Source: a virus (taxonomy: Duplodnaviria > Caudoviricetes). From it: a stretch of 54,495 nt of DNA. Under the pieces are notes generated by a model. It had not been told where the DNA came from, did no database searches, and was given only the letters and a program-made list of their open reading frames with translations. Position 1 is the first letter of the stretch, and the number at the start of each line of letters is the position of its first letter. Below, piece by piece: positions 1-54,495 of the stretch. The position numbers were made by a program, and so were the translations under genes. Location of the stretch: the IMG/VR virus record IMGVR_UViG_3300002091_000037, positions 1-54,495 of that record. One strand, 5' to 3'.

Positions 1-8
1 TCTAACAA

Positions 9-123
9 AATCAATGGGTTACGCTAAGTCGGCTATATTTTATAAAAAATTTTTTATATATATATTTTTATAATAACTTAGCGAAGATAGTTTTTACGGT
101 TAAGATAGCGTAGATAGCCGACT
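9..123. other. Candidate replication origin: IHF-box match, AT-rich palindrome, short repeats
   Basis: AATCAATGGGTTA (9-21) fits IHF consensus WATCAANNNNTTR; 18-bp palindrome TATAAAAAATTTTTTATA (41-58); inverted pairs 22-29/76-83 and 27-36/114-123; AGATAG three times in 85-117. Confidence 0.45.
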
Positions 124-124
124 C

Positions 125-215
125 AAGACAAAGCCCCATTTCTGGGGCTTGTCCATCTTCTAGGGAAAAATAGAAATGTATCAACTATGGCAAATAGCAT
201 CTACACAATTATTTA
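125..215. repeat. Unit-boundary conserved sequence, copy 1
   Basis: Nearly identical (few substitutions and indels) to 33344-33434; the sequences upstream of the two copies are unrelated. Confidence 0.9.
127..153. terminator. Probable intrinsic terminator hairpin, possibly bidirectional
   Basis: GACAAAGCCCCA-TTTC-TGGGGCTTGTC stem-loop downstream of the 213..533(-) gene; conserved at 33346-33374. Confidence 0.6.
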
Positions 216-533
216 GTCCGAGACTGAGGTAAGGATGTTACTTGATACCGAATCACGCAGAGCCTGCAGTCTGGCTTCTGTGGCCAGGCGCTCCTGCTCC
301 TCGCGATGTGCCTGCAGTTGAACTTCTTGCACCAACTCCAAATACTCAGGGCTGAACTGCCCGTCTCTGATCCAGCCCATGTGCACCAGATGCACATACT
401 TCATGATGTCTTCTTCTGTGACACCAGCCTGCTCCATGAGCAACACAGCAGTTTCAAAGGCATGCATTACACTCAATTTGGGTTTTGATAAAAATTTATT
501 GTCCTCGGGTCTATGTCGTACTGTTCTTGTCAT
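213..533 (-). CDS. Conserved hypothetical protein, 106 aa
   Basis: Homologue at 33432..33740 shares VMHAFETAVLLMEQ...HMGWIRDGQF; AAGGA RBS upstream. Confidence 0.8.
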   Translation of the reverse strand: MTRTVRHRPEDNKFLSKPKLSVMHAFETAVLLMEQAGVTEEDIMKYVHLVHMGWIRDGQFSPEYLELVQEVQLQAHREEQERLATEARLQALRDSVSSNILTSVSD

Positions 534-559
534 AATAATTCCTTAGGGTTAGACTCATG

Positions 560-569
560 TAAATATTTA
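560..569. promoter_or_regulatory. Palindromic TAAATATTTA: candidate bidirectional late-type promoter
   Basis: Reads TAAATA on both strands between divergent genes; conserved at 33767-33776. Confidence 0.5.
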
Positions 570-908
570 ATGCTTTACACAATCTACAGAGTACTTTACC
601 CAGGACTGGAACAGGTCAATCAATACTACAAATGGAAACATGAATTTCCCGAGACCAATTATGTCAAGGAGAATCGCGCTGGACCACCTCGCAAGATACG
701 TGGTAATACCCAGTGTCCTGGATGTGGGCGCACACTGAGTTACAATCAAATATATGCAGACGTACACAAGTGTCCAGGAACACTCACAGACCATCCAGTA
801 AAACCACGTGGGCATCGACCCGGCAGACCCAGTAAAAGTGAACTGGCTCAAAAATGGATTGAGTATGTGCAGGAGAATGATCACCCCATAACCTTTGGTG
901 AAGATTAA
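570..908 (+). CDS. Putative zinc-finger DNA-binding protein
   Basis: CPGCG...HKC motif plus basic RPGRP segment; start moved to ATG 570 by alignment with homologue 33782..34135. Confidence 0.7.
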   Translation: MLYTIYRVLYPGLEQVNQYYKWKHEFPETNYVKENRAGPPRKIRGNTQCPGCGRTLSYNQIYADVHKCPGTLTDHPVKPRGHRPGRPSKSELAQKWIEYVQENDHPITFGED

Positions 909-924
909 TTGGCTAAATTGTGTG

Positions 925-953
925 TTGACACTAAATAAACAAATCAGTATAAT
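925..953 (+). promoter_or_regulatory. Perfect sigma70 consensus promoter with TAAATA in the spacer
   Basis: TTGACA (925-930), 17 nt, TATAAT (948-953); TAAATA at 932-937. Confidence 0.85.
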
Positions 954-1044
954 ATTATTATACTGAAAGGACGTGTATGGAAATGATGTGGTTAATAACG
1001 GGCCTGTTTGTGGCACTTGCCCTAGACATATGGAGGCAAGCACG

Positions 1045-1410
1045 ATGAAATGGATCATGGCTTTAATTTTAAGCACCTGTGGCATAGTACAGGCAGCAAC
1101 TTGGTATACCTATGCACGTGACGAGGATGGTGGCTTTCATGACTACGAACACAGCATGATCACACATCATGAAGATGCTGGCAAGGTGTTGGTGGTATGG
1201 GCGCGAACACGTCCCTTTATTGACACACCCAAGACCAGCAAGTATGAACTGCATTGCCCCAGTCGCAGTTATAGAGTAACACACTCAATCCGAGTCACAC
1301 GCACTGGAGATGTTTATCAAATTGAAAACCCACAAGGCAAATGGCTATATGCTGTTCCAGACAGTGTAGAGATGGTGTTGATAGAACATTGTTGTGCAAA
1401 TTATCAATAA
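1045..1410 (+). CDS. Secreted/periplasmic protein with signal peptide (cargo gene; surface-adhesin-E-like by resemblance only)
   Basis: GGAGG RBS at 1032-1036; N-terminus MKWIMALILSTCGIVQAA looks like a Sec signal; absent from unit B. Confidence 0.65.
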   Translation: MKWIMALILSTCGIVQAATWYTYARDEDGGFHDYEHSMITHHEDAGKVLVVWARTRPFIDTPKTSKYELHCPSRSYRVTHSIRVTRTGDVYQIENPQGKWLYAVPDSVEMVLIEHCCANYQ

Positions 1411-1417
1411 ATAAAAT

Positions 1418-1780
1418 ATGAACTTGAAAACCAATCAAAACACCAATGGACACGGCGGAGCCAGACCCGGAGCCGGGAGACCCAAAGGTTCAACGCCCAA
1501 AATTCGCGTTGAAGATCTTTTGGACCAAATTGAAATGGCCACAGGCAAGAGCTATGCCGAAGTACTGGCTTGGAACTATGCCGGAGCCATAACACGCAGT
1601 GACTGGAGTCAAGTCAGCATATATGACCGTGCGTTTCTAAACAAGATAGTTGCAGACAAAACAGAAGTAGAGATCATTGGCAATGATGAAATGGTAGAAC
1701 TGCGTCAAGCGGCCTTTGCAGAAGCCATTAATCAATTGAATCAGGCTGCAAGAACTCGCCCAGACAACGACACTAAATAA
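1418..1780 (+). CDS. terS: Probable terminase small subunit
   Basis: GGARPGAGRPKGS N-terminal motif common in TerS-like proteins; first gene of the late cluster; homologue 34509..34856. Confidence 0.6.
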   Translation: MNLKTNQNTNGHGGARPGAGRPKGSTPKIRVEDLLDQIEMATGKSYAEVLAWNYAGAITRSDWSQVSIYDRAFLNKIVADKTEVEIIGNDEMVELRQAAFAEAINQLNQAARTRPDNDTK

Positions 1781-1802
1781 TATTAAAGGATTCTGTACAA
1801 CT

Positions 1803-2078
1803 ATGCCACTAATCAAATCAACTTCAGCAAAGGCGTTTGGCGAGAACATTGCTCGGGAGCGTGCCGCTGGTCGGCCAGAGAAGCAGGCTGTGGCCATTGC
1901 CTATAGTGAGCAACGTGCAGCCGCTAAGAGTGAGCATCACAGCACACACAGCCAAAAACGTAGTGAGCACTATCATAGTCGGGTAGCAGGTACCAGCATC
2001 CAACGTGGCTCCAACAAGATGACACAAGCCAAGAGCCAATTAAAGAATCATTCCGAGAACATGGGAGAAGAGTTTTAA
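1803..2078 (+). CDS. Small basic phage protein (KQAVAIAYS motif)
   Basis: Homologue 36508..36810; AAGGA RBS and upstream TAAATA (1774-1779). Confidence 0.75.
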   Translation: MPLIKSTSAKAFGENIARERAAGRPEKQAVAIAYSEQRAAAKSEHHSTHSQKRSEHYHSRVAGTSIQRGSNKMTQAKSQLKNHSENMGEEF

Positions 2079-2224
2079 TGGCCACCAAAGGTGTTCGTAA
2101 ACTTAATCCTACTCGTATGATTATGAGTCCAAGTAGCCTGGCCGCTCGTCGTGCCGTTACTGAGAATGTCGCCAGTTTTAAAAAGGTCAAGCCGCCTAAG
2201 GCTACGAAAAGGAAAACAAAATGA
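2078..2224 (+). CDS. Small Lys-rich protein, 48 aa (not in ORF track)
   Basis: TAATG and ATGA overlaps with neighbours; C-terminus FKKVKPPKATK shared with 36803..36967. Confidence 0.65.
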   Translation: MATKGVRKLNPTRMIMSPSSLAARRAVTENVASFKKVKPPKATKRKTK

Positions 2225-2523
2225 AAACAACAGCGAGCAATTTAGATTTTGACGGCATGGCCGGAGACGGCGTTAACCGCGCTCAGAACCGTTATGCACA
2301 CAATCAATGGAGCGGCCATTCAAATGATGGACGTGACGTCAACATGGGCCTCATGCAGAGCCAAAGACGAGGCAATGCAAGTTCAAGTCCAAAAGATGTT
2401 GGACCCTCAGCAACACGTGACAAACGTCAGTTGACCATTGCCACAGCCAGTCAAGGCGTTAACATTGGTAGCGGCTTCCACTGCCCTTCATATGGCAATC
2501 CCGACAAGATCAACGTAGGATAA
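2221..2523 (+). CDS. Conserved hypothetical protein, 100 aa
   Basis: Homologue 36964..37266. Confidence 0.8.
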   Translation: MKTTASNLDFDGMAGDGVNRAQNRYAHNQWSGHSNDGRDVNMGLMQSQRRGNASSSPKDVGPSATRDKRQLTIATASQGVNIGSGFHCPSYGNPDKINVG

Positions 2524-2527
2524 ACTC

Positions 2528-2872
2528 ATGGCATTCATCGCACAAGGCAACGCTGTTGCAATCTCAGCAGGACCAACAGTTACAGTGGCCAACATCGCCA
2601 CCAATGGTAATGCATTTAGAATACTAAATGCCAATGCAACTGCTTACAGTTATGTGGGCGTGTTCAATGACTACAACACAGCACTGACCCTGAATGACCC
2701 ATCAATTGGAGATGCAGGCGGCGGCTATGGAACCATTATGGCACCCAACTGGCCCGAGGTCATTGCCGGCAACTTTGGTGTGCAACCAAGTCCACAAACA
2801 GTTTATGTTGCTGTAATTACGTCAGGTGCAACAGGTGTTGTAACAGTGATCCAACCAGGACGCGAAGCATAA
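2528..2872 (+). CDS. Hypothetical beta-rich protein, possibly virion decoration
   Basis: Divergent homologue 37271..37630 shares YVGVFNDY and GNFG. Confidence 0.7.
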   Translation: MAFIAQGNAVAISAGPTVTVANIATNGNAFRILNANATAYSYVGVFNDYNTALTLNDPSIGDAGGGYGTIMAPNWPEVIAGNFGVQPSPQTVYVAVITSGATGVVTVIQPGREA

Positions 2873-2905
2873 CATGAGCATCAGTTCAGATATAAGGAGC
2901 ACTCA

Positions 2906-3100
2906 ATGAAAGACGCAATGAAACGACATGGCAAGTGGATACAGGCAGCCATTGGTAAGCCTGGAGCACTGCATCGCGAATTGGGTGTGCCAGCTGGAGA
3001 GAAGATACCTGCAAAGAAGTTGGCACGGGCTGCTAAGGCACCTGGCAAGTTGGGACAACGTGCCCGCCTTGCTGAAACACTAAAAGGATTTAAAAAATGA
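2906..3100 (+). CDS. Small basic phage protein (KWIQAAIGKPGALH type)
   Basis: AAGGAG RBS; near-identical homologue 37639..37833. Confidence 0.8.
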   Translation: MKDAMKRHGKWIQAAIGKPGALHRELGVPAGEKIPAKKLARAAKAPGKLGQRARLAETLKGFKK

Positions 3101-3387
3101 TAACCGCACAAGCAAAGAAATCAGTAAAGATTGCAAAGGAAACTGCATCAAGTTGGTCATGTGAGAACCAGTATCACAAAGACAATGTCAACGTTGCAAT
3201 GGGACCACGCACGGGTAACAGAGGCACTCCCTCAAAGCGCAGTGACTTTGTTGCAGCCAAAGCCGAACGTGAACCTTTAGCAGCCAGCATACTAACGGCA
3301 TATGGTGCAAGAGCACAAGACGACTATGTGAATCCCAAATTGGAAAGCATTCGTTCAACAGTTAAGCCACACAAGTTTAGCCGTTAA
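3097..3387 (+). CDS. Conserved hypothetical protein
   Basis: ATGA overlap; homologue 37830..38156. Confidence 0.75.
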   Translation: MITAQAKKSVKIAKETASSWSCENQYHKDNVNVAMGPRTGNRGTPSKRSDFVAAKAEREPLAASILTAYGARAQDDYVNPKLESIRSTVKPHKFSR

Positions 3388-3484
3388 CTTACCCCATTCA
3401 CAGCGGGGCCACCAGCACTGTGACGAGTTCGAAAACAAGTGTTTTGGTTTTCTGGTGGCACATTTTATTTTATAAGGAACAGAA

Positions 3485-4291
3485 ATGAAAAAGACAGACA
3501 AGAAGCCCGCCAATGACGCATGGGACTTGGATCCCGAAACTGGCGACACAGTTGCCATGACACCAGAAGTAGAAGAGGCTGTAATTCCAACGACTCTCAC
3601 CCGGCCTGAACCCGAGTCTAAGAAACCTATCATAATTGAGTTTGACATGGAAGGTCTGATGACAGACTTTCCCAATGCCACCGAACTGCAAAAGTTTGTG
3701 TATGACCAAACAGGCATTGTGTTGAACCTTAAAGGTCGTGCCAACAAGTTAAAGTATCAGATTGCCATGGACACACTCAATGGTGTCATACCCGATGAAG
3801 CATACTTGGGCGCTGAGAATCCTTATCTGGACAAGAGTGAACTCATCCCCACAGAGCCTTTAAAAGAATTGCCACCGCGTGATCCCATAATTGATGCCGC
3901 AGGACCTGAAGTCACACGCTTCTCAACTAACCAATTCCCACATCCGGACCCAGATTGGCGTGCGCAGGATCAAAAATGTCAAGTCATATTCCGCAAGTAT
4001 GCCAATAACTTGATCACGTATGAAGTGCTGGGTCCTATTGCACAGCGTGCCCTAGGCACAAAGATCAACAAGTTTGGACAAAAGCAACCTGAACGCATTG
4101 TGTGGATTGACTGCAGAACTGGTGAACAGATTATTCGCAATGACCGTGGCCAACTTACTCCATTAGGCACTCGCCTTAAGAGTTTCATGTCACGCATGAA
4201 GGTCAACAAATCAAATCAATGGGACGTGTGGATTGATCGCGACTTTGTGCTTGCTGGTGATCTAGTTAGTGATAACCCTTGGGGTGAATAA
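3485..4291 (+). CDS. Conserved hypothetical protein, 268 aa
   Basis: AAGGA RBS; highly similar homologue 38246..39046. Confidence 0.85.
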   Translation: MKKTDKKPANDAWDLDPETGDTVAMTPEVEEAVIPTTLTRPEPESKKPIIIEFDMEGLMTDFPNATELQKFVYDQTGIVLNLKGRANKLKYQIAMDTLNGVIPDEAYLGAENPYLDKSELIPTEPLKELPPRDPIIDAAGPEVTRFSTNQFPHPDPDWRAQDQKCQVIFRKYANNLITYEVLGPIAQRALGTKINKFGQKQPERIVWIDCRTGEQIIRNDRGQLTPLGTRLKSFMSRMKVNKSNQWDVWIDRDFVLAGDLVSDNPWGE

Positions 4292-4572
4292 TGACCATTG
4301 GTCCTGAACGACAACAGTTGGCAGCACAACAGGCTGCTGATGTCAAAATCATGCAAAAGGTCAATCGTGTTAACCGTGAGGCCTTTCTTGACAAGTATCC
4401 CAGCCAAGTAGAACATTGTTTACGTTTAACAATGGAACGCTTGCAAGCCGGACTTGACAAACGCGATGGTGTTGATACGGGCAATCCTGATACTTGGCGC
4501 ATGACTCCAGAGGAACTTGCTAGCCTAGCACAAACTGCACAAGCATTAGACACGATCCGTAGAGGATTCTAA
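4291..4572 (+). CDS. Conserved hypothetical protein directly upstream of terL (alternative TerS candidate)
   Basis: Homologue 39549..39830; abuts terL. Confidence 0.75.
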   Translation: MTIGPERQQLAAQQAADVKIMQKVNRVNREAFLDKYPSQVEHCLRLTMERLQAGLDKRDGVDTGNPDTWRMTPEELASLAQTAQALDTIRRGF

Positions 4573-6195
4573 ATGCTTGATCCCAGTGTGTTAATGCGTC
4601 GTGCCATACGTTACGTATGTGACCAACATGACCTTGCGGTCAATAACCTACATCACTTGCCTAGTGTGCAAAAAGCCGCACTACAGGAATTGGTTATAGA
4701 AATCGCAGATGACATGCGCTATAATCAATTACGATACTTTAGACCATTTGAACATCAGAAGCGTTTCTTTACAACTGGCAACAGTCAACGTCGTGGTATA
4801 CTTGCTGCCAATCGAATTGGTAAGACGGTATCCACCTGCTTTGAGACTGCAATTCATCTCACTGGTCTATATCCGGATTGGTGGGAGGGCAAACGATTTG
4901 ACAAGCCAGTGACTGCAATGGTAGCAGGCGAGGGCTGGAGTCAAGTTGCACTGGTATTGCAAAATGAACTCTTGGGCACAAACGATGTTAAAATTCGGGA
5001 CAACCTAGGCACTGGTGCCATACCACGTGACTCGATAGTATTTGATACCATGCGCGGAGATGGTGCCAACTGTATTGGTGTTGAAATACGACACACAAGC
5101 GGCACCAACAGTTATTTGTTGTTTGCCAACTATACTCAAGAAGTGCGTCAGATGCAGGGTTTCAAACTTAACCTGGCCATCTTTGACGAACAGCCACCTG
5201 ACGATTTCTTCTCAGAGATAGTTACGCGAACTGCAACTACACAAGGACAAGTGCTGTGTAGTTTCACACCGCTTAAAGGACTTAACGGACTAGTAAGTAA
5301 ATTTTGGAATCATGAGGATGGATATGAACATATACGAGTATCTTGGGATGACGTGCCAGAATATGATCCCTGGGGCGAACCATTTTTGCTTAATGAGACA
5401 CGACGTCAATTGGAGCGTGACTACTTGCCTCATGAGCGTGACGCTCGTCGTAATGGCGTGCCTGTTATGGGCAAGGGAGCAGTATTTCAAATCCGAAATT
5501 GGCCCACATACAAGACGGGTGATTATGACCTGCGTAACACTACTGGTATTAGGCGTATTATTGCTTTGGACTTGGGACTGGTAAACGACAAGACTGTGGT
5601 GTCATTGATGTATTGGCATCCCGACGAACAGGAAGCATGGTTGCACACACAGATCATTGTCAAGGGCGTTGAAGAAGCCAATCCCATGAACTATATCAAT
5701 CATCTCATGCGTCCCGAAGTGTTTGGCACGCCCATTGTGTTGCCAGCTGATGCTAGTAGTCAAGGACGTTATACAATGTCAAGCCAATCAATTAGAGAAC
5801 TGTTTGAAGAATACGAACTCAATGTCATTGGCGAGCCCATAATGAATCCACCAGATGATCAAGGACGCAGAACCAACCATAAAAGTTATGGTGTCAACGT
5901 CATGCGTCAGATGTTGGAGATTGGCACACTACACGTCAACGAAAACTGTGTGGAGTTCTTACGTGAAGCACAGAACTACTTTGTTGATGAGCGAGGTCGC
6001 TTCTCAGATCCCGATGACTGCATTGACTCTGCACGTTATGCACTGCTAGGATGTTTAAATGGTCTAGCAGAACCCTGGGACGGACGCAGTCCACAACAGC
6101 GTATGCGTGACTTTAGACATCAAGTTCGAGCACGGCAATGGAATCAAGCACAGTCATTGCCCAGTTGGAAACAGAGCCATAACCCACAGGGCTGA
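4573..6195 (+). CDS. terL: Terminase large subunit, P22-like
   Basis: Walker A AANRIGKT, Walker B IFDEQPP, coupling motif FTP, RNase H-like nuclease motifs ALDLG...DDCIDSARY. Confidence 0.95.
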   Translation: MLDPSVLMRRAIRYVCDQHDLAVNNLHHLPSVQKAALQELVIEIADDMRYNQLRYFRPFEHQKRFFTTGNSQRRGILAANRIGKTVSTCFETAIHLTGLYPDWWEGKRFDKPVTAMVAGEGWSQVALVLQNELLGTNDVKIRDNLGTGAIPRDSIVFDTMRGDGANCIGVEIRHTSGTNSYLLFANYTQEVRQMQGFKLNLAIFDEQPPDDFFSEIVTRTATTQGQVLCSFTPLKGLNGLVSKFWNHEDGYEHIRVSWDDVPEYDPWGEPFLLNETRRQLERDYLPHERDARRNGVPVMGKGAVFQIRNWPTYKTGDYDLRNTTGIRRIIALDLGLVNDKTVVSLMYWHPDEQEAWLHTQIIVKGVEEANPMNYINHLMRPEVFGTPIVLPADASSQGRYTMSSQSIRELFEEYELNVIGEPIMNPPDDQGRRTNHKSYGVNVMRQMLEIGTLHVNENCVEFLREAQNYFVDERGRFSDPDDCIDSARYALLGCLNGLAEPWDGRSPQQRMRDFRHQVRARQWNQAQSLPSWKQSHNPQG

Positions 6196-6234
6196 AACAC
6201 ACTAAATAATAGATAATATGATAGGATCCCATCC

Positions 6235-8508
6235 ATGTTGGATATAAAAAACGTAGTCATTAGCAACTTAAACAATCACAAGGGCATGATGGCTCGTTTT
6301 GTGAAAATGTATAGTTTATTGCAAGCCAAATGCGCCGCAAACTTGCGCTTGTTGGCCACAAAGAATAACATTAATCGTGCAAGCGATTATCACTATCTAG
6401 TTCTAGCTGTCACACAGTCAACAGAGCCAGTAAACGGCATTGACTATATTCACCCAGTGGTAAAACCCATAGTTGATTATGCAAGTGCGGTTATCACTAA
6501 GGGACTTGCACAAAATGGACACATCAAGTTTGAGTTTGTGCCCGACAACGAAGCAGATGCGCCAGCTGCCAAGCAGGCCACAGACATGGTCAACAAGATC
6601 ATTAATCAAAACAATGACCCACATCAGATTCTACAACATTGGGTCATGGATGCTGCACTACACAAAAACGGTGAGATGATGGTCAGCCCCATGCGTGAAA
6701 GCATTGTGCGTTATGTAACTACACAAGGCACAGCAGACCAATTAAAAGCATTTGAACAACAAGCAGAAGAGTCGGGATTAAAAGCACTACGTCAAACACG
6801 TCGCAAAGTGCGTGTGGACATGGAAAAGGTCATGGCTGAAACACAACAGTATGTGCAAGGACTACCAGAAGAACAACGTCAAGCCGAATTAGATCATCGC
6901 ATTGGTCAAGCAGAAGCAGGTGCTGCAGGTGAATTTGACATGATGAATGAGGAAGCACCCAATATTGAATTACAGGATGCAGAAGATGAGTTGACTGCAA
7001 GCATCACACGCAACACCATATATGAAGCCAAGTATAAACTAACTGGTTACAACCTAAATGTCAAGTTCCGTCCCATTGCACAACACTATTGGATGTGTGA
7101 TCCCACAGTTATCAGCATTGAAGAACAACCTTTCTGTGGATATTACAAGCCTATGTCAATCCAGGAAGCAACTGAACTGTATCCTGACATTGATTTGGAA
7201 CAATTTAAGGTATATGCACAGTATTCAAATGTGGGTGCATACCAAGCAGGCAGTTTGCTTAACAACTTGGCCCTACACGCACGTGACAGTGTGCCAATTA
7301 ACGGTTTACCAGCACAAGGTTATGCTGCACAAGAACCAGAAGCACGCCAAATTACAGTATTGACAGTTTACAACCGTTATGACATTGACGGAGATGGTGA
7401 ACTGGAACTAGTAGAACTAATTTTTAGTGGACAATATGTGATCAGTGCTCGTGAAGTAGAGTTTATACCAATTGCCAACATGTGTCCAAAACCCCTGCCA
7501 CAAAACTTCTATGGTATGAGCATTGCAGAGTCAGTTGTGCCCATGCAAGAATACGCTACAAGCGGACACAGAGCAGAAATCATGATGGGCTTGCTACAGG
7601 CAACACCACGTATTGGTGTTAAACCTGACAAGTTGGACTTTGAAATGATACAAGATGGCGAAGCCGCAATCTTTATCTTGGACAGCAAGTTCGACCCAGC
7701 CAAGGACATTTATCCATTACCTTTGCCTAACGGCAATTTACAGTTCATAGACACTGCCATGAATCGTATTCAACAGGATACAATGGCCATGGTGGGTATG
7801 ACAACACCCAATGATGTGTTCAATCCCGAAGTTATGAGCCCTGGTAACAGTGGTGTCAAACTGCAAATGGCACTTACACCAAACCAAATCATTCAAGACA
7901 ACTGTGTCAAGAATTCAGCTGAGGGGTTGAAGGAAGCCATTTGGTTGGTATGGCGCACACTGATACAGTATGGTGATGATTATGGTGTCAAGAAATTGGC
8001 AGCAGAATTCCACCCCGAAGGCAAGCCCGAATTCTTAGACTATAAAAACTTTGAAGACATGACATTCAATGATCGCAAGATCATACACATTGATTTGGCA
8101 TTGGGTATGCGTAGTGATGAGAACCAAATTCAACGCAACCAAATCATTCAACAGAGCCAACAACAGTTGTATCAGACAACACAGGCACTTGTGGCACAGG
8201 GCACACTAACCCCACCAATGTTTAAGAAGATGCGTAAGCCTTACGAGGACACCTTGTATGCATTGGGTGTAAAAGATGCTGACATGTATTTGCCCACAGA
8301 AGAAGAAGTGGTAGAAATGATTAAATCAGCACAGGAATACAAGAAGACACAAGGACCAAGTCCTGATGACCAAGCCAAAGTGGCAAAAGCCAAATTGGAT
8401 ACTGCTCGTGCAAGTGAAATTGAAGCAGATGTGCAGGGCACAAGTGCCAGTAAGCAATTGGAAGGTGTTGCACTCATTGGTGAACACAAGGCCACTGCTT
8501 ACGCTTAG
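6235..8508 (+). CDS. Portal protein, P22-like
   Basis: 757 aa directly after terL; PQNFYGMSIAE and DIDGDG motifs; Gln-rich helical C-terminus. Confidence 0.9.
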   Translation: MLDIKNVVISNLNNHKGMMARFVKMYSLLQAKCAANLRLLATKNNINRASDYHYLVLAVTQSTEPVNGIDYIHPVVKPIVDYASAVITKGLAQNGHIKFEFVPDNEADAPAAKQATDMVNKIINQNNDPHQILQHWVMDAALHKNGEMMVSPMRESIVRYVTTQGTADQLKAFEQQAEESGLKALRQTRRKVRVDMEKVMAETQQYVQGLPEEQRQAELDHRIGQAEAGAAGEFDMMNEEAPNIELQDAEDELTASITRNTIYEAKYKLTGYNLNVKFRPIAQHYWMCDPTVISIEEQPFCGYYKPMSIQEATELYPDIDLEQFKVYAQYSNVGAYQAGSLLNNLALHARDSVPINGLPAQGYAAQEPEARQITVLTVYNRYDIDGDGELELVELIFSGQYVISAREVEFIPIANMCPKPLPQNFYGMSIAESVVPMQEYATSGHRAEIMMGLLQATPRIGVKPDKLDFEMIQDGEAAIFILDSKFDPAKDIYPLPLPNGNLQFIDTAMNRIQQDTMAMVGMTTPNDVFNPEVMSPGNSGVKLQMALTPNQIIQDNCVKNSAEGLKEAIWLVWRTLIQYGDDYGVKKLAAEFHPEGKPEFLDYKNFEDMTFNDRKIIHIDLALGMRSDENQIQRNQIIQQSQQQLYQTTQALVAQGTLTPPMFKKMRKPYEDTLYALGVKDADMYLPTEEEVVEMIKSAQEYKKTQGPSPDDQAKVAKAKLDTARASEIEADVQGTSASKQLEGVALIGEHKATAYA

Positions 8509-8538
8509 TATAAATAAAATTAATAGATTGGAATTGAT

Positions 8539-8886
8539 ATGATTAACGAAGACGTGTTCGAGGCGTTTAATAACCGCCTGGTCAGTGCTACCGAACTCAG
8601 TAAACTTACACCAGCAGCCGCTGATAGAGTCAAACAGTTGGGCAGTGCCGCAGAGAACTTATTGAAAAATAGGGACTTTGTGTTGTTTGTGCGACAGTTC
8701 CAACTAGAGAATATGGATTATCTAGTAGAAGTTACGGGACACACAGCGGAAGACAACCAAAAGCGTATAGCGTTTGCAAATCATTTCAATGCAATGGACA
8801 CATTTATCAACTTGTTGAAAAGACAGGTTGTATTGAAAAACCGTGTGGTAACTCTACAAGAGAAATCTCAAGAGCCCAACACATAA
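8539..8886 (+). CDS. Conserved hypothetical protein between portal and scaffold
   Basis: Homologue 43800..44147; upstream TATAAATA at 8509-8516. Confidence 0.8.
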   Translation: MINEDVFEAFNNRLVSATELSKLTPAAADRVKQLGSAAENLLKNRDFVLFVRQFQLENMDYLVEVTGHTAEDNQKRIAFANHFNAMDTFINLLKRQVVLKNRVVTLQEKSQEPNT

Positions 8887-8898
8887 GAAAGGTAAAGT

Positions 8899-10065
8899 AT
8901 GGATGCAATAGTCCAGGACAAACCTAATCTCCAAGCGGAGACGGTCCCTGCCCACAAAGTCGACCCAGGGTTAGACTCAATAGCTGCGAAAATGGCCGCA
9001 ATGCGTAACCAAGTTCCTGCTACTAAACCAGTCGAGACAGGTTCTAACACTGCGGCAGCAGAGTCAGCCCCTGTGGCACCAGAAGGAGTTGAAGTTTTAG
9101 ACGACAACGCCGAGCCAGAAGTTGAAGCAACGGAAGCATATGATGCTGAAGGCCACGATGAAACTGACGCCCCTGAAGAGGTAAGCACAGCGGATTCGAC
9201 TAGTGATGAATTAATTGACTTTTTAGATTTTGCAAACACAAACCCGAACGCCAAGTTCAAGTTTATGCGAAATGGAAAAGAAGTCGTTATTGATGCTAAG
9301 AAGGCTGCAAGCATATTAGGCCAAGGAGCTGCAATTAGCGAAGATGCAAGGCAGTTAAAAGTCGAGCGAGCAGAATTTGACGAGTATTTAAATACGAAAC
9401 GTTCAGAGACTGAAGGCCTACTTTTGGCAATGGAGTTTACAGTTCGTCCCCAGCTGCAAAAGGCTTACGATGAAATATTGAAAACACAAAGTTACCAAAC
9501 TACCTTCCAGCAACAGTTAGCGCAAACCCAGGATCCGGCTGCAGTAGCACGTATCCAGGCGGCCATGCAACAGAACGAACGTTACATTCAACAACAGAGT
9601 GCAACGATTGGACAGTTGAAGCCAAATGTGGATCAATTTTATGAGATCCGCAAGCAACAGGTGCAGGAAGTGCTTGAAAATAATCGCAAGAATTTTCAAG
9701 ACAAAGAATTGCGTAACAGTTATGTTTACAATGAGATTCGTGACAAAGTCAGCAAAGGATGGGAAGGCGCAAAACGTCAGTTAGTGCCCGGTGTAGATAA
9801 CATAGACTTGATCTCAAGTGATGAGCATTTGCTTGCACTAGTGAGAGATGGACTAAAGTATCGTGACCGACCCAAAGGTAAGTCAGCAGGTGGCAGTATT
9901 GCTGCGTTGACAAACCGTAAAGCTGGAACAGCCATGCCAAGTGGTAACTCGGACAACGAGTCTAATCTTCGTGAAAAAGCCAAAGGTCGCGGCAAAGAGG
10001 CAACTCAAGCCGCAGATAACTTGCTTGTGGCACGACTACAAAGTTTACGTGCAACAAGACGTTAA
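8899..10065 (+). CDS. Probable capsid scaffolding protein
   Basis: Acidic disordered N-terminus, coiled-coil middle, basic C-terminus; directly precedes MCP. Confidence 0.75.
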   Translation: MDAIVQDKPNLQAETVPAHKVDPGLDSIAAKMAAMRNQVPATKPVETGSNTAAAESAPVAPEGVEVLDDNAEPEVEATEAYDAEGHDETDAPEEVSTADSTSDELIDFLDFANTNPNAKFKFMRNGKEVVIDAKKAASILGQGAAISEDARQLKVERAEFDEYLNTKRSETEGLLLAMEFTVRPQLQKAYDEILKTQSYQTTFQQQLAQTQDPAAVARIQAAMQQNERYIQQQSATIGQLKPNVDQFYEIRKQQVQEVLENNRKNFQDKELRNSYVYNEIRDKVSKGWEGAKRQLVPGVDNIDLISSDEHLLALVRDGLKYRDRPKGKSAGGSIAALTNRKAGTAMPSGNSDNESNLREKAKGRGKEATQAADNLLVARLQSLRATRR

Positions 10066-10096
10066 AGATTGAAGCCTAATATATAAGGAGATTATA

Positions 10097-11428
10097 ATGG
10101 CAACTATTACAACCTCGGCGATTGGTAACGGCACAGGCGCATACCAGACAGACATCGTCGTAAAAGATCTAGATTTAGACGTATCAAACCGCGTTAAGGA
10201 TGACACACCTGTTTTGAACATGTGCATGGCCAAGAAGAGAAAAGTAGTTTCTACTTTGCCTTTGTGGACAAACGACGTTTATCGTCAACCACAAATTCAA
10301 GCAGTGCCAGAAGGTGCCGCAGTTAGTGCAGCTAATGCTGAATCTAACCAACGTGCTAACATGGGCAACTACACACAGATTTTCCAAACTACAGTTGGTG
10401 CTACTGGCACAGCTCGTGCAGTTGAACAATCTGGTGGTGATCCTCAAGCATATCAAGAAGTCAAGCAATTGATCGAATTGATGTTTGACGTTGAAGCACA
10501 ATTAGTTCGTAATGACCAAATCGGAACTAAGTATTCTGGCCAAGCTGGTCTAGCATATGGTTCAAGTGGTTCAGGTAGCAGCAATGCACAAACAGGTAAC
10601 GTAGCGTTACAAAGCCCAGTTCAAACTGGTCGTCGTATGGGTTCTTTGAACTCGTTCGCTGGCACATATAGTATCAACACTGGTGACGGCACAGGTAACT
10701 TGCAAGTTTCTACTAACCGTGTTACAACTAACTTCAACTTAGAAGGTAGCGACACAGTTGGTTATCAAACTATCACTAGCGGAACTCGTGCTTTCGTTAT
10801 CGGCGGAACAGCAAGTGCATCAGGTTCAACAACCATCACTAACAACGGTGAAGGCCTAGGTAGTTCATACTACACTTATACAAGCCAGTTGCAACAATTT
10901 GCTCCTAGCCTATATAAGCAATTGGTAACAACTGCTGAACAACGTTTCAACGCTAAGATCCGCACTATTGTTTGCCCAACTTCATTACGCACACACTTGA
11001 GCGATACTATGCCTACAAGCCGTGGTATCAACCGTGTTAACAGTGAGCGTGGCGATACGATCGCAACCTATGAAGGTGACTTCAATTACACTTATGAGAT
11101 CTTTGATTCTTGGATCATGGACCAGGTAGGCGCAAGCAACCAGATCTACTTCTTGAATGAGGAGGTCTTGCAGTGGGGATCACTACGTGATCTAGGACCA
11201 AACAATGAAGTATTTTCGAACGCCGACGCTAGTTTGGATCAGTTCATTCTCGAGGGAACTCTAATCGTAAGAAACCCAGCTGGTGTTGCTGTTTTGAATG
11301 ACATCAGCGCAAGCGGAACATACGTTGGTGTAACTCTAGGTTCTACTAACCAAATCGGTATCAGTGGTTCACTACGTCCAAGCGCATTCGTGCTACGTCT
11401 CAATGCGTGGGATGCCCAGAGCTTCTGA
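10097..11428 (+). CDS. Major capsid protein (DUF5309/SU10-like)
   Basis: EG...GNYTQIF motif, TAAGGAG RBS, biased codon usage, downstream terminator; about 14 substitutions versus 45342..46673 by manual count. Confidence 0.88.
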   Translation: MATITTSAIGNGTGAYQTDIVVKDLDLDVSNRVKDDTPVLNMCMAKKRKVVSTLPLWTNDVYRQPQIQAVPEGAAVSAANAESNQRANMGNYTQIFQTTVGATGTARAVEQSGGDPQAYQEVKQLIELMFDVEAQLVRNDQIGTKYSGQAGLAYGSSGSGSSNAQTGNVALQSPVQTGRRMGSLNSFAGTYSINTGDGTGNLQVSTNRVTTNFNLEGSDTVGYQTITSGTRAFVIGGTASASGSTTITNNGEGLGSSYYTYTSQLQQFAPSLYKQLVTTAEQRFNAKIRTIVCPTSLRTHLSDTMPTSRGINRVNSERGDTIATYEGDFNYTYEIFDSWIMDQVGASNQIYFLNEEVLQWGSLRDLGPNNEVFSNADASLDQFILEGTLIVRNPAGVAVLNDISASGTYVGVTLGSTNQIGISGSLRPSAFVLRLNAWDAQSF

Positions 11429-11447
11429 TCTTAGCAATAAGATTAGT

Positions 11448-11825
11448 TCAACAGAAAGCGGCTTCGGCCGCTTTCTTTTTGCAGTTATCAAAATGCCATC
11501 TTTTTAAATTTCCCATATCGCCTTCTTTGCCACAATGTGGACAGATATGCTTTGTTAACGATATACCTAAATTTCGATGATGACCGATGTTAGCATCCTT
11601 GCTATTATCAATATGTGTTTGAATAAAAACATTACCAATTTCATATGGACCGATATCTCCATAACGACTCATAACATATTGTCCATGTTTACGACCCCGC
11701 TCATGCCAATGTCCGCTAGACTGCCATATATCTAACCATTGTTCAAAAGTCAAATTGAACTCAATGCCGCGTTTCTTTGCTATGCATTTGTGCATAGTGT
11801 ATTTGTGTTTGACTGGGTCTCTCAT
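11448..11825 (-). CDS. Putative homing endonuclease (HNH-like) with C-terminal zinc finger
   Basis: KKRGIEFNLTFEQW...MSRYGDIGPYEIGNV and CPHCGKEG...RWHFDNC; antisense insertion absent from unit B. Confidence 0.65.
   Translation of the reverse strand: MRDPVKHKYTMHKCIAKKRGIEFNLTFEQWLDIWQSSGHWHERGRKHGQYVMSRYGDIGPYEIGNVFIQTHIDNSKDANIGHHRNLGISLTKHICPHCGKEGDMGNLKRWHFDNCKKKAAEAAFC
11453..11480 (+). terminator. Intrinsic terminator after MCP
   Basis: AGAAAGCGGC-TTCG-GCCGCTTTCT-TTTT. Confidence 0.9.
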
Positions 11826-11916
11826 AAAACTAGTATAGCAGATTCATCATTTCAGGTCTGTTGTGTTTTTACAACATTTGCCCAAACCCCAGTGTTTAAT
11901 TAACACTAAATACTAG

Positions 11917-12537
11917 ATGATGAACAATGAATTTGACCACGTAGGCAACAAAAAGAGTTACTTAGATGACTCAGATCCTGAACATAATCCGGACCAATAC
12001 CGTGAAGACCGCGGCGGCTTAGTTACCAAAGATAACGGTATTGCTGATCGCTTGTTAAAAAACGACCGGTTATACAACGCCATGAAAGGCGATTGGAAGC
12101 GCAGTGATTTTAACAAGAGCAAAAACATACGTGTAACAACTGGTCGTGAAGACGGCAAGTTTTACATTCAACGTGAACAGTTCAACGTAGAATACATACG
12201 TGAACAATGCCAAGAATATCGTAAACGTGCAGAAGCAGGTTACATGGATCCCTTAGCACCAGTAATGCCAGATGGCAAGTTGGGCTACAAATGGATTGAA
12301 CTACCTGAAATTATTGCACAGGATATTGGCAACAAGTATTTTGGTGGACTTAGTTGGCACACAATCAAACGTGATAGAACACTAAAGGCACAGTTCTATC
12401 GTGTGGTGCAACAGGAATACAATGACTTTGTCTGCTATCCGCATGGCAAGTTACCAATACCAATAGAAGTGCCATATCCCGCAGCAGTGGGCCAAAAGGC
12501 CTTCTTTGCGGGTGCAAATTTTGCAGGAACACAATAA
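11917..12537 (+). CDS. Conserved hypothetical protein, 206 aa
   Basis: Homologue 46740..47354; TAAATA 4 nt upstream. Confidence 0.8.
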   Translation: MMNNEFDHVGNKKSYLDDSDPEHNPDQYREDRGGLVTKDNGIADRLLKNDRLYNAMKGDWKRSDFNKSKNIRVTTGREDGKFYIQREQFNVEYIREQCQEYRKRAEAGYMDPLAPVMPDGKLGYKWIELPEIIAQDIGNKYFGGLSWHTIKRDRTLKAQFYRVVQQEYNDFVCYPHGKLPIPIEVPYPAAVGQKAFFAGANFAGTQ

Positions 12538-13517
12538 TGTCAACACAAATAGCCAACGCTGATGCACTAGTTGCTTACGTAGAACAGTTTACAGGATCAA
12601 GCAATGATGCAGAGATACGCCAATGTATCTACCTAGCAGAACTTTCAATGCGTAACATTGAACTGCCAGCATTGAGAACCAATCCTTATCAAGTAATAGG
12701 AACTGCAAACGCAGATGGTCAAATTCCAATTCCTGCTGACATGGTCAAACCCATTATTTTCTTTAACCAAGGCAACCCAGGTAGCACACCCGGATCAGGT
12801 CCATGGATTGTTTATGATCGCATTGGCGACAGAGATATTATCACAGAAGAACTAATACAAAATCAATACCTAACTCCAGTTAACATTCCTGCTGTGTTTC
12901 GCGGCAAGTTTGGTGAAGTAGGACAATACTATGAATTCCTACCAGCATTGGGTGCTGGACAACAGATCAACATGTATTACTATCAGACATGGCCCCTGTT
13001 GTATAGTAGCACAGTTTTAAATCAGATAATCAGCGCAACTGGCACAGTTGCCACAGTTACAGGTAGTGGCCCATGGACTGCTGTCATTACAGGCATGTCA
13101 ACAACTGTTGGTCTTAATATTGGTGACAGTGTCACCGTCACAGCTGGTTCAGGCACATTGGGCAGTAATGAGGCTGGTGTTATCTCTAGCATTGATAGTT
13201 TGACAGGTATGACAGTAGTTGTTACAGGTGGAACTATACCCACAACTGGCACAATAACAAACATTACATTATACACACAACAAGTTCAGACAAATGCAGT
13301 ATTGCAATCATGGCCAGAAGGATATGTCTATGGCACATTGCGTGAATACTATTTAAAACGCAAGATGGCCGAAGATGCCAACTACTGGGCAGGCAAATTC
13401 CAAATAGCATGGGATACAGTAGAAGACCAAAACAACAAAGGTAAATGGAGCGGTGGACATAATAGACTGACTAGTATTTTCCAACCACGTCGCGATAGAC
13501 GTTACACTGCACGATAA
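12537..13517 (+). CDS. Probable head-tail adaptor with ~85-aa inserted domain
   Basis: Position after MCP; C-terminal LQSWPEGYVYGTL motif; homologue 47354..48079 is 241 aa. Confidence 0.65.
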   Translation: MSTQIANADALVAYVEQFTGSSNDAEIRQCIYLAELSMRNIELPALRTNPYQVIGTANADGQIPIPADMVKPIIFFNQGNPGSTPGSGPWIVYDRIGDRDIITEELIQNQYLTPVNIPAVFRGKFGEVGQYYEFLPALGAGQQINMYYYQTWPLLYSSTVLNQIISATGTVATVTGSGPWTAVITGMSTTVGLNIGDSVTVTAGSGTLGSNEAGVISSIDSLTGMTVVVTGGTIPTTGTITNITLYTQQVQTNAVLQSWPEGYVYGTLREYYLKRKMAEDANYWAGKFQIAWDTVEDQNNKGKWSGGHNRLTSIFQPRRDRRYTAR

Positions 13518-13529
13518 GGAACAAATAAA

Positions 13530-16500
13530 ATGACAGGATTATACGGAAATGTTAACGTAGGTAACACAGTTGGCCTATATCAACAAAACACAGGAACCAG
13601 TCAGGTCCTTACCAGCGCACAATCATTATTGAGCCTGTTAAGCAACGCCAGCACAGTTGGTTTTAGTTTAACCAGTGCCAACACACAGGTGCAAGGCACA
13701 GTATTGCCCAGTGGCGTCACTGCTGGCACATATGGTAGTGGTAGTCAAATTCCAGTTATTACTGTGGGTTCAGATGGTCGTGTTACAAGTATTAGTATAG
13801 ATACCAATACTGGAGGCACATACGGAAATGCCAATGTAGCGGCTTACTTGGCTGGAACAGTTACAATTGGTAATTTGACTGTGGTTTCGGGCGTGTATTG
13901 GGCCAATGGACAACCATATAGTAGTGGCGGTAGTGGCACAATTTATGGCAATGCCAACGTTGTATCTTTATTGGGTAACTTTGGTAGCAACAGTATCAGC
14001 ACAACTGGTAATGTCACTGCCGGCAATGTATTGAGCAACAATTATCTATATGCCAATGGTGTCAGCATATTAACTGGCGTTACTGGCAATTACAGCAACA
14101 CCAATGTTGCTGCTTATTTGACAACTGCTACAATTAACACAACTGGTAACATTACTGGTGCTAACTTAACAACTGCCGGTAATTTAACTGCTGCTTATGT
14201 AAAAGGCAATGGATCACTGTTAACTGCATTAACTGGCGCTTCTGCAGGTGTATATGGTAGTGATATTTTAATTCCAAGTATCAACGTTGATGCCTCGGGA
14301 CGTATAATATCAATTACTACTAATGCTGTTAGTGGTGGCGGTAGTTATGGTAACGCCAACGTTGGTTTATATCTAGCCAGCAATTCTGCATTAACTATTA
14401 GCACAACTGCCAACATTACCACAACGGCCAATGTTATAAGTCCCAATTACTTGTATCCTAATGGAGTTAGTATTTTAACTGGCATTGGTGGATCAACGTA
14501 TTCAAACACAAACGTAGCTGCATATCTAACTACAGCAACTATTAATACAACTGGTAACATTACTGGTGCTAACTTAACAACTGCTGGTAACTTAACAGCC
14601 AGTTATGTCAAAGGTGATGGTAGTTTATTAATTAACTTACCTGTTCAAGCAGGAACTTATAGCAATACAAACGTAGCGGCGTATTTGCCAACATATAATA
14701 GCACAATTGGCACTGCGACTGGCACAGTCACCATTGGTGGTAATTTAACTACAACAAGTAAAACTACTACTGGCAACTTAGTAACCAGTGCAGGATTATA
14801 TTGGGCCAATGGTGTAAACTATAGTTCAACAGTTGCTGGCACTTATAGTAATACTAACGTAACAGCATACTTGTCAGGCACGGTATCAGTTGGTAACATT
14901 GCATCAACAAATGGCTACTTCTGGGCCAATGGCACAGCATATAGCACAGGTGGTGTGACACAAATTGTTGCAGGAACTAACTTAAACATCAGTCCTGCAG
15001 GTGGCACAGGGGTTGTAACTATCAACGCCAACACACAAGCAGGAACATACAGCAATGCCAACGTGGCCAGTTATTTGCCAACTTACAGTGGTAATATTGG
15101 CAGTGGCAGTGCGCAGATCATTGGCAGCCAAAATTATATTCCTAACTTATATAATGTTAGTAATATTCGAGGACCAGTAACTTTTGGTTCAGGTAATATA
15201 TGGATTGACACCTATGGTTATACTGGACTTAATATTTCAAACACACAAATTGTTTCTTTAAATGTTCCATTAAAAGTTCGTGGTGGGTTTAGTTTTACAG
15301 TCGAAGATGGCGGACAAATAGCCAGTGGTGGCAACATTACAGCCAATGCAGGCGCATATTTTATAGGTGATGGTAGTAAATTAACCAATATATCAGCAGC
15401 CCAAACTTATGGCAACGCCAACGTGGCTGCTTATCTTCCAACTTACTCAGGCAACCTTGGTGGCACATTAACTACTACCACACAACCTTACATATCAAAT
15501 ATTGCTGGTGCCGCAGCTACAACCACTATTGGTTATAAAGCCTCTATTGCTGCTGGTGCTGGTTCAACGGTTCTAGGCAGTGCCAATGGCATATATTTAA
15601 ATGCAGCAATTGCATCCGATGGCACCGTTGGATCTCAAGCATTTTTAAATACAACTAACCAATTTGTAACAACTGCTCAAATTACTGGTAACATCTCATC
15701 AACCAATGGTTATTTCTGGGGCAATGGCACAGCATATAGCACAATCAATAATGGTGTTACTGCTATTGTTGCCGGCACAGGTATTACTGCTAATGCCGCA
15801 ACTGGTGTAGTTTCAATTAGTGCAACAGGCGGTGGCGGATCGTTCTCTGGTAACTTATCTGGTAACGTATTATATGATACTGTAAATGAACGCATTTTAA
15901 TGCAGGCTGCAACTACAACTGCCAATATCGGTGGTCCTGTTTTCCCAAGCGGCACATTCTTATCTACAAACTTCTTTGCACCCAATGCATTAAGTTTCTA
16001 TGGTAACGGTGTTGTTAGTCCTGCAACAGGTTCGGGTGTTGGAACTTATGTAGCCAGCGCAAACTTGACCATTGGCACACGCAACGGCACCAATTGGAGT
16101 CCTACATCACAATACAATTTGTCACAAATGTATCCTGACCCAGGTGCTGCTAGTATGAGTAATGCTGATAGAGTCCGCGGTGTTAATAATGTCATGGAAC
16201 TGTATCCTAGTGGTAAAAATTGGGGCACAGTATATACTCCAAGTGCGGCCAATGCCAGCACTGCTGCCAACTTGACCACAGTAGTGGCCATGAATGGTTT
16301 ATTAAGCACAGTGGGCACAGGTTATGTGAGTCATGCTATTGCAGTTGCGGCCACAAATCAACTCAATCCCGTAGGTGGTAGTGCCAACATATTCATGCAA
16401 ACTGGTAGTTATGCCAGTATAGGTTGGAACAGTGCTACTGCTGTAACTGCTGGGCGTTTGGCCAGCAATATTGGCTATGCACGATTGTTTGGTGGTGTTA

Positions 16501-17009
16501 TCAATGGTGGATCACAACAAGCCAACTTGACAATTACCAATGCAGTTGGTTTACATATCACAAATTCTTGGGCACCTGGCGGTGTTGGTGGGGTTGACAC
16601 TATCACAAACCGTTATGCTGTATTGAACGAAGATGCTGGCACTAAGATACAAACTAATGGTAATTTGGTAGTTACTGGTAACACACAAATCCAAGGCCTA
16701 CAGGAAACTGTAAGTGCAACAGGATTCACTGGAGGTGCTTGGACAGTCAACGCAGCCAATGGCACAATACAAACAGCCACATTGACCAGCAGCATTAGTA
16801 GTTTATCATTTACAAACTTGCCACCTGGTGGAACTGTAACATTGATTATTACACAAGGTGGATCAGGCAGTTATACATTGACCACAACTGGTATCAAATA
16901 TGCCGGCGGAAGCAGCACATTGTCGACCGCAGTTGGTGCTATAGATATGTTGAACATCTTATATGATGGAACTAACTATTACGGCAGTTTGGTTAAAGGA
17001 TATGCATAA
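13530..17009 (+). CDS. Tail fibre protein with repeated Y(G/S)N(A/T)NVAAYL modules
   Basis: 1159 aa, rich in G/N/T/A; about ten repeats of the motif; C-terminal TLIITQGGSGSY...AIDMLNI domain. Confidence 0.8.
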   Translation: MTGLYGNVNVGNTVGLYQQNTGTSQVLTSAQSLLSLLSNASTVGFSLTSANTQVQGTVLPSGVTAGTYGSGSQIPVITVGSDGRVTSISIDTNTGGTYGNANVAAYLAGTVTIGNLTVVSGVYWANGQPYSSGGSGTIYGNANVVSLLGNFGSNSISTTGNVTAGNVLSNNYLYANGVSILTGVTGNYSNTNVAAYLTTATINTTGNITGANLTTAGNLTAAYVKGNGSLLTALTGASAGVYGSDILIPSINVDASGRIISITTNAVSGGGSYGNANVGLYLASNSALTISTTANITTTANVISPNYLYPNGVSILTGIGGSTYSNTNVAAYLTTATINTTGNITGANLTTAGNLTASYVKGDGSLLINLPVQAGTYSNTNVAAYLPTYNSTIGTATGTVTIGGNLTTTSKTTTGNLVTSAGLYWANGVNYSSTVAGTYSNTNVTAYLSGTVSVGNIASTNGYFWANGTAYSTGGVTQIVAGTNLNISPAGGTGVVTINANTQAGTYSNANVASYLPTYSGNIGSGSAQIIGSQNYIPNLYNVSNIRGPVTFGSGNIWIDTYGYTGLNISNTQIVSLNVPLKVRGGFSFTVEDGGQIASGGNITANAGAYFIGDGSKLTNISAAQTYGNANVAAYLPTYSGNLGGTLTTTTQPYISNIAGAAATTTIGYKASIAAGAGSTVLGSANGIYLNAAIASDGTVGSQAFLNTTNQFVTTAQITGNISSTNGYFWGNGTAYSTINNGVTAIVAGTGITANAATGVVSISATGGGGSFSGNLSGNVLYDTVNERILMQAATTTANIGGPVFPSGTFLSTNFFAPNALSFYGNGVVSPATGSGVGTYVASANLTIGTRNGTNWSPTSQYNLSQMYPDPGAASMSNADRVRGVNNVMELYPSGKNWGTVYTPSAANASTAANLTTVVAMNGLLSTVGTGYVSHAIAVAATNQLNPVGGSANIFMQTGSYASIGWNSATAVTAGRLASNIGYARLFGGVINGGSQQANLTITNAVGLHITNSWAPGGVGGVDTITNRYAVLNEDAGTKIQTNGNLVVTGNTQIQGLQETVSATGFTGGAWTVNAANGTIQTATLTSSISSLSFTNLPPGGTVTLIITQGGSGSYTLTTTGIKYAGGSSTLSTAVGAIDMLNILYDGTNYYGSLVKGYA
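14090..14620 (+). repeat. Internal duplication in fibre gene (YSNTNVAAYLTTATINTTGNITGANLTTAGNLTAxYVKG twice)
   Basis: Copies near 14090-14207 and 14498-14615 with near-identical protein sequence. Confidence 0.8.
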
Positions 17010-17878
17010 TGTTTGGAGCAGCACGTCAAGCATGGTATGATGCCAATCCCGCAGGTGGTTATAGTGCCAGTTACTTAATTGTAGCTGGTGGCGGTGGCGC
17101 CAGTGCGTCAGATGGTGGCGGTGGCGGTGCAGGTGGCTTGTTGTCAGGCACTACAATCTTGACTTTAGGCACCACATATAATTTTACCATAGGCGCAGGC
17201 GGCAGCGGAACAAGTAATAATACTAATCAAGGCGGCTCTGGCTCTAATTCAACAGCTTTTGGTTTAACTGCCATTGGTGGCGGTGGCGGCGGTGGCGCTG
17301 GTGGCACCAATGGCAATGGATTGTCAGGCGGCTCTGGTGGCGGCGGAGGCTCAGGTGGTGATTTAGTAACTCACACAGGTGGAGCAGGCACAAGTGGCCA
17401 AGGCTCGGCAGGTGGTAGTGGATTACCTAACCCAACAGGAAATTCAACACCACCATATTTGTATGCCGCAGGCGGCGGTGGAGGTGCAGGTGGTGCTGGA
17501 TTTGATGCAAACGTAACTTATGCAGGTGCAGGTGGTGTTGGTGTTCAAAGTAGCATTACAGGAACTGCAACTTATTATGCAGGTGGCGGTGGCGGCGCAA
17601 TTTTTAGCACAGGTAATTCAGGCACTGGCGGACTTGGCGGTGGCGGTGCTGGTGGAGCTGCTGGTGCTGGTGGCAATGGAACAGATGGCCTAGGCGGAGG
17701 CGGTGGCGGTGGCGCTGGTGGCGGAGTTTCTGGAGGCAACGGCGGATCAGGTGTTATCATATTAAGTGTGCCAACTGCCAACTACACAGGAACTGTAACT
17801 GGATCACCTACGGTTACTACAAGTGGTTCAAACACAATTATTAAATTTACTGCTACTACAGGTAGTTACACTGCATAA
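17009..17878 (+). CDS. Glycine-rich tail-associated protein
   Basis: YLIVAGGGG...GGNGGSGVIIL glycine-rich domain typical of fibre-adjacent genes. Confidence 0.75.
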   Translation: MFGAARQAWYDANPAGGYSASYLIVAGGGGASASDGGGGGAGGLLSGTTILTLGTTYNFTIGAGGSGTSNNTNQGGSGSNSTAFGLTAIGGGGGGGAGGTNGNGLSGGSGGGGGSGGDLVTHTGGAGTSGQGSAGGSGLPNPTGNSTPPYLYAAGGGGGAGGAGFDANVTYAGAGGVGVQSSITGTATYYAGGGGGAIFSTGNSGTGGLGGGGAGGAAGAGGNGTDGLGGGGGGGAGGGVSGGNGGSGVIILSVPTANYTGTVTGSPTVTTSGSNTIIKFTATTGSYTA

Positions 17879-17889
17879 GGAACAAACAA

Positions 17890-19539
17890 ATGCCAATGAA
17901 AAATGTTAGAACGCCTTTTACAAACATGAGTTTCACACCTGATGTTCCTAGTAGTGCATTGTCGCCCACAGAATATAATTCAGGACAAAACGTTGAAACT
18001 GATGTTCGCAGTATTAAGAGCGTCTTAGGCGATGAATATATCCTAAGTCAAATTACCGGTAGACCCATATTTGTCACAAGTGGATTTAGAGCCAACAATG
18101 TGTTTTGGTTCGTTGTGGCCACAAGCACCGGAACATGGTATGCTATTAATGATGCTGGCATTACAAACATATCAACAGGTGCAATAGGGTATACCAGCGC
18201 AGGTTATACCGACTATACCAGCATTACTGCTACATGGAACGGAACTGTGTTGTTTATTAATGACACAATTAATCCTCCTATGTATTTGTTGGATAGTGTA
18301 AACACTTTGCGTTTATACGATAATGCACCCGATAACTATGTTTGGAATTATAGCGTTACTGTGCCCACAAGTGGACCACAGTCGGGCAATACTATTCCCT
18401 TGTATAGCAGTCTAACTGCTGGCTTTGTTAGATTATACAACAGTCCCAACGTGGGATCATTATTGTTTGCTGGTAATTTATCGGGAGTTATTGCACCTAA
18501 CGTAACAGCATATACGCCGGGCACTATTCAAAACTTACCCACTACTGTGCAATGGAGTCAGAACTTTGGACTTAATGCAGGCCCTACAACTTGGGCACCA
18601 ACATTAACCAACGTGGCCAACCAGGTGGACATTCCTGTGCGTGGACCTGTTATAGATGGTTTTCCACTAAATGGCAACTTCTATGTCTGCAGTTATTGGG
18701 ACACCGTTGTGTTTAGCCCAATTGCATATCAATCATCAACTGCACCATTGTTTGGTATTAAACTGTTAAATCAAGGTCGCGGCTTGTTAAATGAAAACTG
18801 TTGGACCAACGTGGACAACGTTGTATACGGTATGGATGCACGTGATGTATGGCAATTTGATGGTGGTAAGTTTACACCTATCGGTAACCAACGTGTTAAA
18901 GACTATCTATATGCCAATTTGAATCCCAACTACACTGGCCAGATATTCATGGACAACAACAGTAGTAAGTATCAAATGGAAATTTACTATCCTGATTTAA
19001 ACTCAACTGGTCATTGCAACAAAATGATCAGTTATAGATATGACTTGGACGTTTGGAATGCTCCACGTGATGTCAACAACGCCACAATGTCAACTGAAAG
19101 TCCTGTGTGGACAGGCAACGTTGCCAACTTGGCCACAAGAACAATTGTCTACACAAGTTTTGATGCCAACACAAGAATGATACAAAAAGACATTGGCACC
19201 AGTTTTGTTAACAACGCACCCATAAGCAGTTCATTCCAACGCAACAACATCAGTTATGGACAAAACTTTGCTGACCATGTGTTAGTGCATCGTGTGCTAC
19301 CCGAAGTATATGGAACAGGCAATGTCAGTTATGCCATAGGTGGCAGCATGAATACCAATACTGCACCCGTATTCCAGCCAACAGTTAATGTTGCCATTGG
19401 CACAGATTATCCCTGGGCACAGATTGATCAAAACGAACAACGCATGGTAAGTTTAAATGTTACAAGTAACAGCGCAGTTAACAGTTGGCAATTAAGTGCC
19501 ATGAATTGGCAAGTAACAGTTGTGGAGACTGATCGCTAA
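17890..19539 (+). CDS. Probable tail hub / packaged-DNA stabilisation protein (P22 gp10-like)
   Basis: 549 aa, beta-rich with WQFDG...PIGNQRV segment; position in the tail module. Confidence 0.65.
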   Translation: MPMKNVRTPFTNMSFTPDVPSSALSPTEYNSGQNVETDVRSIKSVLGDEYILSQITGRPIFVTSGFRANNVFWFVVATSTGTWYAINDAGITNISTGAIGYTSAGYTDYTSITATWNGTVLFINDTINPPMYLLDSVNTLRLYDNAPDNYVWNYSVTVPTSGPQSGNTIPLYSSLTAGFVRLYNSPNVGSLLFAGNLSGVIAPNVTAYTPGTIQNLPTTVQWSQNFGLNAGPTTWAPTLTNVANQVDIPVRGPVIDGFPLNGNFYVCSYWDTVVFSPIAYQSSTAPLFGIKLLNQGRGLLNENCWTNVDNVVYGMDARDVWQFDGGKFTPIGNQRVKDYLYANLNPNYTGQIFMDNNSSKYQMEIYYPDLNSTGHCNKMISYRYDLDVWNAPRDVNNATMSTESPVWTGNVANLATRTIVYTSFDANTRMIQKDIGTSFVNNAPISSSFQRNNISYGQNFADHVLVHRVLPEVYGTGNVSYAIGGSMNTNTAPVFQPTVNVAIGTDYPWAQIDQNEQRMVSLNVTSNSAVNSWQLSAMNWQVTVVETDR

Positions 19540-20849
19540 TGAGCACATTTGCATTATCAGTTGGTGATACACAAGAAGACATTGTTGGTGCATTAAATTA
19601 TGCATTAAGTAATTTGGGCAGCACGGTCAGCGGTAATATTACCTATTCAGGTAATATCTTAGTGGCCAATACCACTACAGGTGTTATCAGTAGTGTAACC
19701 AGCACAGGAACAACACAGGTTCCTGTTATCAGTTATTTGTATGGCTATGTCAACGTCAAATATGCCAACAGTGCCAGTGGATCTTCAGGGTTTACCAGCA
19801 ACAGTGCTTATGCAAATTACTATGGTGTGCATAATACCACAGATGGCAGTATCAGCAGTAATCCCACAGATTACAATTGGACACAGGTTGCAGGTGGCTT
19901 TGGTGCCACTAAGCAATTGTATTACACAACTGGTGGCGGTAATACCGTTAACTTTAACGTCAGCACTGGCGTTCCTAGCATTTACTACACACCGGTATTA
20001 GACAACACACCAATACAGTTGGCCATTATAGGTAATAGTGCAGTTGTTGCCAATAGCATACAACCACGTGTTATTACCAATGTGCAAATAGCCGGTAACA
20101 CCATACAAGGGCAAAATATTCAGTTGGGCACTATTACTGCTAATCTATTAGCAGCCAACAGTATTTTTGTCAGTCAAAGTTTACAAAGCACTAATGCAAC
20201 ATTTAACAGTCCAACTAGTGCAGGATTTTGGTTAAATGCCACTAATGGCAGTGCCCGCTTTGGTAGTAGTATCAATGTTGGTGACAGTTTAACTGTTGGT
20301 AATAATGCTTCAATTGGTGGAAATTTAAATGTATCTGGATTAATAACCACAGGCGGGTTAAATTCCAATACTGTATCAACTACTACCATAGTTAATCAAG
20401 CAGTCAGTATTGGTAATGCCGCAACATCAACAACTGCTATAACTATCTCCAATCCCACTGCCAATACACCTAGATATTACACTTATGCCAATGTCACAAT
20501 AAATTTAGCCAGCACTGCGGGAATATCAAATTACATTAGTGGTGTATTAGCCACTGATCAGACTGTTGATGTTTCTTATGGAACTAGTAGTTTTGTATTG
20601 ACATTTTATCTGTATAGAAATAGTCCAGGCTCAAATACAGTTTTATTAGCACAAACATTTAGATATGAAGCCACTTTAACGCAATCAAGATGGAATAATA
20701 TTGTGCCATTTAGTTATTTAGATACCGGATTAAGTGCAGGGGTAGACTATACATATAGTCTGCTTTGGGCAACTAGCACCGGAGGGTTGTCTATGCCAAC
20801 AGCAATTTTAAAGAGTGGCACGTTAGTTTGCCAAATATTAAAACGATGA
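19539..20849 (+). CDS. Tail protein, fibre/spike-like
   Basis: Ser/Thr/Asn-rich; followed by a tail-fibre chaperone. Confidence 0.6.
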   Translation: MSTFALSVGDTQEDIVGALNYALSNLGSTVSGNITYSGNILVANTTTGVISSVTSTGTTQVPVISYLYGYVNVKYANSASGSSGFTSNSAYANYYGVHNTTDGSISSNPTDYNWTQVAGGFGATKQLYYTTGGGNTVNFNVSTGVPSIYYTPVLDNTPIQLAIIGNSAVVANSIQPRVITNVQIAGNTIQGQNIQLGTITANLLAANSIFVSQSLQSTNATFNSPTSAGFWLNATNGSARFGSSINVGDSLTVGNNASIGGNLNVSGLITTGGLNSNTVSTTTIVNQAVSIGNAATSTTAITISNPTANTPRYYTYANVTINLASTAGISNYISGVLATDQTVDVSYGTSSFVLTFYLYRNSPGSNTVLLAQTFRYEATLTQSRWNNIVPFSYLDTGLSAGVDYTYSLLWATSTGGLSMPTAILKSGTLVCQILKR

Positions 20850-21259
20850 TATATTCAACATACGACCCCTCAACTGGACAAATCATATCTACTGTATCGG
20901 ATATGTCAACCGCCGTGCCTGATAATGCTGTATTGGGCGCATACAATGATCTTGAACATTATATTGATATTGTTAATAAGACTGTGATCAACAAACCTGA
21001 AATTCCAGGTGATGATTACCATTGGGATTTTAATAGCAAGACATGGACGTTAGATTCAGCGTCAGCTACACAAACAGCACGTCAACAAAGAAATATATTA
21101 TTAAGTTTTGTTGATAGAGTAAATCCCATATGGTATAACAGTTTAACAGACAGTCAAAAACAGGAAATTGCCGATTATAGAACTGCACTATTAAACGTGC
21201 CCCAACAGTCAGAATTCCCTGCAACAATTGAGTGGCCCACAAGACCCACTTGGTTATAA
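20846..21259 (+). CDS. Tail fibre assembly chaperone
   Basis: ARQQRNILL...YRTALLNVPQQSEFPATIEWPTRP C-terminus; ATGA overlap start at 20846. Confidence 0.8.
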   Translation: MIYSTYDPSTGQIISTVSDMSTAVPDNAVLGAYNDLEHYIDIVNKTVINKPEIPGDDYHWDFNSKTWTLDSASATQTARQQRNILLSFVDRVNPIWYNSLTDSQKQEIADYRTALLNVPQQSEFPATIEWPTRPTWL

Positions 21260-21274
21260 ACATTAAATAAGTAT

Positions 21275-24172
21275 ATGGCATTAACAGCACAACAACAAAC
21301 ATTAGTAGACAAAGCCAAAAAAGGCGGAGTAGTAACCACTGCCCAAATAACTGCTGTAGGGTTAACTCCTACAACATTTAACCAAGCAGTAAAAGGCACT
21401 TATACTGGACCTACAACTACACCAACTCCTGTAGTAGCGCCAGTTGCACCGACACCAGTTGCACCAACTCCTGCGGCACCTACAACAGCACAATTACAGG
21501 CTACTGCAAATGCTGCCTATAACACATTTTTAAATAATCAGACACAGGCTAATTTAGATGCTTGGGCTGCAGCTGCGAAAACTGCAGGACAAGATGTTAC
21601 TGCTAATGTGGCTAATTATCAACAAGCAATAACTAAGGCAGCACAAACACAAGCACAACAGGCAGCACAAGCGGCTGCACAACCTGTGGCACCGACACCA
21701 GTTGCACCAGTTGCACCAACACAAACTGCCGCAGAAATCGCTGCACAAGCAACTGCCGCAGCAGCTGCAAAAGCTGATGCTGATAAGGCTGCACAAGCAC
21801 AAGCACTGGCAGCTCAACAAGCCGCGGCACAACAGGCACAGGCATTGGCATTGGCACAACAAGAAGCTGAAAAACAAGCGCAAGCAACCGCATTTGCAGA
21901 ACAACAAAGAATTGCACAAGAACAACAAGCAGCCGCACAAGCCGCCGCAGATGCACAACACGCCGCAGAGTTAAAAGCACAACAAGATGCACAAGCCAAG
22001 GCAGCGGCAGATTTCGCCGCACAACAAGGTGCAATTGATGCCGCAAATAATGCACGGATACAAGCCGCAACAGATAAGTCAGCAATGTTAACCATTGCAC
22101 AAAATGCTGCCGGAGTTCCTGGTGGTAAAGACTTATTGGGCAATTACTCAACACCACAAGAGGCATTGACTAATGCACAGACAGCATACGCTGCCGCACA
22201 AAAGGCCTATGATAGTTATACTGGCAGTGATGTAAATCAACGAGCACAACTGGCTGCAAATTTAAACAACGCCGCACAACTCAACAGTTTTTTAACTCGA
22301 GACCTTGCTACAAATTATGCACAGGCAAATCAAAATTTACCAGCAGTAAATCAACAATACACACAGGCAACACAGACATTACAACAAGCACAAAATGCTG
22401 TAACTGCTCAACAGGAACAGGCATCAGTTGCCAAATCTGTTGCTGATAGAGCTGCAATGGATAAACCATTTGGTGACATCAATTGGGGCGCAGTTGGTGC
22501 TGCTGCGTTGTTGGCCGTGGGCATTGCTGATCCCAGTTTATTGGGCCTAGCCGATGCAGGAGCATTGACTCCAGAAGCATTGACCACTGCTGGTGTTGCG
22601 CCTGAAGCCACTGCTGAAGCCATTGCCACTGGAATTGAAGGTGGCACTATTCCAGCCGAAGCCGCACCAGAAATTGCCAGCACAGTAGCCGAAGCCTCAC
22701 CAGTTGCACCAGAATCAATAGCAACAGAAACACTAACGCCACCAGTTGAGGCTGGACCGGTTGCACCAGAGGTTCCTGTGTCATCAACAGTTCCTCCTGG
22801 ACAACCTATAACAGAATTAAACGCACAACAAACTGCTGAATTAATGAAAAACGTTGATCCCAATATGGTCAACAGTTTACAACCAGTTGAACCTGTTCCT
22901 ACAGAAACACCATATCGTGTTGATGTAAGTGGTGCTGCAGGAACTGCCGAAGCACCTGGTTATGCAGTTACAGAATCAATGACTCCTGGTAGTCAATTGG
23001 CAACACAGGCTGAAATTGATGCAGGTGCTGCCACATGGAATCCAGCTGCCAATGCTTGGGAGGTTACTGCTGCCGCACCTACTGCATTAAGCCCTGTAGT
23101 TCCAGGAGTAGAATCACTAGGCGCAACAGGCGCAGGTGGTAGCGTATATGGTGCAGGTGGTGCATTAAATGTGCCCGAAGTAGTAGTTGGTGCCGGTGGT
23201 GGTGCAAGTGCTATTTCTCCAGCAGTATTAGCTGCGGGCGGCGTTGCAGCAGCAGGACTTGGCGGCGGAGGCGCAGGTGGCGCTGCCGGTGGTGGAGGCG
23301 GAACTGCTGCCCCTACTACAACACCAGTTGAACCAGTAGCAACAACTCCTGTTACTACAACACCAACAGTTGAACCACCTCCAGTTACTACAACACCAAC
23401 TACAACACCAGTTGAACCAGTAGCAACAACTCCTGTAACAGAAGCACCTCCAGTTACTACAACACCAACTACAACACCAGTTGAACCAGTAGCAACAACT
23501 CCTGTTACTACAACACCAACAGTTGAACCACCTCCATTATCACCTGTTGAACCTGTAACATTAACACCAAGTCAACCTATACCAGAAGTTCAAGCAGTCT
23601 CACCCGCACCAACACCAGTTGAAACACCACCTGCACCATATACAGGTCCAGGAATTGGTGAAGTGCCAAATCCTGCAGAAGTTCCTGTTACCGATTTAAG
23701 CACACCAGCGGTGCCAATGGGGCCAAGTCCATATGATTGGGTAGCTCCTGCGGCCGCAGGAGCAGTGGGTGGTGCATTACTAGCAGGTGCATTGACACCC
23801 GCACCTGGTGGTCCAAAAAAACCCAATTACGGTCCATTGCCACCAAATCAATGGGGCACACCACCAGCACCAGGAACATCTGGATTAAATCCCGGATATT
23901 TAATGGGTATTACTCCAGCAGAATATTCAGGAACGCCTACACAGGCCACACACTATTGGGGAGTTCATCCCTATGTTACTGATCTTGCACACATACAAGA
24001 TTACAACCAATTGCCACCAGGCCAGGCCTGGGGAGCAGAATATGCACAGGGAGTAGGTCCAAATCGACTGAATGTGCAACAACTTATCAATCAAGTGCTG
24101 GGACCAAAAGCACAAGCAGCGGCCGTGGGCACTGCATATCCAGGACCTATCGCTCCTGCTAATAAGGGTTAA
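21275..24172 (+). CDS. Large low-complexity Ala/Gln/Pro/Thr-rich protein, probably internal/ejection protein
   Basis: 965 aa; coiled-coil Q/A region, hydrophobic Gly/Ala segments, PT repeats; first gene of the ejection cluster. Confidence 0.6.
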   Translation: MALTAQQQTLVDKAKKGGVVTTAQITAVGLTPTTFNQAVKGTYTGPTTTPTPVVAPVAPTPVAPTPAAPTTAQLQATANAAYNTFLNNQTQANLDAWAAAAKTAGQDVTANVANYQQAITKAAQTQAQQAAQAAAQPVAPTPVAPVAPTQTAAEIAAQATAAAAAKADADKAAQAQALAAQQAAAQQAQALALAQQEAEKQAQATAFAEQQRIAQEQQAAAQAAADAQHAAELKAQQDAQAKAAADFAAQQGAIDAANNARIQAATDKSAMLTIAQNAAGVPGGKDLLGNYSTPQEALTNAQTAYAAAQKAYDSYTGSDVNQRAQLAANLNNAAQLNSFLTRDLATNYAQANQNLPAVNQQYTQATQTLQQAQNAVTAQQEQASVAKSVADRAAMDKPFGDINWGAVGAAALLAVGIADPSLLGLADAGALTPEALTTAGVAPEATAEAIATGIEGGTIPAEAAPEIASTVAEASPVAPESIATETLTPPVEAGPVAPEVPVSSTVPPGQPITELNAQQTAELMKNVDPNMVNSLQPVEPVPTETPYRVDVSGAAGTAEAPGYAVTESMTPGSQLATQAEIDAGAATWNPAANAWEVTAAAPTALSPVVPGVESLGATGAGGSVYGAGGALNVPEVVVGAGGGASAISPAVLAAGGVAAAGLGGGGAGGAAGGGGGTAAPTTTPVEPVATTPVTTTPTVEPPPVTTTPTTTPVEPVATTPVTEAPPVTTTPTTTPVEPVATTPVTTTPTVEPPPLSPVEPVTLTPSQPIPEVQAVSPAPTPVETPPAPYTGPGIGEVPNPAEVPVTDLSTPAVPMGPSPYDWVAPAAAGAVGGALLAGALTPAPGGPKKPNYGPLPPNQWGTPPAPGTSGLNPGYLMGITPAEYSGTPTQATHYWGVHPYVTDLAHIQDYNQLPPGQAWGAEYAQGVGPNRLNVQQLINQVLGPKAQAAAVGTAYPGPIAPANKG
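23315..23537 (+). repeat. Intragenic tandem repeats encoding TTTPVEPVATTPVT... three times
   Basis: ACTACAACACCAGTTGAACCAGTAGCAACAACTCCTGT occurs three times. Confidence 0.85.
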
Positions 24173-24199
24173 ATACACTATGACTATCGGAGAACGCAT

Positions 24200-24910
24200 A
24201 TGAGTTTCGGCAAAGGCGGAAGCACAACATACACAACACCAGAAATGACACCTGAGCAACGTCAACAAGTTGACTTACAAAATCAATTTGCTCAATACTT
24301 GATTCCCACATATAAAAATCTAGTAGGTGGTGCTACGGGATTATATAACGAAGCAAAACCTGGTGTTGATTTGGCCGCACAAAATCTAGCCGGAACTGCT
24401 AGACAAACACAAAACGTATTGGGCACTACAGGTGAATCAGCAATTAAAACTGGTATCAGTGGCTTAGAGAACCTGTTTACACCCGAATACGAACAACAAC
24501 AATTGGCTGCAGTTTTAAATCCAGCACAAGCACAGTATCAGCAAAACTTGTCTAATCAAATGGCACAGTTTGGTGGCGCTGGTAATTTGGGCTCTGCACG
24601 TAGCGCACTTGCACAAACACAATTAGCAGGAACTGCACAAGCACAACAACAAGCAGCCACTGCACAAGTAGAAAATCAAATTGCACAGCAAAGACTAGCT
24701 GCGGGACAAGCACTAACAGGTGCAGGACAAACCAACTTAGGACAAGCATTGGGAGCCGCCGGACAAGGTATTACTGCTGCAATGACGCCACAACAATTAT
24801 ACAGTCAATATGCCAGCGTATTATATGGGGCTCCGGGTCAAAGTTATTCATTAGGCCCAACTGGCTCTACTAGCACTACAAACCAAAGCAGTTTTGGTAT
24901 TAAGATTTAA
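24200..24910 (+). CDS. Probable DNA ejection (pilot) protein
   Basis: MSFGKGG start, Gln/Ala/Gly-rich, GNLGSARSALA segment; GGAG RBS. Confidence 0.65.
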   Translation: MSFGKGGSTTYTTPEMTPEQRQQVDLQNQFAQYLIPTYKNLVGGATGLYNEAKPGVDLAAQNLAGTARQTQNVLGTTGESAIKTGISGLENLFTPEYEQQQLAAVLNPAQAQYQQNLSNQMAQFGGAGNLGSARSALAQTQLAGTAQAQQQAATAQVENQIAQQRLAAGQALTGAGQTNLGQALGAAGQGITAAMTPQQLYSQYASVLYGAPGQSYSLGPTGSTSTTNQSSFGIKI

Positions 24911-24917
24911 GGATTAA

Positions 24918-27185
24918 ATGATGGCATATGATTTAATGGATTTAGCCAGCAGATATGGACAACGTCGTTTAGATCAAGCGACACAGCCATTCACGGATCC
25001 TGAAGCATATCTGAACAACAGATTGCAACAAAACTTTGGTGTAGACATGAATGGTAATACTACACCTGTCAGCACAACTATCAAATACAACACTGATACT
25101 GGCGCTCCAGAAACTGTAACAACCAAACACGAAGTTGGCACACCTGATTATTCAGCTGGTGCAACTTATACATTGCCTAGTCCGCAAGCACAACCTATGG
25201 GCTTACAAATGCCTGTAGCACAACCTGTTGGAATGCAAATGCCACAGACCATGCCTGCCGCACAACCAGCACCTGTTGCTGTTCCTGATGCACAGGCCAT
25301 TGATGAACAACGTCGCAGACAACTAGAACAAGCACAATTAGCACAGGTTCAGGCTCAACAAGCACAACAAATGGCTCCTGCTCCTGCTGGACCAGCAGTG
25401 CCCACAGTGGAACGTGAAGTAGCACAACCTCCTGCACAACCAGTTGTTACTGCACCAGTAACACCACAAGCAGTTGCACAACAAGCTGCACCAGCATTAC
25501 CTGCACAAGCAGCAGTTAATCAAGTTACGGCCACACAATTACCACAATTTGGTCCAGGAGTTCAAGTAGCTGGTGGACCACCAGGCGCAGGCGTATCACA
25601 AGCGGCACAAGTTGCAGCACCTGCAGTTGCAGCAGCACCTGCACCTGCAACATGGCAAACTGATTTAACTGCTATACAAAATGATCCTACTAAATTAGCG
25701 GCTTATGTTGGCAATGAAGCCAACCCAGAAAATGCACGTAAAATTGCTGGCACTTTATGGCGCAAGCAAGAAGACTTACGTGCTAAAGGACTTGATATTG
25801 AAAAACTATTTGTTGATGCCAGCAATGGTGATGTCAAAGCTGTTAATACACTAGCAAATGATTTAAAGAAACGCACCGAAGAAGGCAGTTTGTTAAAGGC
25901 TTATTTTTATAATCGATTAGGTCTTACAGATTTGGCCAAAGAAGAACAAATGAAGATTCGTGGCGGTGGCGTTACCAGTGAAATGATGGGCGGTCAATTT
26001 TACACTGTTGAAAAGAACAGTAAAGGTGAAGTCGTTCGTGCATGGAACAGTGATGGTGCTGCACTTAATCGCGATAAAATTGCACAGTTACAATCATCTG
26101 GTCAAAAGACTGGCACACATGCATTTAGCACAACTGGTGGAGTATACACTATTCCCGAAGGTGAACCAGATGCTGGTCAAGAATATGCTAGACGTTTTAG
26201 TGCTCAAACAGGTCAATTTGAAAATGTAATTACAAGTGGACCAAATGCCAACAATCCATATCTTGGCAAGCCTGGATATGAGAAGCGTGTTGAAACCAAC
26301 GCCGCTGTTAAACTTAATAGTGCATACGTTGACTTCCAAACTAAACCAACTATTGCAATGGCTACAACCATGTTGGAATTGGCTGGTAAAGCAGACACAG
26401 GTGATGGCAAGACAATTAATAATGCCATGGCAGAAATACAACGTCGTAGTCCAACAATCTTTAATCAAATACAGCCAATGGCTCCGGCTATCACTGGTAG
26501 AACTCCAGCAGAAGCAGCACAACCAGCACCGAATGCAGCTACAGTTACACGCCCAACAACAGGTGCAGTATCACCACAACAGGTGCAAGCACAGGCAGCT
26601 CCTGCAGTAACACCTACGGCAGGCGGTGGTGGAGGTTCATTGACTCAAAAGATAACACAACAAGAAGAATCGATTAAAACTGCTGAAATGGCCAAACGTG
26701 AAGAGCAAAAACCACCAGCAGAAGCCAAAGGTAATATCAAAGCCAATGATATCAATAACCAAAACCAGGCCAATGAATATCATGGTCTAATGCGACCAAT
26801 TAGTGATCTTATTAAGAAATCTACAGGATCTAAAGTTGGGGCTACAATTGATAGTGCATTATCAGCATTTGGTGCTACAACACCAGGTGGAGAAGCTATT
26901 GCTGAATTAAATCAATATTCAGGATACTTGCAAAAGAATGTGCCTAAATTTAAGGGTAGTGACAGTGACCGAGATGTTAAAATTTATCAAATGTTGGCTG
27001 GTAATTTTAATGATGCAGAACAACCAATCAAATACAGAATGGCTGCGCTTAAAGGTATGATTCAGTTATTGAAGAAATATGACAAAGAAGGTGTTAATGA
27101 TTGGACCTTTGGTGGTGCCGGACAACCTGGTGGAACCAGCGATGTTCGTAACCGTGCAGATGCAATTATTGGTGGAGGCAGATAA
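24918..27185 (+). CDS. Probable DNA ejection protein, 755 aa
   Basis: Position; Pro/Gln/Ala-rich linkers with helical domains. Confidence 0.6.
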   Translation: MMAYDLMDLASRYGQRRLDQATQPFTDPEAYLNNRLQQNFGVDMNGNTTPVSTTIKYNTDTGAPETVTTKHEVGTPDYSAGATYTLPSPQAQPMGLQMPVAQPVGMQMPQTMPAAQPAPVAVPDAQAIDEQRRRQLEQAQLAQVQAQQAQQMAPAPAGPAVPTVEREVAQPPAQPVVTAPVTPQAVAQQAAPALPAQAAVNQVTATQLPQFGPGVQVAGGPPGAGVSQAAQVAAPAVAAAPAPATWQTDLTAIQNDPTKLAAYVGNEANPENARKIAGTLWRKQEDLRAKGLDIEKLFVDASNGDVKAVNTLANDLKKRTEEGSLLKAYFYNRLGLTDLAKEEQMKIRGGGVTSEMMGGQFYTVEKNSKGEVVRAWNSDGAALNRDKIAQLQSSGQKTGTHAFSTTGGVYTIPEGEPDAGQEYARRFSAQTGQFENVITSGPNANNPYLGKPGYEKRVETNAAVKLNSAYVDFQTKPTIAMATTMLELAGKADTGDGKTINNAMAEIQRRSPTIFNQIQPMAPAITGRTPAEAAQPAPNAATVTRPTTGAVSPQQVQAQAAPAVTPTAGGGGGSLTQKITQQEESIKTAEMAKREEQKPPAEAKGNIKANDINNQNQANEYHGLMRPISDLIKKSTGSKVGATIDSALSAFGATTPGGEAIAELNQYSGYLQKNVPKFKGSDSDRDVKIYQMLAGNFNDAEQPIKYRMAALKGMIQLLKKYDKEGVNDWTFGGAGQPGGTSDVRNRADAIIGGGR

Positions 27186-28018
27186 TGGCCAAGGCAGATG
27201 ATTACGCAAAGTGGATTGTTGATAACCAAGACAAAAAAGGCACAGAAGATTTTAATACTGTGGTGCAAGCCTATCAAGAAGCCAAAGCAGAAGAGGCTGG
27301 CGCTGCTACCACTAGTAATGATATAACTACTGCACCTCCTGAAGGAACAGAGAATGTTGCAACTTACGCTGCACAGTCTGCAGTCCCTTTGACCGTAGGG
27401 GGGCCAAACTTGATGAATGCTCCAGTTCAAGTAGGTGGCGCCGCAGTAGAAGCAGGTGGTCCTTTGGCCCGAACTGCTGTAGAAGTAGCCAAAGATGTTC
27501 CTGCTTGGGTCAAACCATTAAGTAATTTATCTGTTGGTGAAACATTAAAGTATGTTGGACAACATGGATTAACCAAATCGGCCGCAGATCTTGCAGGAGC
27601 TATTTTACATCCATTGCGTGATGTCAGTATAGGAACTGCAGCCAAAGCAGCAGGCACTGGTATTGTGCAAGGTGTTATGGCTCCAGAAAACTTAATGACA
27701 TTGCCATACAACATGGCGGCATACGAACAAGCAAAAATTCGTGCCAACCCCACTGCACCAGAATATGCCAGTAATCCATACGCTATGACTGTGCGTGGCG
27801 AAGCACCAACACAAGCAGCCGCAGGCGCAATTAACCAACGTCTAGCCTTAATGGGACAAAAATATGGTGGCATTACTCCAGAACAACAACAAATCCTACA
27901 ACAGGATCGTCAACGTCAACAAGCACAAATAGTATTAAAACAACCAGCAAGCACACAAAACTATATGCAACGTATGAGAGCATTAAGCGAATTATATGCA
28001 CCAATCACACCACAATAA
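27185..28018 (+). CDS. Probable DNA ejection/internal virion protein
   Basis: TAATG coupling; Ala/Gly-rich; last of the cluster. Confidence 0.55.
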   Translation: MAKADDYAKWIVDNQDKKGTEDFNTVVQAYQEAKAEEAGAATTSNDITTAPPEGTENVATYAAQSAVPLTVGGPNLMNAPVQVGGAAVEAGGPLARTAVEVAKDVPAWVKPLSNLSVGETLKYVGQHGLTKSAADLAGAILHPLRDVSIGTAAKAAGTGIVQGVMAPENLMTLPYNMAAYEQAKIRANPTAPEYASNPYAMTVRGEAPTQAAAGAINQRLALMGQKYGGITPEQQQILQQDRQRQQAQIVLKQPASTQNYMQRMRALSELYAPITPQ

Positions 28019-28027
28019 GGAATTGAA

Positions 28028-28516
28028 ATGAAAGAAAACTTAAAACATTTACATACTGTATTAGAAGAAACATTTGCTGCAAACTTTGTTAGTTATTACA
28101 GAGCACATGTTGCACACGTCAACTTAATCGGTAGCGATTTCCCAGCCCGACACAAATTATTACAAAAAGTTTATGAATACCTACAGGATAACATAGACAC
28201 CCTGGGAGAAAAACTACGCACTACTAGAGCATTTATGCCCCGTAGTCTACAGACTGTAGTTGGTGTTAGTCCCATTATGGATTATGATGTTACGGGTGAT
28301 CAAGATCAATTATTGGAAACAGTTGATGAAGATCTAGAAGCACTCATTGATCAATACCATGCATTGTATGAGGCAGCAGAAGCAGTCAACTACATTGACA
28401 TTAGTAATTTTGCCCAGGATCAAGTAGGCATATTGGCCAAACATCGTTGGATGTTAGAATCTACACTAGGTAAAAATCAAGAAGAAGCTGACGAAGATGA
28501 AGACAGCATCTACTAA
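28028..28516 (+). CDS. dps: Dps / ferritin-like DNA-protection protein
   Basis: HVNLIGSDFPARHKLLQKVYE...DTLGEKLR matches the Dps HW/NxxG.F..HxxxE...DxxAER pattern; C-terminal KHRWML. Confidence 0.85.
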   Translation: MKENLKHLHTVLEETFAANFVSYYRAHVAHVNLIGSDFPARHKLLQKVYEYLQDNIDTLGEKLRTTRAFMPRSLQTVVGVSPIMDYDVTGDQDQLLETVDEDLEALIDQYHALYEAAEAVNYIDISNFAQDQVGILAKHRWMLESTLGKNQEEADEDEDSIY

Positions 28517-28664
28517 TGTAGTGCCTTTGCATTCACTTGAAGAACATCTAAGTGAATGTGAAACAAGGTATCAATCTGTAATCAACAAACTCGATACCTT
28601 GGATACACGTATGTCACGTGTAGAACAGTTACTGCTGGAAATTAAGCAGGCTGTAAAACGTTAA
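28497..28664 (+). CDS. Small coiled-coil protein, 55 aa (not in ORF track)
   Basis: MKTASTNVVPLHSLEEHLSECETRYQSVINKLDTLDTRMSRVEQLLLEIKQAVKR fills the gap and has a heptad pattern. Confidence 0.55.
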   Translation: MKTASTNVVPLHSLEEHLSECETRYQSVINKLDTLDTRMSRVEQLLLEIKQAVKR

Positions 28665-28990
28665 AGATTAGCGTCGTAAAAGCGTCGAACATGGCTCATA
28701 AAGGCGTCTTTACTAAAGGTTCCGCCTTCAATTCGTGTGCCTTCTGAGTCGAGTATATACAGCTCTACTCTATCTGTATATTGATCATCAATTACTATTT
28801 CTATATTGCCTACATCTAAGGCAACAACTGGTGTAGCATCAATACTGCCTTTATGTTCTACTTTGTAACGCATTTCTTGTTCTCCTTGTGTTAACCATTC
28901 TACGAATTGTTTATTGGCTTGTTCATTGTCCCATTCAGCACGTTGCCGTGCCGCGGCCTCTTTAATCTTGCCAAGCGAAGATGGTGTCAT
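28661..28990 (-). CDS. Hypothetical protein (start uncertain: ATG 28990, or in-frame ATG 28873 with AAGGAG RBS)
   Basis: Last gene of the minus-strand operon. Confidence 0.6.
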   Translation of the reverse strand: MTPSSLGKIKEAAARQRAEWDNEQANKQFVEWLTQGEQEMRYKVEHKGSIDATPVVALDVGNIEIVIDDQYTDRVELYILDSEGTRIEGGTFSKDAFMSHVRRFYDANL

Positions 28991-29669
28991 TTGTAATCTC
29001 CACTGCTTGGTATCCAGACTTAATAAATCTATCAATTAATTTTTGTCTGTTGAATTGCAAGTTGCCAGGCCAAGCTGTTTGTTCCCTGTTAGTTTGATGC
29101 ACTTCTACGAACCAACGGTCAATTTTTTTAACTACTGGATCTAACAGTAGTTCAGTAATGGCAGACATTTCACCACCTTCAATATCACATTTGACAAAGT
29201 CCACATGTGACAAATTGTTTTCTTTTAAGATAGTCTCTATGGTTTTTGCGTCAACAGAGATCTGTTGTCCATTTTGATTTACAGACACACTATTGATAGT
29301 GGGATTGTCATGTATGTAAAAATCAATAACACCATCATGGTCACTGAGTGCCGCAGGTATAATGGTTATTTTATCATTGTCTTGACACATTACTCGTAAT
29401 ACTGCCAATGTTGCAGGTGTAGGTTCAATGGCATAGACATGTTTAGCACTGTCTTGTGCATATAAACTAAACAATCCAATATTGGCACCAAAGTCCAATA
29501 TTACAAAGTCTTCTTTGTCTGCTAACACAGCATCATATAACCGTTCTGAGTTAATTTGATTTAAAATAAATTCTACTTGTGTTTCCTGTGTGCGGGCAAA
29601 CCATTGTGCAATCAAAGGATTGCCTAGGTCAATATCAATGGCACGTTGTTTACTGGTTATGATTTTCAT
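28962..29669 (-). CDS. FkbM-family SAM-dependent methyltransferase
   Basis: ILDFGANIGLFS, YAIEP and DFVKCDIEGGE motifs. Confidence 0.9.
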   Translation of the reverse strand: MKIITSKQRAIDIDLGNPLIAQWFARTQETQVEFILNQINSERLYDAVLADKEDFVILDFGANIGLFSLYAQDSAKHVYAIEPTPATLAVLRVMCQDNDKITIIPAALSDHDGVIDFYIHDNPTINSVSVNQNGQQISVDAKTIETILKENNLSHVDFVKCDIEGGEMSAITELLLDPVVKKIDRWFVEVHQTNREQTAWPGNLQFNRQKLIDRFIKSGYQAVEITNDTIFAWQD

Positions 29670-29935
29670 TATCTTATTATGGCATTAATGTTATTTTGGT
29701 CAACAATGTAGTATTTTTGACCAGCATGTTCAATCAAGCCCACGCTTTGCCAGTTTACGCTAATGGCATCACCAACTTGCAATCCTTCAATATCTACTTT
29801 TTCACCAATGCTGGTGACGTAGCCCAGGGGATTGGATTCTGTTTCGGGATTACTTAAAATAATACCACTGTCTGTTTGCTTTTGAACTTCCCGACGTGTG
29901 AATAAGACTCTGGTCTTTACTGCTTGTATACTCAT
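29669..29935 (-). CDS. groES: Co-chaperonin GroES (Cpn10)-like protein
   Basis: 88 aa; mobile loop QTDSGIIL, GYVTSIG, VGD motifs. Confidence 0.8.
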   Translation of the reverse strand: MSIQAVKTRVLFTRREVQKQTDSGIILSNPETESNPLGYVTSIGEKVDIEGLQVGDAISVNWQSVGLIEHAGQKYYIVDQNNINAIIR

Positions 29936-30270
29936 GCTATCTCCTTGTATTTTAGTATGAAGTGTGTGGCTTCTGGTGTGTCACCATAGGCATGCTTTGC
30001 GAAATCTATAACATCCATTGCAACACCATTCCACATCCACATTTGTCGTTGTGGTTGTTGTGAATTTAATAAATTGGCATATTGTTGTGCTGATATTGCT
30101 TGGCTCATGCCCTGTTGTGCATATTGGTTATAGGCTTGATTAAATTGTTGTGCGGCCGACTGACTCAACTGTCCGAGATTCATGCCTTGTGTTTGATTTT
30201 GGGCTTGTTGGTATTGTTGTGCTGCTTGTTGTGAAAATGTTATGCCCTGTAATAGTGGATTATATGCCAT
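29932..30270 (-). CDS. Gln-rich hypothetical protein
   Basis: Coupled by overlaps within the operon; low-complexity Gln tract. Confidence 0.6.
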   Translation of the reverse strand: MAYNPLLQGITFSQQAAQQYQQAQNQTQGMNLGQLSQSAAQQFNQAYNQYAQQGMSQAISAQQYANLLNSQQPQRQMWMWNGVAMDVIDFAKHAYGDTPEATHFILKYKEIA

Positions 30271-30800
30271 TACAAATCCTCCCCGATGCGTCGAATGGCC
30301 AACAGACCCACACGTTGAAATCCAAATATATCATGTAAACGCATGAATGCCTCTTGCTCGGCTCTTATACTGCTGCTGACTAAAACTGGTATCCCATGTA
30401 AGTGTGCCCATAGAATCCATGTCTGCAGCATTTGTGCTAGTATACGTATTCTTGTGCGTGTGGGCAATGATAAATCCACGTGTGCAATAGCTGCTTCTGC
30501 CATTTCTTCTGTGCTGTAGGGTGTATATTGTCCACGCTTGCACCAAGCATAACCCATAAGTGCATTGGTGGTTCGGTGTCGTGCAACAATAACCTGTTCA
30601 CGACTTAATTGATATTTTTGTTCGTTTATGGCCTGCTTTAGGCTGTATGTGTATGCAGCAGGACTGGGTGTTAGCAATCCTGCTAGTTCACGTTGGTATT
30701 CAGCAACTGCCATTGTGACCATTTCTGGTATGTCTTCGTATTCGGCAAGTCGCCATGACCAAGTGTCAGACTCTTTTGGTAAAAATTTATCAGTTGTCAT
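30270..30800 (-). CDS. Putative GNAT-fold acetyltransferase
   Basis: WRLAEYEDIPEM N-terminus and FMRLHDIFGF C-terminus resemble GNAT; minus-strand TAAATA at 30820-30825. Confidence 0.55.
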   Translation of the reverse strand: MTTDKFLPKESDTWSWRLAEYEDIPEMVTMAVAEYQRELAGLLTPSPAAYTYSLKQAINEQKYQLSREQVIVARHRTTNALMGYAWCKRGQYTPYSTEEMAEAAIAHVDLSLPTRTRIRILAQMLQTWILWAHLHGIPVLVSSSIRAEQEAFMRLHDIFGFQRVGLLAIRRIGEDL

Positions 30801-30875
30801 TTCAATTCCTGTGTATTTTTATTTAGCCTTTGTGCTATAATATAAATATTATACGTATTTAGTAAAGGAAATGCA

Positions 30876-31406
30876 ATGGCAAGAGATTTAAGCAGATATA
30901 CACGTTTGGGCAACTACCTATTTGATCAAAACAAGTTTTTGGACTACTGTGATGAACAGCCAGATGGATGTATCCTTTTTCGGGGAGGTCGGCACAGGCA
31001 AGGTTATGGCATGTGTTCAGGCATCAGAGTGCATGACGACAAACGCATCATGCAAGTGGCACATCGTGTATCAATGATGTTCAAATTAAATCGCGAACTC
31101 AAGCGCGAAGAAAATGTAATACATTTGTGTAGCAATAATCTCTGCGTAAACCCAAAACATTTGTTAGTTGGTGACACTTACAAGCGCAGTGAAATAATGG
31201 TAGCCAAAGGACACACATGGCATCACCACAAAAAGAATTTGGAACCACGCAAACAGTTGGGACGCAATTACAAATGGACCGAAGAAGAAATACAGTTTGC
31301 ACGTGCCAATGATTCAAAGACAGTGGCAGCACGTTTTGGTATCACACGTGAACAAGCCAGCAAAATGAAATATGAATGCAAAAACTTATATAAGTGGCTG
31401 GACTGA
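30876..31406 (+). CDS. HNH endonuclease
   Basis: GYG...AHRVS...VIHLCSNNLCVNPKHL His-Me finger; C-terminal HTH-like segment; TATAAATA at 30841-30848. Confidence 0.85.
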   Translation: MARDLSRYTRLGNYLFDQNKFLDYCDEQPDGCILFRGGRHRQGYGMCSGIRVHDDKRIMQVAHRVSMMFKLNRELKREENVIHLCSNNLCVNPKHLLVGDTYKRSEIMVAKGHTWHHHKKNLEPRKQLGRNYKWTEEEIQFARANDSKTVAARFGITREQASKMKYECKNLYKWLD

Positions 31407-31633
31407 TTTGGGCCTGCAGTGGAAACCAGAAAAAATTACTCTGCGCCATCCTCAGATGTCTGGTTAACTCCAGCCAAATTATTTACTCTAAATACTTTAC
31501 AAGAGGTATTTTGCAAGTTATACTAAATACTTAACGCAGGTGATAAAACAATCTACGCAATGTAGAGAGTTGTTTGGCCAGGACACATCTTATTCCGAAT
31601 GTGGCGAAATCGGAATTCCTAAACAAACAACTT

Positions 31634-32071
31634 ATGAAAATAGATTTATACAACAACACTGAAACATTTTTTAAAGAGTCTCGACAAGATTCTAATGTTA
31701 ACCAATGGCTTCGAAGCAAAGGCATTGACATTAAAGATTTACAGGGACATGATCAAATTAGTGATGTAATCACATTGATCAATATCAAAGACTATCTTTG
31801 GCATAGAATGAATCCCATTGAGCAGGTGACATGGCATGCTTATTGGGATATAGTTTATCGTAAAGGATATCCACTTAATCAAAAGTTTTGGAAAAAGTTT
31901 AACACAATTGTTATGGCAATAGATCAACGCGAACACATTATGGCACAACGTAGACAACAAATTAGAACCCTTAAAAACAAGGATCAAAATAATCAGGCTA
32001 AAGGATCCGACCAGCCCCAAGTAACTTATACGAAAAGGGATGAACTGGGGTGCCGTGCGGTGTCGAACTAA
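31634..32071 (+). CDS. Hypothetical protein whose 3' end overlaps a structured region
   Basis: ORF with ATG at 31634; no recognisable motif. Confidence 0.6.
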   Translation: MKIDLYNNTETFFKESRQDSNVNQWLRSKGIDIKDLQGHDQISDVITLINIKDYLWHRMNPIEQVTWHAYWDIVYRKGYPLNQKFWKKFNTIVMAIDQREHIMAQRRQQIRTLKNKDQNNQAKGSDQPQVTYTKRDELGCRAVSN

Positions 32072-32255
32072 GTTCGGCGGGGAGTAGGAGATAGCCAAAG
32101 GTCTCCCCAATAATTACCGTGTATAAGTAACCTCGCTGAAAGGCCGCCTCTTATGGGGACGATGGATGTTCAGTTGGAGTTAGTGGAACGACTAGATGTA
32201 ATTTCTCTTTTTTTAAGAACTTTACATTTAGCCGTGCCTTGACTCCAGCTGGATG
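32010..32255 (+). ncRNA. Candidate structured RNA or single-stranded origin element
   Basis: 32167-32183 pairs with 32239-32255 over 17 consecutive positions including 7 G-U pairs, with an inner stem; further stems at 32061-32079 and 32024-32032/32120-32128. Confidence 0.45.
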
Positions 32256-32281
32256 ATAGTTTAAATTATTAATTGATCAAT

Positions 32282-32358
32282 TGCTGATATAAAAATTACA
32301 TGTGATCAAGTGAAACGGATCACATGTTTTATATCTAGCACATCTGCGTAGCAGATGT
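32282..32358. repeat. Two adjacent inverted repeats
   Basis: Long imperfect IR 32282-32340 (core ACATGTGATC/GATCACATGT) and ACATCTGC-GTA-GCAGATGT (32340-32358). Confidence 0.8.
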
Positions 32359-32390
32359 TTTATTACCACTAGCACCTGAAAGGAAATGAC

Positions 32391-32711
32391 ATGCGTTTAT
32401 GTGAAGTAATTGAAGAACTAAATCTTGATAATGACTCAAGTGATTACGTAATTAATAATATCATAAGACTTTATACTGATAGAGATATGATAGAATTAAG
32501 TAATCAATTCCTTAAAGGACTAGATCGAAATCATCGAGTTCCCGGTGCGGTAATTGATACATTATGGGGTATATGTCAATGGTATCATGAGAGACATGAG
32601 TCCTGTCCATTTGATATATTAACTCCGAAACAGAAGTTTTACATATTGGGTAATACCATTAAGTATTGGTCAAATATATCAGCACAAACTCGTGCAAACC
32701 TAATGATTTGA
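32391..32711 (+). CDS. Hypothetical protein
   Basis: AAGGA RBS; no recognisable motif. Confidence 0.65.
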   Translation: MRLCEVIEELNLDNDSSDYVINNIIRLYTDRDMIELSNQFLKGLDRNHRVPGAVIDTLWGICQWYHERHESCPFDILTPKQKFYILGNTIKYWSNISAQTRANLMI

Positions 32712-32736
32712 CAGTATTTGTATAAATAACTATAAT
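32708..32736 (+). promoter_or_regulatory. Perfect sigma70 consensus promoter with TATAAATA in the spacer
   Basis: TTGACA (32708-32713), 17 nt, TATAAT (32731-32736); TATAAATA at 32721-32728. Confidence 0.85.
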
Positions 32737-32756
32737 ACGTATATAGGAGAAATCGA

Positions 32757-33137
32757 ATGACATACCAATACATATTAGTTGACATAGCAGAACAAAACAG
32801 TCGACTCAATGGTGGCGAGTTCTATAGATTAACTTGGGTTTGCATGGACGACATGACCCGTTGGGAAACTGATGTGCAGGACAACTATAGAAACTACCTT
32901 AGGAATGGTTGGCGTAGCATAGTGCATCAAAAGTTATGGGGTGTATATGAAGGACTAACACGCAGTAGTAGAAACACTACCAGAAACATAGGTGTCATAA
33001 CTGCAGACTCACGGCCAGTTTGTGTTATACCAATTAACAGACAAGATACCGCAATTGAAGTTGTGCTATTGGAACAAGAACGCATTGCTAATGCACAACG
33101 CAATCAACTGTTTGATCAAGTGTTTGTGAGTGTATGA
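32757..33137 (+). CDS. Hypothetical early protein
   Basis: AGGAG RBS behind a consensus promoter. Confidence 0.75.
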   Translation: MTYQYILVDIAEQNSRLNGGEFYRLTWVCMDDMTRWETDVQDNYRNYLRNGWRSIVHQKLWGVYEGLTRSSRNTTRNIGVITADSRPVCVIPINRQDTAIEVVLLEQERIANAQRNQLFDQVFVSV

Positions 33138-33343
33138 AACACTACAGCATCAGTTGGCAATCAATACGCACCAATAGACATTTGGAACAGTTGTTGATGC
33201 CTTATCTAGAGCACAACAGTCATTACCAATTGGTGCAAATGACCCCAGATCGTGGTGCACGAACACACTGGCATTTACACATACCCCAAACAGATGCCAA
33301 CATAGAGTTTGTTATATTGTCAGCACCGGGCACTTGGGTATAA
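33134..33343 (+). CDS. Hypothetical protein, 69 aa
   Basis: ATGA overlap; stop codon abuts the boundary repeat/terminator. Confidence 0.65.
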   Translation: MKHYSISWQSIRTNRHLEQLLMPYLEHNSHYQLVQMTPDRGARTHWHLHIPQTDANIEFVILSAPGTWV

Positions 33344-33434
33344 AAGACAAAGCCCCATTTCTGGGGCAGTGTCCATCTTCTAGGAAAAATAGAAATTGTA
33401 TCAACTATGGCAATAGTATCTACACAATTATTTA
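33344..33434. repeat. Unit-boundary conserved sequence, copy 2 (includes terminator hairpin)
   Basis: Matches 125-215. Confidence 0.9.
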
Positions 33435-33740
33435 TCCCGAGATATCTGTGATAATATTAGAACCTGCCGATTCACGCAGCAGACGCAAACGCTCTTCGGC
33501 AGCAGCTTCTTCTCTACGATCCTGTTCTACTTGACGCACCAATTCAAGATATTCGGGTGCAAACTGCCCATCACGTATCCAACCCATATGCACTAGATGC
33601 ACATACTTCATGATGTCTTCTTCTGTGGCTCCACTTTGTTCCATTAATAATACAGCAGTTTCAAAGGCATGCATCACTGACAGTGCTGGTGGCTTGTGAA
33701 ACTTATTGGCGTGGGCGGGGTATCGCTCTGTTCTTGTCAT
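33432..33740 (-). CDS. Conserved hypothetical protein
   Basis: Homologue of 213..533. Confidence 0.8.
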   Translation of the reverse strand: MTRTERYPAHANKFHKPPALSVMHAFETAVLLMEQSGATEEDIMKYVHLVHMGWIRDGQFAPEYLELVRQVEQDRREEAAAEERLRLLRESAGSNIITDISG

Positions 33741-33781
33741 AATAATTCCTTTTGGTTAGTCGACTGTAAATATTTACACTT

Positions 33782-34135
33782 ATGCTCGTCACCATCTATA
33801 AAGTCCTGTATCCAGGCATTGAACAGGTCAATCAATACTACAAATGGAAACATGAATTCCCTGAGACCAAATTGGTTAAGGAAAATCGTGCCGGCCCACC
33901 CAAGAAGATACGTGGCACTACAACATGTCCGGGCTGTGGTAAGACATTAAGTTACAGCCAAATCTACACAGATCAACACAAGTGCCCGGGAACACTAACT
34001 GCCCATCCAGTAAAGCCACGTGGACATAAACCAGGTAAACCCAGTAAAAGCGAACTGGCTCAAAAGTGGCAACAGTATGTGCAAGACAATGATCATCCCA
34101 TAACATTCAGTGAAAGTGGCGAAACTGAGGATTGA
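33782..34135 (+). CDS. Putative zinc-finger DNA-binding protein
   Basis: CPGCG...HKC; homologue of 570..908. Confidence 0.7.
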   Translation: MLVTIYKVLYPGIEQVNQYYKWKHEFPETKLVKENRAGPPKKIRGTTTCPGCGKTLSYSQIYTDQHKCPGTLTAHPVKPRGHKPGKPSKSELAQKWQQYVQDNDHPITFSESGETED

Positions 34136-34160
34136 CACTAAATACACAAAGCAGTATAAT
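34132..34160 (+). promoter_or_regulatory. Perfect sigma70 consensus promoter with TAAATA in the spacer
   Basis: TTGACA (34132-34137), 17 nt, TATAAT (34155-34160); orthologous to 925-953. Confidence 0.85.
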
Positions 34161-34193
34161 ACATACACATTGTTAAACAATAGGAGGCTTACA

Positions 34194-34382
34194 ATGAGAA
34201 TTTTAGATAATGATCCCCAGGGATCAAATGGTGGCACATTATTTGAAATGTCAGATGGTGAACAAATTAGACTTCTTGATATATTAAAAATGGAAAATCC
34301 TAATGAAAAATACAATGTCGTCATTGACAATATTCTTACATATGAAGAAGCAGTTCGCAGACATATGAGACATCACAGATAA
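34194..34382 (+). CDS. Small hypothetical cargo protein, 62 aa
   Basis: AGGAGG RBS (34182-34187); occupies the slot of 1045..1410 but is unrelated to it. Confidence 0.7.
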   Translation: MRILDNDPQGSNGGTLFEMSDGEQIRLLDILKMENPNEKYNVVIDNILTYEEAVRRHMRHHR

Positions 34383-34412
34383 AACCTAAAGCCTCCAAGT
34401 TTATAGGTTTTG

Positions 34413-34439
34413 GCCCAGTTGAGAGAGTCTGGGCTTTTT
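34413..34439 (+). terminator. Intrinsic terminator after the cargo gene
   Basis: GCCCAG...CTGGGC-TTTTT. Confidence 0.7.
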
Positions 34440-34508
34440 CATGACAGACCAGGCGCCCACCAGCCGCTAACTTGAATTTCAATCATCTTTTCATCCATAA
34501 ATAAACAT

Positions 34509-34856
34509 ATGACAACACAGAAAAAATCATCAGGCCACGGTGGAGCAAGGCCAGGAGCCGGTCGACCCAAGGGGTCCGGTAACCGTGTGAACCTTGAAGA
34601 CCTAATGCAGGACTTGGAATTAGAAACCAACATGCCATTCACGCAACGCTTGGCCATCAATTATTCAGCCGCCATCTCGCGTGAGGATTGGGGCCGTGTG
34701 GAGAACTATGATCGTGCATTCCTCAACAAGTTGGTTGGCGATCGTCAACACATTGAAGTCACAGACAGTCAAGAAACCATAGACACCAAACGTGCTGCAT
34801 TTGCCGAATCCCTGGCAGCACTCACAGGCATTAAGAACAACAAGGAATCAGAATAA
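34509..34856 (+). CDS. terS: Probable terminase small subunit
   Basis: GGARPGAGRPKGS motif; homologue of 1418..1780. Confidence 0.6.
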   Translation: MTTQKKSSGHGGARPGAGRPKGSGNRVNLEDLMQDLELETNMPFTQRLAINYSAAISREDWGRVENYDRAFLNKLVGDRQHIEVTDSQETIDTKRAAFAESLAALTGIKNNKESE

Positions 34857-35776
34857 TGGCCCTAGTATCAAAGTCAGCCGCCGCAGTAAGAACACCCACC
34901 CCAGTGGCAGCACCAAAAGCCCCAGCTGCTAATCCATTTGCAGCTGCAGTGGTGACCCGCCCAGGAGTTGCCGCACAGCCTGCAGCCACATTGAATCAAA
35001 ATGTCAGTTCAATCCTGGCACAACAACAAGCTGCACGTGATGCGGTGGCACGTCAACAGGCTGCACAAGCTCAAGCTCAAGCACAGGCCCAACAGGCTCA
35101 GATGGCACAACGTCAACAACAAGCTGCTCAGCAAGCGGCACAAGCACAACTGGCACAACAAAACGCATTACAAGCACACCTGGATCAAGTGACACGTGAC
35201 ACGGCAGCACGACAACAAGCTGCAACTGCGGCAGCGCAACAACAAGCAGCCCAACAGGTGGCAGCCCAGGCAGCTGCTCAACAGGCAGCACAAGCACAAG
35301 CAGCCGAACAGATTCGAGCTGCCAATGCTGCTTATGCGGCACAACAGGCTGCAAAGACTGCACCTGCAGCTGCACCACAGCCTGTGCCTCAACCAGTTCA
35401 ACAACCTGTTCAACAGGCTCCGACATACCTGGCACAAGTATCTCCTGTTGGCGGTGGACGCAATTGGGTTCAGAATAATCCCGATGGCAGTTTTACTAAT
35501 TACCTAGGAACCTTTAAAAATCAATTGGACTTTCAGAAAGCACAGTTGCCAGAATATATACAACAGTATAATCAATCAGGTGGTCAGATTATAGATCCAG
35601 CACAACAGTTTAGTGATCTTTATAAATCAAATCCTGAATTATTTCCACCACCACCAGCGCAACAGCCCAACACCGGCATCATGGCCTTGGCACCAACAAT
35701 GCCTGGTGCTCAAGTGTCTGCGTTACGTCAAGCAGGTATACTTCCTGGACCATTGACAACAACTGTTGGAGTCTGA
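34856..35776 (+). CDS. Gln/Ala/Pro-rich protein (unit B insertion)
   Basis: TAATG coupling to terS; long QQAAAQ coiled coil. Confidence 0.7.
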   Translation: MALVSKSAAAVRTPTPVAAPKAPAANPFAAAVVTRPGVAAQPAATLNQNVSSILAQQQAARDAVARQQAAQAQAQAQAQQAQMAQRQQQAAQQAAQAQLAQQNALQAHLDQVTRDTAARQQAATAAAQQQAAQQVAAQAAAQQAAQAQAAEQIRAANAAYAAQQAAKTAPAAAPQPVPQPVQQPVQQAPTYLAQVSPVGGGRNWVQNNPDGSFTNYLGTFKNQLDFQKAQLPEYIQQYNQSGGQIIDPAQQFSDLYKSNPELFPPPPAQQPNTGIMALAPTMPGAQVSALRQAGILPGPLTTTVGV

Positions 35777-35777
35777 T

Positions 35778-35984
35778 ATGCAATTACCAACAGGCAGACT
35801 AGGCATTACTGGACACAGCACACGTGGTGAGGCAAAAACGCACAAGACCTTTGAGGTTGAACCACACAGTGCCAGACAAGCACGTATCTCAGCCGACTAC
35901 CATGGCCGGACTGTGGACCGTATGAATCCTTCACGGCGTCGGGACAATGCAGTGCGTTACCCACAAACAGGCCTGGGTGGATGA
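35778..35984 (+). CDS. Hypothetical protein (unit B insertion)
   Basis: ATG directly after the previous stop, GGAG upstream; ATGA overlap downstream. Confidence 0.55.
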   Translation: MQLPTGRLGITGHSTRGEAKTHKTFEVEPHSARQARISADYHGRTVDRMNPSRRRDNAVRYPQTGLGG

Positions 35985-36205
35985 AAACAAGTTTCCTACC
36001 TAGACCCAGTAGGGTCATCAGACCTGCTCCTGTAGCAGAGCCCGAGTTCTCAGGGCCAAGTCATGTCTTGCCCCAGAAATTTACACCCACTTGGGACATG
36101 GAACCTGAGCGTCCTTTTCAATCTGCTTATGCACCCTTTCCACAGGCACCAGATCCCAATGCACACCTAAGTGCGGATCTCGAGCCATTTTACAGAACTA
36201 AATAA
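35981..36205 (+). CDS. Pro-rich hypothetical protein (unit B insertion)
   Basis: Coupled ORF filling the operon. Confidence 0.5.
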   Translation: MKTSFLPRPSRVIRPAPVAEPEFSGPSHVLPQKFTPTWDMEPERPFQSAYAPFPQAPDPNAHLSADLEPFYRTK

Positions 36206-36224
36206 CAGTATAGACATTATTGAA

Positions 36225-36521
36225 ATGAAAAGTAAATTTGCAAACAACGGGACACTTAGCCCCGAACGTAAGTTGAAAGCTAGGCGTGATGATGCTAAGG
36301 CACGTTATGGATTAAGTTTAGAAGAGGCTGATTACTTACGTAGTCAACTTTGTGATATATGTGGAGTGAAAGCAAAGAAGATGTGTATCGATCATAAGAT
36401 ACCAAAAACATACAGAGGTGTGTTATGTCAACAGTGCAACACTCGACTAGGATGGTTTGAGAAATATAGAGAAGTCATAGAAGACTACGCAGAAAGAGGA
36501 CCGCAGAATGCCGTTAATTAA
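36225..36521 (+). CDS. Endonuclease VII-family nuclease (homing-type)
   Basis: YGLS...CDICG...IDH...RGVLCQQCNTRLG; own TAAATA at 36199-36204; absent from unit A. Confidence 0.85.
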   Translation: MKSKFANNGTLSPERKLKARRDDAKARYGLSLEEADYLRSQLCDICGVKAKKMCIDHKIPKTYRGVLCQQCNTRLGWFEKYREVIEDYAERGPQNAVN

Positions 36522-36810
36522 GTCAACTTCCAAAGCAGCGTTAAGCAAGAATATCGCTACGGAAGTTAAAGCAGGCAAGCCATTAAAGCAGGCTGTGGCA
36601 ATAGGTTATGCTGAGAAACGTGCTGCTGGTAAGAGCGAACATCACAGCAGCCACAGTGCAAAGCGCAGTGAACACTATCATGCAAAGGTAGCTGACACTG
36701 TGAAACCTGTGCAAGTTAAACGGGGCGCAACCCTAATGACACGTGCAGTTCATGCTAAGTCTAGTATGGAAGAAGATACTGCAAGTGATGGGACGGCATA
36801 CCGTGGCTAA
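36508..36810 (+). CDS. Small basic phage protein
   Basis: Homologue of 1803..2078. Confidence 0.75.
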   Translation: MPLIKSTSKAALSKNIATEVKAGKPLKQAVAIGYAEKRAAGKSEHHSSHSAKRSEHYHAKVADTVKPVQVKRGATLMTRAVHAKSSMEEDTASDGTAYRG

Positions 36811-36967
36811 AGCAACAATGTTAAAGGGCGTGTATAACATGAACCCAACTAAGATGGTTCTAAAGCCGGGTTCGGAAGCAGCTCGTAAGATGACATCAAG
36901 CGATGTGCCAGGATTTAAAAAGGTCAAGCCGCCTAAGGCTACGAAAACTAAAAGGAAGACAAAATGA
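36803..36967 (+). CDS. Small Lys-rich protein
   Basis: Homologue of 2078..2224; GTG start inferred. Confidence 0.6.
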   Translation: MAKATMLKGVYNMNPTKMVLKPGSEAARKMTSSDVPGFKKVKPPKATKTKRKTK

Positions 36968-37266
36968 AAGCATCAGATAGCAATTTAGATTTTGATGGCA
37001 TGGCTGGCGATGGCGTTAACCGCGCTAAAAACAAGTATGCACATAATACATGGAGCGGCCATTCGAACGATGGACGTGACGTAAACTTTGGCCTCATGCA
37101 GAGCCAACGCAAAGGTAATGCAAGTTCAAGTCCAAAAGCAGTTGGCCCAAGTGTCACACGTGATCCACACAAGTTGACCATTGCAACTGCCAGTCAAGGT
37201 GGTAAGATTAACGGTGGCACAACTGTTAAAAGTTTTGGCAACCCAGACAAGATCAACGTAGGATAA
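36964..37266 (+). CDS. Conserved hypothetical protein
   Basis: Homologue of 2221..2523. Confidence 0.8.
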   Translation: MKASDSNLDFDGMAGDGVNRAKNKYAHNTWSGHSNDGRDVNFGLMQSQRKGNASSSPKAVGPSVTRDPHKLTIATASQGGKINGGTTVKSFGNPDKINVG

Positions 37267-37270
37267 ACTC

Positions 37271-37630
37271 ATGTCAATAGTAGCAGTAGGAAATACAATT
37301 AGACTACAACCCGCTGGCGCTGTCACAGCCAACGTGGGCAACGTAGCAACTCGCACAACAACATTCCATGTGCTTAATGCGTCATCAACAGTCTACTGTT
37401 ATGTGGGCGTGTTTAATGATTACACAACAGCAGCCGCAATGGACTATCCACAGCCCGGCGCAGACGCTGGAGGCATTCCACTTGCACCCAATGAGTCAAT
37501 GACCATTACTGGCAACTTTGGACTACCCTCAACACAGGCCAACGTGTATGTCAGCGCAATTACAGCAACAGGTGCTTTCTCAACTAACGTGTTCTTCACA
37601 CCAGTTGCAGCAGGCTCAAGCGCAACTTAA
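37271..37630 (+). CDS. Hypothetical beta-rich protein
   Basis: Divergent homologue of 2528..2872. Confidence 0.7.
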   Translation: MSIVAVGNTIRLQPAGAVTANVGNVATRTTTFHVLNASSTVYCYVGVFNDYTTAAAMDYPQPGADAGGIPLAPNESMTITGNFGLPSTQANVYVSAITATGAFSTNVFFTPVAAGSSAT

Positions 37631-37638
37631 GGACCTGT

Positions 37639-37833
37639 ATGAAAGACGCAATGAAAAAACATGGCAAGTGGATACAGGCAGCCATTGGTAAGCCTGGAGC
37701 ACTGCATCGCGAATTGGGTGTGCCAGCTGGAGAGAAGATACCTGCAAAGAAGTTGGCACGGGCCGCGAAGGCAGGGGGCAAGTTGGGACAACGTGCCCGC
37801 CTTGCTGAAACACTAAAAGGATTTAAAAAATGA
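37639..37833 (+). CDS. Small basic phage protein
   Basis: Homologue of 2906..3100. Confidence 0.8.
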   Translation: MKDAMKKHGKWIQAAIGKPGALHRELGVPAGEKIPAKKLARAAKAGGKLGQRARLAETLKGFKK

Positions 37834-38156
37834 TAACCGCACAAGCAAAAAAATCAGTAAAGATTGAACGCGAAGCAGACCGTGCAGCACGCACTTCAGC
37901 TGACATTTGTCAGAACCAGTATCACCGAGACAATGTCAACGTGGCACAAGGTCCAAGAACAGGGAATCCTGGCACAGCATCGAAGCGCAGTGACTTTGTC
38001 GCTGCCAAAGCGTCACGTGAACCAATTGCCACAATGATTCAAGATGCTTATGTTGCTCGCGCACATGAGTATAAAGAATTTGAATACACCAATGGTGGTA
38101 GTATTCATGACAATACCCGGGCGTCTTTTAAAAGCAAATCAAAGACGCTAAAGTAA
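37830..38156 (+). CDS. Conserved hypothetical protein
   Basis: Homologue of 3097..3387 with a different C-terminus. Confidence 0.75.
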   Translation: MITAQAKKSVKIEREADRAARTSADICQNQYHRDNVNVAQGPRTGNPGTASKRSDFVAAKASREPIATMIQDAYVARAHEYKEFEYTNGGSIHDNTRASFKSKSKTLK

Positions 38157-38245
38157 AGTCACTGCCGGGCCACCAGGGCCGTGAACTCGATTAAAACAAG
38201 TGTTTTGGTTCGACTGGTGGCACATTATATTTTAAAGGAACAGTA

Positions 38246-39046
38246 ATGAAAAAGACAGACAAGAAGCCGTCAGTAGACGCATGGGACTTGGATCCTGACA
38301 CAAGCGACACAGTTGCCATGGCCGAAGATGACGCGGTGATCCCATCAGGATTAGAGCCTGATAAACCCCAAGTGCCGAAGCCCACCCGCATAGAGTTTGA
38401 CATGGAAGGGCTCATGACAGACTTTCCCAATGCCACTGAATTACAAAAGTTTGTGTATGACCAAACCGGCATTGTGTTGAATCTAAAGGGTCGTGCCAAC
38501 AAACTAAAGTATCAGATTGCCATGGACACACTTAATGGCAACATTCCTGATGAAGCATACTTGGGCGCAGAGAATCCATATCTAGACAAGAGTGAACTCA
38601 TCCCCACAGAGCCCTTACGCGAACTACCCGCACGTGATGCACTCATTGATGCCGCCGGACCTGAAGTCACACGCTTCAGTACCAACCAATTTCCACATCC
38701 TGATCCCGACTGGCGTGCTCAAGATCAAAAGTGTCAAGTCATATTCCGCAAGTATGCCAACAACCTGATCACATATGAAGTGTTGGGACCAATTGCTCAA
38801 CGTGCCCTAGGCACCAAGATCAACAAGTTTGGACAAAAGCAACCCGAACGCATTGTGTGGATTGACTGCAGAACTGGTGAACAGATTATTCGCAATGACC
38901 GTGGACAACTTACTCCATTGGGCACCCGCCTTAAGAGTTTCATGACACGTATGAAAGTAAACAAATCAAACCAATGGGACATATGGATTGATCGCGACTT
39001 TGTTCTTGCTGGAGACTTGGTATCCGATAACCCTTGGGGCGAATAA
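38246..39046 (+). CDS. Conserved hypothetical protein, 266 aa
   Basis: Homologue of 3485..4291. Confidence 0.85.
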   Translation: MKKTDKKPSVDAWDLDPDTSDTVAMAEDDAVIPSGLEPDKPQVPKPTRIEFDMEGLMTDFPNATELQKFVYDQTGIVLNLKGRANKLKYQIAMDTLNGNIPDEAYLGAENPYLDKSELIPTEPLRELPARDALIDAAGPEVTRFSTNQFPHPDPDWRAQDQKCQVIFRKYANNLITYEVLGPIAQRALGTKINKFGQKQPERIVWIDCRTGEQIIRNDRGQLTPLGTRLKSFMTRMKVNKSNQWDIWIDRDFVLAGDLVSDNPWGE

Positions 39047-39552
39047 TGAAACTCAAACGCACACCCCTGCCCTACGCAGAAACTGCCCTTGAACCTGTAA
39101 AAAGTAGTGAGACCTTGAATTATCATTGGGGTCACTTATACAAGCGTTATGTGGACAATTACAATGCCGGAGAGAGTCCCACATTCAATCGTGCCGGAGC
39201 CTTCTTGCATGACATTTACTTTACTCAGTTCACCGCGCCCGGAGAGGGTGGCACGCCCGAACCTATGACCCTGGAGTTGATCCAACGACATCACAAGAGT
39301 CTAATAGGCCTAAAAGCCTTGATCAAAGATGCTGCCTTAAAGTTGCATGGTTCAGGTTGGGTATATCTTGCTCTTGACGGCACTGTAAAAACCATACCGA
39401 ATCATGAAGTGCGTGATGACATTGTGATCTTGATTGACATGTGGGAGCATGCCTATGCCCTGGATTACGAATGGAAGAAGGATCAATACCTAGACAACAT
39501 TTGGAAGATCATGAACTGGCCACACATTGAAGATAGATTGGGTCTGATGTGA
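39046..39552 (+). CDS. sod: Fe/Mn superoxide dismutase
   Basis: LPYAETALEP...TLNYHWG..Y..YV, HDIYF, GSGWVYL and DMWEHAY signature; all four metal ligands apparently present; TAATG start at 39046. Confidence 0.92.
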   Translation: MKLKRTPLPYAETALEPVKSSETLNYHWGHLYKRYVDNYNAGESPTFNRAGAFLHDIYFTQFTAPGEGGTPEPMTLELIQRHHKSLIGLKALIKDAALKLHGSGWVYLALDGTVKTIPNHEVRDDIVILIDMWEHAYALDYEWKKDQYLDNIWKIMNWPHIEDRLGLM

Positions 39553-39830
39553 CTTTAGGACCTGAACGCCAACAGCGGGCTGTTGAACAGGCTGCCGATG
39601 TTCGAATCATGCAAAAGGTCAACCGTGTTAACCGCGAGGCCTTTCTTGACAAGTATCCCACACAAGTAGAACATTGTTTGCGTCTTGTAATGGAACGCTT
39701 GCAAATGGGTCTAGACAAACGCGATGGAGTGGATGTGGCCAACCCCGACACTTGGCGCATGACACCACACGAAATACGCGACCTAGCCGAAACGGCAGCA
39801 AGACTAAACGAAATACGTCAGGGTTTCTAA
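39549..39830 (+). CDS. Conserved hypothetical protein upstream of terL
   Basis: Homologue of 4291..4572; GTGA overlap. Confidence 0.75.
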   Translation: MTLGPERQQRAVEQAADVRIMQKVNRVNREAFLDKYPTQVEHCLRLVMERLQMGLDKRDGVDVANPDTWRMTPHEIRDLAETAARLNEIRQGF

Positions 39831-41456
39831 ATGGCCTTGGACAACACTGTGTTGATGCGCCGTGCCATACGTTGGGTTTGTGATTCCAACAGCTTGGCTG
39901 TGAACAATCTCAACACCATGACATCAGACCAAAAAGTGGCCTTTGAAGGGTTGGTCATGGCGGTGCATGAGGACATGCGATACAACCAAATTAAATACTT
40001 TAGGCCATTTGAACATCAATTGCGTTTCTTTGCAACTGGTGTAAGTTCACGTAGGGGCATACTTGCCGCCAATCGAATTGGTAAGACAGTAAGTACCTGT
40101 TATGAAACTGCCATGCACCTTACAGGATTGTATCCCGACTGGTGGACAGGCAAACGCTTTGACAAAGCCATTACTGCCATGGTTGCGGGAGAGGGTTGGA
40201 GCCAGGTGGCTCTGGTGTTGCAAAATGAATTATTAGGAACAAACGATGTCAAAATTAAAGATGCTATTGGCACTGGTGCTATACCCCGTAGTTGTGTGGT
40301 CCCTGACACTATGCGTAGTGATGGCGCTAATTGTATTGGGGTTGAGATACGTCACAGTAGCGGCAGTAACAGCTATCTCCTATTTGCCAACTACACACAG
40401 GAAGTTAGACAAATGCAAGGATTTAAACTCAATTTGGCAGTTTTTGATGAGCAACCGCCTGACGACTTCTTTAGCGAGATTGTTACCAGAACTGCTACTA
40501 CACAAGGTCAAGTGCTTTGCAGTTTCACCCCGCTCAAAGGCCTTAACGGACTAGTCAGTAAGTTTTGGAATCACGAAGAAGGCTACGAACACATACGAGT
40601 AAGTTGGGATGACGTTCCAGAATATGATCCGTGGGGTGAGCCGTTTCTTCTTATGGAGACTCGCAGACAGTTGGAGCGTGACTATCTTCCTCATGAGCGC
40701 GACGCTCGTCGTAATGGTGTGCCTGTTATGGGCAAGGGCGCGGTATTTCAAATACGCAATTGGCCTACCTATAAAACTGGTGACTATGATCTGCGTAATG
40801 TTACTGGCATTCAGCGCATTATTGCTCTTGACCTTGGCCTTGTCAATGATAAGACTGTAGTTAGTCTAATGTATTGGCATCCCGAAGAGCGTGAGGCTTG
40901 GTTGCACACACAGATCATTGTGAAAGGCATTGAAGAAGCCAATCCCATGAACTATATCAATCATCTCATGCGTCCCGAAGTGTTTGGCACACCCATAGTG
41001 TTGCCTGCTGATGCCAGCACACAGGGTCGCTATACCATGACCAGCCAAAGCATACGTGAACTGTTTGAACAATACGAACTCAATGTGCATCCAGAAGCCA
41101 TCATGAATCCACCAGATGATCAAGGACGCAGAACCAATCACAAGGCCTATGGTGTCAACGTGATGCGACAAATGTTGGAGATCGGTACCTTACACATCAA
41201 TGAAAACTGTGTGGAGTTCTTGCGCGAAGCACAGAACTACTACGCTGATGATCGAGGTCGTTTCTCAGATCCTGATGACTGCATTGATTCAGCACGATAT
41301 GCCTTGCTAGGATGTTTGAACGGATTGGCAGAACCCTGGGATGGACGCACTCAACAACAGCGTATGCGTGATTACAAACATCAATATCGCAGCGCACAGT
41401 GGGCCCGTAGTCAAGAAGTGCCCAAGTGGAAACAGCCACATAACCCTCATGGTTAA
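39831..41456 (+). CDS. terL: Terminase large subunit, P22-like
   Basis: AANRIGKT, VFDEQPP, ALDLG; homologue of 4573..6195. Confidence 0.95.
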   Translation: MALDNTVLMRRAIRWVCDSNSLAVNNLNTMTSDQKVAFEGLVMAVHEDMRYNQIKYFRPFEHQLRFFATGVSSRRGILAANRIGKTVSTCYETAMHLTGLYPDWWTGKRFDKAITAMVAGEGWSQVALVLQNELLGTNDVKIKDAIGTGAIPRSCVVPDTMRSDGANCIGVEIRHSSGSNSYLLFANYTQEVRQMQGFKLNLAVFDEQPPDDFFSEIVTRTATTQGQVLCSFTPLKGLNGLVSKFWNHEEGYEHIRVSWDDVPEYDPWGEPFLLMETRRQLERDYLPHERDARRNGVPVMGKGAVFQIRNWPTYKTGDYDLRNVTGIQRIIALDLGLVNDKTVVSLMYWHPEEREAWLHTQIIVKGIEEANPMNYINHLMRPEVFGTPIVLPADASTQGRYTMTSQSIRELFEQYELNVHPEAIMNPPDDQGRRTNHKAYGVNVMRQMLEIGTLHINENCVEFLREAQNYYADDRGRFSDPDDCIDSARYALLGCLNGLAEPWDGRTQQQRMRDYKHQYRSAQWARSQEVPKWKQPHNPHG

Positions 41457-41495
41457 AGCACACTAAATAATAGATAATATGATAGGATCCTGTCC

Positions 41496-43769
41496 ATGTT
41501 GGATATAAAAAACACAGTAATTTCGAACTTGAACAACGCCAAGGGCATGATGGCAAGATTCGTTAAAATGAAGGGCCTGTTGGACGCCAAGTGTGCAGCC
41601 AACTTGCGCTTGTTGGCCACAAAGAACAACATCAATCGCGCCTCAGACTATCACTACTTGGTATTGGCAGTTACACAGAGTACAGAAGCAGTAAACGGCA
41701 TTGACTACATTCACCCTGTGGTAAAACCCATAGTTGATTATGCAAGTGCGGTTATCACTAAGGGACTTGCACAAAACGGCGAAATCAAATTTGAGTTTGT
41801 AGCCGACAATGAAGCAGATGCGCCGGCAGCACGTCAAGCCACAGACATGGTCAACAAGATCATTAACCAAAACAATGATCCACATCAAATCCTACAACAC
41901 TGGGTCATGGATGCTGTGTTGCACAAGAATGGTGAGATGATGGTTAGCCCCATGCGTGAGAGTTTTGTACGCTACATCACAACACAAGGCACTTTGGATC
42001 AATTACGTGCATTTGAACAACAAGCAGCCGAAGGCGGCTTAAAAGCATTCAAACAAAGTCGCCGTAAGACCGGAGTAGACATGGAACAGGTCATGAAGGA
42101 ACTGCAACAGTTCAAACAAGACTTGCCAGCAGAACAAAAGCAGGCCCTACTGGATCATAGAATGGCACAGGCCACAGCTGCTGAAGCTGGAGCAGATGAC
42201 TATTTGGAAATGCAGGCACCCGATGCTGAAATGGAAACCACCGAAGACGAAATGGTCGACAGTATCAATCGCAACACAATATATGAAGCCAAGTATAAAC
42301 TTACTGGCTACAGTTTGAACATCAAGTTCCGTCCCATTGCACAACACTATTGGATGTGTGATCCCACAGTTATATCAATTGAAGAACAACCCTTCTGTGG
42401 ATACTACAAGCCCATGACCATACAGGAAGCAACAGAACTGTATCCCGACATTGACCTAGAACAATTTAAGATATATGCACAGTACTCAAACGTGGGTGCA
42501 TATCAAGCAGGATCATTGCTGAACAATCTTGCGCTACACGCACGTGACTCAGTCCCCATCAATGGCTTGCCCAGTATGGGCTATGCAAGTTTGGAAGCAG
42601 AAGCACGTCAAGTCACTGTGTTGACAGTTTACAACCGTTATGACATTGACGGAGATGGTGAGTTAGAACTAATTGAATTGATATATTCAGGACAGTATGT
42701 GATATCGGCACGTGAAGTAGAGTTTATTCCCATTGCTAACATGTGTCCAAAACCCTTGCCACAAAACTTTTATGGTATGAGCATTGCAGAATCAGTTGTG
42801 CCCATGCAAGAGTATGCCACAAGCGCACATCGTGCAGAAATCATGATGGGCCTGTTACAGGCAACACCACGTATTGGTGTCAAACCCGACAAGTTGGACT
42901 TTGAAATGATCCAAGATGGCGAAGCAGCCATCTTTATCTTGGATTCAAAGTTCGATCCTGCCAAGGATATCTATCCATTGCCTTTGCCTAACGGTAACTT
43001 GCAGTTCATAGACACTGCCATGACACGCTTACAACAGGATACAATGGCCATGGTGGGCATGACCTCACCACAAGATGTGTTCAATCCTGAAGTTATGGCA
43101 CCTGGTAACTCAGGTATTAAACTGCAATTGGCACTGAGTCCAAATCAAATCATTCAAGACAATACAGTCAAGAACTCAGCAGAGGGTTTGAAGGATGCTA
43201 TTTGGTTGATTTGGCGCACATTGATACAGTATGGTGATGACTATGGTGTTAAAAAATTGGCACAAGAGTTTCACCCAGAGGGCAAGCCCATATTCTTAGA
43301 CTATCAAAACGTTGAAGACATGAACTTTAACGATCGTAAGACCATACACATTGATTTGGCTTTAGGTATGCGCTCAGATGAGAACGCACTACAACGTCAA
43401 CAGATTATTCAACAGACACAAACGCAATTGTACACCACAGTCAGTGCAACAGTTGCACAAGGTACGCTGACTCCGGCCATGTTCAAGAAGATTCGCAAGC
43501 CCTACGAAGATGCATTGTATGCCTTGGGCGTAAAAGACTGCGATGTTTACTTGCCAACAGAAGCAGAAGTAACAGAAATGATCAAGGCCTCTGAAGAACA
43601 CAAGAAACAGCAAGGCCCAAGTCCAGATGATCAAGCCAAAATAGCAAAAGCCAAACTGGATGAAGCACGTGCCGCTGAAATACAAGCCGACGTGCAGGGC
43701 ACAAGTGCAAGTAAGCAATTGGAAGGTGTTGCTCTCATTGGAGAACACAAAGCCACTGCTTACAAATAA
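41496..43769 (+). CDS. Portal protein
   Basis: 757-aa homologue of 6235..8508. Confidence 0.9.
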   Translation: MLDIKNTVISNLNNAKGMMARFVKMKGLLDAKCAANLRLLATKNNINRASDYHYLVLAVTQSTEAVNGIDYIHPVVKPIVDYASAVITKGLAQNGEIKFEFVADNEADAPAARQATDMVNKIINQNNDPHQILQHWVMDAVLHKNGEMMVSPMRESFVRYITTQGTLDQLRAFEQQAAEGGLKAFKQSRRKTGVDMEQVMKELQQFKQDLPAEQKQALLDHRMAQATAAEAGADDYLEMQAPDAEMETTEDEMVDSINRNTIYEAKYKLTGYSLNIKFRPIAQHYWMCDPTVISIEEQPFCGYYKPMTIQEATELYPDIDLEQFKIYAQYSNVGAYQAGSLLNNLALHARDSVPINGLPSMGYASLEAEARQVTVLTVYNRYDIDGDGELELIELIYSGQYVISAREVEFIPIANMCPKPLPQNFYGMSIAESVVPMQEYATSAHRAEIMMGLLQATPRIGVKPDKLDFEMIQDGEAAIFILDSKFDPAKDIYPLPLPNGNLQFIDTAMTRLQQDTMAMVGMTSPQDVFNPEVMAPGNSGIKLQLALSPNQIIQDNTVKNSAEGLKDAIWLIWRTLIQYGDDYGVKKLAQEFHPEGKPIFLDYQNVEDMNFNDRKTIHIDLALGMRSDENALQRQQIIQQTQTQLYTTVSATVAQGTLTPAMFKKIRKPYEDALYALGVKDCDVYLPTEAEVTEMIKASEEHKKQQGPSPDDQAKIAKAKLDEARAAEIQADVQGTSASKQLEGVALIGEHKATAYK

Positions 43770-43799
43770 ACTAAATAAAATTAATAGATTGGAATTGAT

Positions 43800-44147
43800 A
43801 TGATTAACGAAGACGTTGTGGAGGCGTTTAATAATCGCCTTGTTAGTGCTACAGAATTGAGCAAACTCTCGCCAGCAAGTGCTGACAGAGTCAAACAATT
43901 GGGTAGTGCTGCAGAGAATCTACTGAAAAGTAGAGACTTCGTATTGTTTGTGCGTCAGTTCCAACTAGAGAATATGGATTCGCTAGTAGAAGTTACAGGA
44001 TATAGCGCAGAAGACAATGAACGACGTATTGCGTTGGCAAATCATTTCAATGCCATGGACACATTTATCAACTTGCTCAAAAGGCAAGTTGTATTACGTA
44101 ATCGTGTGGTAACTTTACAAGAGCAATCTTTAGAGCCCAACACTTAA
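43800..44147 (+). CDS. Conserved hypothetical protein
   Basis: Homologue of 8539..8886. Confidence 0.8.
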   Translation: MINEDVVEAFNNRLVSATELSKLSPASADRVKQLGSAAENLLKSRDFVLFVRQFQLENMDSLVEVTGYSAEDNERRIALANHFNAMDTFINLLKRQVVLRNRVVTLQEQSLEPNT

Positions 44148-44159
44148 GAAAGGTAAAGT

Positions 44160-45311
44160 ATGGATGCAATAGTCCAGGACAAACCTAATCTCCCAACAGA
44201 GACGGTCCCTGCCCACAAAGTCGATTTAGGATTAGAATCAATAGCCGCGAAGATGACCGCAATGCGTAATCAGACTCCAGCTACTAAGCCCATCGAGACA
44301 GGTGTAGAAGTTGCGGCAGCAACATCAGCCCCTGTGGTACCAGAAGGAGTTGTCGTAGACGACGCCGAACCAGAAGTTGTAGTAACAGAAGCACAAGATG
44401 CTGATGCCAACGCAGAAACTGATGCCCCTGAAGAGGTAAGCACAGTGGACACGTCTAGCGATGAACTAATTGATTTTATTGATTTTGCAGAAACTAATCC
44501 GAACGCCAAGTTCAAATTTATGCGAAATGGTAAAGAAGTAGTTATTGATGCTAAGAAGGCAGCAAGCATACTGGGCCAAGGAGCCGCAATTAGCGAAGAT
44601 GCAAGGCAGTTAAAAGTTGAGCGTGCCGAGTTTGATGAATATCAAAATCAGCGTCGTCAGGAAACTGATGGACTTTTATTGGCCATGGAGTTTACTGTAC
44701 GTCCCGAGCTACAAAAGGCTTACGATGAAATATTAAGGACACAGAACTACAATACCACCTTCCAGCAACAGTTGGCAACAACGCAGGATCCAGCCCACCA
44801 GGCACGTATCCAAGCAGCGATGCAACAAAACGATCGTTACATTCAACAACAGAGTGAAACAATCGCAAAGTTGAAGCCAAAGGTTGATCAGTTTTATAAC
44901 GCCAAGCGTCAACAAGTTCAAGAATTTATTGACACTAACCGTAAAAACTTTCAGGACAAGGAGTTGCGTAATTCATATGTTTTTAATGAAGTTCGTGAGA
45001 AAGTAAGCAAGGACTGGGCTGGTGCTCGAGGACAAATTGTCCCCGGCATAGAGAACATAGACCTAATCTCAGCGGATGAGCATATCTTATCCCTATTACG
45101 AGACGGACTAAAGTATCGTGACAGACCCAAGACCAAGTCAGCAGGTGGCAGCATAGCCGCACTGACTAATCGTAAAGCAGGAACAGCCATGCCCAGTGGT
45201 GCAGCAGACAACGAGTCTAATCTTCGTGAAAAAGCCAGGAGCGGTGATAAAAAAGCCGCAGATAACTTGCTTGTAGCCCGCTTACAGAGTTTGCGTGCCG
45301 CAAGACGTTAA
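44160..45311 (+). CDS. Probable scaffolding protein
   Basis: Homologue of 8899..10065. Confidence 0.75.
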   Translation: MDAIVQDKPNLPTETVPAHKVDLGLESIAAKMTAMRNQTPATKPIETGVEVAAATSAPVVPEGVVVDDAEPEVVVTEAQDADANAETDAPEEVSTVDTSSDELIDFIDFAETNPNAKFKFMRNGKEVVIDAKKAASILGQGAAISEDARQLKVERAEFDEYQNQRRQETDGLLLAMEFTVRPELQKAYDEILRTQNYNTTFQQQLATTQDPAHQARIQAAMQQNDRYIQQQSETIAKLKPKVDQFYNAKRQQVQEFIDTNRKNFQDKELRNSYVFNEVREKVSKDWAGARGQIVPGIENIDLISADEHILSLLRDGLKYRDRPKTKSAGGSIAALTNRKAGTAMPSGAADNESNLREKARSGDKKAADNLLVARLQSLRAARR

Positions 45312-45341
45312 ATAAATTAGAGCCTAATTAAGGAGATTATA

Positions 45342-46673
45342 ATGGCAACTATTACAACAACGGCGATTGGTAACGGAACAACTGCATACCAGACAGACAT
45401 CGTCGTAAAAGATCTAGACTTAGACGTATCAAACCGCGTTAAGGATGACACACCTGTTCTAAACATGTGTATGGCAAAAAAGCGTAAAGTGGTTAGCACT
45501 TTGCCCCTGTGGACAAACGACGTTTATCGTCAACCACAGATCCAAGCAGTTCCAGAAGGTGCCGCAGTTAGTTCAGCCAACGCTGAATCAAACCAACGTG
45601 CTAACATGGGCAACTACACACAGATTTTCCAAACCACAGTTGGTGCAACTGGTACAGCACGTGCCGTTGAACAATCGGGCGGAGATCCACAATCATATCA
45701 GGAAGTAAAACAGCTGATTGAATTGATGTTCGACGTAGAAGCACAATTGGTTCGTAATGACCAAATCGGAACCAAGTATTCGGGCCAAGCTGGTCTAGCA
45801 TATGGCGCAAGTGGTTCAGCAAGTGCTAACGCACAAACAGGTAACGTTGCGTTACAAAGCCCAGTTCAAACTGGTCGTCGTATGGGTTCTTTGAACTCGT
45901 TCGCTGGCACATACAGTATTAACTCTGGTGATGGCACAGGTAACTTGCAAGTCGCTACTAACCGTGTTACAACTAACTTCAACTTAGAAGGTAGCGACAC
46001 AGTTGGTTATCAAACCATCACTAGCGGCACACGTGCTTTCGTTATTGGTGGAACAGCAAGTGCATCAGGTTCAACAACTGTTACCAACAACGGTGAAGGC
46101 CTAGGTAGTTCATACTACACTTATACAAGCCAGTTGCAACAATTTGCTCCTAGCCTGTACAAGCAATTGGTTACTGTTGCAGAACAACGCTTCAACGCCA
46201 AGATCCGCACTATTGTTTGCCCAACAAGTTTGCGTACACACTTGAGCGATACTATGCCTACAAGCCGTGGTATCAACCGTGTTAACAGCGAGCGTGGTGA
46301 CACAATTGCCACTTATGAAGGTGACTTCAATTACACTTATGAGATCTTTGATTCTTGGATCATGGACCAAATCGGTGCAAGCAACCAAATCTACTTCTTG
46401 AACGAGGAAGTATTACAGTGGGGTTCATTGCGTGACCTAGGACCAAACAACGAAGTATTCTCAAATGCTGACGCTAGTTTGGATCAGTTCATCATGGAAG
46501 GTACATTGATTGTACGTAACCCAGCAGGCGTTGCTGTCTTAAATGACATCAGTGCAAGCGGAACATACGTTGGTGTAACACTTGGATCTACTAACCAAAT
46601 CGGTATTAGTGGTTCACTACGCCCAAGCGCATTCGTATTGCGTTTGAATTCGTGGGACGCACAGAGCTTCTAA
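45342..46673 (+). CDS. Major capsid protein
   Basis: 443-aa homologue of 10097..11428; GNYTQIF motif. Confidence 0.88.
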   Translation: MATITTTAIGNGTTAYQTDIVVKDLDLDVSNRVKDDTPVLNMCMAKKRKVVSTLPLWTNDVYRQPQIQAVPEGAAVSSANAESNQRANMGNYTQIFQTTVGATGTARAVEQSGGDPQSYQEVKQLIELMFDVEAQLVRNDQIGTKYSGQAGLAYGASGSASANAQTGNVALQSPVQTGRRMGSLNSFAGTYSINSGDGTGNLQVATNRVTTNFNLEGSDTVGYQTITSGTRAFVIGGTASASGSTTVTNNGEGLGSSYYTYTSQLQQFAPSLYKQLVTVAEQRFNAKIRTIVCPTSLRTHLSDTMPTSRGINRVNSERGDTIATYEGDFNYTYEIFDSWIMDQIGASNQIYFLNEEVLQWGSLRDLGPNNEVFSNADASLDQFIMEGTLIVRNPAGVAVLNDISASGTYVGVTLGSTNQIGISGSLRPSAFVLRLNSWDAQSF

Positions 46674-46698
46674 ACTCAGCAACGAGTTTATTAACCTC

Positions 46699-46720
46699 AA
46701 AGGGGCTTCGGCCCCTTTTT
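46699..46720 (+). terminator. Intrinsic terminator after MCP
   Basis: AAAGGGGC-TTCG-GCCCCTTT-TT. Confidence 0.9.
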
Positions 46721-46739
46721 CTTTACACTAAATAATGTT

Positions 46740-47354
46740 ATGAACGACTTTGACTCCGTAGGAAATCGCAAGAGTTACTTAGATGACTCTGACCCAGAAC
46801 ATAACCCAGATCAATACCGTATGGATCGAGGTGGGCTAGTTACCACTGACAACGGCATTGCAGACAGACTGTTAAAAAACGATGCATTATACAACGCCAT
46901 GAAAGGCGATTGGAAACGCAGCGATTTTAACAAGAGCCGAAACATACGTGTAACAACTGGCCGTGAAGATGGCAAGTTTTACATACAAAAAGAACAGTTC
47001 AACGTGGAATATATACGTGAACAATGTCAAGAATACCGTAAACGTGCCGAAGCCGGATACATGGATCCCTTAGCACCAGTAATGCCAGATGGCAAGTTGG
47101 GCCACAAGTGGATTGAACTACCCGAAATCCTAGCACAGGATATTGGCAACAAATACTTTGGTGGCCTAAGTTGGCACACCATCAAACGCGACAGAACACT
47201 GAAAGCACAGTTCTATCGTGTGGTGCAACAGGAATACAATGACTTTGTCTGCTATCCAGGTGGACGGTTACCCATTCCCATAGAAGTGCCATATCCCACA
47301 GCAGTTGGACAAAAGGCCTTCTTTGCGGGTGCTAATTTTGCAGGAACACACTAA
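46740..47354 (+). CDS. Conserved hypothetical protein
   Basis: Homologue of 11917..12537. Confidence 0.8.
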   Translation: MNDFDSVGNRKSYLDDSDPEHNPDQYRMDRGGLVTTDNGIADRLLKNDALYNAMKGDWKRSDFNKSRNIRVTTGREDGKFYIQKEQFNVEYIREQCQEYRKRAEAGYMDPLAPVMPDGKLGHKWIELPEILAQDIGNKYFGGLSWHTIKRDRTLKAQFYRVVQQEYNDFVCYPGGRLPIPIEVPYPTAVGQKAFFAGANFAGTH

Positions 47355-48079
47355 TGTCAACACAAATTAATGACGCAAATGGCCTAGTCAGTTATCTAGA
47401 AGACTTTACCGGATCAAACAACAACAGCGAGATCAAACAGTGTATATACTTGGCTGAACTCATGATGCGTAACATTGAGTTACCAGCATTGCGCACAGAT
47501 CCCTATACCACAACGGGCACAGCAGATGAAAATGGCTATGTGCCAATTCCCGCCAATATGAACAAGCCCATCCTGTTCTTTAATCAAGGTAATCAAGGCA
47601 CTAGTGTAAACTCAGGTCCTTGGATTGTTTATGATCGTATTGGTGATAGAGATATCATTACAATGCAATTGGTAGAAAACATGTTCTTGAATCCAGTTAA
47701 TGTGCCGCAAGTGTATCGTGGCAAGTTTGGCGAAGTAGGACAGAACTATGAATTTACACCAGGCTTGGGTGCTGGCAATATCATCAACATGTATTACTAT
47801 ACCACATGGCCCTTGTTGTTTGCCATAGACAGCAATGACGAACCTGTGCTGAACAATGTGGTATTGCAGTCATGGCCCGAAGGTTATGTTTACGGAACAC
47901 TACACAATTATTATCTCAAACGCAAAATGTTTGATGATGCTGGCTTTTGGAAAGCCAAATTTGATGAGGCTTGGAACACAGTCGAAGATCAAAACAACAA
48001 AGGTAAATGGGCTGGCGGTCATAATAGGTTAACCAGTATATTCCAACCAAGACGAGACAGACGCTACTCACTACGATAA
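47354..48079 (+). CDS. Probable head-tail adaptor
   Basis: Homologue of 12537..13517 without the insert. Confidence 0.65.
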   Translation: MSTQINDANGLVSYLEDFTGSNNNSEIKQCIYLAELMMRNIELPALRTDPYTTTGTADENGYVPIPANMNKPILFFNQGNQGTSVNSGPWIVYDRIGDRDIITMQLVENMFLNPVNVPQVYRGKFGEVGQNYEFTPGLGAGNIINMYYYTTWPLLFAIDSNDEPVLNNVVLQSWPEGYVYGTLHNYYLKRKMFDDAGFWKAKFDEAWNTVEDQNNKGKWAGGHNRLTSIFQPRRDRRYSLR

Positions 48080-48089
48080 GGATTAAGTT

Positions 48090-51000
48090 ATGCCATCATT
48101 ATATGGTTTTACAGGCAACGCAAATGTATCTGTGACAAATACAACTGGACTGTATCAACTTTCCAGTAACACAGGTATAGTTCAAAACGCATATGGCAAC
48201 TTGAATGTGGCTGCCTATTTGCCCACTTACACAGGTAATGTGTCAAGTGCGGGCCTGGGCCTTAGTGGTATCTTCACTGACCATTATTACTATGCCAATG
48301 GCGCACCATTTATTGGTGGCAGTGGTGGCGCAGGAACCTATAGCAATGCCAATGTTGCGGCTTATTTGACCACAAGCACTGGAAACATACAAGCCGGAAA
48401 CATTACAGTATTGGGCAACTTGTATGTGCAAGGTAATACCATTACCAGATACACTGCCAATACCATTGCCAGTCAAATTATTGCCAATGGTGCTATTCCC
48501 AGCACCAGCACCACAACAGGTGCCTTACAAAGTTATGGTGGCTTGGGCGTACAAGGCAACATCAACGCTGGTGCAGTTTACACAAACAATTATTTTTATG
48601 CCAATGGCACACCATTTGCGTCAAGCAGTTATGGTAACAGCAATGTCAGTGCTTACATGGCCGGCGGTACTTTGGGCAACATCATAGTCACAGGCAATGT
48701 CAAGGCCTATGGTGCCATTGTTTCTACTAACTTTACATATCCCAATGGTGTCAGTATTCTTAGCGGAGTTACTGCCAACTATGGTAATGCCAACGTAACA
48801 GCATTACTTGCTGGCACAGTTACTATTGGTAACTTGACCACAGTCAATGGAGTATTTTGGCCCAATGGTGAACCCTACAGCAGTGGCAGTGTCATCAACA
48901 CATATGGCAACGCCAATGTTGCGGCTTATTTGAGCAGCAACACTGATCCCACAATCAGTAACCTAAATGCCAACACACAACAGCAACAAGCACAGATCAA
49001 CACAATCAATGCCAATGTAACTGCCGCAAATGTAAACATACAAACCATTAGTGCCAACTTGGGCGCATTTGAAACTGCAACCAATCTAAGTCTTGCAGGG
49101 GCCAATGCCGCAATTGCCGCTACCAATGCCAACATTGGCAGTTTCTATACCTATGCCAATGCCACCTATAGTACGCAAGCCAATGCTGGTAGTTTACAGA
49201 ATCAGATCAATGGTGCCAATGCCGCAATCATAACAGCCAATACTGCTATGAAGAATTATGTAGATGCTGGCAACACTACAATGACCAATTATGTCAACAA
49301 TCAAGTTACCACTGCTAACACAGCAATGAAAAACTATGTTGATGCAGCCAACACCATACAAAGCAATCAGATTACCACATTGTCAAATGGTCAAACTGGT
49401 GCCAACGCAAGTATTAGTGCGTTACAAGCCAACGTGGGTAGTTTCTATACCTATGCCAATGCCACATATTCAACTCAAGCCAATGCAGGTGCATTGCAGA
49501 ACCAAATAACTGGTGCTAATGTAAACATACAAACCATTAGTGCCAATTTGGGCAGTTTTGAAACATATGCCAATGCCACATATTCAACTCAAGCCAATGC
49601 AGGTAGTTTGCAGAATCAAATAACTGGTGCTAATGTAAACATACAAACCATTAGTGCCAATTTGGGCAGTTTTGAAACATATGCCAATGCAACTTACAGT
49701 ACCATTGCCAATGCGGCCTCATTGCAGAGTCAGATCACGGGAGCAAACGTTGCAATTGTAACTGCAAATACGGCAATGAAATCATATGTAGATGCTGCCA
49801 ATAGCATACAATCTGCACAGATTACGACCCTACAAGGACAGGTTTACAGCAACGCCAATGCAGCCAGCTATCTAACTGTGTACACTGGTAATATTCAGGC
49901 AGGCAATGTATCCATACTAACTGACTTATCGGTTGGTGGCAATACAATTATTACTGGTAACTTGACTGTATATGGTAACACAACAACAATCAATTCAAAT
50001 GTCATTACCACAAATGACTTAAACATCACAGTTGGTAATAACCAAACCTCAGGTGCTGCATTGAACAATGCAGGTATTGATGTTGGTAGTAACAACTTGG
50101 CCACTTGGAGATTCAACAATGCTTCAACAAGTTGGCAATCAAACATCAACATTACTCCACAAAGTAATGCAGTATACAATTTAGGTGCACCAACACTGCA
50201 ATGGAATACCATTTATGGTAGAGATGTGCAGGCCGCAACTGCCACATACACAGGCAATGTCACTGCTGGTAATGTGTCAGCAACAAACTTAACCAACCAA
50301 TACAACTTTTTGCAAGGTGAGATTGATGGAGCAAATGCTGCCATTATAACTGCCAATACTGCTATGAAATCATATGTGGATGCAGCCAATACTGTAATGA
50401 CCAATTATGTCAATAATCAAGTCACTACAGCCAATACTGCAATGAAATCATATGTGGATGCAGCCAATACGATTCAAAGCAATCAGATCAACACAATCAA
50501 TAATAATATTATTGGGGCTAACGCGGCAATACAAACACTAAGTGCCAATGTGGGCGCATTTGAAACTGCAACTAACCTAAGCCTTGCAGGTGCTAACGCG
50601 GCAATACAATCAACAAACGCCAATATTGGCAGTTTCTATACATACGCAAATGCCACATATAGTACCATAGCAAATGCGGCAAGTTTACAAAGCCAAATTA
50701 CGGGAGCAAATGCTGCCATTATAACTGCCAATACTGCAATGAAGGCATATGTTGACGCAGCCAACACCGTCCAGAGTGATCAAATACAAACTATCAGTGC
50801 CAACTTGGGTGCATATGAAATTTACGCCAACGCAGCCATTACCAGTATCAACGGCAATGTAACTGCGGCCAATGCCGCAATACAAACATTAAGCGCCAAT
50901 GTGGGTGCATTTGAAACTGCAACCAATTTAAGTTTATCAGGTGCTAATGCGGCAATACAATCAACAAATGCTAATATTGGCAGTTTCTATACCTATGCAA

Positions 51001-54000
51001 ATGCCACATATTCAACTATCTCAAATGCGGCAAGCCAACAAACACAAATTAACACTTTAATAACACAGGTATATGCCAATGCCAATGTGTCAGCATACTT
51101 GCCAATTTATACTGGTTATATGGGCGGTACTGCCAATAACATTAACATTTATTCTACTACCAGCACTAATCCTTGGGCAGTTATTCCAATTGTAGGTAAT
51201 GCTGCTACTGGTAGTCAAGCACCGTTTGTTGATGCTGCCTTACCTGGTGCATATAACAGTACATTCTATGCCAATACATTGATTAATAATTTTGGTAACA
51301 GTACCGGCTCCATCAATTACTACAATTTGTCAGGCAACATTGTATATGCCAGTACATCTGGTTACGACGCTGGATTGGGTTTTTGGAGATCAACTGATGC
51401 GGGTACAACTTGGAGTCAACAAACTACATCAACTTATGCCACTTGGTATTATCATGTTCCTTATTATACTGGTGCCGCGTTTGTTGCTGGCGTTCACGCA
51501 GGAACAGGAACCACGTACGGTATATATAGAAGTCTTGATGGCGGAACAAGTTGGACCAGCACATTAGCCAATTATGGTAGTAAGAGCAATCAATGTTGGG
51601 CCACAAGCGGATCTAACACAATTGGAGCTTTTGAAAGAACTTACGGTAGTAGTGGCAATGCAGGTGGTATTTGGATATCTAGTAACAATGGCGCCAGTTG
51701 GACAAATGCATTTGGTACAGGTACCAGTTATACAAATGGCTACGTAGAAGCAGTATACAATACAGGCACTGGCAGAATATTAGCAGGTATAAGCGGCACT
51801 ACATATCGTAGTGTCTATTATTCTACAGATGATGGTGCTTCATGGAGTGCAACTAACGCACCTTATGGCATGCAGCCAGTCTCTTTCTTAAATACCGGGA
51901 CAGCCATATTAGCAGGATGTTTTGGAAATGGTACTTCCAGTAGAGGTATTTGGAAATCTACAGACAACGGTACTAATTGGTCACAAGTGTTGTCAAATGG
52001 TGAATATATCAACACCATAGTTAAATTAGACAGCGGAATTTTACTAGCCGGCACCAACAGTATTAATGGCGGCATATATAGAAGTCTCGATGGAGGAGAC
52101 ACTTGGGCCATAGTCCCGGGATCTACTACTTCAATTCAAGGCCCGTTAACAGCAACACAAGGCATATTATCTATAAATGGCGGCACAAGAATACTTGGCG
52201 GTAATGGATTCGACGGTAGTCAGACCAATCTTGTTACTTTAACAACACAACCCGTTGGCCTATTTTGGAACGGTAATACCAATACACTTAATGTAGCACA
52301 AGGCACTGTTACCGCAGCCAATGTGATTTCAACTAATGGCTACTATTGGGCCAATGGTGCACCTTATGCAACATCTACTATAGATAACACATATGGTAAT
52401 GCCAATGTGGCAGCATACTTGCCTACATACAATGGTAACCTAGGTGGCACACTGACAACAGCAGCACAGACCAACATAACCAGTATTGGTACATTGGATT
52501 CATTAAATGTCACAAATGCAATAACTGGCGGTAGCATATTAACTGCGACTGGTGTGTATTGGTCCGGTAACGGTCAACCATACAGCACTGGTGGCGGCAG
52601 TTCAACATATGGTAATGCCAACGTTGCTGCCTACTTGCCCACAGACAGCACAATTATTGCAATCAATGCCAACGTTGCTGGTGCCAATGCGGCACAGACG
52701 GCAGCCAATACTATACAAAGCAATCAAATTAATGCTATAAATGCCAATGTGGGCAGTTTCTATACATACGCCAACGCTACGTATTCAACACAGGCCAATG
52801 CTGGTAGTTTACAAAATCAAATTACAGGTGCCAATGCGGCAATAGTAACTGCCAACACAGCAATGAAGTCATATGTTGATGCAGGCAATACCATACAGAG
52901 CAATCAAATTGACACATTGACCAGCGGACAAACTGCTGCCAATGCTGCAATACAAACCATAAGTGCTAACCTAGGTTCATTTGAAACTTGGGCCAACGCC
53001 AACTTTGTAACCACAGGCGGCACATACAGCAACACCAACGTCACTGCTTATTTGGCAGGCACTGTGAGTGTTGGCAACATTGCCAGTGCAAATGGTTACT
53101 TCTGGAGCAACGGCACTGCTTATTCAACTGGCGGCGGTTCAAGTGGAGTAACACAAATTGTTGCTGGCACTAATTTAAATATTAGTCCAAGTGGTGGTAC
53201 TGGCGTTGTTACAATTAACGCCAACACACAACCAGGCACATACACCAACAGCAATGTCACTAACTTGTTAAGTGGTGGCACATACACAGGAGATGTCATT
53301 GCAACAACTGGCGTAGTAAATGCCAGTGCAATGACTGCTACTGGTGCATTAACAGCAGGTAGTTATCTACAAGCCAATAATGGCTTATATTCAATTGACA
53401 CATTTTCTGGCACCTACAGTGATGGTATTGTTGTTGATTATGCAACAGGTAGCGGACGCATCAGCGTTGGCACTGCAGACAATTTAACATTCTATACAGG
53501 TGGTGTAGCGGCTACACAAACACTACAGTTGGCCAGTAATGGTGCTGCTATTGCAGGTAACTTAATAACCACAAACGGCGTATTCTGGAGCAATGGTGTT
53601 GCATATTCAACTGGTGGTGGCTCTAGTGGAGTAACAAGTATCACAGCAGGCACGGGTATTACAGCCAATGCCGCAACAGGTGCAGTCAGCATTACCAACG
53701 CAGGTGTAACTGCTATTGTTGCTGGTTCAGGTATCACTGCTAATGCCTCAACAGGTGTAGTCTCAATTAGTTCTACAGGTGGTGGAACAACATTTAATGG
53801 CAACTTGTTAGGCAATACCTTAGTTGACACAACTAACAATCGTGTGACAATTAATGCAAGTCCATACAGTGATCCTGGTATTCAGCCACCCTTGTGGCAG
53901 AACATGAAGAATAATCCGCCTGTGTATATTGGTGGTGTATTGCAACCACCAACATATCCCAACATCAACAATTTGATCAGTAACGACAGTTACCTGATGT

Positions 54001-54495
54001 TTACCACAAGCAACATTGGATTGCAAAGCAGTTACCAAACCACAAACACACGATTTACCAACGGTATATTGAACTATCAAAGTGCATGGCCAGTGACTGC
54101 CAACACTATGACCAATAATGACCGTTTGCGTAATACTACCAGCATATTAGATCTTAACATGGCCGGTAAGTCTTGGGGCACTACTGCATCATCAACATTC
54201 AATGCTGCAGTTGGAGTTCAACAGAATTTCTTAAACTTATATGGCAATGGATATGTTACATCTGGCGCAGGCACAGGCAGTGTAATTTATATAACACCAA
54301 TTGGCACTGCATTGGGCACAGGACTCAGTGCAAACATCACTTATGCCACTGGTGTTGTGAGTGCGGTGCAACATCAAACCACATATGGCTCAACTAACAC
54401 AGCCAACATCACATATGCTCGTGGATATACTGCACAGGTAAATCTAGGCAGTAACAGCGCGGCAGTGACCAATGCCATTGGTTTCCATACTCCTA
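48090..54495 (+). CDS. Very long tail fibre, >2130 aa, 3'-truncated by the window (not in ORF track)
   Basis: AAGGA RBS, starts MPSLYGFTGN; still in frame at the window end (...TNAIGFHTP, cf. TNAVGLH in unit A); YGNANVAAYL, TANTAMKSYVDAAN and GSFYTYANATYS repeats; Asp-box domain at ~51300-52200. Confidence 0.85.
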   Translation, partial: MPSLYGFTGNANVSVTNTTGLYQLSSNTGIVQNAYGNLNVAAYLPTYTGNVSSAGLGLSGIFTDHYYYANGAPFIGGSGGAGTYSNANVAAYLTTSTGNIQAGNITVLGNLYVQGNTITRYTANTIASQIIANGAIPSTSTTTGALQSYGGLGVQGNINAGAVYTNNYFYANGTPFASSSYGNSNVSAYMAGGTLGNIIVTGNVKAYGAIVSTNFTYPNGVSILSGVTANYGNANVTALLAGTVTIGNLTTVNGVFWPNGEPYSSGSVINTYGNANVAAYLSSNTDPTISNLNANTQQQQAQINTINANVTAANVNIQTISANLGAFETATNLSLAGANAAIAATNANIGSFYTYANATYSTQANAGSLQNQINGANAAIITANTAMKNYVDAGNTTMTNYVNNQVTTANTAMKNYVDAANTIQSNQITTLSNGQTGANASISALQANVGSFYTYANATYSTQANAGALQNQITGANVNIQTISANLGSFETYANATYSTQANAGSLQNQITGANVNIQTISANLGSFETYANATYSTIANAASLQSQITGANVAIVTANTAMKSYVDAANSIQSAQITTLQGQVYSNANAASYLTVYTGNIQAGNVSILTDLSVGGNTIITGNLTVYGNTTTINSNVITTNDLNITVGNNQTSGAALNNAGIDVGSNNLATWRFNNASTSWQSNINITPQSNAVYNLGAPTLQWNTIYGRDVQAATATYTGNVTAGNVSATNLTNQYNFLQGEIDGANAAIITANTAMKSYVDAANTVMTNYVNNQVTTANTAMKSYVDAANTIQSNQINTINNNIIGANAAIQTLSANVGAFETATNLSLAGANAAIQSTNANIGSFYTYANATYSTIANAASLQSQITGANAAIITANTAMKAYVDAANTVQSDQIQTISANLGAYEIYANAAITSINGNVTAANAAIQTLSANVGAFETATNLSLSGANAAIQSTNANIGSFYTYANATYSTISNAASQQTQINTLITQVYANANVSAYLPIYTGYMGGTANNINIYSTTSTNPWAVIPIVGNAATGSQAPFVDAALPGAYNSTFYANTLINNFGNSTGSINYYNLSGNIVYASTSGYDAGLGFWRSTDAGTTWSQQTTSTYATWYYHVPYYTGAAFVAGVHAGTGTTYGIYRSLDGGTSWTSTLANYGSKSNQCWATSGSNTIGAFERTYGSSGNAGGIWISSNNGASWTNAFGTGTSYTNGYVEAVYNTGTGRILAGISGTTYRSVYYSTDDGASWSATNAPYGMQPVSFLNTGTAILAGCFGNGTSSRGIWKSTDNGTNWSQVLSNGEYINTIVKLDSGILLAGTNSINGGIYRSLDGGDTWAIVPGSTTSIQGPLTATQGILSINGGTRILGGNGFDGSQTNLVTLTTQPVGLFWNGNTNTLNVAQGTVTAANVISTNGYYWANGAPYATSTIDNTYGNANVAAYLPTYNGNLGGTLTTAAQTNITSIGTLDSLNVTNAITGGSILTATGVYWSGNGQPYSTGGGSSTYGNANVAAYLPTDSTIIAINANVAGANAAQTAANTIQSNQINAINANVGSFYTYANATYSTQANAGSLQNQITGANAAIVTANTAMKSYVDAGNTIQSNQIDTLTSGQTAANAAIQTISANLGSFETWANANFVTTGGTYSNTNVTAYLAGTVSVGNIASANGYFWSNGTAYSTGGGSSGVTQIVAGTNLNISPSGGTGVVTINANTQPGTYTNSNVTNLLSGGTYTGDVIATTGVVNASAMTATGALTAGSYLQANNGLYSIDTFSGTYSDGIVVDYATGSGRISVGTADNLTFYTGGVAATQTLQLASNGAAIAGNLITTNGVFWSNGVAYSTGGGSSGVTSITAGTGITANAATGAVSITNAGVTAIVAGSGITANASTGVVSISSTGGGTTFNGNLLGNTLVDTTNNRVTINASPYSDPGIQPPLWQNMKNNPPVYIGGVLQPPTYPNINNLISNDSYLMFTTSNIGLQSSYQTTNTRFTNGILNYQSAWPVTANTMTNNDRLRNTTSILDLNMAGKSWGTTASSTFNAAVGVQQNFLNLYGNGYVTSGAGTGSVIYITPIGTALGTGLSANITYATGVVSAVQHQTTYGSTNTANITYARGYTAQVNLGSNSAAVTNAIGFHTP
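49507..49690 (+). repeat. 114-bp-period tandem repeat in the unit B fibre (38-aa unit)
   Basis: TAACTGGTGCTAATGTAAACATACAAACCATTAGTGCCAATTTGGGCAGTTTTGAAACATATGCCAATGC identical at 49507 and 49621. Confidence 0.85.

Follow-up and report, generated by a model that had tools for sequence, protein, structure and literature searches.

The window analyzed here, a complete IMG/VR record of 54,495 nt that is classed as linear and scored 100 for completeness by CheckV, is probably an assembly composite of the genomes of two distinct sibling phages, designated R and Q, that co-occur in the same freshwater samples. What looks like a tandem is most likely an artefact of the database rather than a novel form of genome, and the switches between the genomes were presumably made by the assembler rather than in the cell. 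The window divides into these two genomes at two defined seams, and the parental, unswitched forms exist elsewhere (Table 1). Genome Q is complete, has a size of 34.7 kb and is recoverable as positions 2926-37658, and genome R, of about 37 kb, is partial here. A sequence-only reading of the same DNA had offered a concatemer of variants or a chimera of co-occurring relatives. The chimera is favored by our results, but its geometry differs from the one proposed, with the seams at 2926-3030 and 37659-37763.

Table 1. Features of the 54,495-nt window under the partition into genomes R and Q
Feature	Position	Strand	Remarks
End of genome R tail-end intergenic region	1-124	+	AT-rich, with GATAGCCG-like iterons; origin-like look
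24-nt patch, copy 1	125-148		Identical in both turns; bidirectional terminator stem-loop after minus-strand ORF 213-533; start of inter-turn homology
Genome R, segment 1 (early genes)	125-2925	+	Exact proteins on 28-43 public contigs (213-533: 33; 513-908, 112-aa form: 28; 1418-1780: 33; 2221-2523: 43; 2528-2872: 29)
64-aa gene, hybrid copy 1 (R7/P46)	2906-3100	+	Exact protein on 3 contigs
105-nt run, copy 1	2926-3030		Proposed switch from R to Q; identical to 37659-37763
Genome Q, one full turn	3031-37658	+	Period 34,733 nt including the 105-nt run; 16 exact proteins on 4-13 contigs
Q, TerL	4573-6195		
Q, portal	6235-8508		
Q, MCP	10097-11428		
Q, fibre	13530-17009		
Q, virion and cargo genes	up to 33343		
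Junction 33343/33344 of the sequence-only reading	33134-33740		Stop of plus-strand 69-aa ORF, terminator hairpin, ~65 nt spacer, convergent minus-strand ORF 33432-33740
Q, own early genes	33344-37638		
64-aa gene, hybrid copy 2 (K7/G46)	37639-37833	+	Exact protein on 3 contigs
105-nt run, copy 2	37659-37763		Proposed switch from Q to R; contig counts 10 (37271-37630) to 29 (37830-38156)
Genome R, segment 2	37764-54495	+	Exact-protein counts 29, 18, 36 plus 4, 33, 19; MCP 4
R, superoxide dismutase	39034-39552		
R, TerL	39831-41456		
R, portal	41496-43769		
R, MCP	45342-46673		
R, giant fibre gene	48090-54495	+	Runs off the contig end

Self-blastn of the window yielded direct, collinear matches between 125-954 and 33344-34161 (75.6% identity), 2166-4294 and 36903-39049 (76.5%), 4292-11483 and 39550-46727 (81.4%), 11900-13002 and 46722-47819 (79.7%), and 13293-13520 and 47855-48082 (73.7%), with an offset between the turns that rises from 33,219 to 35,258. 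Comparison of 20 first-turn with 23 second-turn ORFs gave 17 pairs of counterparts in the same order, with 32.5-96.8% amino acid identity. These matches and collinear gene pairs bear out the claim that the gene order restarts at position 33344 in the same orientation. The identity of the turns was 72-81% by blastn (median 200-nt window, 81%), indicating that they are not identical or nearly identical repeats of one genome. The differences listed in the sequence-only reading were largely reproduced. The MCP pair, said to differ at about 14 of 443 residues, was 96.8% identical over 443 aa, and the fibres, said to be strongly diverged, were 33% identical over their alignable part (1159 aa in the first turn and at least 2135 aa in the second, which is open-ended). 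The cargo also differed as claimed, the Fe/Mn superoxide dismutase and an endonuclease VII (36171-36521) being found in the second turn only and an HNH-like ORF (11448-11825, minus strand) in the first turn only. Bases 1-124 had no self-blastn match upstream of 33344, in keeping with the statement that unrelated sequence precedes the two copies. The small terminases, which had been called strongly diverged, could not be recognized as such, since no ORF matched the small-terminase family, and the two ORFs directly upstream of TerL had inter-turn identities of 77% and 90%.

The partition emerged from the number of public contigs that carry each exact window protein. Thirty proteins were looked up, one of which was not in the collection, and two were found mainly under another start, for which the shorter form listed on a 58,468-nt contig was used. 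The counts, which are of contigs rather than samples and are affected by gene length and microdiversity, were 28-43 to the left of the first copy of a 64-aa gene, 4-13 from this copy to the second copy, and 18-40 to the right of the second copy. They thus changed about threefold and in opposite directions at the two copies, from 29 to 9 and from 10 to 29. The exception among the R counts on the right was MCP, with 4 contigs, the number found for both MCPs. The counts for R and Q differed significantly (Mann-Whitney p = 0.0008; 10 and 15 values), whereas division of the window into units A (125-33343) and B (33344 on), as in the sequence-only reading, gave p = 0.41.

Paired orthologues served as a control for gene conservation. 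To the left of the 64-aa gene, the first-turn copy was on more contigs in four of four pairs (log2 ratio +1.3 to +2.0), whereas to the right of it the first-turn copy was on fewer contigs in five of six pairs (-1.0 to -2.3), the remaining pair being a tie; the sign flip of the ratio at this gene was significant (p = 0.0095). For five proteins, the longest carrying contig was 36,467 nt each, and from the equal lengths only we infer that the five lie on one contig. An early gene in this set resembled the first-turn copy (94% identity) far more than the second-turn copy (42%), whereas the later genes were closer to the second-turn copies (93.5% versus 79.6%, 97.4% versus 89.6%, and 90.2% versus 87.7%). 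The 36,467-nt contig, which is of ordinary genome size, therefore appears to carry the R combination.

We located the seams in the 64-aa gene, both copies of which contain an identical 105-nt run. This run is the longest of the 83 shared runs of at least 20 nt between the turns and lies within the most similar 200-nt alignment window (97% identity versus a median of 81%). It is flanked by the diagnostic residues 7 and 46 of the protein, and both copies in the window are reciprocal hybrids at these residues. At the protein level, the parental alleles were found elsewhere, R7/G46 on 36 contigs and K7/P46 on 8, compared with 3 for each hybrid, where the 3 contigs could be independent assemblies or copies of one. 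The parental allele counts match those of the flanking genes of R (29 and 29) and Q (10 and 9). One of the hybrid-allele contigs is the 58,468-nt contig, which is longer than the window. A 228-nt patch was 96% identical between the turns in a local background of 50-78%, which points to a recent exchange between the two lineages, as does the sharing of a nearly identical 64-aa gene by both siblings. A search with a 40-nt piece of the 105-nt run found no near-identical IMG/VR contig with an alternative join.

The position at which the tandem units had been thought to meet proved to be an ordinary part of genome Q. The layout of an ORF stop, a hairpin and a minus-strand gene is also internal in the circular relatives G001, G003 and G005 and hence does not mark the end of a genome; the 33343/33344 adjacency is the native tail-to-head adjacency within Q. 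In run X1, a Logan contig covering 31509-33373 extends from the tail into second-turn-type letters with no differences, and the depths pair accordingly, 59.9 into 55.7, versus 117 into 139 for an alternative tail and a variant head. A Logan contig of run X4 joins 33127 to 33378. The suggestion of a joint at 33344 was therefore not sustained. A chimera joint at the 24-nt patch was likewise rejected, given the X1 contig that crosses it and depths that pair in three runs; 24 nt is moreover not long enough at the usual k. Its exact pattern was found in three metagenome contigs and in no other IMG/VR contig.

Logan contigs were compared over 20 kb (16401-36400), all of which is Q under the two-genome model. 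The five runs in which words of the window occur are all represented by short-read contigs. Depth was flat within noise over 16401-34409 in four runs (~56-78, 177-210, 50-75, and 3-5), with no change across 33344. In run X5, which contained 0.54 of the window words, the depth was low on both sides (3-5). The segment 34419-36400 was 1.35-1.64 times deeper in three runs, which we took to be due to sharing with a further variant. A third variant was present in the Logan data at from 0 to about three times the depth of Q.

The upstream end of the window was matched by an independent 4336-nt contig, L098, positions 4027-4336 of which are 100% identical to window positions 1-310. In L098, the region that corresponds to window bases 1-124 follows a 443-aa VapE-like gene (PF05272, 1e-41), and the upstream tail end is only 70% identical to window positions 30049-31485. 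Because this tail differs, the first-turn head follows a tail other than the one that stands in the same unit of the window. The upstream tail end of L098 fits genome R, that is, the genome of the last 16.7 kb of the window. The trace of a third genome that had been suspected upstream is thus not needed, bases 1-124 being the tail end of R itself; to judge from their sequence, these bases look origin-like. The VapE-like gene was absent from five of five near-complete relatives and from the window. As variable cargo, it argues neither for nor against the idea that unit A is incomplete for want of a replication gene.

The window belongs to an uncultured freshwater phage group with 535 MCP relatives in IMG/VR. 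The largest of the best 80 of these relatives is 36,789 nt, compared with 54,495 nt for the window, and the closest nucleotide match among the same best 80 MCP loci was 88% identical. Three relatives, whose ends overlap by 104, 127 and 123 nt, are closed circles of 35,153-36,761 nt, and they contain all modules of one window turn in unchanged order. Other over-long public contigs with relatives of the window proteins are 57,650, 51,145 and 45,203 nt long; they could reflect systematic trouble of assemblers with the swarm or something real. IMG/VR searches, from which very close records may have been withheld, found no near-identical contig with the 755-aa tail protein or with P0002, and the VapE-like protein found relatives at 63-66% identity only. 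The window gave no match in Rfam and tRNA scans.

These results suggest a route by which the composite may have formed. The contig would begin in the tail-end intergenic region of R and run through the early genes of R to the 64-aa gene, where it would cross into Q within the 105-nt stretch common to both genomes. Q would then be followed once round its circular map, including its ordinary tail-to-head adjacency at 33344, and on the second arrival at the 105-nt stretch the path would return to R and continue through the structural genes to a break in the repeat-rich fibre gene of R. Most likely, the crossing would have arisen from a graph edge common to R and Q or from the merging of overlaps, the stretch being taken for a repeat present in two copies owing to the similar depth of the genomes. 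In one JGI pipeline, k was 85-105 and contigs were merged on 80-nt overlaps at 98% identity (PMC4442139), settings under which the 105-nt run would not be resolved. The 104-nt end overlap of G001 fits k = 105. A k of at least 107 with 150-nt reads would resolve the run, in which case only reads in hybrid phase could carry a path across it.

Chimeric contigs where co-existing viruses have similar regions are described in the virome benchmarks of Roux et al. (2017, PMC5610896), and the window resembles them in that it switches within the longest identical run while unswitched junctions are found elsewhere. The usual chimera has one switch, whereas in the window a single shared stretch serves both as entry to the second genome and, one full turn later, as exit from it, and the window thereby mimics a tandem of 1.6 genomes. 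Over-long IMG/VR contigs are regarded as probable assembly artefacts in the CheckV paper (Nayfach et al. 2020, PMC8116208), and the window is like the concatenated genomes described there in being over-long with a repeated gene order. Those contigs repeat one sequence and have a k-mer frequency above 1, whereas the turns of the window show an identity of 72-81% along most of their extent, so that the k-mer frequency test would miss it.

The same structure could have been made in the cell and assembled faithfully, if one crossover in the 105-nt run had joined Q and R in co-infected cells. Cointegrates and dimers arise by homologous recombination between related circular replicons. When two circles cross over once in a segment that they share, the product reads R-left, hybrid, Q, hybrid, R-right, which matches both the R-Q-R order and the two reciprocal hybrid alleles that were observed. 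Recombination also favors the longest identical run, and the 228-nt patch suggests recent exchange between the lineages. Each hybrid allele is on 3 contigs, further over-long contigs are known for the group, and cell-fraction samples, if such they were, would contain replicating phage DNA. The parental forms, however, dominate the public assemblies (36 and 8 contigs versus 3 per hybrid), and the genes of R are on about three times as many contigs as those of Q, which indicates that the genomes are mostly apart. A cointegrate would be about 72 kb and presumably could not be packaged by a phage with relatives of 35-37 kb; it would therefore be a minority intermediate, and assembly should favor the parental paths instead. 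We consider a real cointegrate unlikely. If it were true, the window would have captured recombination between phage strains in a lake, in a molecule abundant enough for assembly. A chimera with only one switch is very unlikely. The assembly would have passed from one genome to another in the one-copy region at 17-30 kb, the first 17 kb belonging to the first genome and 33344 being the native adjacency of the other. L098 gives the first-turn head another tail, and Logan contigs break at 23344-23659, 23928-23957, 28408-28458 and 31474-31509, but no double-depth shared segment was present among the long Logan contigs, and the contig counts were steady from 3.1 to 37.6 kb (4-13), changing at the 64-aa gene instead. 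The PT-rich region at 23345-23658 was rejected as a shared segment, since a 69-nt tandem repeat within it, of about two copies, accounts for the break and the raised depth.

A true array in the geometry of the sequence-only reading, with a third unit followed by units A and B joined at the 24-nt patch, is slightly less probable still. The inter-turn homology starts exactly at this patch with unrelated sequence before each copy, and depth is flat across 33344. Against this geometry, the layout at 33344 is internal to circular relatives, the contig counts are mixed within unit A (28-43, then 4-13) and within unit B (8-13, then 18-40) with no significant difference between the units, and the hybrid and parental 64-aa alleles put the seams elsewhere. 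Its period of 33,219 nt also fits the sizes of the relatives less well than 34,733 nt. The least credible explanation is that related temperate phages integrated next to each other at a single attachment site as tandem prophages, the att core being the 24-nt patch. Tandem lysogeny is known to occur, and a short identical sequence does stand at the start of each unit. No PF00589 tyrosine integrase or PF00239 serine recombinase was detected in six frames at E values up to 1, however, and no integrase was found among 60 ORFs compared with PHROGs or 48 compared with Pfam; the window also lacks tRNA genes. There is no host flank, as phage tail-end cargo with a VapE-like gene lies upstream (L098) and a fibre gene occupies the downstream end. 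Relatives assemble as free circles, and a weak scan of 185,579 species genomes with two MCP peptide patterns found no relative. An assembly composite of R and Q is thus the explanation we favor.

Two genomes, a complete Q and a partial R, are most likely combined in a public viral record that is scored 100% complete. Treated as one genome, the record would mislead on genome size, gene content, clustering and the linkage of host and cargo, and k-mer frequency tests miss such errors because the two turns are diverged. Counts of exact-protein recurrence and the reciprocal hybrid alleles placed the seams within 105 nt without reads. The biology that is left is ordinary but useful: two co-occurring sibling phages of an uncultured freshwater group.

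The window is a complete IMG/VR virus record (54,495 nt, class linear, CheckV completeness 100) and contains the tailed-phage gene set twice, both times in the same orientation. Self-blastn aligned 125-13520 with 33344-48082 in five collinear direct matches (73.7-81.4% identity), with the offset between turns rising from 33,219 to 35,258, and 17 of the 20 first-turn ORFs have a second-turn counterpart (32.5-96.8% amino acid identity), confirming the sequence-only reading that the gene order restarts at 33344. Its observations on the MCP, the cargo and the first bases were also borne out: the MCP pair has 14 differences in 443 residues (96.8% identity), the gene-family assignments gave cargo genes that are not the same in both turns, and bases 1-124 had no self-blastn match to the sequence before 33344. 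Its strongly diverged small terminase was not recovered, as no ORF of the window could be identified as one; the pair of ORFs that precede TerL share 77% and 90% identity between turns. The blastn identity of 72-81% between turns rules out a single genome repeated.

Features of the window and numbers of public contigs carrying its exact proteins
Feature	Position	Strand	Remark
TerL	4573-6195 and 39831-41456
Portal	6235-8508 and 41496-43769
MCP	10097-11428 and 45342-46673
Fibre gene, first turn	13530-17009		1159 aa
Fibre gene, second turn	48090-54495		at least 2135 aa, open at contig end
64-aa gene, lysine- and alanine-rich product	2906-3100 and 37639-37833		the 228-nt patch
HNH/homing-endonuclease-like ORF	11448-11825	minus	just after MCP gene, genome Q only
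Ferritin/Dps-like protein	28028-28516		host-like cargo
FkbM-type methyltransferase	28962-29669	minus	host-like cargo
GroES/Cpn10	29669-29935	minus	host-like cargo
Fe/Mn superoxide dismutase	39034-39552		host-like cargo, genome R only
Contig counts	213-2872		33, 28, 33, 43, 29
Contig count	64-aa gene, copy 1		3
Contig counts	3097-12537		9, 9, 13, 10, 4, 4
Contig counts	28028-33137		6, 9, 8, 5
Contig counts	33432-37630		8, 8, 13, 13, 12, 10
Contig count	64-aa gene, copy 2		3
Contig counts	37830-47354		29, 18, 36 (+4), 33, 4, 19

IMG/VR holds 535 MCP relatives, and among the best 80 the longest contig is 36,789 nt. Five near-complete relatives were retrieved. In three of them, of 36,761, 35,153 and 36,244 nt, the ends carry direct repeats (104, 127 and 123 nt, respectively), and the order of modules is that of one turn, with none missing; terminal repeats of k-mer length are typical of circular maps after assembly, as a passage of the CheckV paper describes (PMC8116208). 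One turn is thus one genome of a 35-37 kb group, and the window holds about 1.5 genomes.

The longest exact run common to both turns is 105 nt (2926-3030 = 37659-37763). Together with a 73-nt run that follows, it forms a 228-nt patch of 96% identity, whereas the surrounding sequence is 50-78% identical. The patch is the 64-aa gene, which has at least 11 alleles in public assemblies and whose high nucleotide identity may reflect recent exchange or else a constraint acting on the DNA sequence as such. Of the 30 exact window proteins queried in a public protein collection, one was missing and two were counted under another start. A split at the 64-aa gene separated the contig counts (p = 0.0008), whereas the earlier split at 33344 did not (p = 0.41). 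With orthologue pairs as a control for gene conservation, the first-turn copy had the higher count in all four pairs left of the gene, and to its right five of six pairs favoured the second-turn copy and one tied (p = 0.0095). Residues 7 and 46 of the protein flank the 105-nt run; the window forms, R7/P46 and K7/G46, were found on 3 contigs each, and the reciprocal forms R7/G46 and K7/P46 on 36 and 8, near the counts of the genes beside them once the window is split in this way (29 and 29; 10 and 9). A set of five proteins with a longest contig of 36,467 nt combined a first-turn-type early gene (94% vs 42%) with second-turn-type later genes; if, as their equal lengths alone indicate, this is one contig, it would carry the arrangement of genome R at normal genome length.

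The window is accordingly best explained by two sibling genomes, R and Q. It starts in R (1-2925) and enters the 105-nt run, Q then spans 3031-37658 in one full turn, and after the second copy of the run R resumes (37764-54495). The Q period of 34,733 nt is close to the 35.0-36.7 kb of the relatives after removal of end repeats, and under this reading each genome has one copy of every gene. The Q-R alignment has a gap at the HNH-like ORF, which looks like a mobile insertion. Both fibre genes are composed of numerous diverged repeats that centre on a conserved YGNANVAAYL-type motif, including a 46-nt unit present 12 times and a 114-nt tandem at 49452-49732. A further sequence, L012, matches 53572-54442 at 91%, and its contig ends about 55 nt or less from the window's end point.

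A plus-strand ORF of 69 aa ends at 33343 and is followed by a 24-nt G+C hairpin identical to 125-148, then by a brief spacer and a minus-strand ORF in convergent orientation. The same layout is internal to the circular maps of three relatives (G001, G003 and G005). Word shares of 28500-38400 in five freshwater runs from five studies were 0.98, 0.96, 0.96, 0.89 and 0.54, and the record may derive from one of these runs. Logan contigs (k = 31) of four runs were mapped onto 16401-36400. In run X1 a contig without differences spans 31509-33373, from the tail into second-turn-specific letters, and depths pair the window tail (59.9) with the window head (55.7) and an alternative tail (117) with a head variant (139). 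The same pairing was found in X2 (181; 366 with 386) and in X5. Because of this layout, the spanning contigs and the paired depths, the 33343/33344 adjacency is real and native to Q and is not a genome end. The further variant, at about twice the Q depth over 31509-33378 (117-139 in X1, 366-386 in X2; also seen in X5), has only short patches in common with the Q tail end and a head differing at 33375-33377. It was absent in X4, where a Logan contig joins 33127 to 33378 via another variant segment. At least four related genomes make up a swarm in these samples.

A single switch within 17-30 kb, our first model, was rejected, as depth was flat and no double-depth common piece was visible. Long Logan contigs had flat depth (about 56-78 in X1, 177-210 in X2, 50-75 in X4 and 3-5 in X5), as expected if 16401-36400 is all Q; a third variant over this region varied between 0 and about threefold that depth. 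The Logan break at 23344-23659 is explained by a 69-nt internal tandem repeat (23372-23524, about 2 copies, 98% matches), which encodes a Pro/Thr-rich linker in a 965-aa protein and interrupts the k = 31 assemblies of X1 and X4.

Metagenome contigs were scanned for the 24-nt patch, and three matched. One of them, L098 (4336 nt), is 100% identical to 1-310 and reaches 4026 nt further upstream, where it has homologues of 30049-31485 with an identity of only 70%, an ORF of 324 aa, a VapE-like protein of 443 aa (PF05272, 1e-41) and an AT-rich stretch with GATAGCCG-like repeats that ends in window bases 1-124. Since this sequence differs from the window tail, the first-turn head is preceded by another tail than the window's own; it supplies the tail end of R, so the trace of a third genome suspected upstream is not needed. 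The VapE-like gene is absent from all five near-complete relatives, and gene-family and integrase/resolvase profile scans recognised no DNA polymerase, primase, helicase or integrase in the window. Positions 3974-4150 of L098, directly after the VapE-like primase/helicase-type gene and including window 1-124, are AT-rich and flanked by five or six such repeats, one palindromic; they resemble a replication origin with iterons.

Of the two options originally left open, a chimera and a true concatemer, the former gained support, with the seams moved to the 64-aa gene by the counts and hybrid alleles. An assembler walk between R and Q probably made the tandem, since public assemblies mostly carry the parental forms, R and Q are generally found apart, and a molecule of about 72 kb would presumably not be packageable by this group. 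The same points make a real cointegrate improbable, although one crossover between R and Q circles would produce this order and these reciprocal hybrids as well, and sequence alone therefore does not separate the two. The hybrid forms on 3 contigs each, not 1, and other over-long contigs in the group (57,650, 51,145 and 45,203 nt) speak for the crossover and against the walk. Chimeric contigs at common regions and over-long IMG/VR contigs are documented in passages of PMC5610896 and PMC8116208. One JGI pipeline, as partly described in PMC4442139, used k of 85-105 and merged at 80-nt overlaps with 98% identity; it would not resolve the 105-nt run, although it may not be the pipeline of this record, and k of 107 or more would resolve it. 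Every window protein found also occurs on a contig of 58,468 nt, which exceeds the window by 3,973 nt, and the three over-long contigs carry relatives of window proteins; assembly of this group seems to yield oversized contigs repeatedly. Tandem prophages are unlikely, as profile searches and gene-family scans found no integrase or resolvase and a tRNA scan no tRNA in the window, no host flank is present, L098 continuing upstream as phage sequence, and relatives exist as free circles.

As a genome form, the tandem is most likely not real. For database quality, this means that a completeness-100 record most likely mixes two genomes; for the phages, the window provides evidence of recent exchange between two co-occurring siblings.

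Follow-up and report, generated by a model that had tools for sequence, protein, structure and literature searches.

A pared-down family of freshwater podoviruses with T4-late-like TAAATA boxes at its gene boundaries

The window analyzed here, the whole 54,495 nucleotides of IMG/VR record IMGVR_UViG_3300002091_000037, encodes a complete virion and few other recognizable functions, and carries TAAATA boxes resembling T4 late promoters at gene boundaries. This raises the question of whether such a phage runs its own infection or, as the original prediction held, is a satellite that builds its own virion and borrows late transcription, replication and lysis from a large T4-like phage.

The window contained about 1.6 genomes from at least two strains, and the limits of the first copy were set by the onset of homology to the second:

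125..33343: copy 1, a genome-length unit of 33,219 bp, colinear with six relatives of 35.0-36.7 kb that assembled as circles
33344..54495: copy 2, a partial genome of a related strain, leaving the contig within its own fibre gene

The two copies were colinear with only 73-81% nucleotide identity, and additional genes in copy 2 made their offset drift from 33,219 to 35,258; the supposed 33,219-bp period is thus no true repeat. Positions 1-124 were not homologous to 33220-33343. In four runs, Logan contig depths varied about four-fold across the window; positions 33373-34419 were bridged by none of the longest Logan contig pieces listed. Given the level of identity, the uneven depths and this unbridged stretch, the record is a chimeric concatemer, a walk through related strains. 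Joints in read contigs indicated variants without 31539-32703 or without 32746-33343.

A whole virion and morphogenesis module was confirmed in copy 1, with terminase, portal, capsid, tail and ejection genes identified by Pfam and PHROGs:

1418..1780 (+): 120-aa core protein with an N-terminal GGARPGAGRPKG motif (35-sequence alignment)
1803..3387 (+): small conserved proteins (91, 48, 100, 114, 64, 96 aa), mostly basic or Gly/Ala-rich
3485..4291 (+): 268-aa core protein upstream of the terminase, in 10/10 relatives
4573..6195 (+): large terminase subunit TerL (phrog_2, E 1e-24)
6235..8508 (+): portal protein (phrog_1216, E 2e-26)
8539..11428 (+): 115-aa protein, 388-aa putative scaffold and major capsid protein
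10097..11428 (+): major capsid protein MCP (phrog_1328, E 4e-25)
11917..21259 (+): tail module (phrog_2941, phrog_2295, phrog_3287, tail-fibre assembly PHROGs)
21275..28018 (+): putative ejection/internal virion proteins (965, 236, 755, 277 aa)

TerL matched 418 phage records, and its nearest cultured relatives were LUZ24-like Pseudomonas and VPp1-like Vibrio podoviruses at about 33% identity; the module is of podovirus type, and the label "P22-like" is a loose one. The 120-aa protein weakly matched a small terminase subunit PHROG (E 0.0014) and showed nothing convincing in PDB (one chain, E 0.044), and its sequence makes a small terminase or another DNA-binding protein possible. The small proteins encoded by 1803..3387 were conserved in 4-7 of 7 genomes, the first matching phrog_2423, and are probably virion-associated, a function that we infer. 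The 268-aa protein, without a PDB or Atlas match, belonged to 1294 database clusters, all labelled 'hypothetical', and also occurred in MW202484, a lambdoid sister phage. The scaffold assignment is putative and follows from gene position. Products of the tail module included 206-aa and 326-aa virion proteins, a 1159-aa repeat-rich fibre, a Gly-rich protein with a Gly_rich_2 match, a 549-aa virion protein, a 436-aa protein and a tail-fibre assembly protein.

The place of the 965-, 236-, 755- and 277-aa proteins after the tail genes suggests a role in ejection. Among them, the 965-aa protein was the sole one with hydrophobic segments, and the 277-aa protein pointed weakly to P22 gp16 in the Atlas; both showed poor conservation within the family. 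In 3/10 records the orthologue of the 755-aa protein contained an SLT peptidoglycan hydrolase domain, in place of which the window's protein has a P/Q/A-rich linker, and a VanY domain was found in one relative. The 965-, 755-, 436- and 277-aa proteins had no Pfam match, and those compared with PDB sequences gave no match there either. The full virion and ejection module, with the SLT and VanY domains of relatives, was counted for autonomy, and the SLT-free 755-aa protein of the window against it.

The remaining genes were as follows:

213..533 (-): 106-aa acidic helical core protein, homologue in 7/7 compared genomes
11448..11825 (-): HNH/homing endonuclease inserted behind the capsid gene (phrog_16521, phrog_655)
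28028..28516 (+): Dps/ferritin-like core protein (PF00210, E 1e-12; phrog_3636), 6/6 relatives
28661..30800 (-): leftward operon for a 124-aa protein, FkbM methyltransferase, GroES, a Q-rich 112-aa protein and a GNAT-like 176-aa protein
30876..31406 (+): His-Me finger/HNH endonuclease, core gene (phrog_1872, E 8e-16; PF05551), 6/6 relatives
31574..33343 (+): variable early-type ORFs (165, 106, 126, 69 aa) without family matches
36171..36521 (+): Endonuclease VII-like protein, copy 2 only (PF02945, E 9e-8)
39034..39552 (+): Fe/Mn superoxide dismutase (SOD), copy 2 only (PF02777, PF00081)

Dps and GroES in copy 1 were real by Pfam and PHROGs, while the SOD that had been placed in the same unit lies in copy 2. 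The largest non-structural ORF of copy 1, the 235-aa FkbM methyltransferase, was below 240 aa, as originally noted. The GNAT-like call rests on an alignment and a weak PDB profile match to phosphinothricin acetyltransferase (E 0.0066). No Pfam or PHROG match was found for the 106-aa protein, whose gene orientation was flipped in four relatives. Homologues of the HNH/homing endonuclease occurred in 2/7 compared genomes (G003, G009) at varying positions. The host-management genes of the window and its relatives comprised GroES, Dps, SOD, GNAT, methyltransferase and glycosyltransferase.

Pfam and PHROGs scans of copy 1 detected no DNA polymerase, primase, helicase, SSB, recombinase or integrase, and no repressor/HTH protein, sigma factor, holin or endolysin. 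The small ORFs, in which a cryptic Rep, sigma or lysin had been considered, yielded none in these scans; ORFs 2078-2224, 2906-3100, 8539-8886, 28497-28664, 28661-29035 (-) and 33134-33343 were covered by one library only. None of the small ORFs of copy 1 had a hydrophobic segment, and no conserved small membrane protein was found. A screen of 147 non-structural and 51 structural-region ORFs from six complete relatives likewise revealed no replication initiator, recombinase, regulator, holin or stand-alone endolysin at the HMM level. Since the same absences recur in six complete circular relatives, the whole family is stripped down and not this contig alone; its gene set is unusually bare even among uncultured phages. 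The gp55 PHROGs, each run on 5 records (8 distinct records in total), gave 0 matches at E ≤ 10, and no encoded gp45 homologue was found either. The missing replication, lysis and regulator genes and the lack of a conserved small membrane protein were counted against autonomy.

The family is a widespread, uncultured freshwater podovirus. A relative of the capsid protein was encoded on 535 IMG/VR stretches, and contig depths reached 50-360x in four freshwater runs. Circular maps measured about 33-37 kb; 6/10 relatives of about 35-37 kb carried assembly-type terminal repeats of 99-127 bp and were colinear with copy 1, and for the 120 clusters of the 268-aa protein that were listed, the longest contigs were at most about 36-37.8 kb. 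Two genes of relatives resembled those of T4-like cyanophages. Over 98% of its length, the glycosyltransferase of G001 shared 50% identity with the enzyme of T4-like Synechococcus phages, with 51/51 phage matches from Synechococcus phages, and the 211-aa protein of G004 was 50-55% identical to a T4-like cyanomyovirus gene and matched 114 phage records, mostly cyanophages.

The family consensus of the boxes was (A/C)TAAATA. Genome-wide counts were at chance (TATAAATA, 3 found vs 2.45 expected; TAAATA, 39 vs 38.8), so that what stands of the proposed boxes at gene boundaries is not genome-wide enrichment but their concentration in upstream non-coding DNA and their conserved positions. In seven genomes, TAAATA-containing 7-mers were about 21-fold enriched in + strand intergenic DNA, and TAAATA preceded 74 of the 331 called genes, as against 6-31 genes for each of 14 other A4T2 hexamers. 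Representative sites were:

560..569: palindromic TAAATATTTA, one TAAATA box per strand, within the 36 nt separating divergent genes
6203..6208 (+): TAAATA box preceding the portal gene by 26 nt, kept in 52/61 distinct relatives
8511..8516 (+): TAAATA box, full TATAAATA, upstream of the 115-aa gene, 64/64 distinct relatives
11907..11912 (+): TAAATA box 4 nt ahead of the 206-aa gene start codon, 31/53 relatives, median spacing 5 nt

A box also lay upstream of the 91-aa gene in 38/40 distinct relatives and of the 120-aa gene in 20/34, and was nearly absent at operon-internal genes (TerL 0/71, 93-aa 0/67, 96-aa 0/58, 326-aa 0/52). Its orientation was always that of the downstream gene. The palindromic pair was the sole conserved element in its 36-nt spacer, and the copy-2 counterpart was a perfect palindrome (33765-33778). 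Distances to the ATG clustered in two ranges, 4-5 nt and 19-30 nt, the longer one including a Shine-Dalgarno site, and boxes often overlapped or directly followed the stop codon of the upstream gene. The motif matches the T4-family late-promoter consensus, reported as NATAAATA in cyanomyoviruses (PMC2984593) and as CTAAATA from -12 in Aeh1 (PMC1524935); a T4 late promoter is described as a -10-like element without a -35 (PMC7892883), and T4-type phages encode gp55. We infer that the (A/C)TAAATA boxes are promoters. Their identity with the late consensus of gp55-encoding T4-type phages, together with the lack of the box in MW202484, was counted against autonomy; that sister phage keeps lambdoid early and lysis genes.

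Early promoters comprised three 12/12 sigma-70 sites and one extended -10, and at three sigma-70 promoters a box sat within the spacer:

925..953 (+): perfect sigma-70-type promoter TTGACA-N17-TATAAT whose spacer contains CTAAATA at 931-937
30801..30875: divergent control region, with extended -10 TGCTATAAT at 30833-30841 (+) and TAAATA at 30843-30848 (+)
30820-30826 and 30856-30862 (-): CTAAATA boxes in the divergent control region
32708-32736: perfect sigma-70 promoter in the variable early-type ORF region 31574..33343

In the region scanned (28000-40000), no sigma-70 promoter scoring above 10 of 12 was found for the leftward operon or for a number of long rightward units. The perfect early promoters and host-management genes were counted for autonomy.

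The explanation that we favor, with a probability of roughly 0.55, is an autonomous, host-dependent podovirus with its own, unrecognized promoter-specificity factor; the window phage is probably virulent. Its non-structural genes would be pared to a minimum, with the host replisome and host RNA polymerase being used. The few consensus sigma-70 promoters would fire first, after which most operons would start at (A/C)TAAATA, without a -35 box, at the position of a -10 element. With T4-type geometry, transcription would begin 5-6 nt downstream of the box, and some genes would then be leaderless while others would begin just ahead of the Shine-Dalgarno site. The factor reading the box would most likely be a conserved small protein of the phage's own, too divergent for recognition; the searches, including those for gp55, identified no candidate. 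Cultured autonomous HTVC010P-type podoviruses of about 35 kb are described as lacking DNA and RNA polymerases and carrying GNAT (PMC8477408). According to the same source they still have an exonuclease as well as a DnaA domain and an M15 peptidase, which was counted against autonomy of the window family.

That the boxes are instead sites for a regulator or nucleoid protein, or RNA processing or translation signals, with transcription from the few sigma-70 promoters only, seems doubtful. Their operator-like place in three sigma-70 spacers, their frequent contact with upstream stop codons and the failure to find a specificity factor would agree with it. Against this, box orientation follows the downstream gene even in the divergent palindromic pair, which should have no transcript entering from upstream; a ribosome-binding signal would need more than 4-5 nt to the ATG; and within 28000-40000 there are the units without a consensus-quality sigma-70 promoter. 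We consider it distinctly unlikely that the phage is a satellite of a T4-like myovirus, possibly a cyanophage, with its own virion and with gp55/gp33/gp45 late transcription, and probably also replication and lysis, borrowed. The gene-content basis of that prediction held and extends to the family (no replication, recombination, regulator or lysis-cassette genes in seven complete genomes). Also in its favor are the T4-like motif in genomes encoding no gp55 or gp45 homologue, its absence from the autonomous-looking MW202484, and the two genes shared with T4-like cyanophages at about 50% identity. Streptomyces satellite phages with encapsidation machinery but without key replication genes, reported in 2023 (PMC10690885), provide a precedent, and the "reverse logic" of an own-capsid satellite is therefore not new. 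The analysis gave no direct sign of co-occurrence with a helper or of dependence on one. The perfect sigma-70 promoters and host-management genes fit a phage running its own infection. The high abundance and diversity (depths and cluster number given above) also speak against a satellite. Without an integrase or plasmid-maintenance genes, a satellite would need simultaneous co-infection in dilute plankton. Phages of one host often share genes without a helper being implied, and convergence could account for the resemblance of an AT-only motif of 6-7 nt to the T4 consensus. Neither the fibre nor GroES, for which a comparison had been proposed, showed similarity to any T4-like phage.

Lastly, one large virion-module protein might be a divergent replication or transcription enzyme, for example a virion-delivered RNA polymerase reading the boxes; the phage would then be self-sufficient in a manner hidden from sequence searches. 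The four proteins without a Pfam match leave room for this, and virion RNA polymerases of other phage groups are known to escape sequence searches. However, ejection proteins would account for the position of these proteins, their A/Q/P-rich low complexity, their hydrophobic segments and the swapping of SLT/VanY domains, and the 965- and 277-aa proteins are poorly conserved, unlike a polymerase for a conserved promoter, making this reading very improbable.

One further signal was found at the edge of copy 1:

133..148: GC-rich hairpin GCCCC-ATTTCT-GGGGC, present again at 33352-33367

The terminator scan listed the copy-2 site, and the 133..148 hairpin is likely a bidirectional terminator between convergent units, judging from its sequence.

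The record is linear (54,495 bp) and carries a CheckV rating of 100% complete. Its two parts, copy 1 (125-33343, one genome-length unit) and copy 2 (33344-54495, a partial genome of a related strain), had been taken for an exact-period repeat; self-comparison showed instead that they were colinear at just 73-81% nucleotide identity, with the offset drifting from 33,219 to 35,258 bp because of extra genes in copy 2. Bases 1-124 and 33220-33343 did not match each other. The stretch 28500-38000 was present in five freshwater metagenome runs, and Logan contigs of four of them were mapped to 26000-42000. Three depth levels were observed there, with similar ratios across the four runs: ~65/240/180/56 at 26.0-33.4 kb, ~98/345/250/72 at 34.4-36.9 kb, and ~23/77/67/23 at 38-41 kb. 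No contig piece among the longest pieces listed bridged 33373-34419. From the depth differences, the unbridged segment and the divergent copies, it follows that the record is a chimeric walk round an assembly graph that merges a population of related strains, with copy 1 approximating one genome; a chimeric concatemer of strains rated as 100% complete is a caution for database users. Loose ends and alternative joints were numerous at 32745, 33344, 34380, and 34416 in the Logan contigs, and the early region is a mosaic over co-existing strains. Variants without 31539-32703 were common at contig joints, with a depth in three runs above that of the path taken by the window, and variants without 32746-33343 were likewise common.

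The genes assigned by name in the window are as follows.

Named genes of the window
Copy 1: TerL, portal, capsid, and several virion proteins (PHROGs and Pfam)
Copy 1: Gly-rich protein, tail-fibre assembly protein, and repeat-rich fibre (PHROGs/Pfam, repeats)
Copy 1: Dps, FkbM methyltransferase, GroES, His-Me endonuclease, and HNH homing endonuclease (non-virion genes)
Copy 2, additions: endonuclease VII and Fe/Mn SOD

The product of a leftward 176-aa gene in copy 1 was weakly assigned as GNAT-like (PDB profile E 0.0066), and the remaining small non-virion ORFs of copy 1 gave no matches. The bare gene content described in the original prediction was essentially correct, and the case for it is stronger than was claimed, since it held in Pfam and PHROGs searches across six complete circular relatives. 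No polymerase, helicase, primase, SSB, recombinase, or integrase was detected in the window and the scanned ORFs of these relatives, nor was any HTH regulator, sigma factor, holin, or stand-alone endolysin; these negatives are non-detections at the sequence level. Of the 163 non-structural ORFs listed for the six relatives, 147 were scanned, leaving aside 16 orthologues of Dps, His-Me endonuclease, GroES, and the methyltransferase; a further seven ORFs crossing cut points were outside the list. Pfam matched just SOD (2), group-1 glycosyltransferase (2), GroES (2), GNAT (1), and, weakly, one viral capsid family; PHROGs returned glycosyltransferase, GroES, one family labelled "ferredoxin", and unknown families. 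The scan of the structural region covered 51 of 61 listed ORFs; ten duplicate orthologues of two tail proteins were dropped, and the list itself excluded the fibres as well as three ORFs spanning cut points. Matches there comprised hexapeptide repeats, tail chaperone, Gly-rich, SLT (2), NUMOD3, VanY (1), and a few weak matches. Judged by hydrophobicity, none of the small ORFs of copy 1 contained a membrane segment, and no small membrane protein was conserved across the family. Neither tRNA genes nor Rfam matches were found; DnaA boxes numbered 23 against 18.5 expected, and no iterons were found as an origin signal.

The family is abundant and diverse in lakes. The capsid protein had 535 relatives in IMG/VR, and a 268-aa protein had 294, together with 1294 clusters in a large protein collection, all without a name; the longest contigs of these clusters reached ~36-37.8 kb at most among 120 listed. 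The 268-aa gene was present in 10/10 examined relatives of ~35-37 kb, six of which bore direct terminal repeats. Without their 99-127-bp overlap repeats, these six measured 35.0-36.7 kb, with 41-46% G+C, and were colinear with copy 1. Genes in the relatives were called by simple ORF and conservation criteria. A literature search for a description of the family found none.

A tblastn search with the capsid protein against 50,697 phage records gave a sole match, at 58% identity, to MW202484 (Caudoviricetes sp. ctfne034), a circular metagenomic podovirus of 41.8 kb and the nearest GenBank genome; its TerL was 51% identical. MW202484 shares the GNAT, 268-aa, and 93-aa proteins and most virion genes with the family (phmmer). 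In contrast, its genes for Erf, SSB, Cro, an HTH protein, RusA, and a membrane protein followed by a chitinase-type lysin had no homologue among ~15,000 ORFs from 173 family loci and the window (phmmer), and no TAAATA box was found between its virion genes. Because most virion genes are common to both and these early and lysis genes lack family counterparts, a lambdoid early-and-lysis region of ~14 kb seems to have given way, in the lineage of the family, to ~6-9 kb of small ORFs. As the 268-aa protein is common to MW202484 and the family and adjoins the terminase, a role in packaging or in the head is more probable for it than one in replication initiation.

The 965-, 236-, 755-, and 277-aa proteins encoded 3' of the tail genes are read here as ejection or internal proteins. 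An SLT transglycosylase domain (about residues 135-240) was found in the 755-aa orthologues of 3/10 records, and the window's own protein has a P/Q/A-rich linker at that position. At 24918-27185, the peptidoglycan-hydrolase domain of this ~800-aa internal protein was thus seen to be swapped or lost among relatives. PDB searches by profile or sequence with the 268-, 120-, 755-, and 277-aa proteins gave nothing convincing (best, one chain matched by the 120-aa profile at E 0.044; others at E 0.7 or worse, or none). An Atlas search with the 268-aa protein gave no usable match, and in longer relatives of the 120-aa protein a Gly/Arg-rich motif alone was matched. That an enzyme is hidden among the large virion proteins is considered very improbable. 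As for the P22-like character proposed for the virion module, portal and capsid matches in PHROGs were generic, TerL was nearest to LUZ24-like and VPp1-like phages, and the sole link to P22 was a weak sub-threshold Atlas lead (0.82) from the 277-aa protein to gp16.

The TAAATA boxes, described in the original prediction as T4-late-like elements at gene boundaries, stood up with regard to their placement before operons, but their genome-wide abundance was at chance level. In the window, TAAATA occurred 39 times (38.8 expected) and TATAAATA three times (2.45 expected), while CTAAATA occurred 15 times against 7.2 expected, a count reached in 1/100 shuffles. In plus-strand intergenic DNA of seven genomes, however, TAAATA-containing 7-mers were enriched ~21-fold, rivalling Shine-Dalgarno words. 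The non-coding 60 nt upstream contained TAAATA at 74 of 331 called genes, whereas 14 other hexamers of the same composition were each found upstream of 6-31. The consensus of 78 sites was (A/C)TAAATA(A/C) with A/T-rich sequence after it; upstream, neither a conserved block nor a conserved -35 box was seen.

Presence of the TAAATA box upstream of individual genes (distinct relatives)
115-aa gene: 64/64
Portal: 52/61
91-aa gene: 38/40
206-aa gene: 31/53 (median gap to ATG, 5 nt)
120-aa gene: 20/34 (median gap to ATG, 5 nt)
MCP: 5/56
Scaffold: 2/60
268-aa gene: 2/65
100-aa gene: 1/44
TerL: 0/71
93-aa gene: 0/67
96-aa gene: 0/58
326-aa gene: 0/52

This pattern of presence and absence shows that the box marks operon starts. 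The box lay on the strand of the downstream gene, the leftward operon included, and a palindromic TAAATATTTA was found within the 36 nt separating two divergent genes. That the boxes are something other than promoters is regarded as unlikely. In addition, consensus promoters of the sigma-70 type were identified.

Sigma-70-type promoters in the window
925-953: perfect TTGACA-N17-TATAAT promoter
32708-32736: perfect TTGACA-N17-TATAAT promoter
34132-34160: perfect TTGACA-N17-TATAAT promoter
30833-30841: extended -10 promoter

Several promoters of this type carry the box inside or alongside. At 944-966 and 30836-30853, sigma-70-type -10 hexamers were embedded in palindromes (e.g., TCAGTATAATA/TATTATACTGA), which could be operators shutting off early transcription. 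At 24173-24199, inspection by eye showed in 4/7 genomes a box before the 236/240-aa gene, followed 3-4 nt on by an ATG opening a mini-ORF of 6-8 codons, the stop of which overlaps the real start (ATGA); the other three genomes have ATAG at the position of that ATG. The spacer separating the 96-aa gene from the 268-aa gene (3388-3484) contains a hairpin and, after it, a T-run (GCCACCAG...CTGGTGGC ACATTTTATTTT), resembling an intrinsic terminator. Directly upstream of the 268-aa gene, an A/T-rich block (...ATTTTATAAGGAA) without a TAAATA box was common to the relatives, and no conserved RNA structure was found there.

According to the published accounts drawn on here, T4 late promoters consist of a -10-like element without a -35 element, from which gp55 alone gives basal transcription and gp33 and the clamp gp45 give activation (PMC7892883); the cyanomyovirus late promoter is NATAAATA (PMC2984593), and that of Aeromonas phage Aeh1 is CTAAATA, from -12 (PMC1524935). 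The family shares the identical TAAATA core of TATAAATA, NATAAATA, and CTAAATA. In both groups, an AT-only element at the -10 position, lacking a -35 element, is repeated before many operons of virion genes, and the family boxes vary at the same two upstream positions as the promoters of T4-like phages. Boxes overlapping sigma-70 promoters are also comparable to the paired early and late promoters described for some genes of RB49, S-PM2, and Syn9 (PMC2984593). The resemblance to T4-type late promoters is real. On the other hand, the family consists of ~35-kb podoviruses whereas T4-type phages are myoviruses of 160 kb or more, and the family boxes, in contrast to those of the T4 type, were also found upstream of non-virion genes (His-Me endonuclease and the leftward operon). 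If the Aeh1 numbering applied, the last A would lie at -6, and a 5-nt gap to ATG would place the transcription start on the start codon, giving a leaderless message; boxes of the 19-30-nt gap class, with a Shine-Dalgarno site, would give short leaders.

Of the T4 late system, neither gp55 nor gp45 was detected at the sequence level, where a very divergent gp55 analogue may escape notice. The gp55 families phrog_234 and phrog_12791, identified from T4 gp55 itself, gave no match at E ≤ 10 in six-frame searches of five records each (eight distinct overall), and T4 gp55, gp45, gp44, gp62, RegA, RpbA, gp46, and gp47 gave no phmmer match among the ~15,000 ORFs. The 176- and 112-aa leftward genes had been considered as gp55 and gp33 analogues on account of their similar sizes; this was dropped, the 176-aa product aligning as a GNAT-like acetyltransferase.

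Promoter-specificity factors are usually phage-encoded and often beyond sequence recognition. We favor, with a probability of about 0.55, an autonomous, host-dependent phage with its own hidden promoter-specificity factor. The original prediction had proposed a virophage-like satellite of a large T4-like phage. On the furthest-reaching form of this reading, the family would have shed lambdoid early, replication, and lysis genes and put T4-type late promoters ahead of its operons, to be expressed, copied, and released by the gp55/gp33/gp45, replisome, and lysis system of a helper among T4-type myoviruses, perhaps T4-like cyanophages. The likeness of the boxes to T4-type late promoters speaks for such an element, and that lambdoid genes were lost while boxes were gained fits a switch to dependence on a gp55-bearing helper, but all of this evidence is circumstantial. 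Nevertheless, the genomes carry consensus host promoters, ejection proteins, and host-management genes, the element is abundant and highly diverse, and no integrase or maintenance genes for awaiting a helper are present. Moreover, cultured autonomous podoviruses of the same size likewise lack polymerases, although nuclease, DnaA domain, and lysin are kept in those described (PMC8477408). Helper dependence is held to be rather improbable, somewhat more so than boxes that are not promoters, and a small share of the probability was assigned to no reading.

Those podoviruses, the HTVC010P-type pelagiphages, are reported to have genomes of ~31-40 kb without DNA or RNA polymerase, a GNAT gene, and an early/late layout, and to keep an exonuclease, a DnaA DNA-binding domain, and an M15 peptidase, some also having integrases (Du et al., 2021; PMC8477408). 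As in that description, the family has no detected DNA or RNA polymerase and a weakly assigned GNAT; in contrast, exonuclease, DnaA-domain, and M15 Pfam families were not reported for it, VanY (M15-type) being found in 1/51 structural-region ORFs, somewhere in the structural region of one relative. The tblastn search of 50,697 phage records detected no capsid similarity to this type.

The classical satellites P4, PICI, cf-PICI, PLE, and PICMI are integrated elements with integrases and their own replication initiators, and take virion parts partly or wholly from a helper. The family may resemble them in helper dependence, but its virion module is complete and no integrase or Rep was found in the window or the scanned ORFs of six complete relatives. 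No signs of integration were seen, with contigs of at most ~38 kb among the 120 listed and host flanks established for neither of the two GTDB MAG contigs. A virion built by the element itself combined with borrowed replication had been presented as unprecedented; the Streptomyces satellites MulchRoom and MiniFlayer set a precedent in 2023, being described as having their own encapsidation machinery and missing key replication genes, one without an integration module (deCarvalho et al., 2023; PMC10690885). By gene content alone, the family is similar to what is described there, having a virion module and no replication genes detected with Pfam/PHROGs. The difference is that helper dependence of the Streptomyces satellites, whose hosts are Actinomycetota, was shown experimentally, whereas the host of the family would be a freshwater bacterium and its helper dependence is hypothetical.

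In the cited papers, as far as they cover it, T4-type late-promoter logic is described only for T4-related phages. If the boxes are promoters, this logic would extend to small podoviruses without gp55, in which RNA polymerase would have to be directed by a specificity factor of a new class or by one pirated from a helper. The family also offers a natural test of the minimum non-structural gene set of a tailed phage. Helper dependence, if true, would make it the first satellite virus of T4-like phages, a bacterial counterpart of plankton virophages, and would affect metagenome-based estimates of viral abundance and host mortality.

Several genes had relatives among cyanophages. The glycosyltransferase of one complete relative (G001) shared 50% identity, across 98% of its length, with that of Synechococcus myovirus ACG-2014f, and its phage matches were all to Synechococcus phages (51/51). 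A 211-aa protein adjoining the terminase in another (G004) was 50-55% identical to a T4-like cyanomyovirus gene annotated as PurM or ferredoxin; of 114 records matched, 67 were Synechococcus, 16 Prochlorococcus, and 14 "Cyanophage". The sole phage match of Dps was Synechococcus phage S-EIVl. Because of these matches, a gene pool common with T4-like cyanophages is suggested, and the host may be a cyanobacterium. By contrast, the fibre and GroES, proposed for comparison with T4-like phages, had no T4-like relatives, and apart from a 59-aa C-terminal match the fibre had no relative among GenBank phages. SOD and Dps homologues returned no organism as host. In GTDB, just two MAG contigs held relatives, assigned to Actinomycetota (3.2 kb) and Dechloromonas (22 kb, sister clade). 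Contigs of the family or its sister clade (L098, L099, and that encoding protein P0047) were found in MAGs labelled Actinomycetota, Dechloromonas, and Methanosarcina; as these labels are mutually inconsistent, they are probably binning artefacts and not host evidence.

The fibre genes of both copies (13530-17009 and 48090-54494) contained 12 copies of a ~46-nt unit encoding a Y-x-N-x-N-V-A-A-Y-L-type peptide, as well as longer internal repeats; the contig end falls inside the fibre ORF of copy 2, which is >2135 aa long. An HNH/homing endonuclease gene (11448-11825, minus strand) separates the capsid gene from the gene after it. Related genes follow both TerL and the capsid gene in G003 and the capsid gene alone in G009, the shifting position suggesting mobile homing elements. 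In the leftward operon, the 112-aa protein (29932-30270, minus strand) is very Gln-rich and of low charge over its first ~75 residues, with a short conserved C-terminal domain. Further, a conserved 106-aa gene (213-533, minus strand) points the opposite way to its neighbours in the window, G001, and G003, but the same way as they do in G004, G007, G009, and G010.
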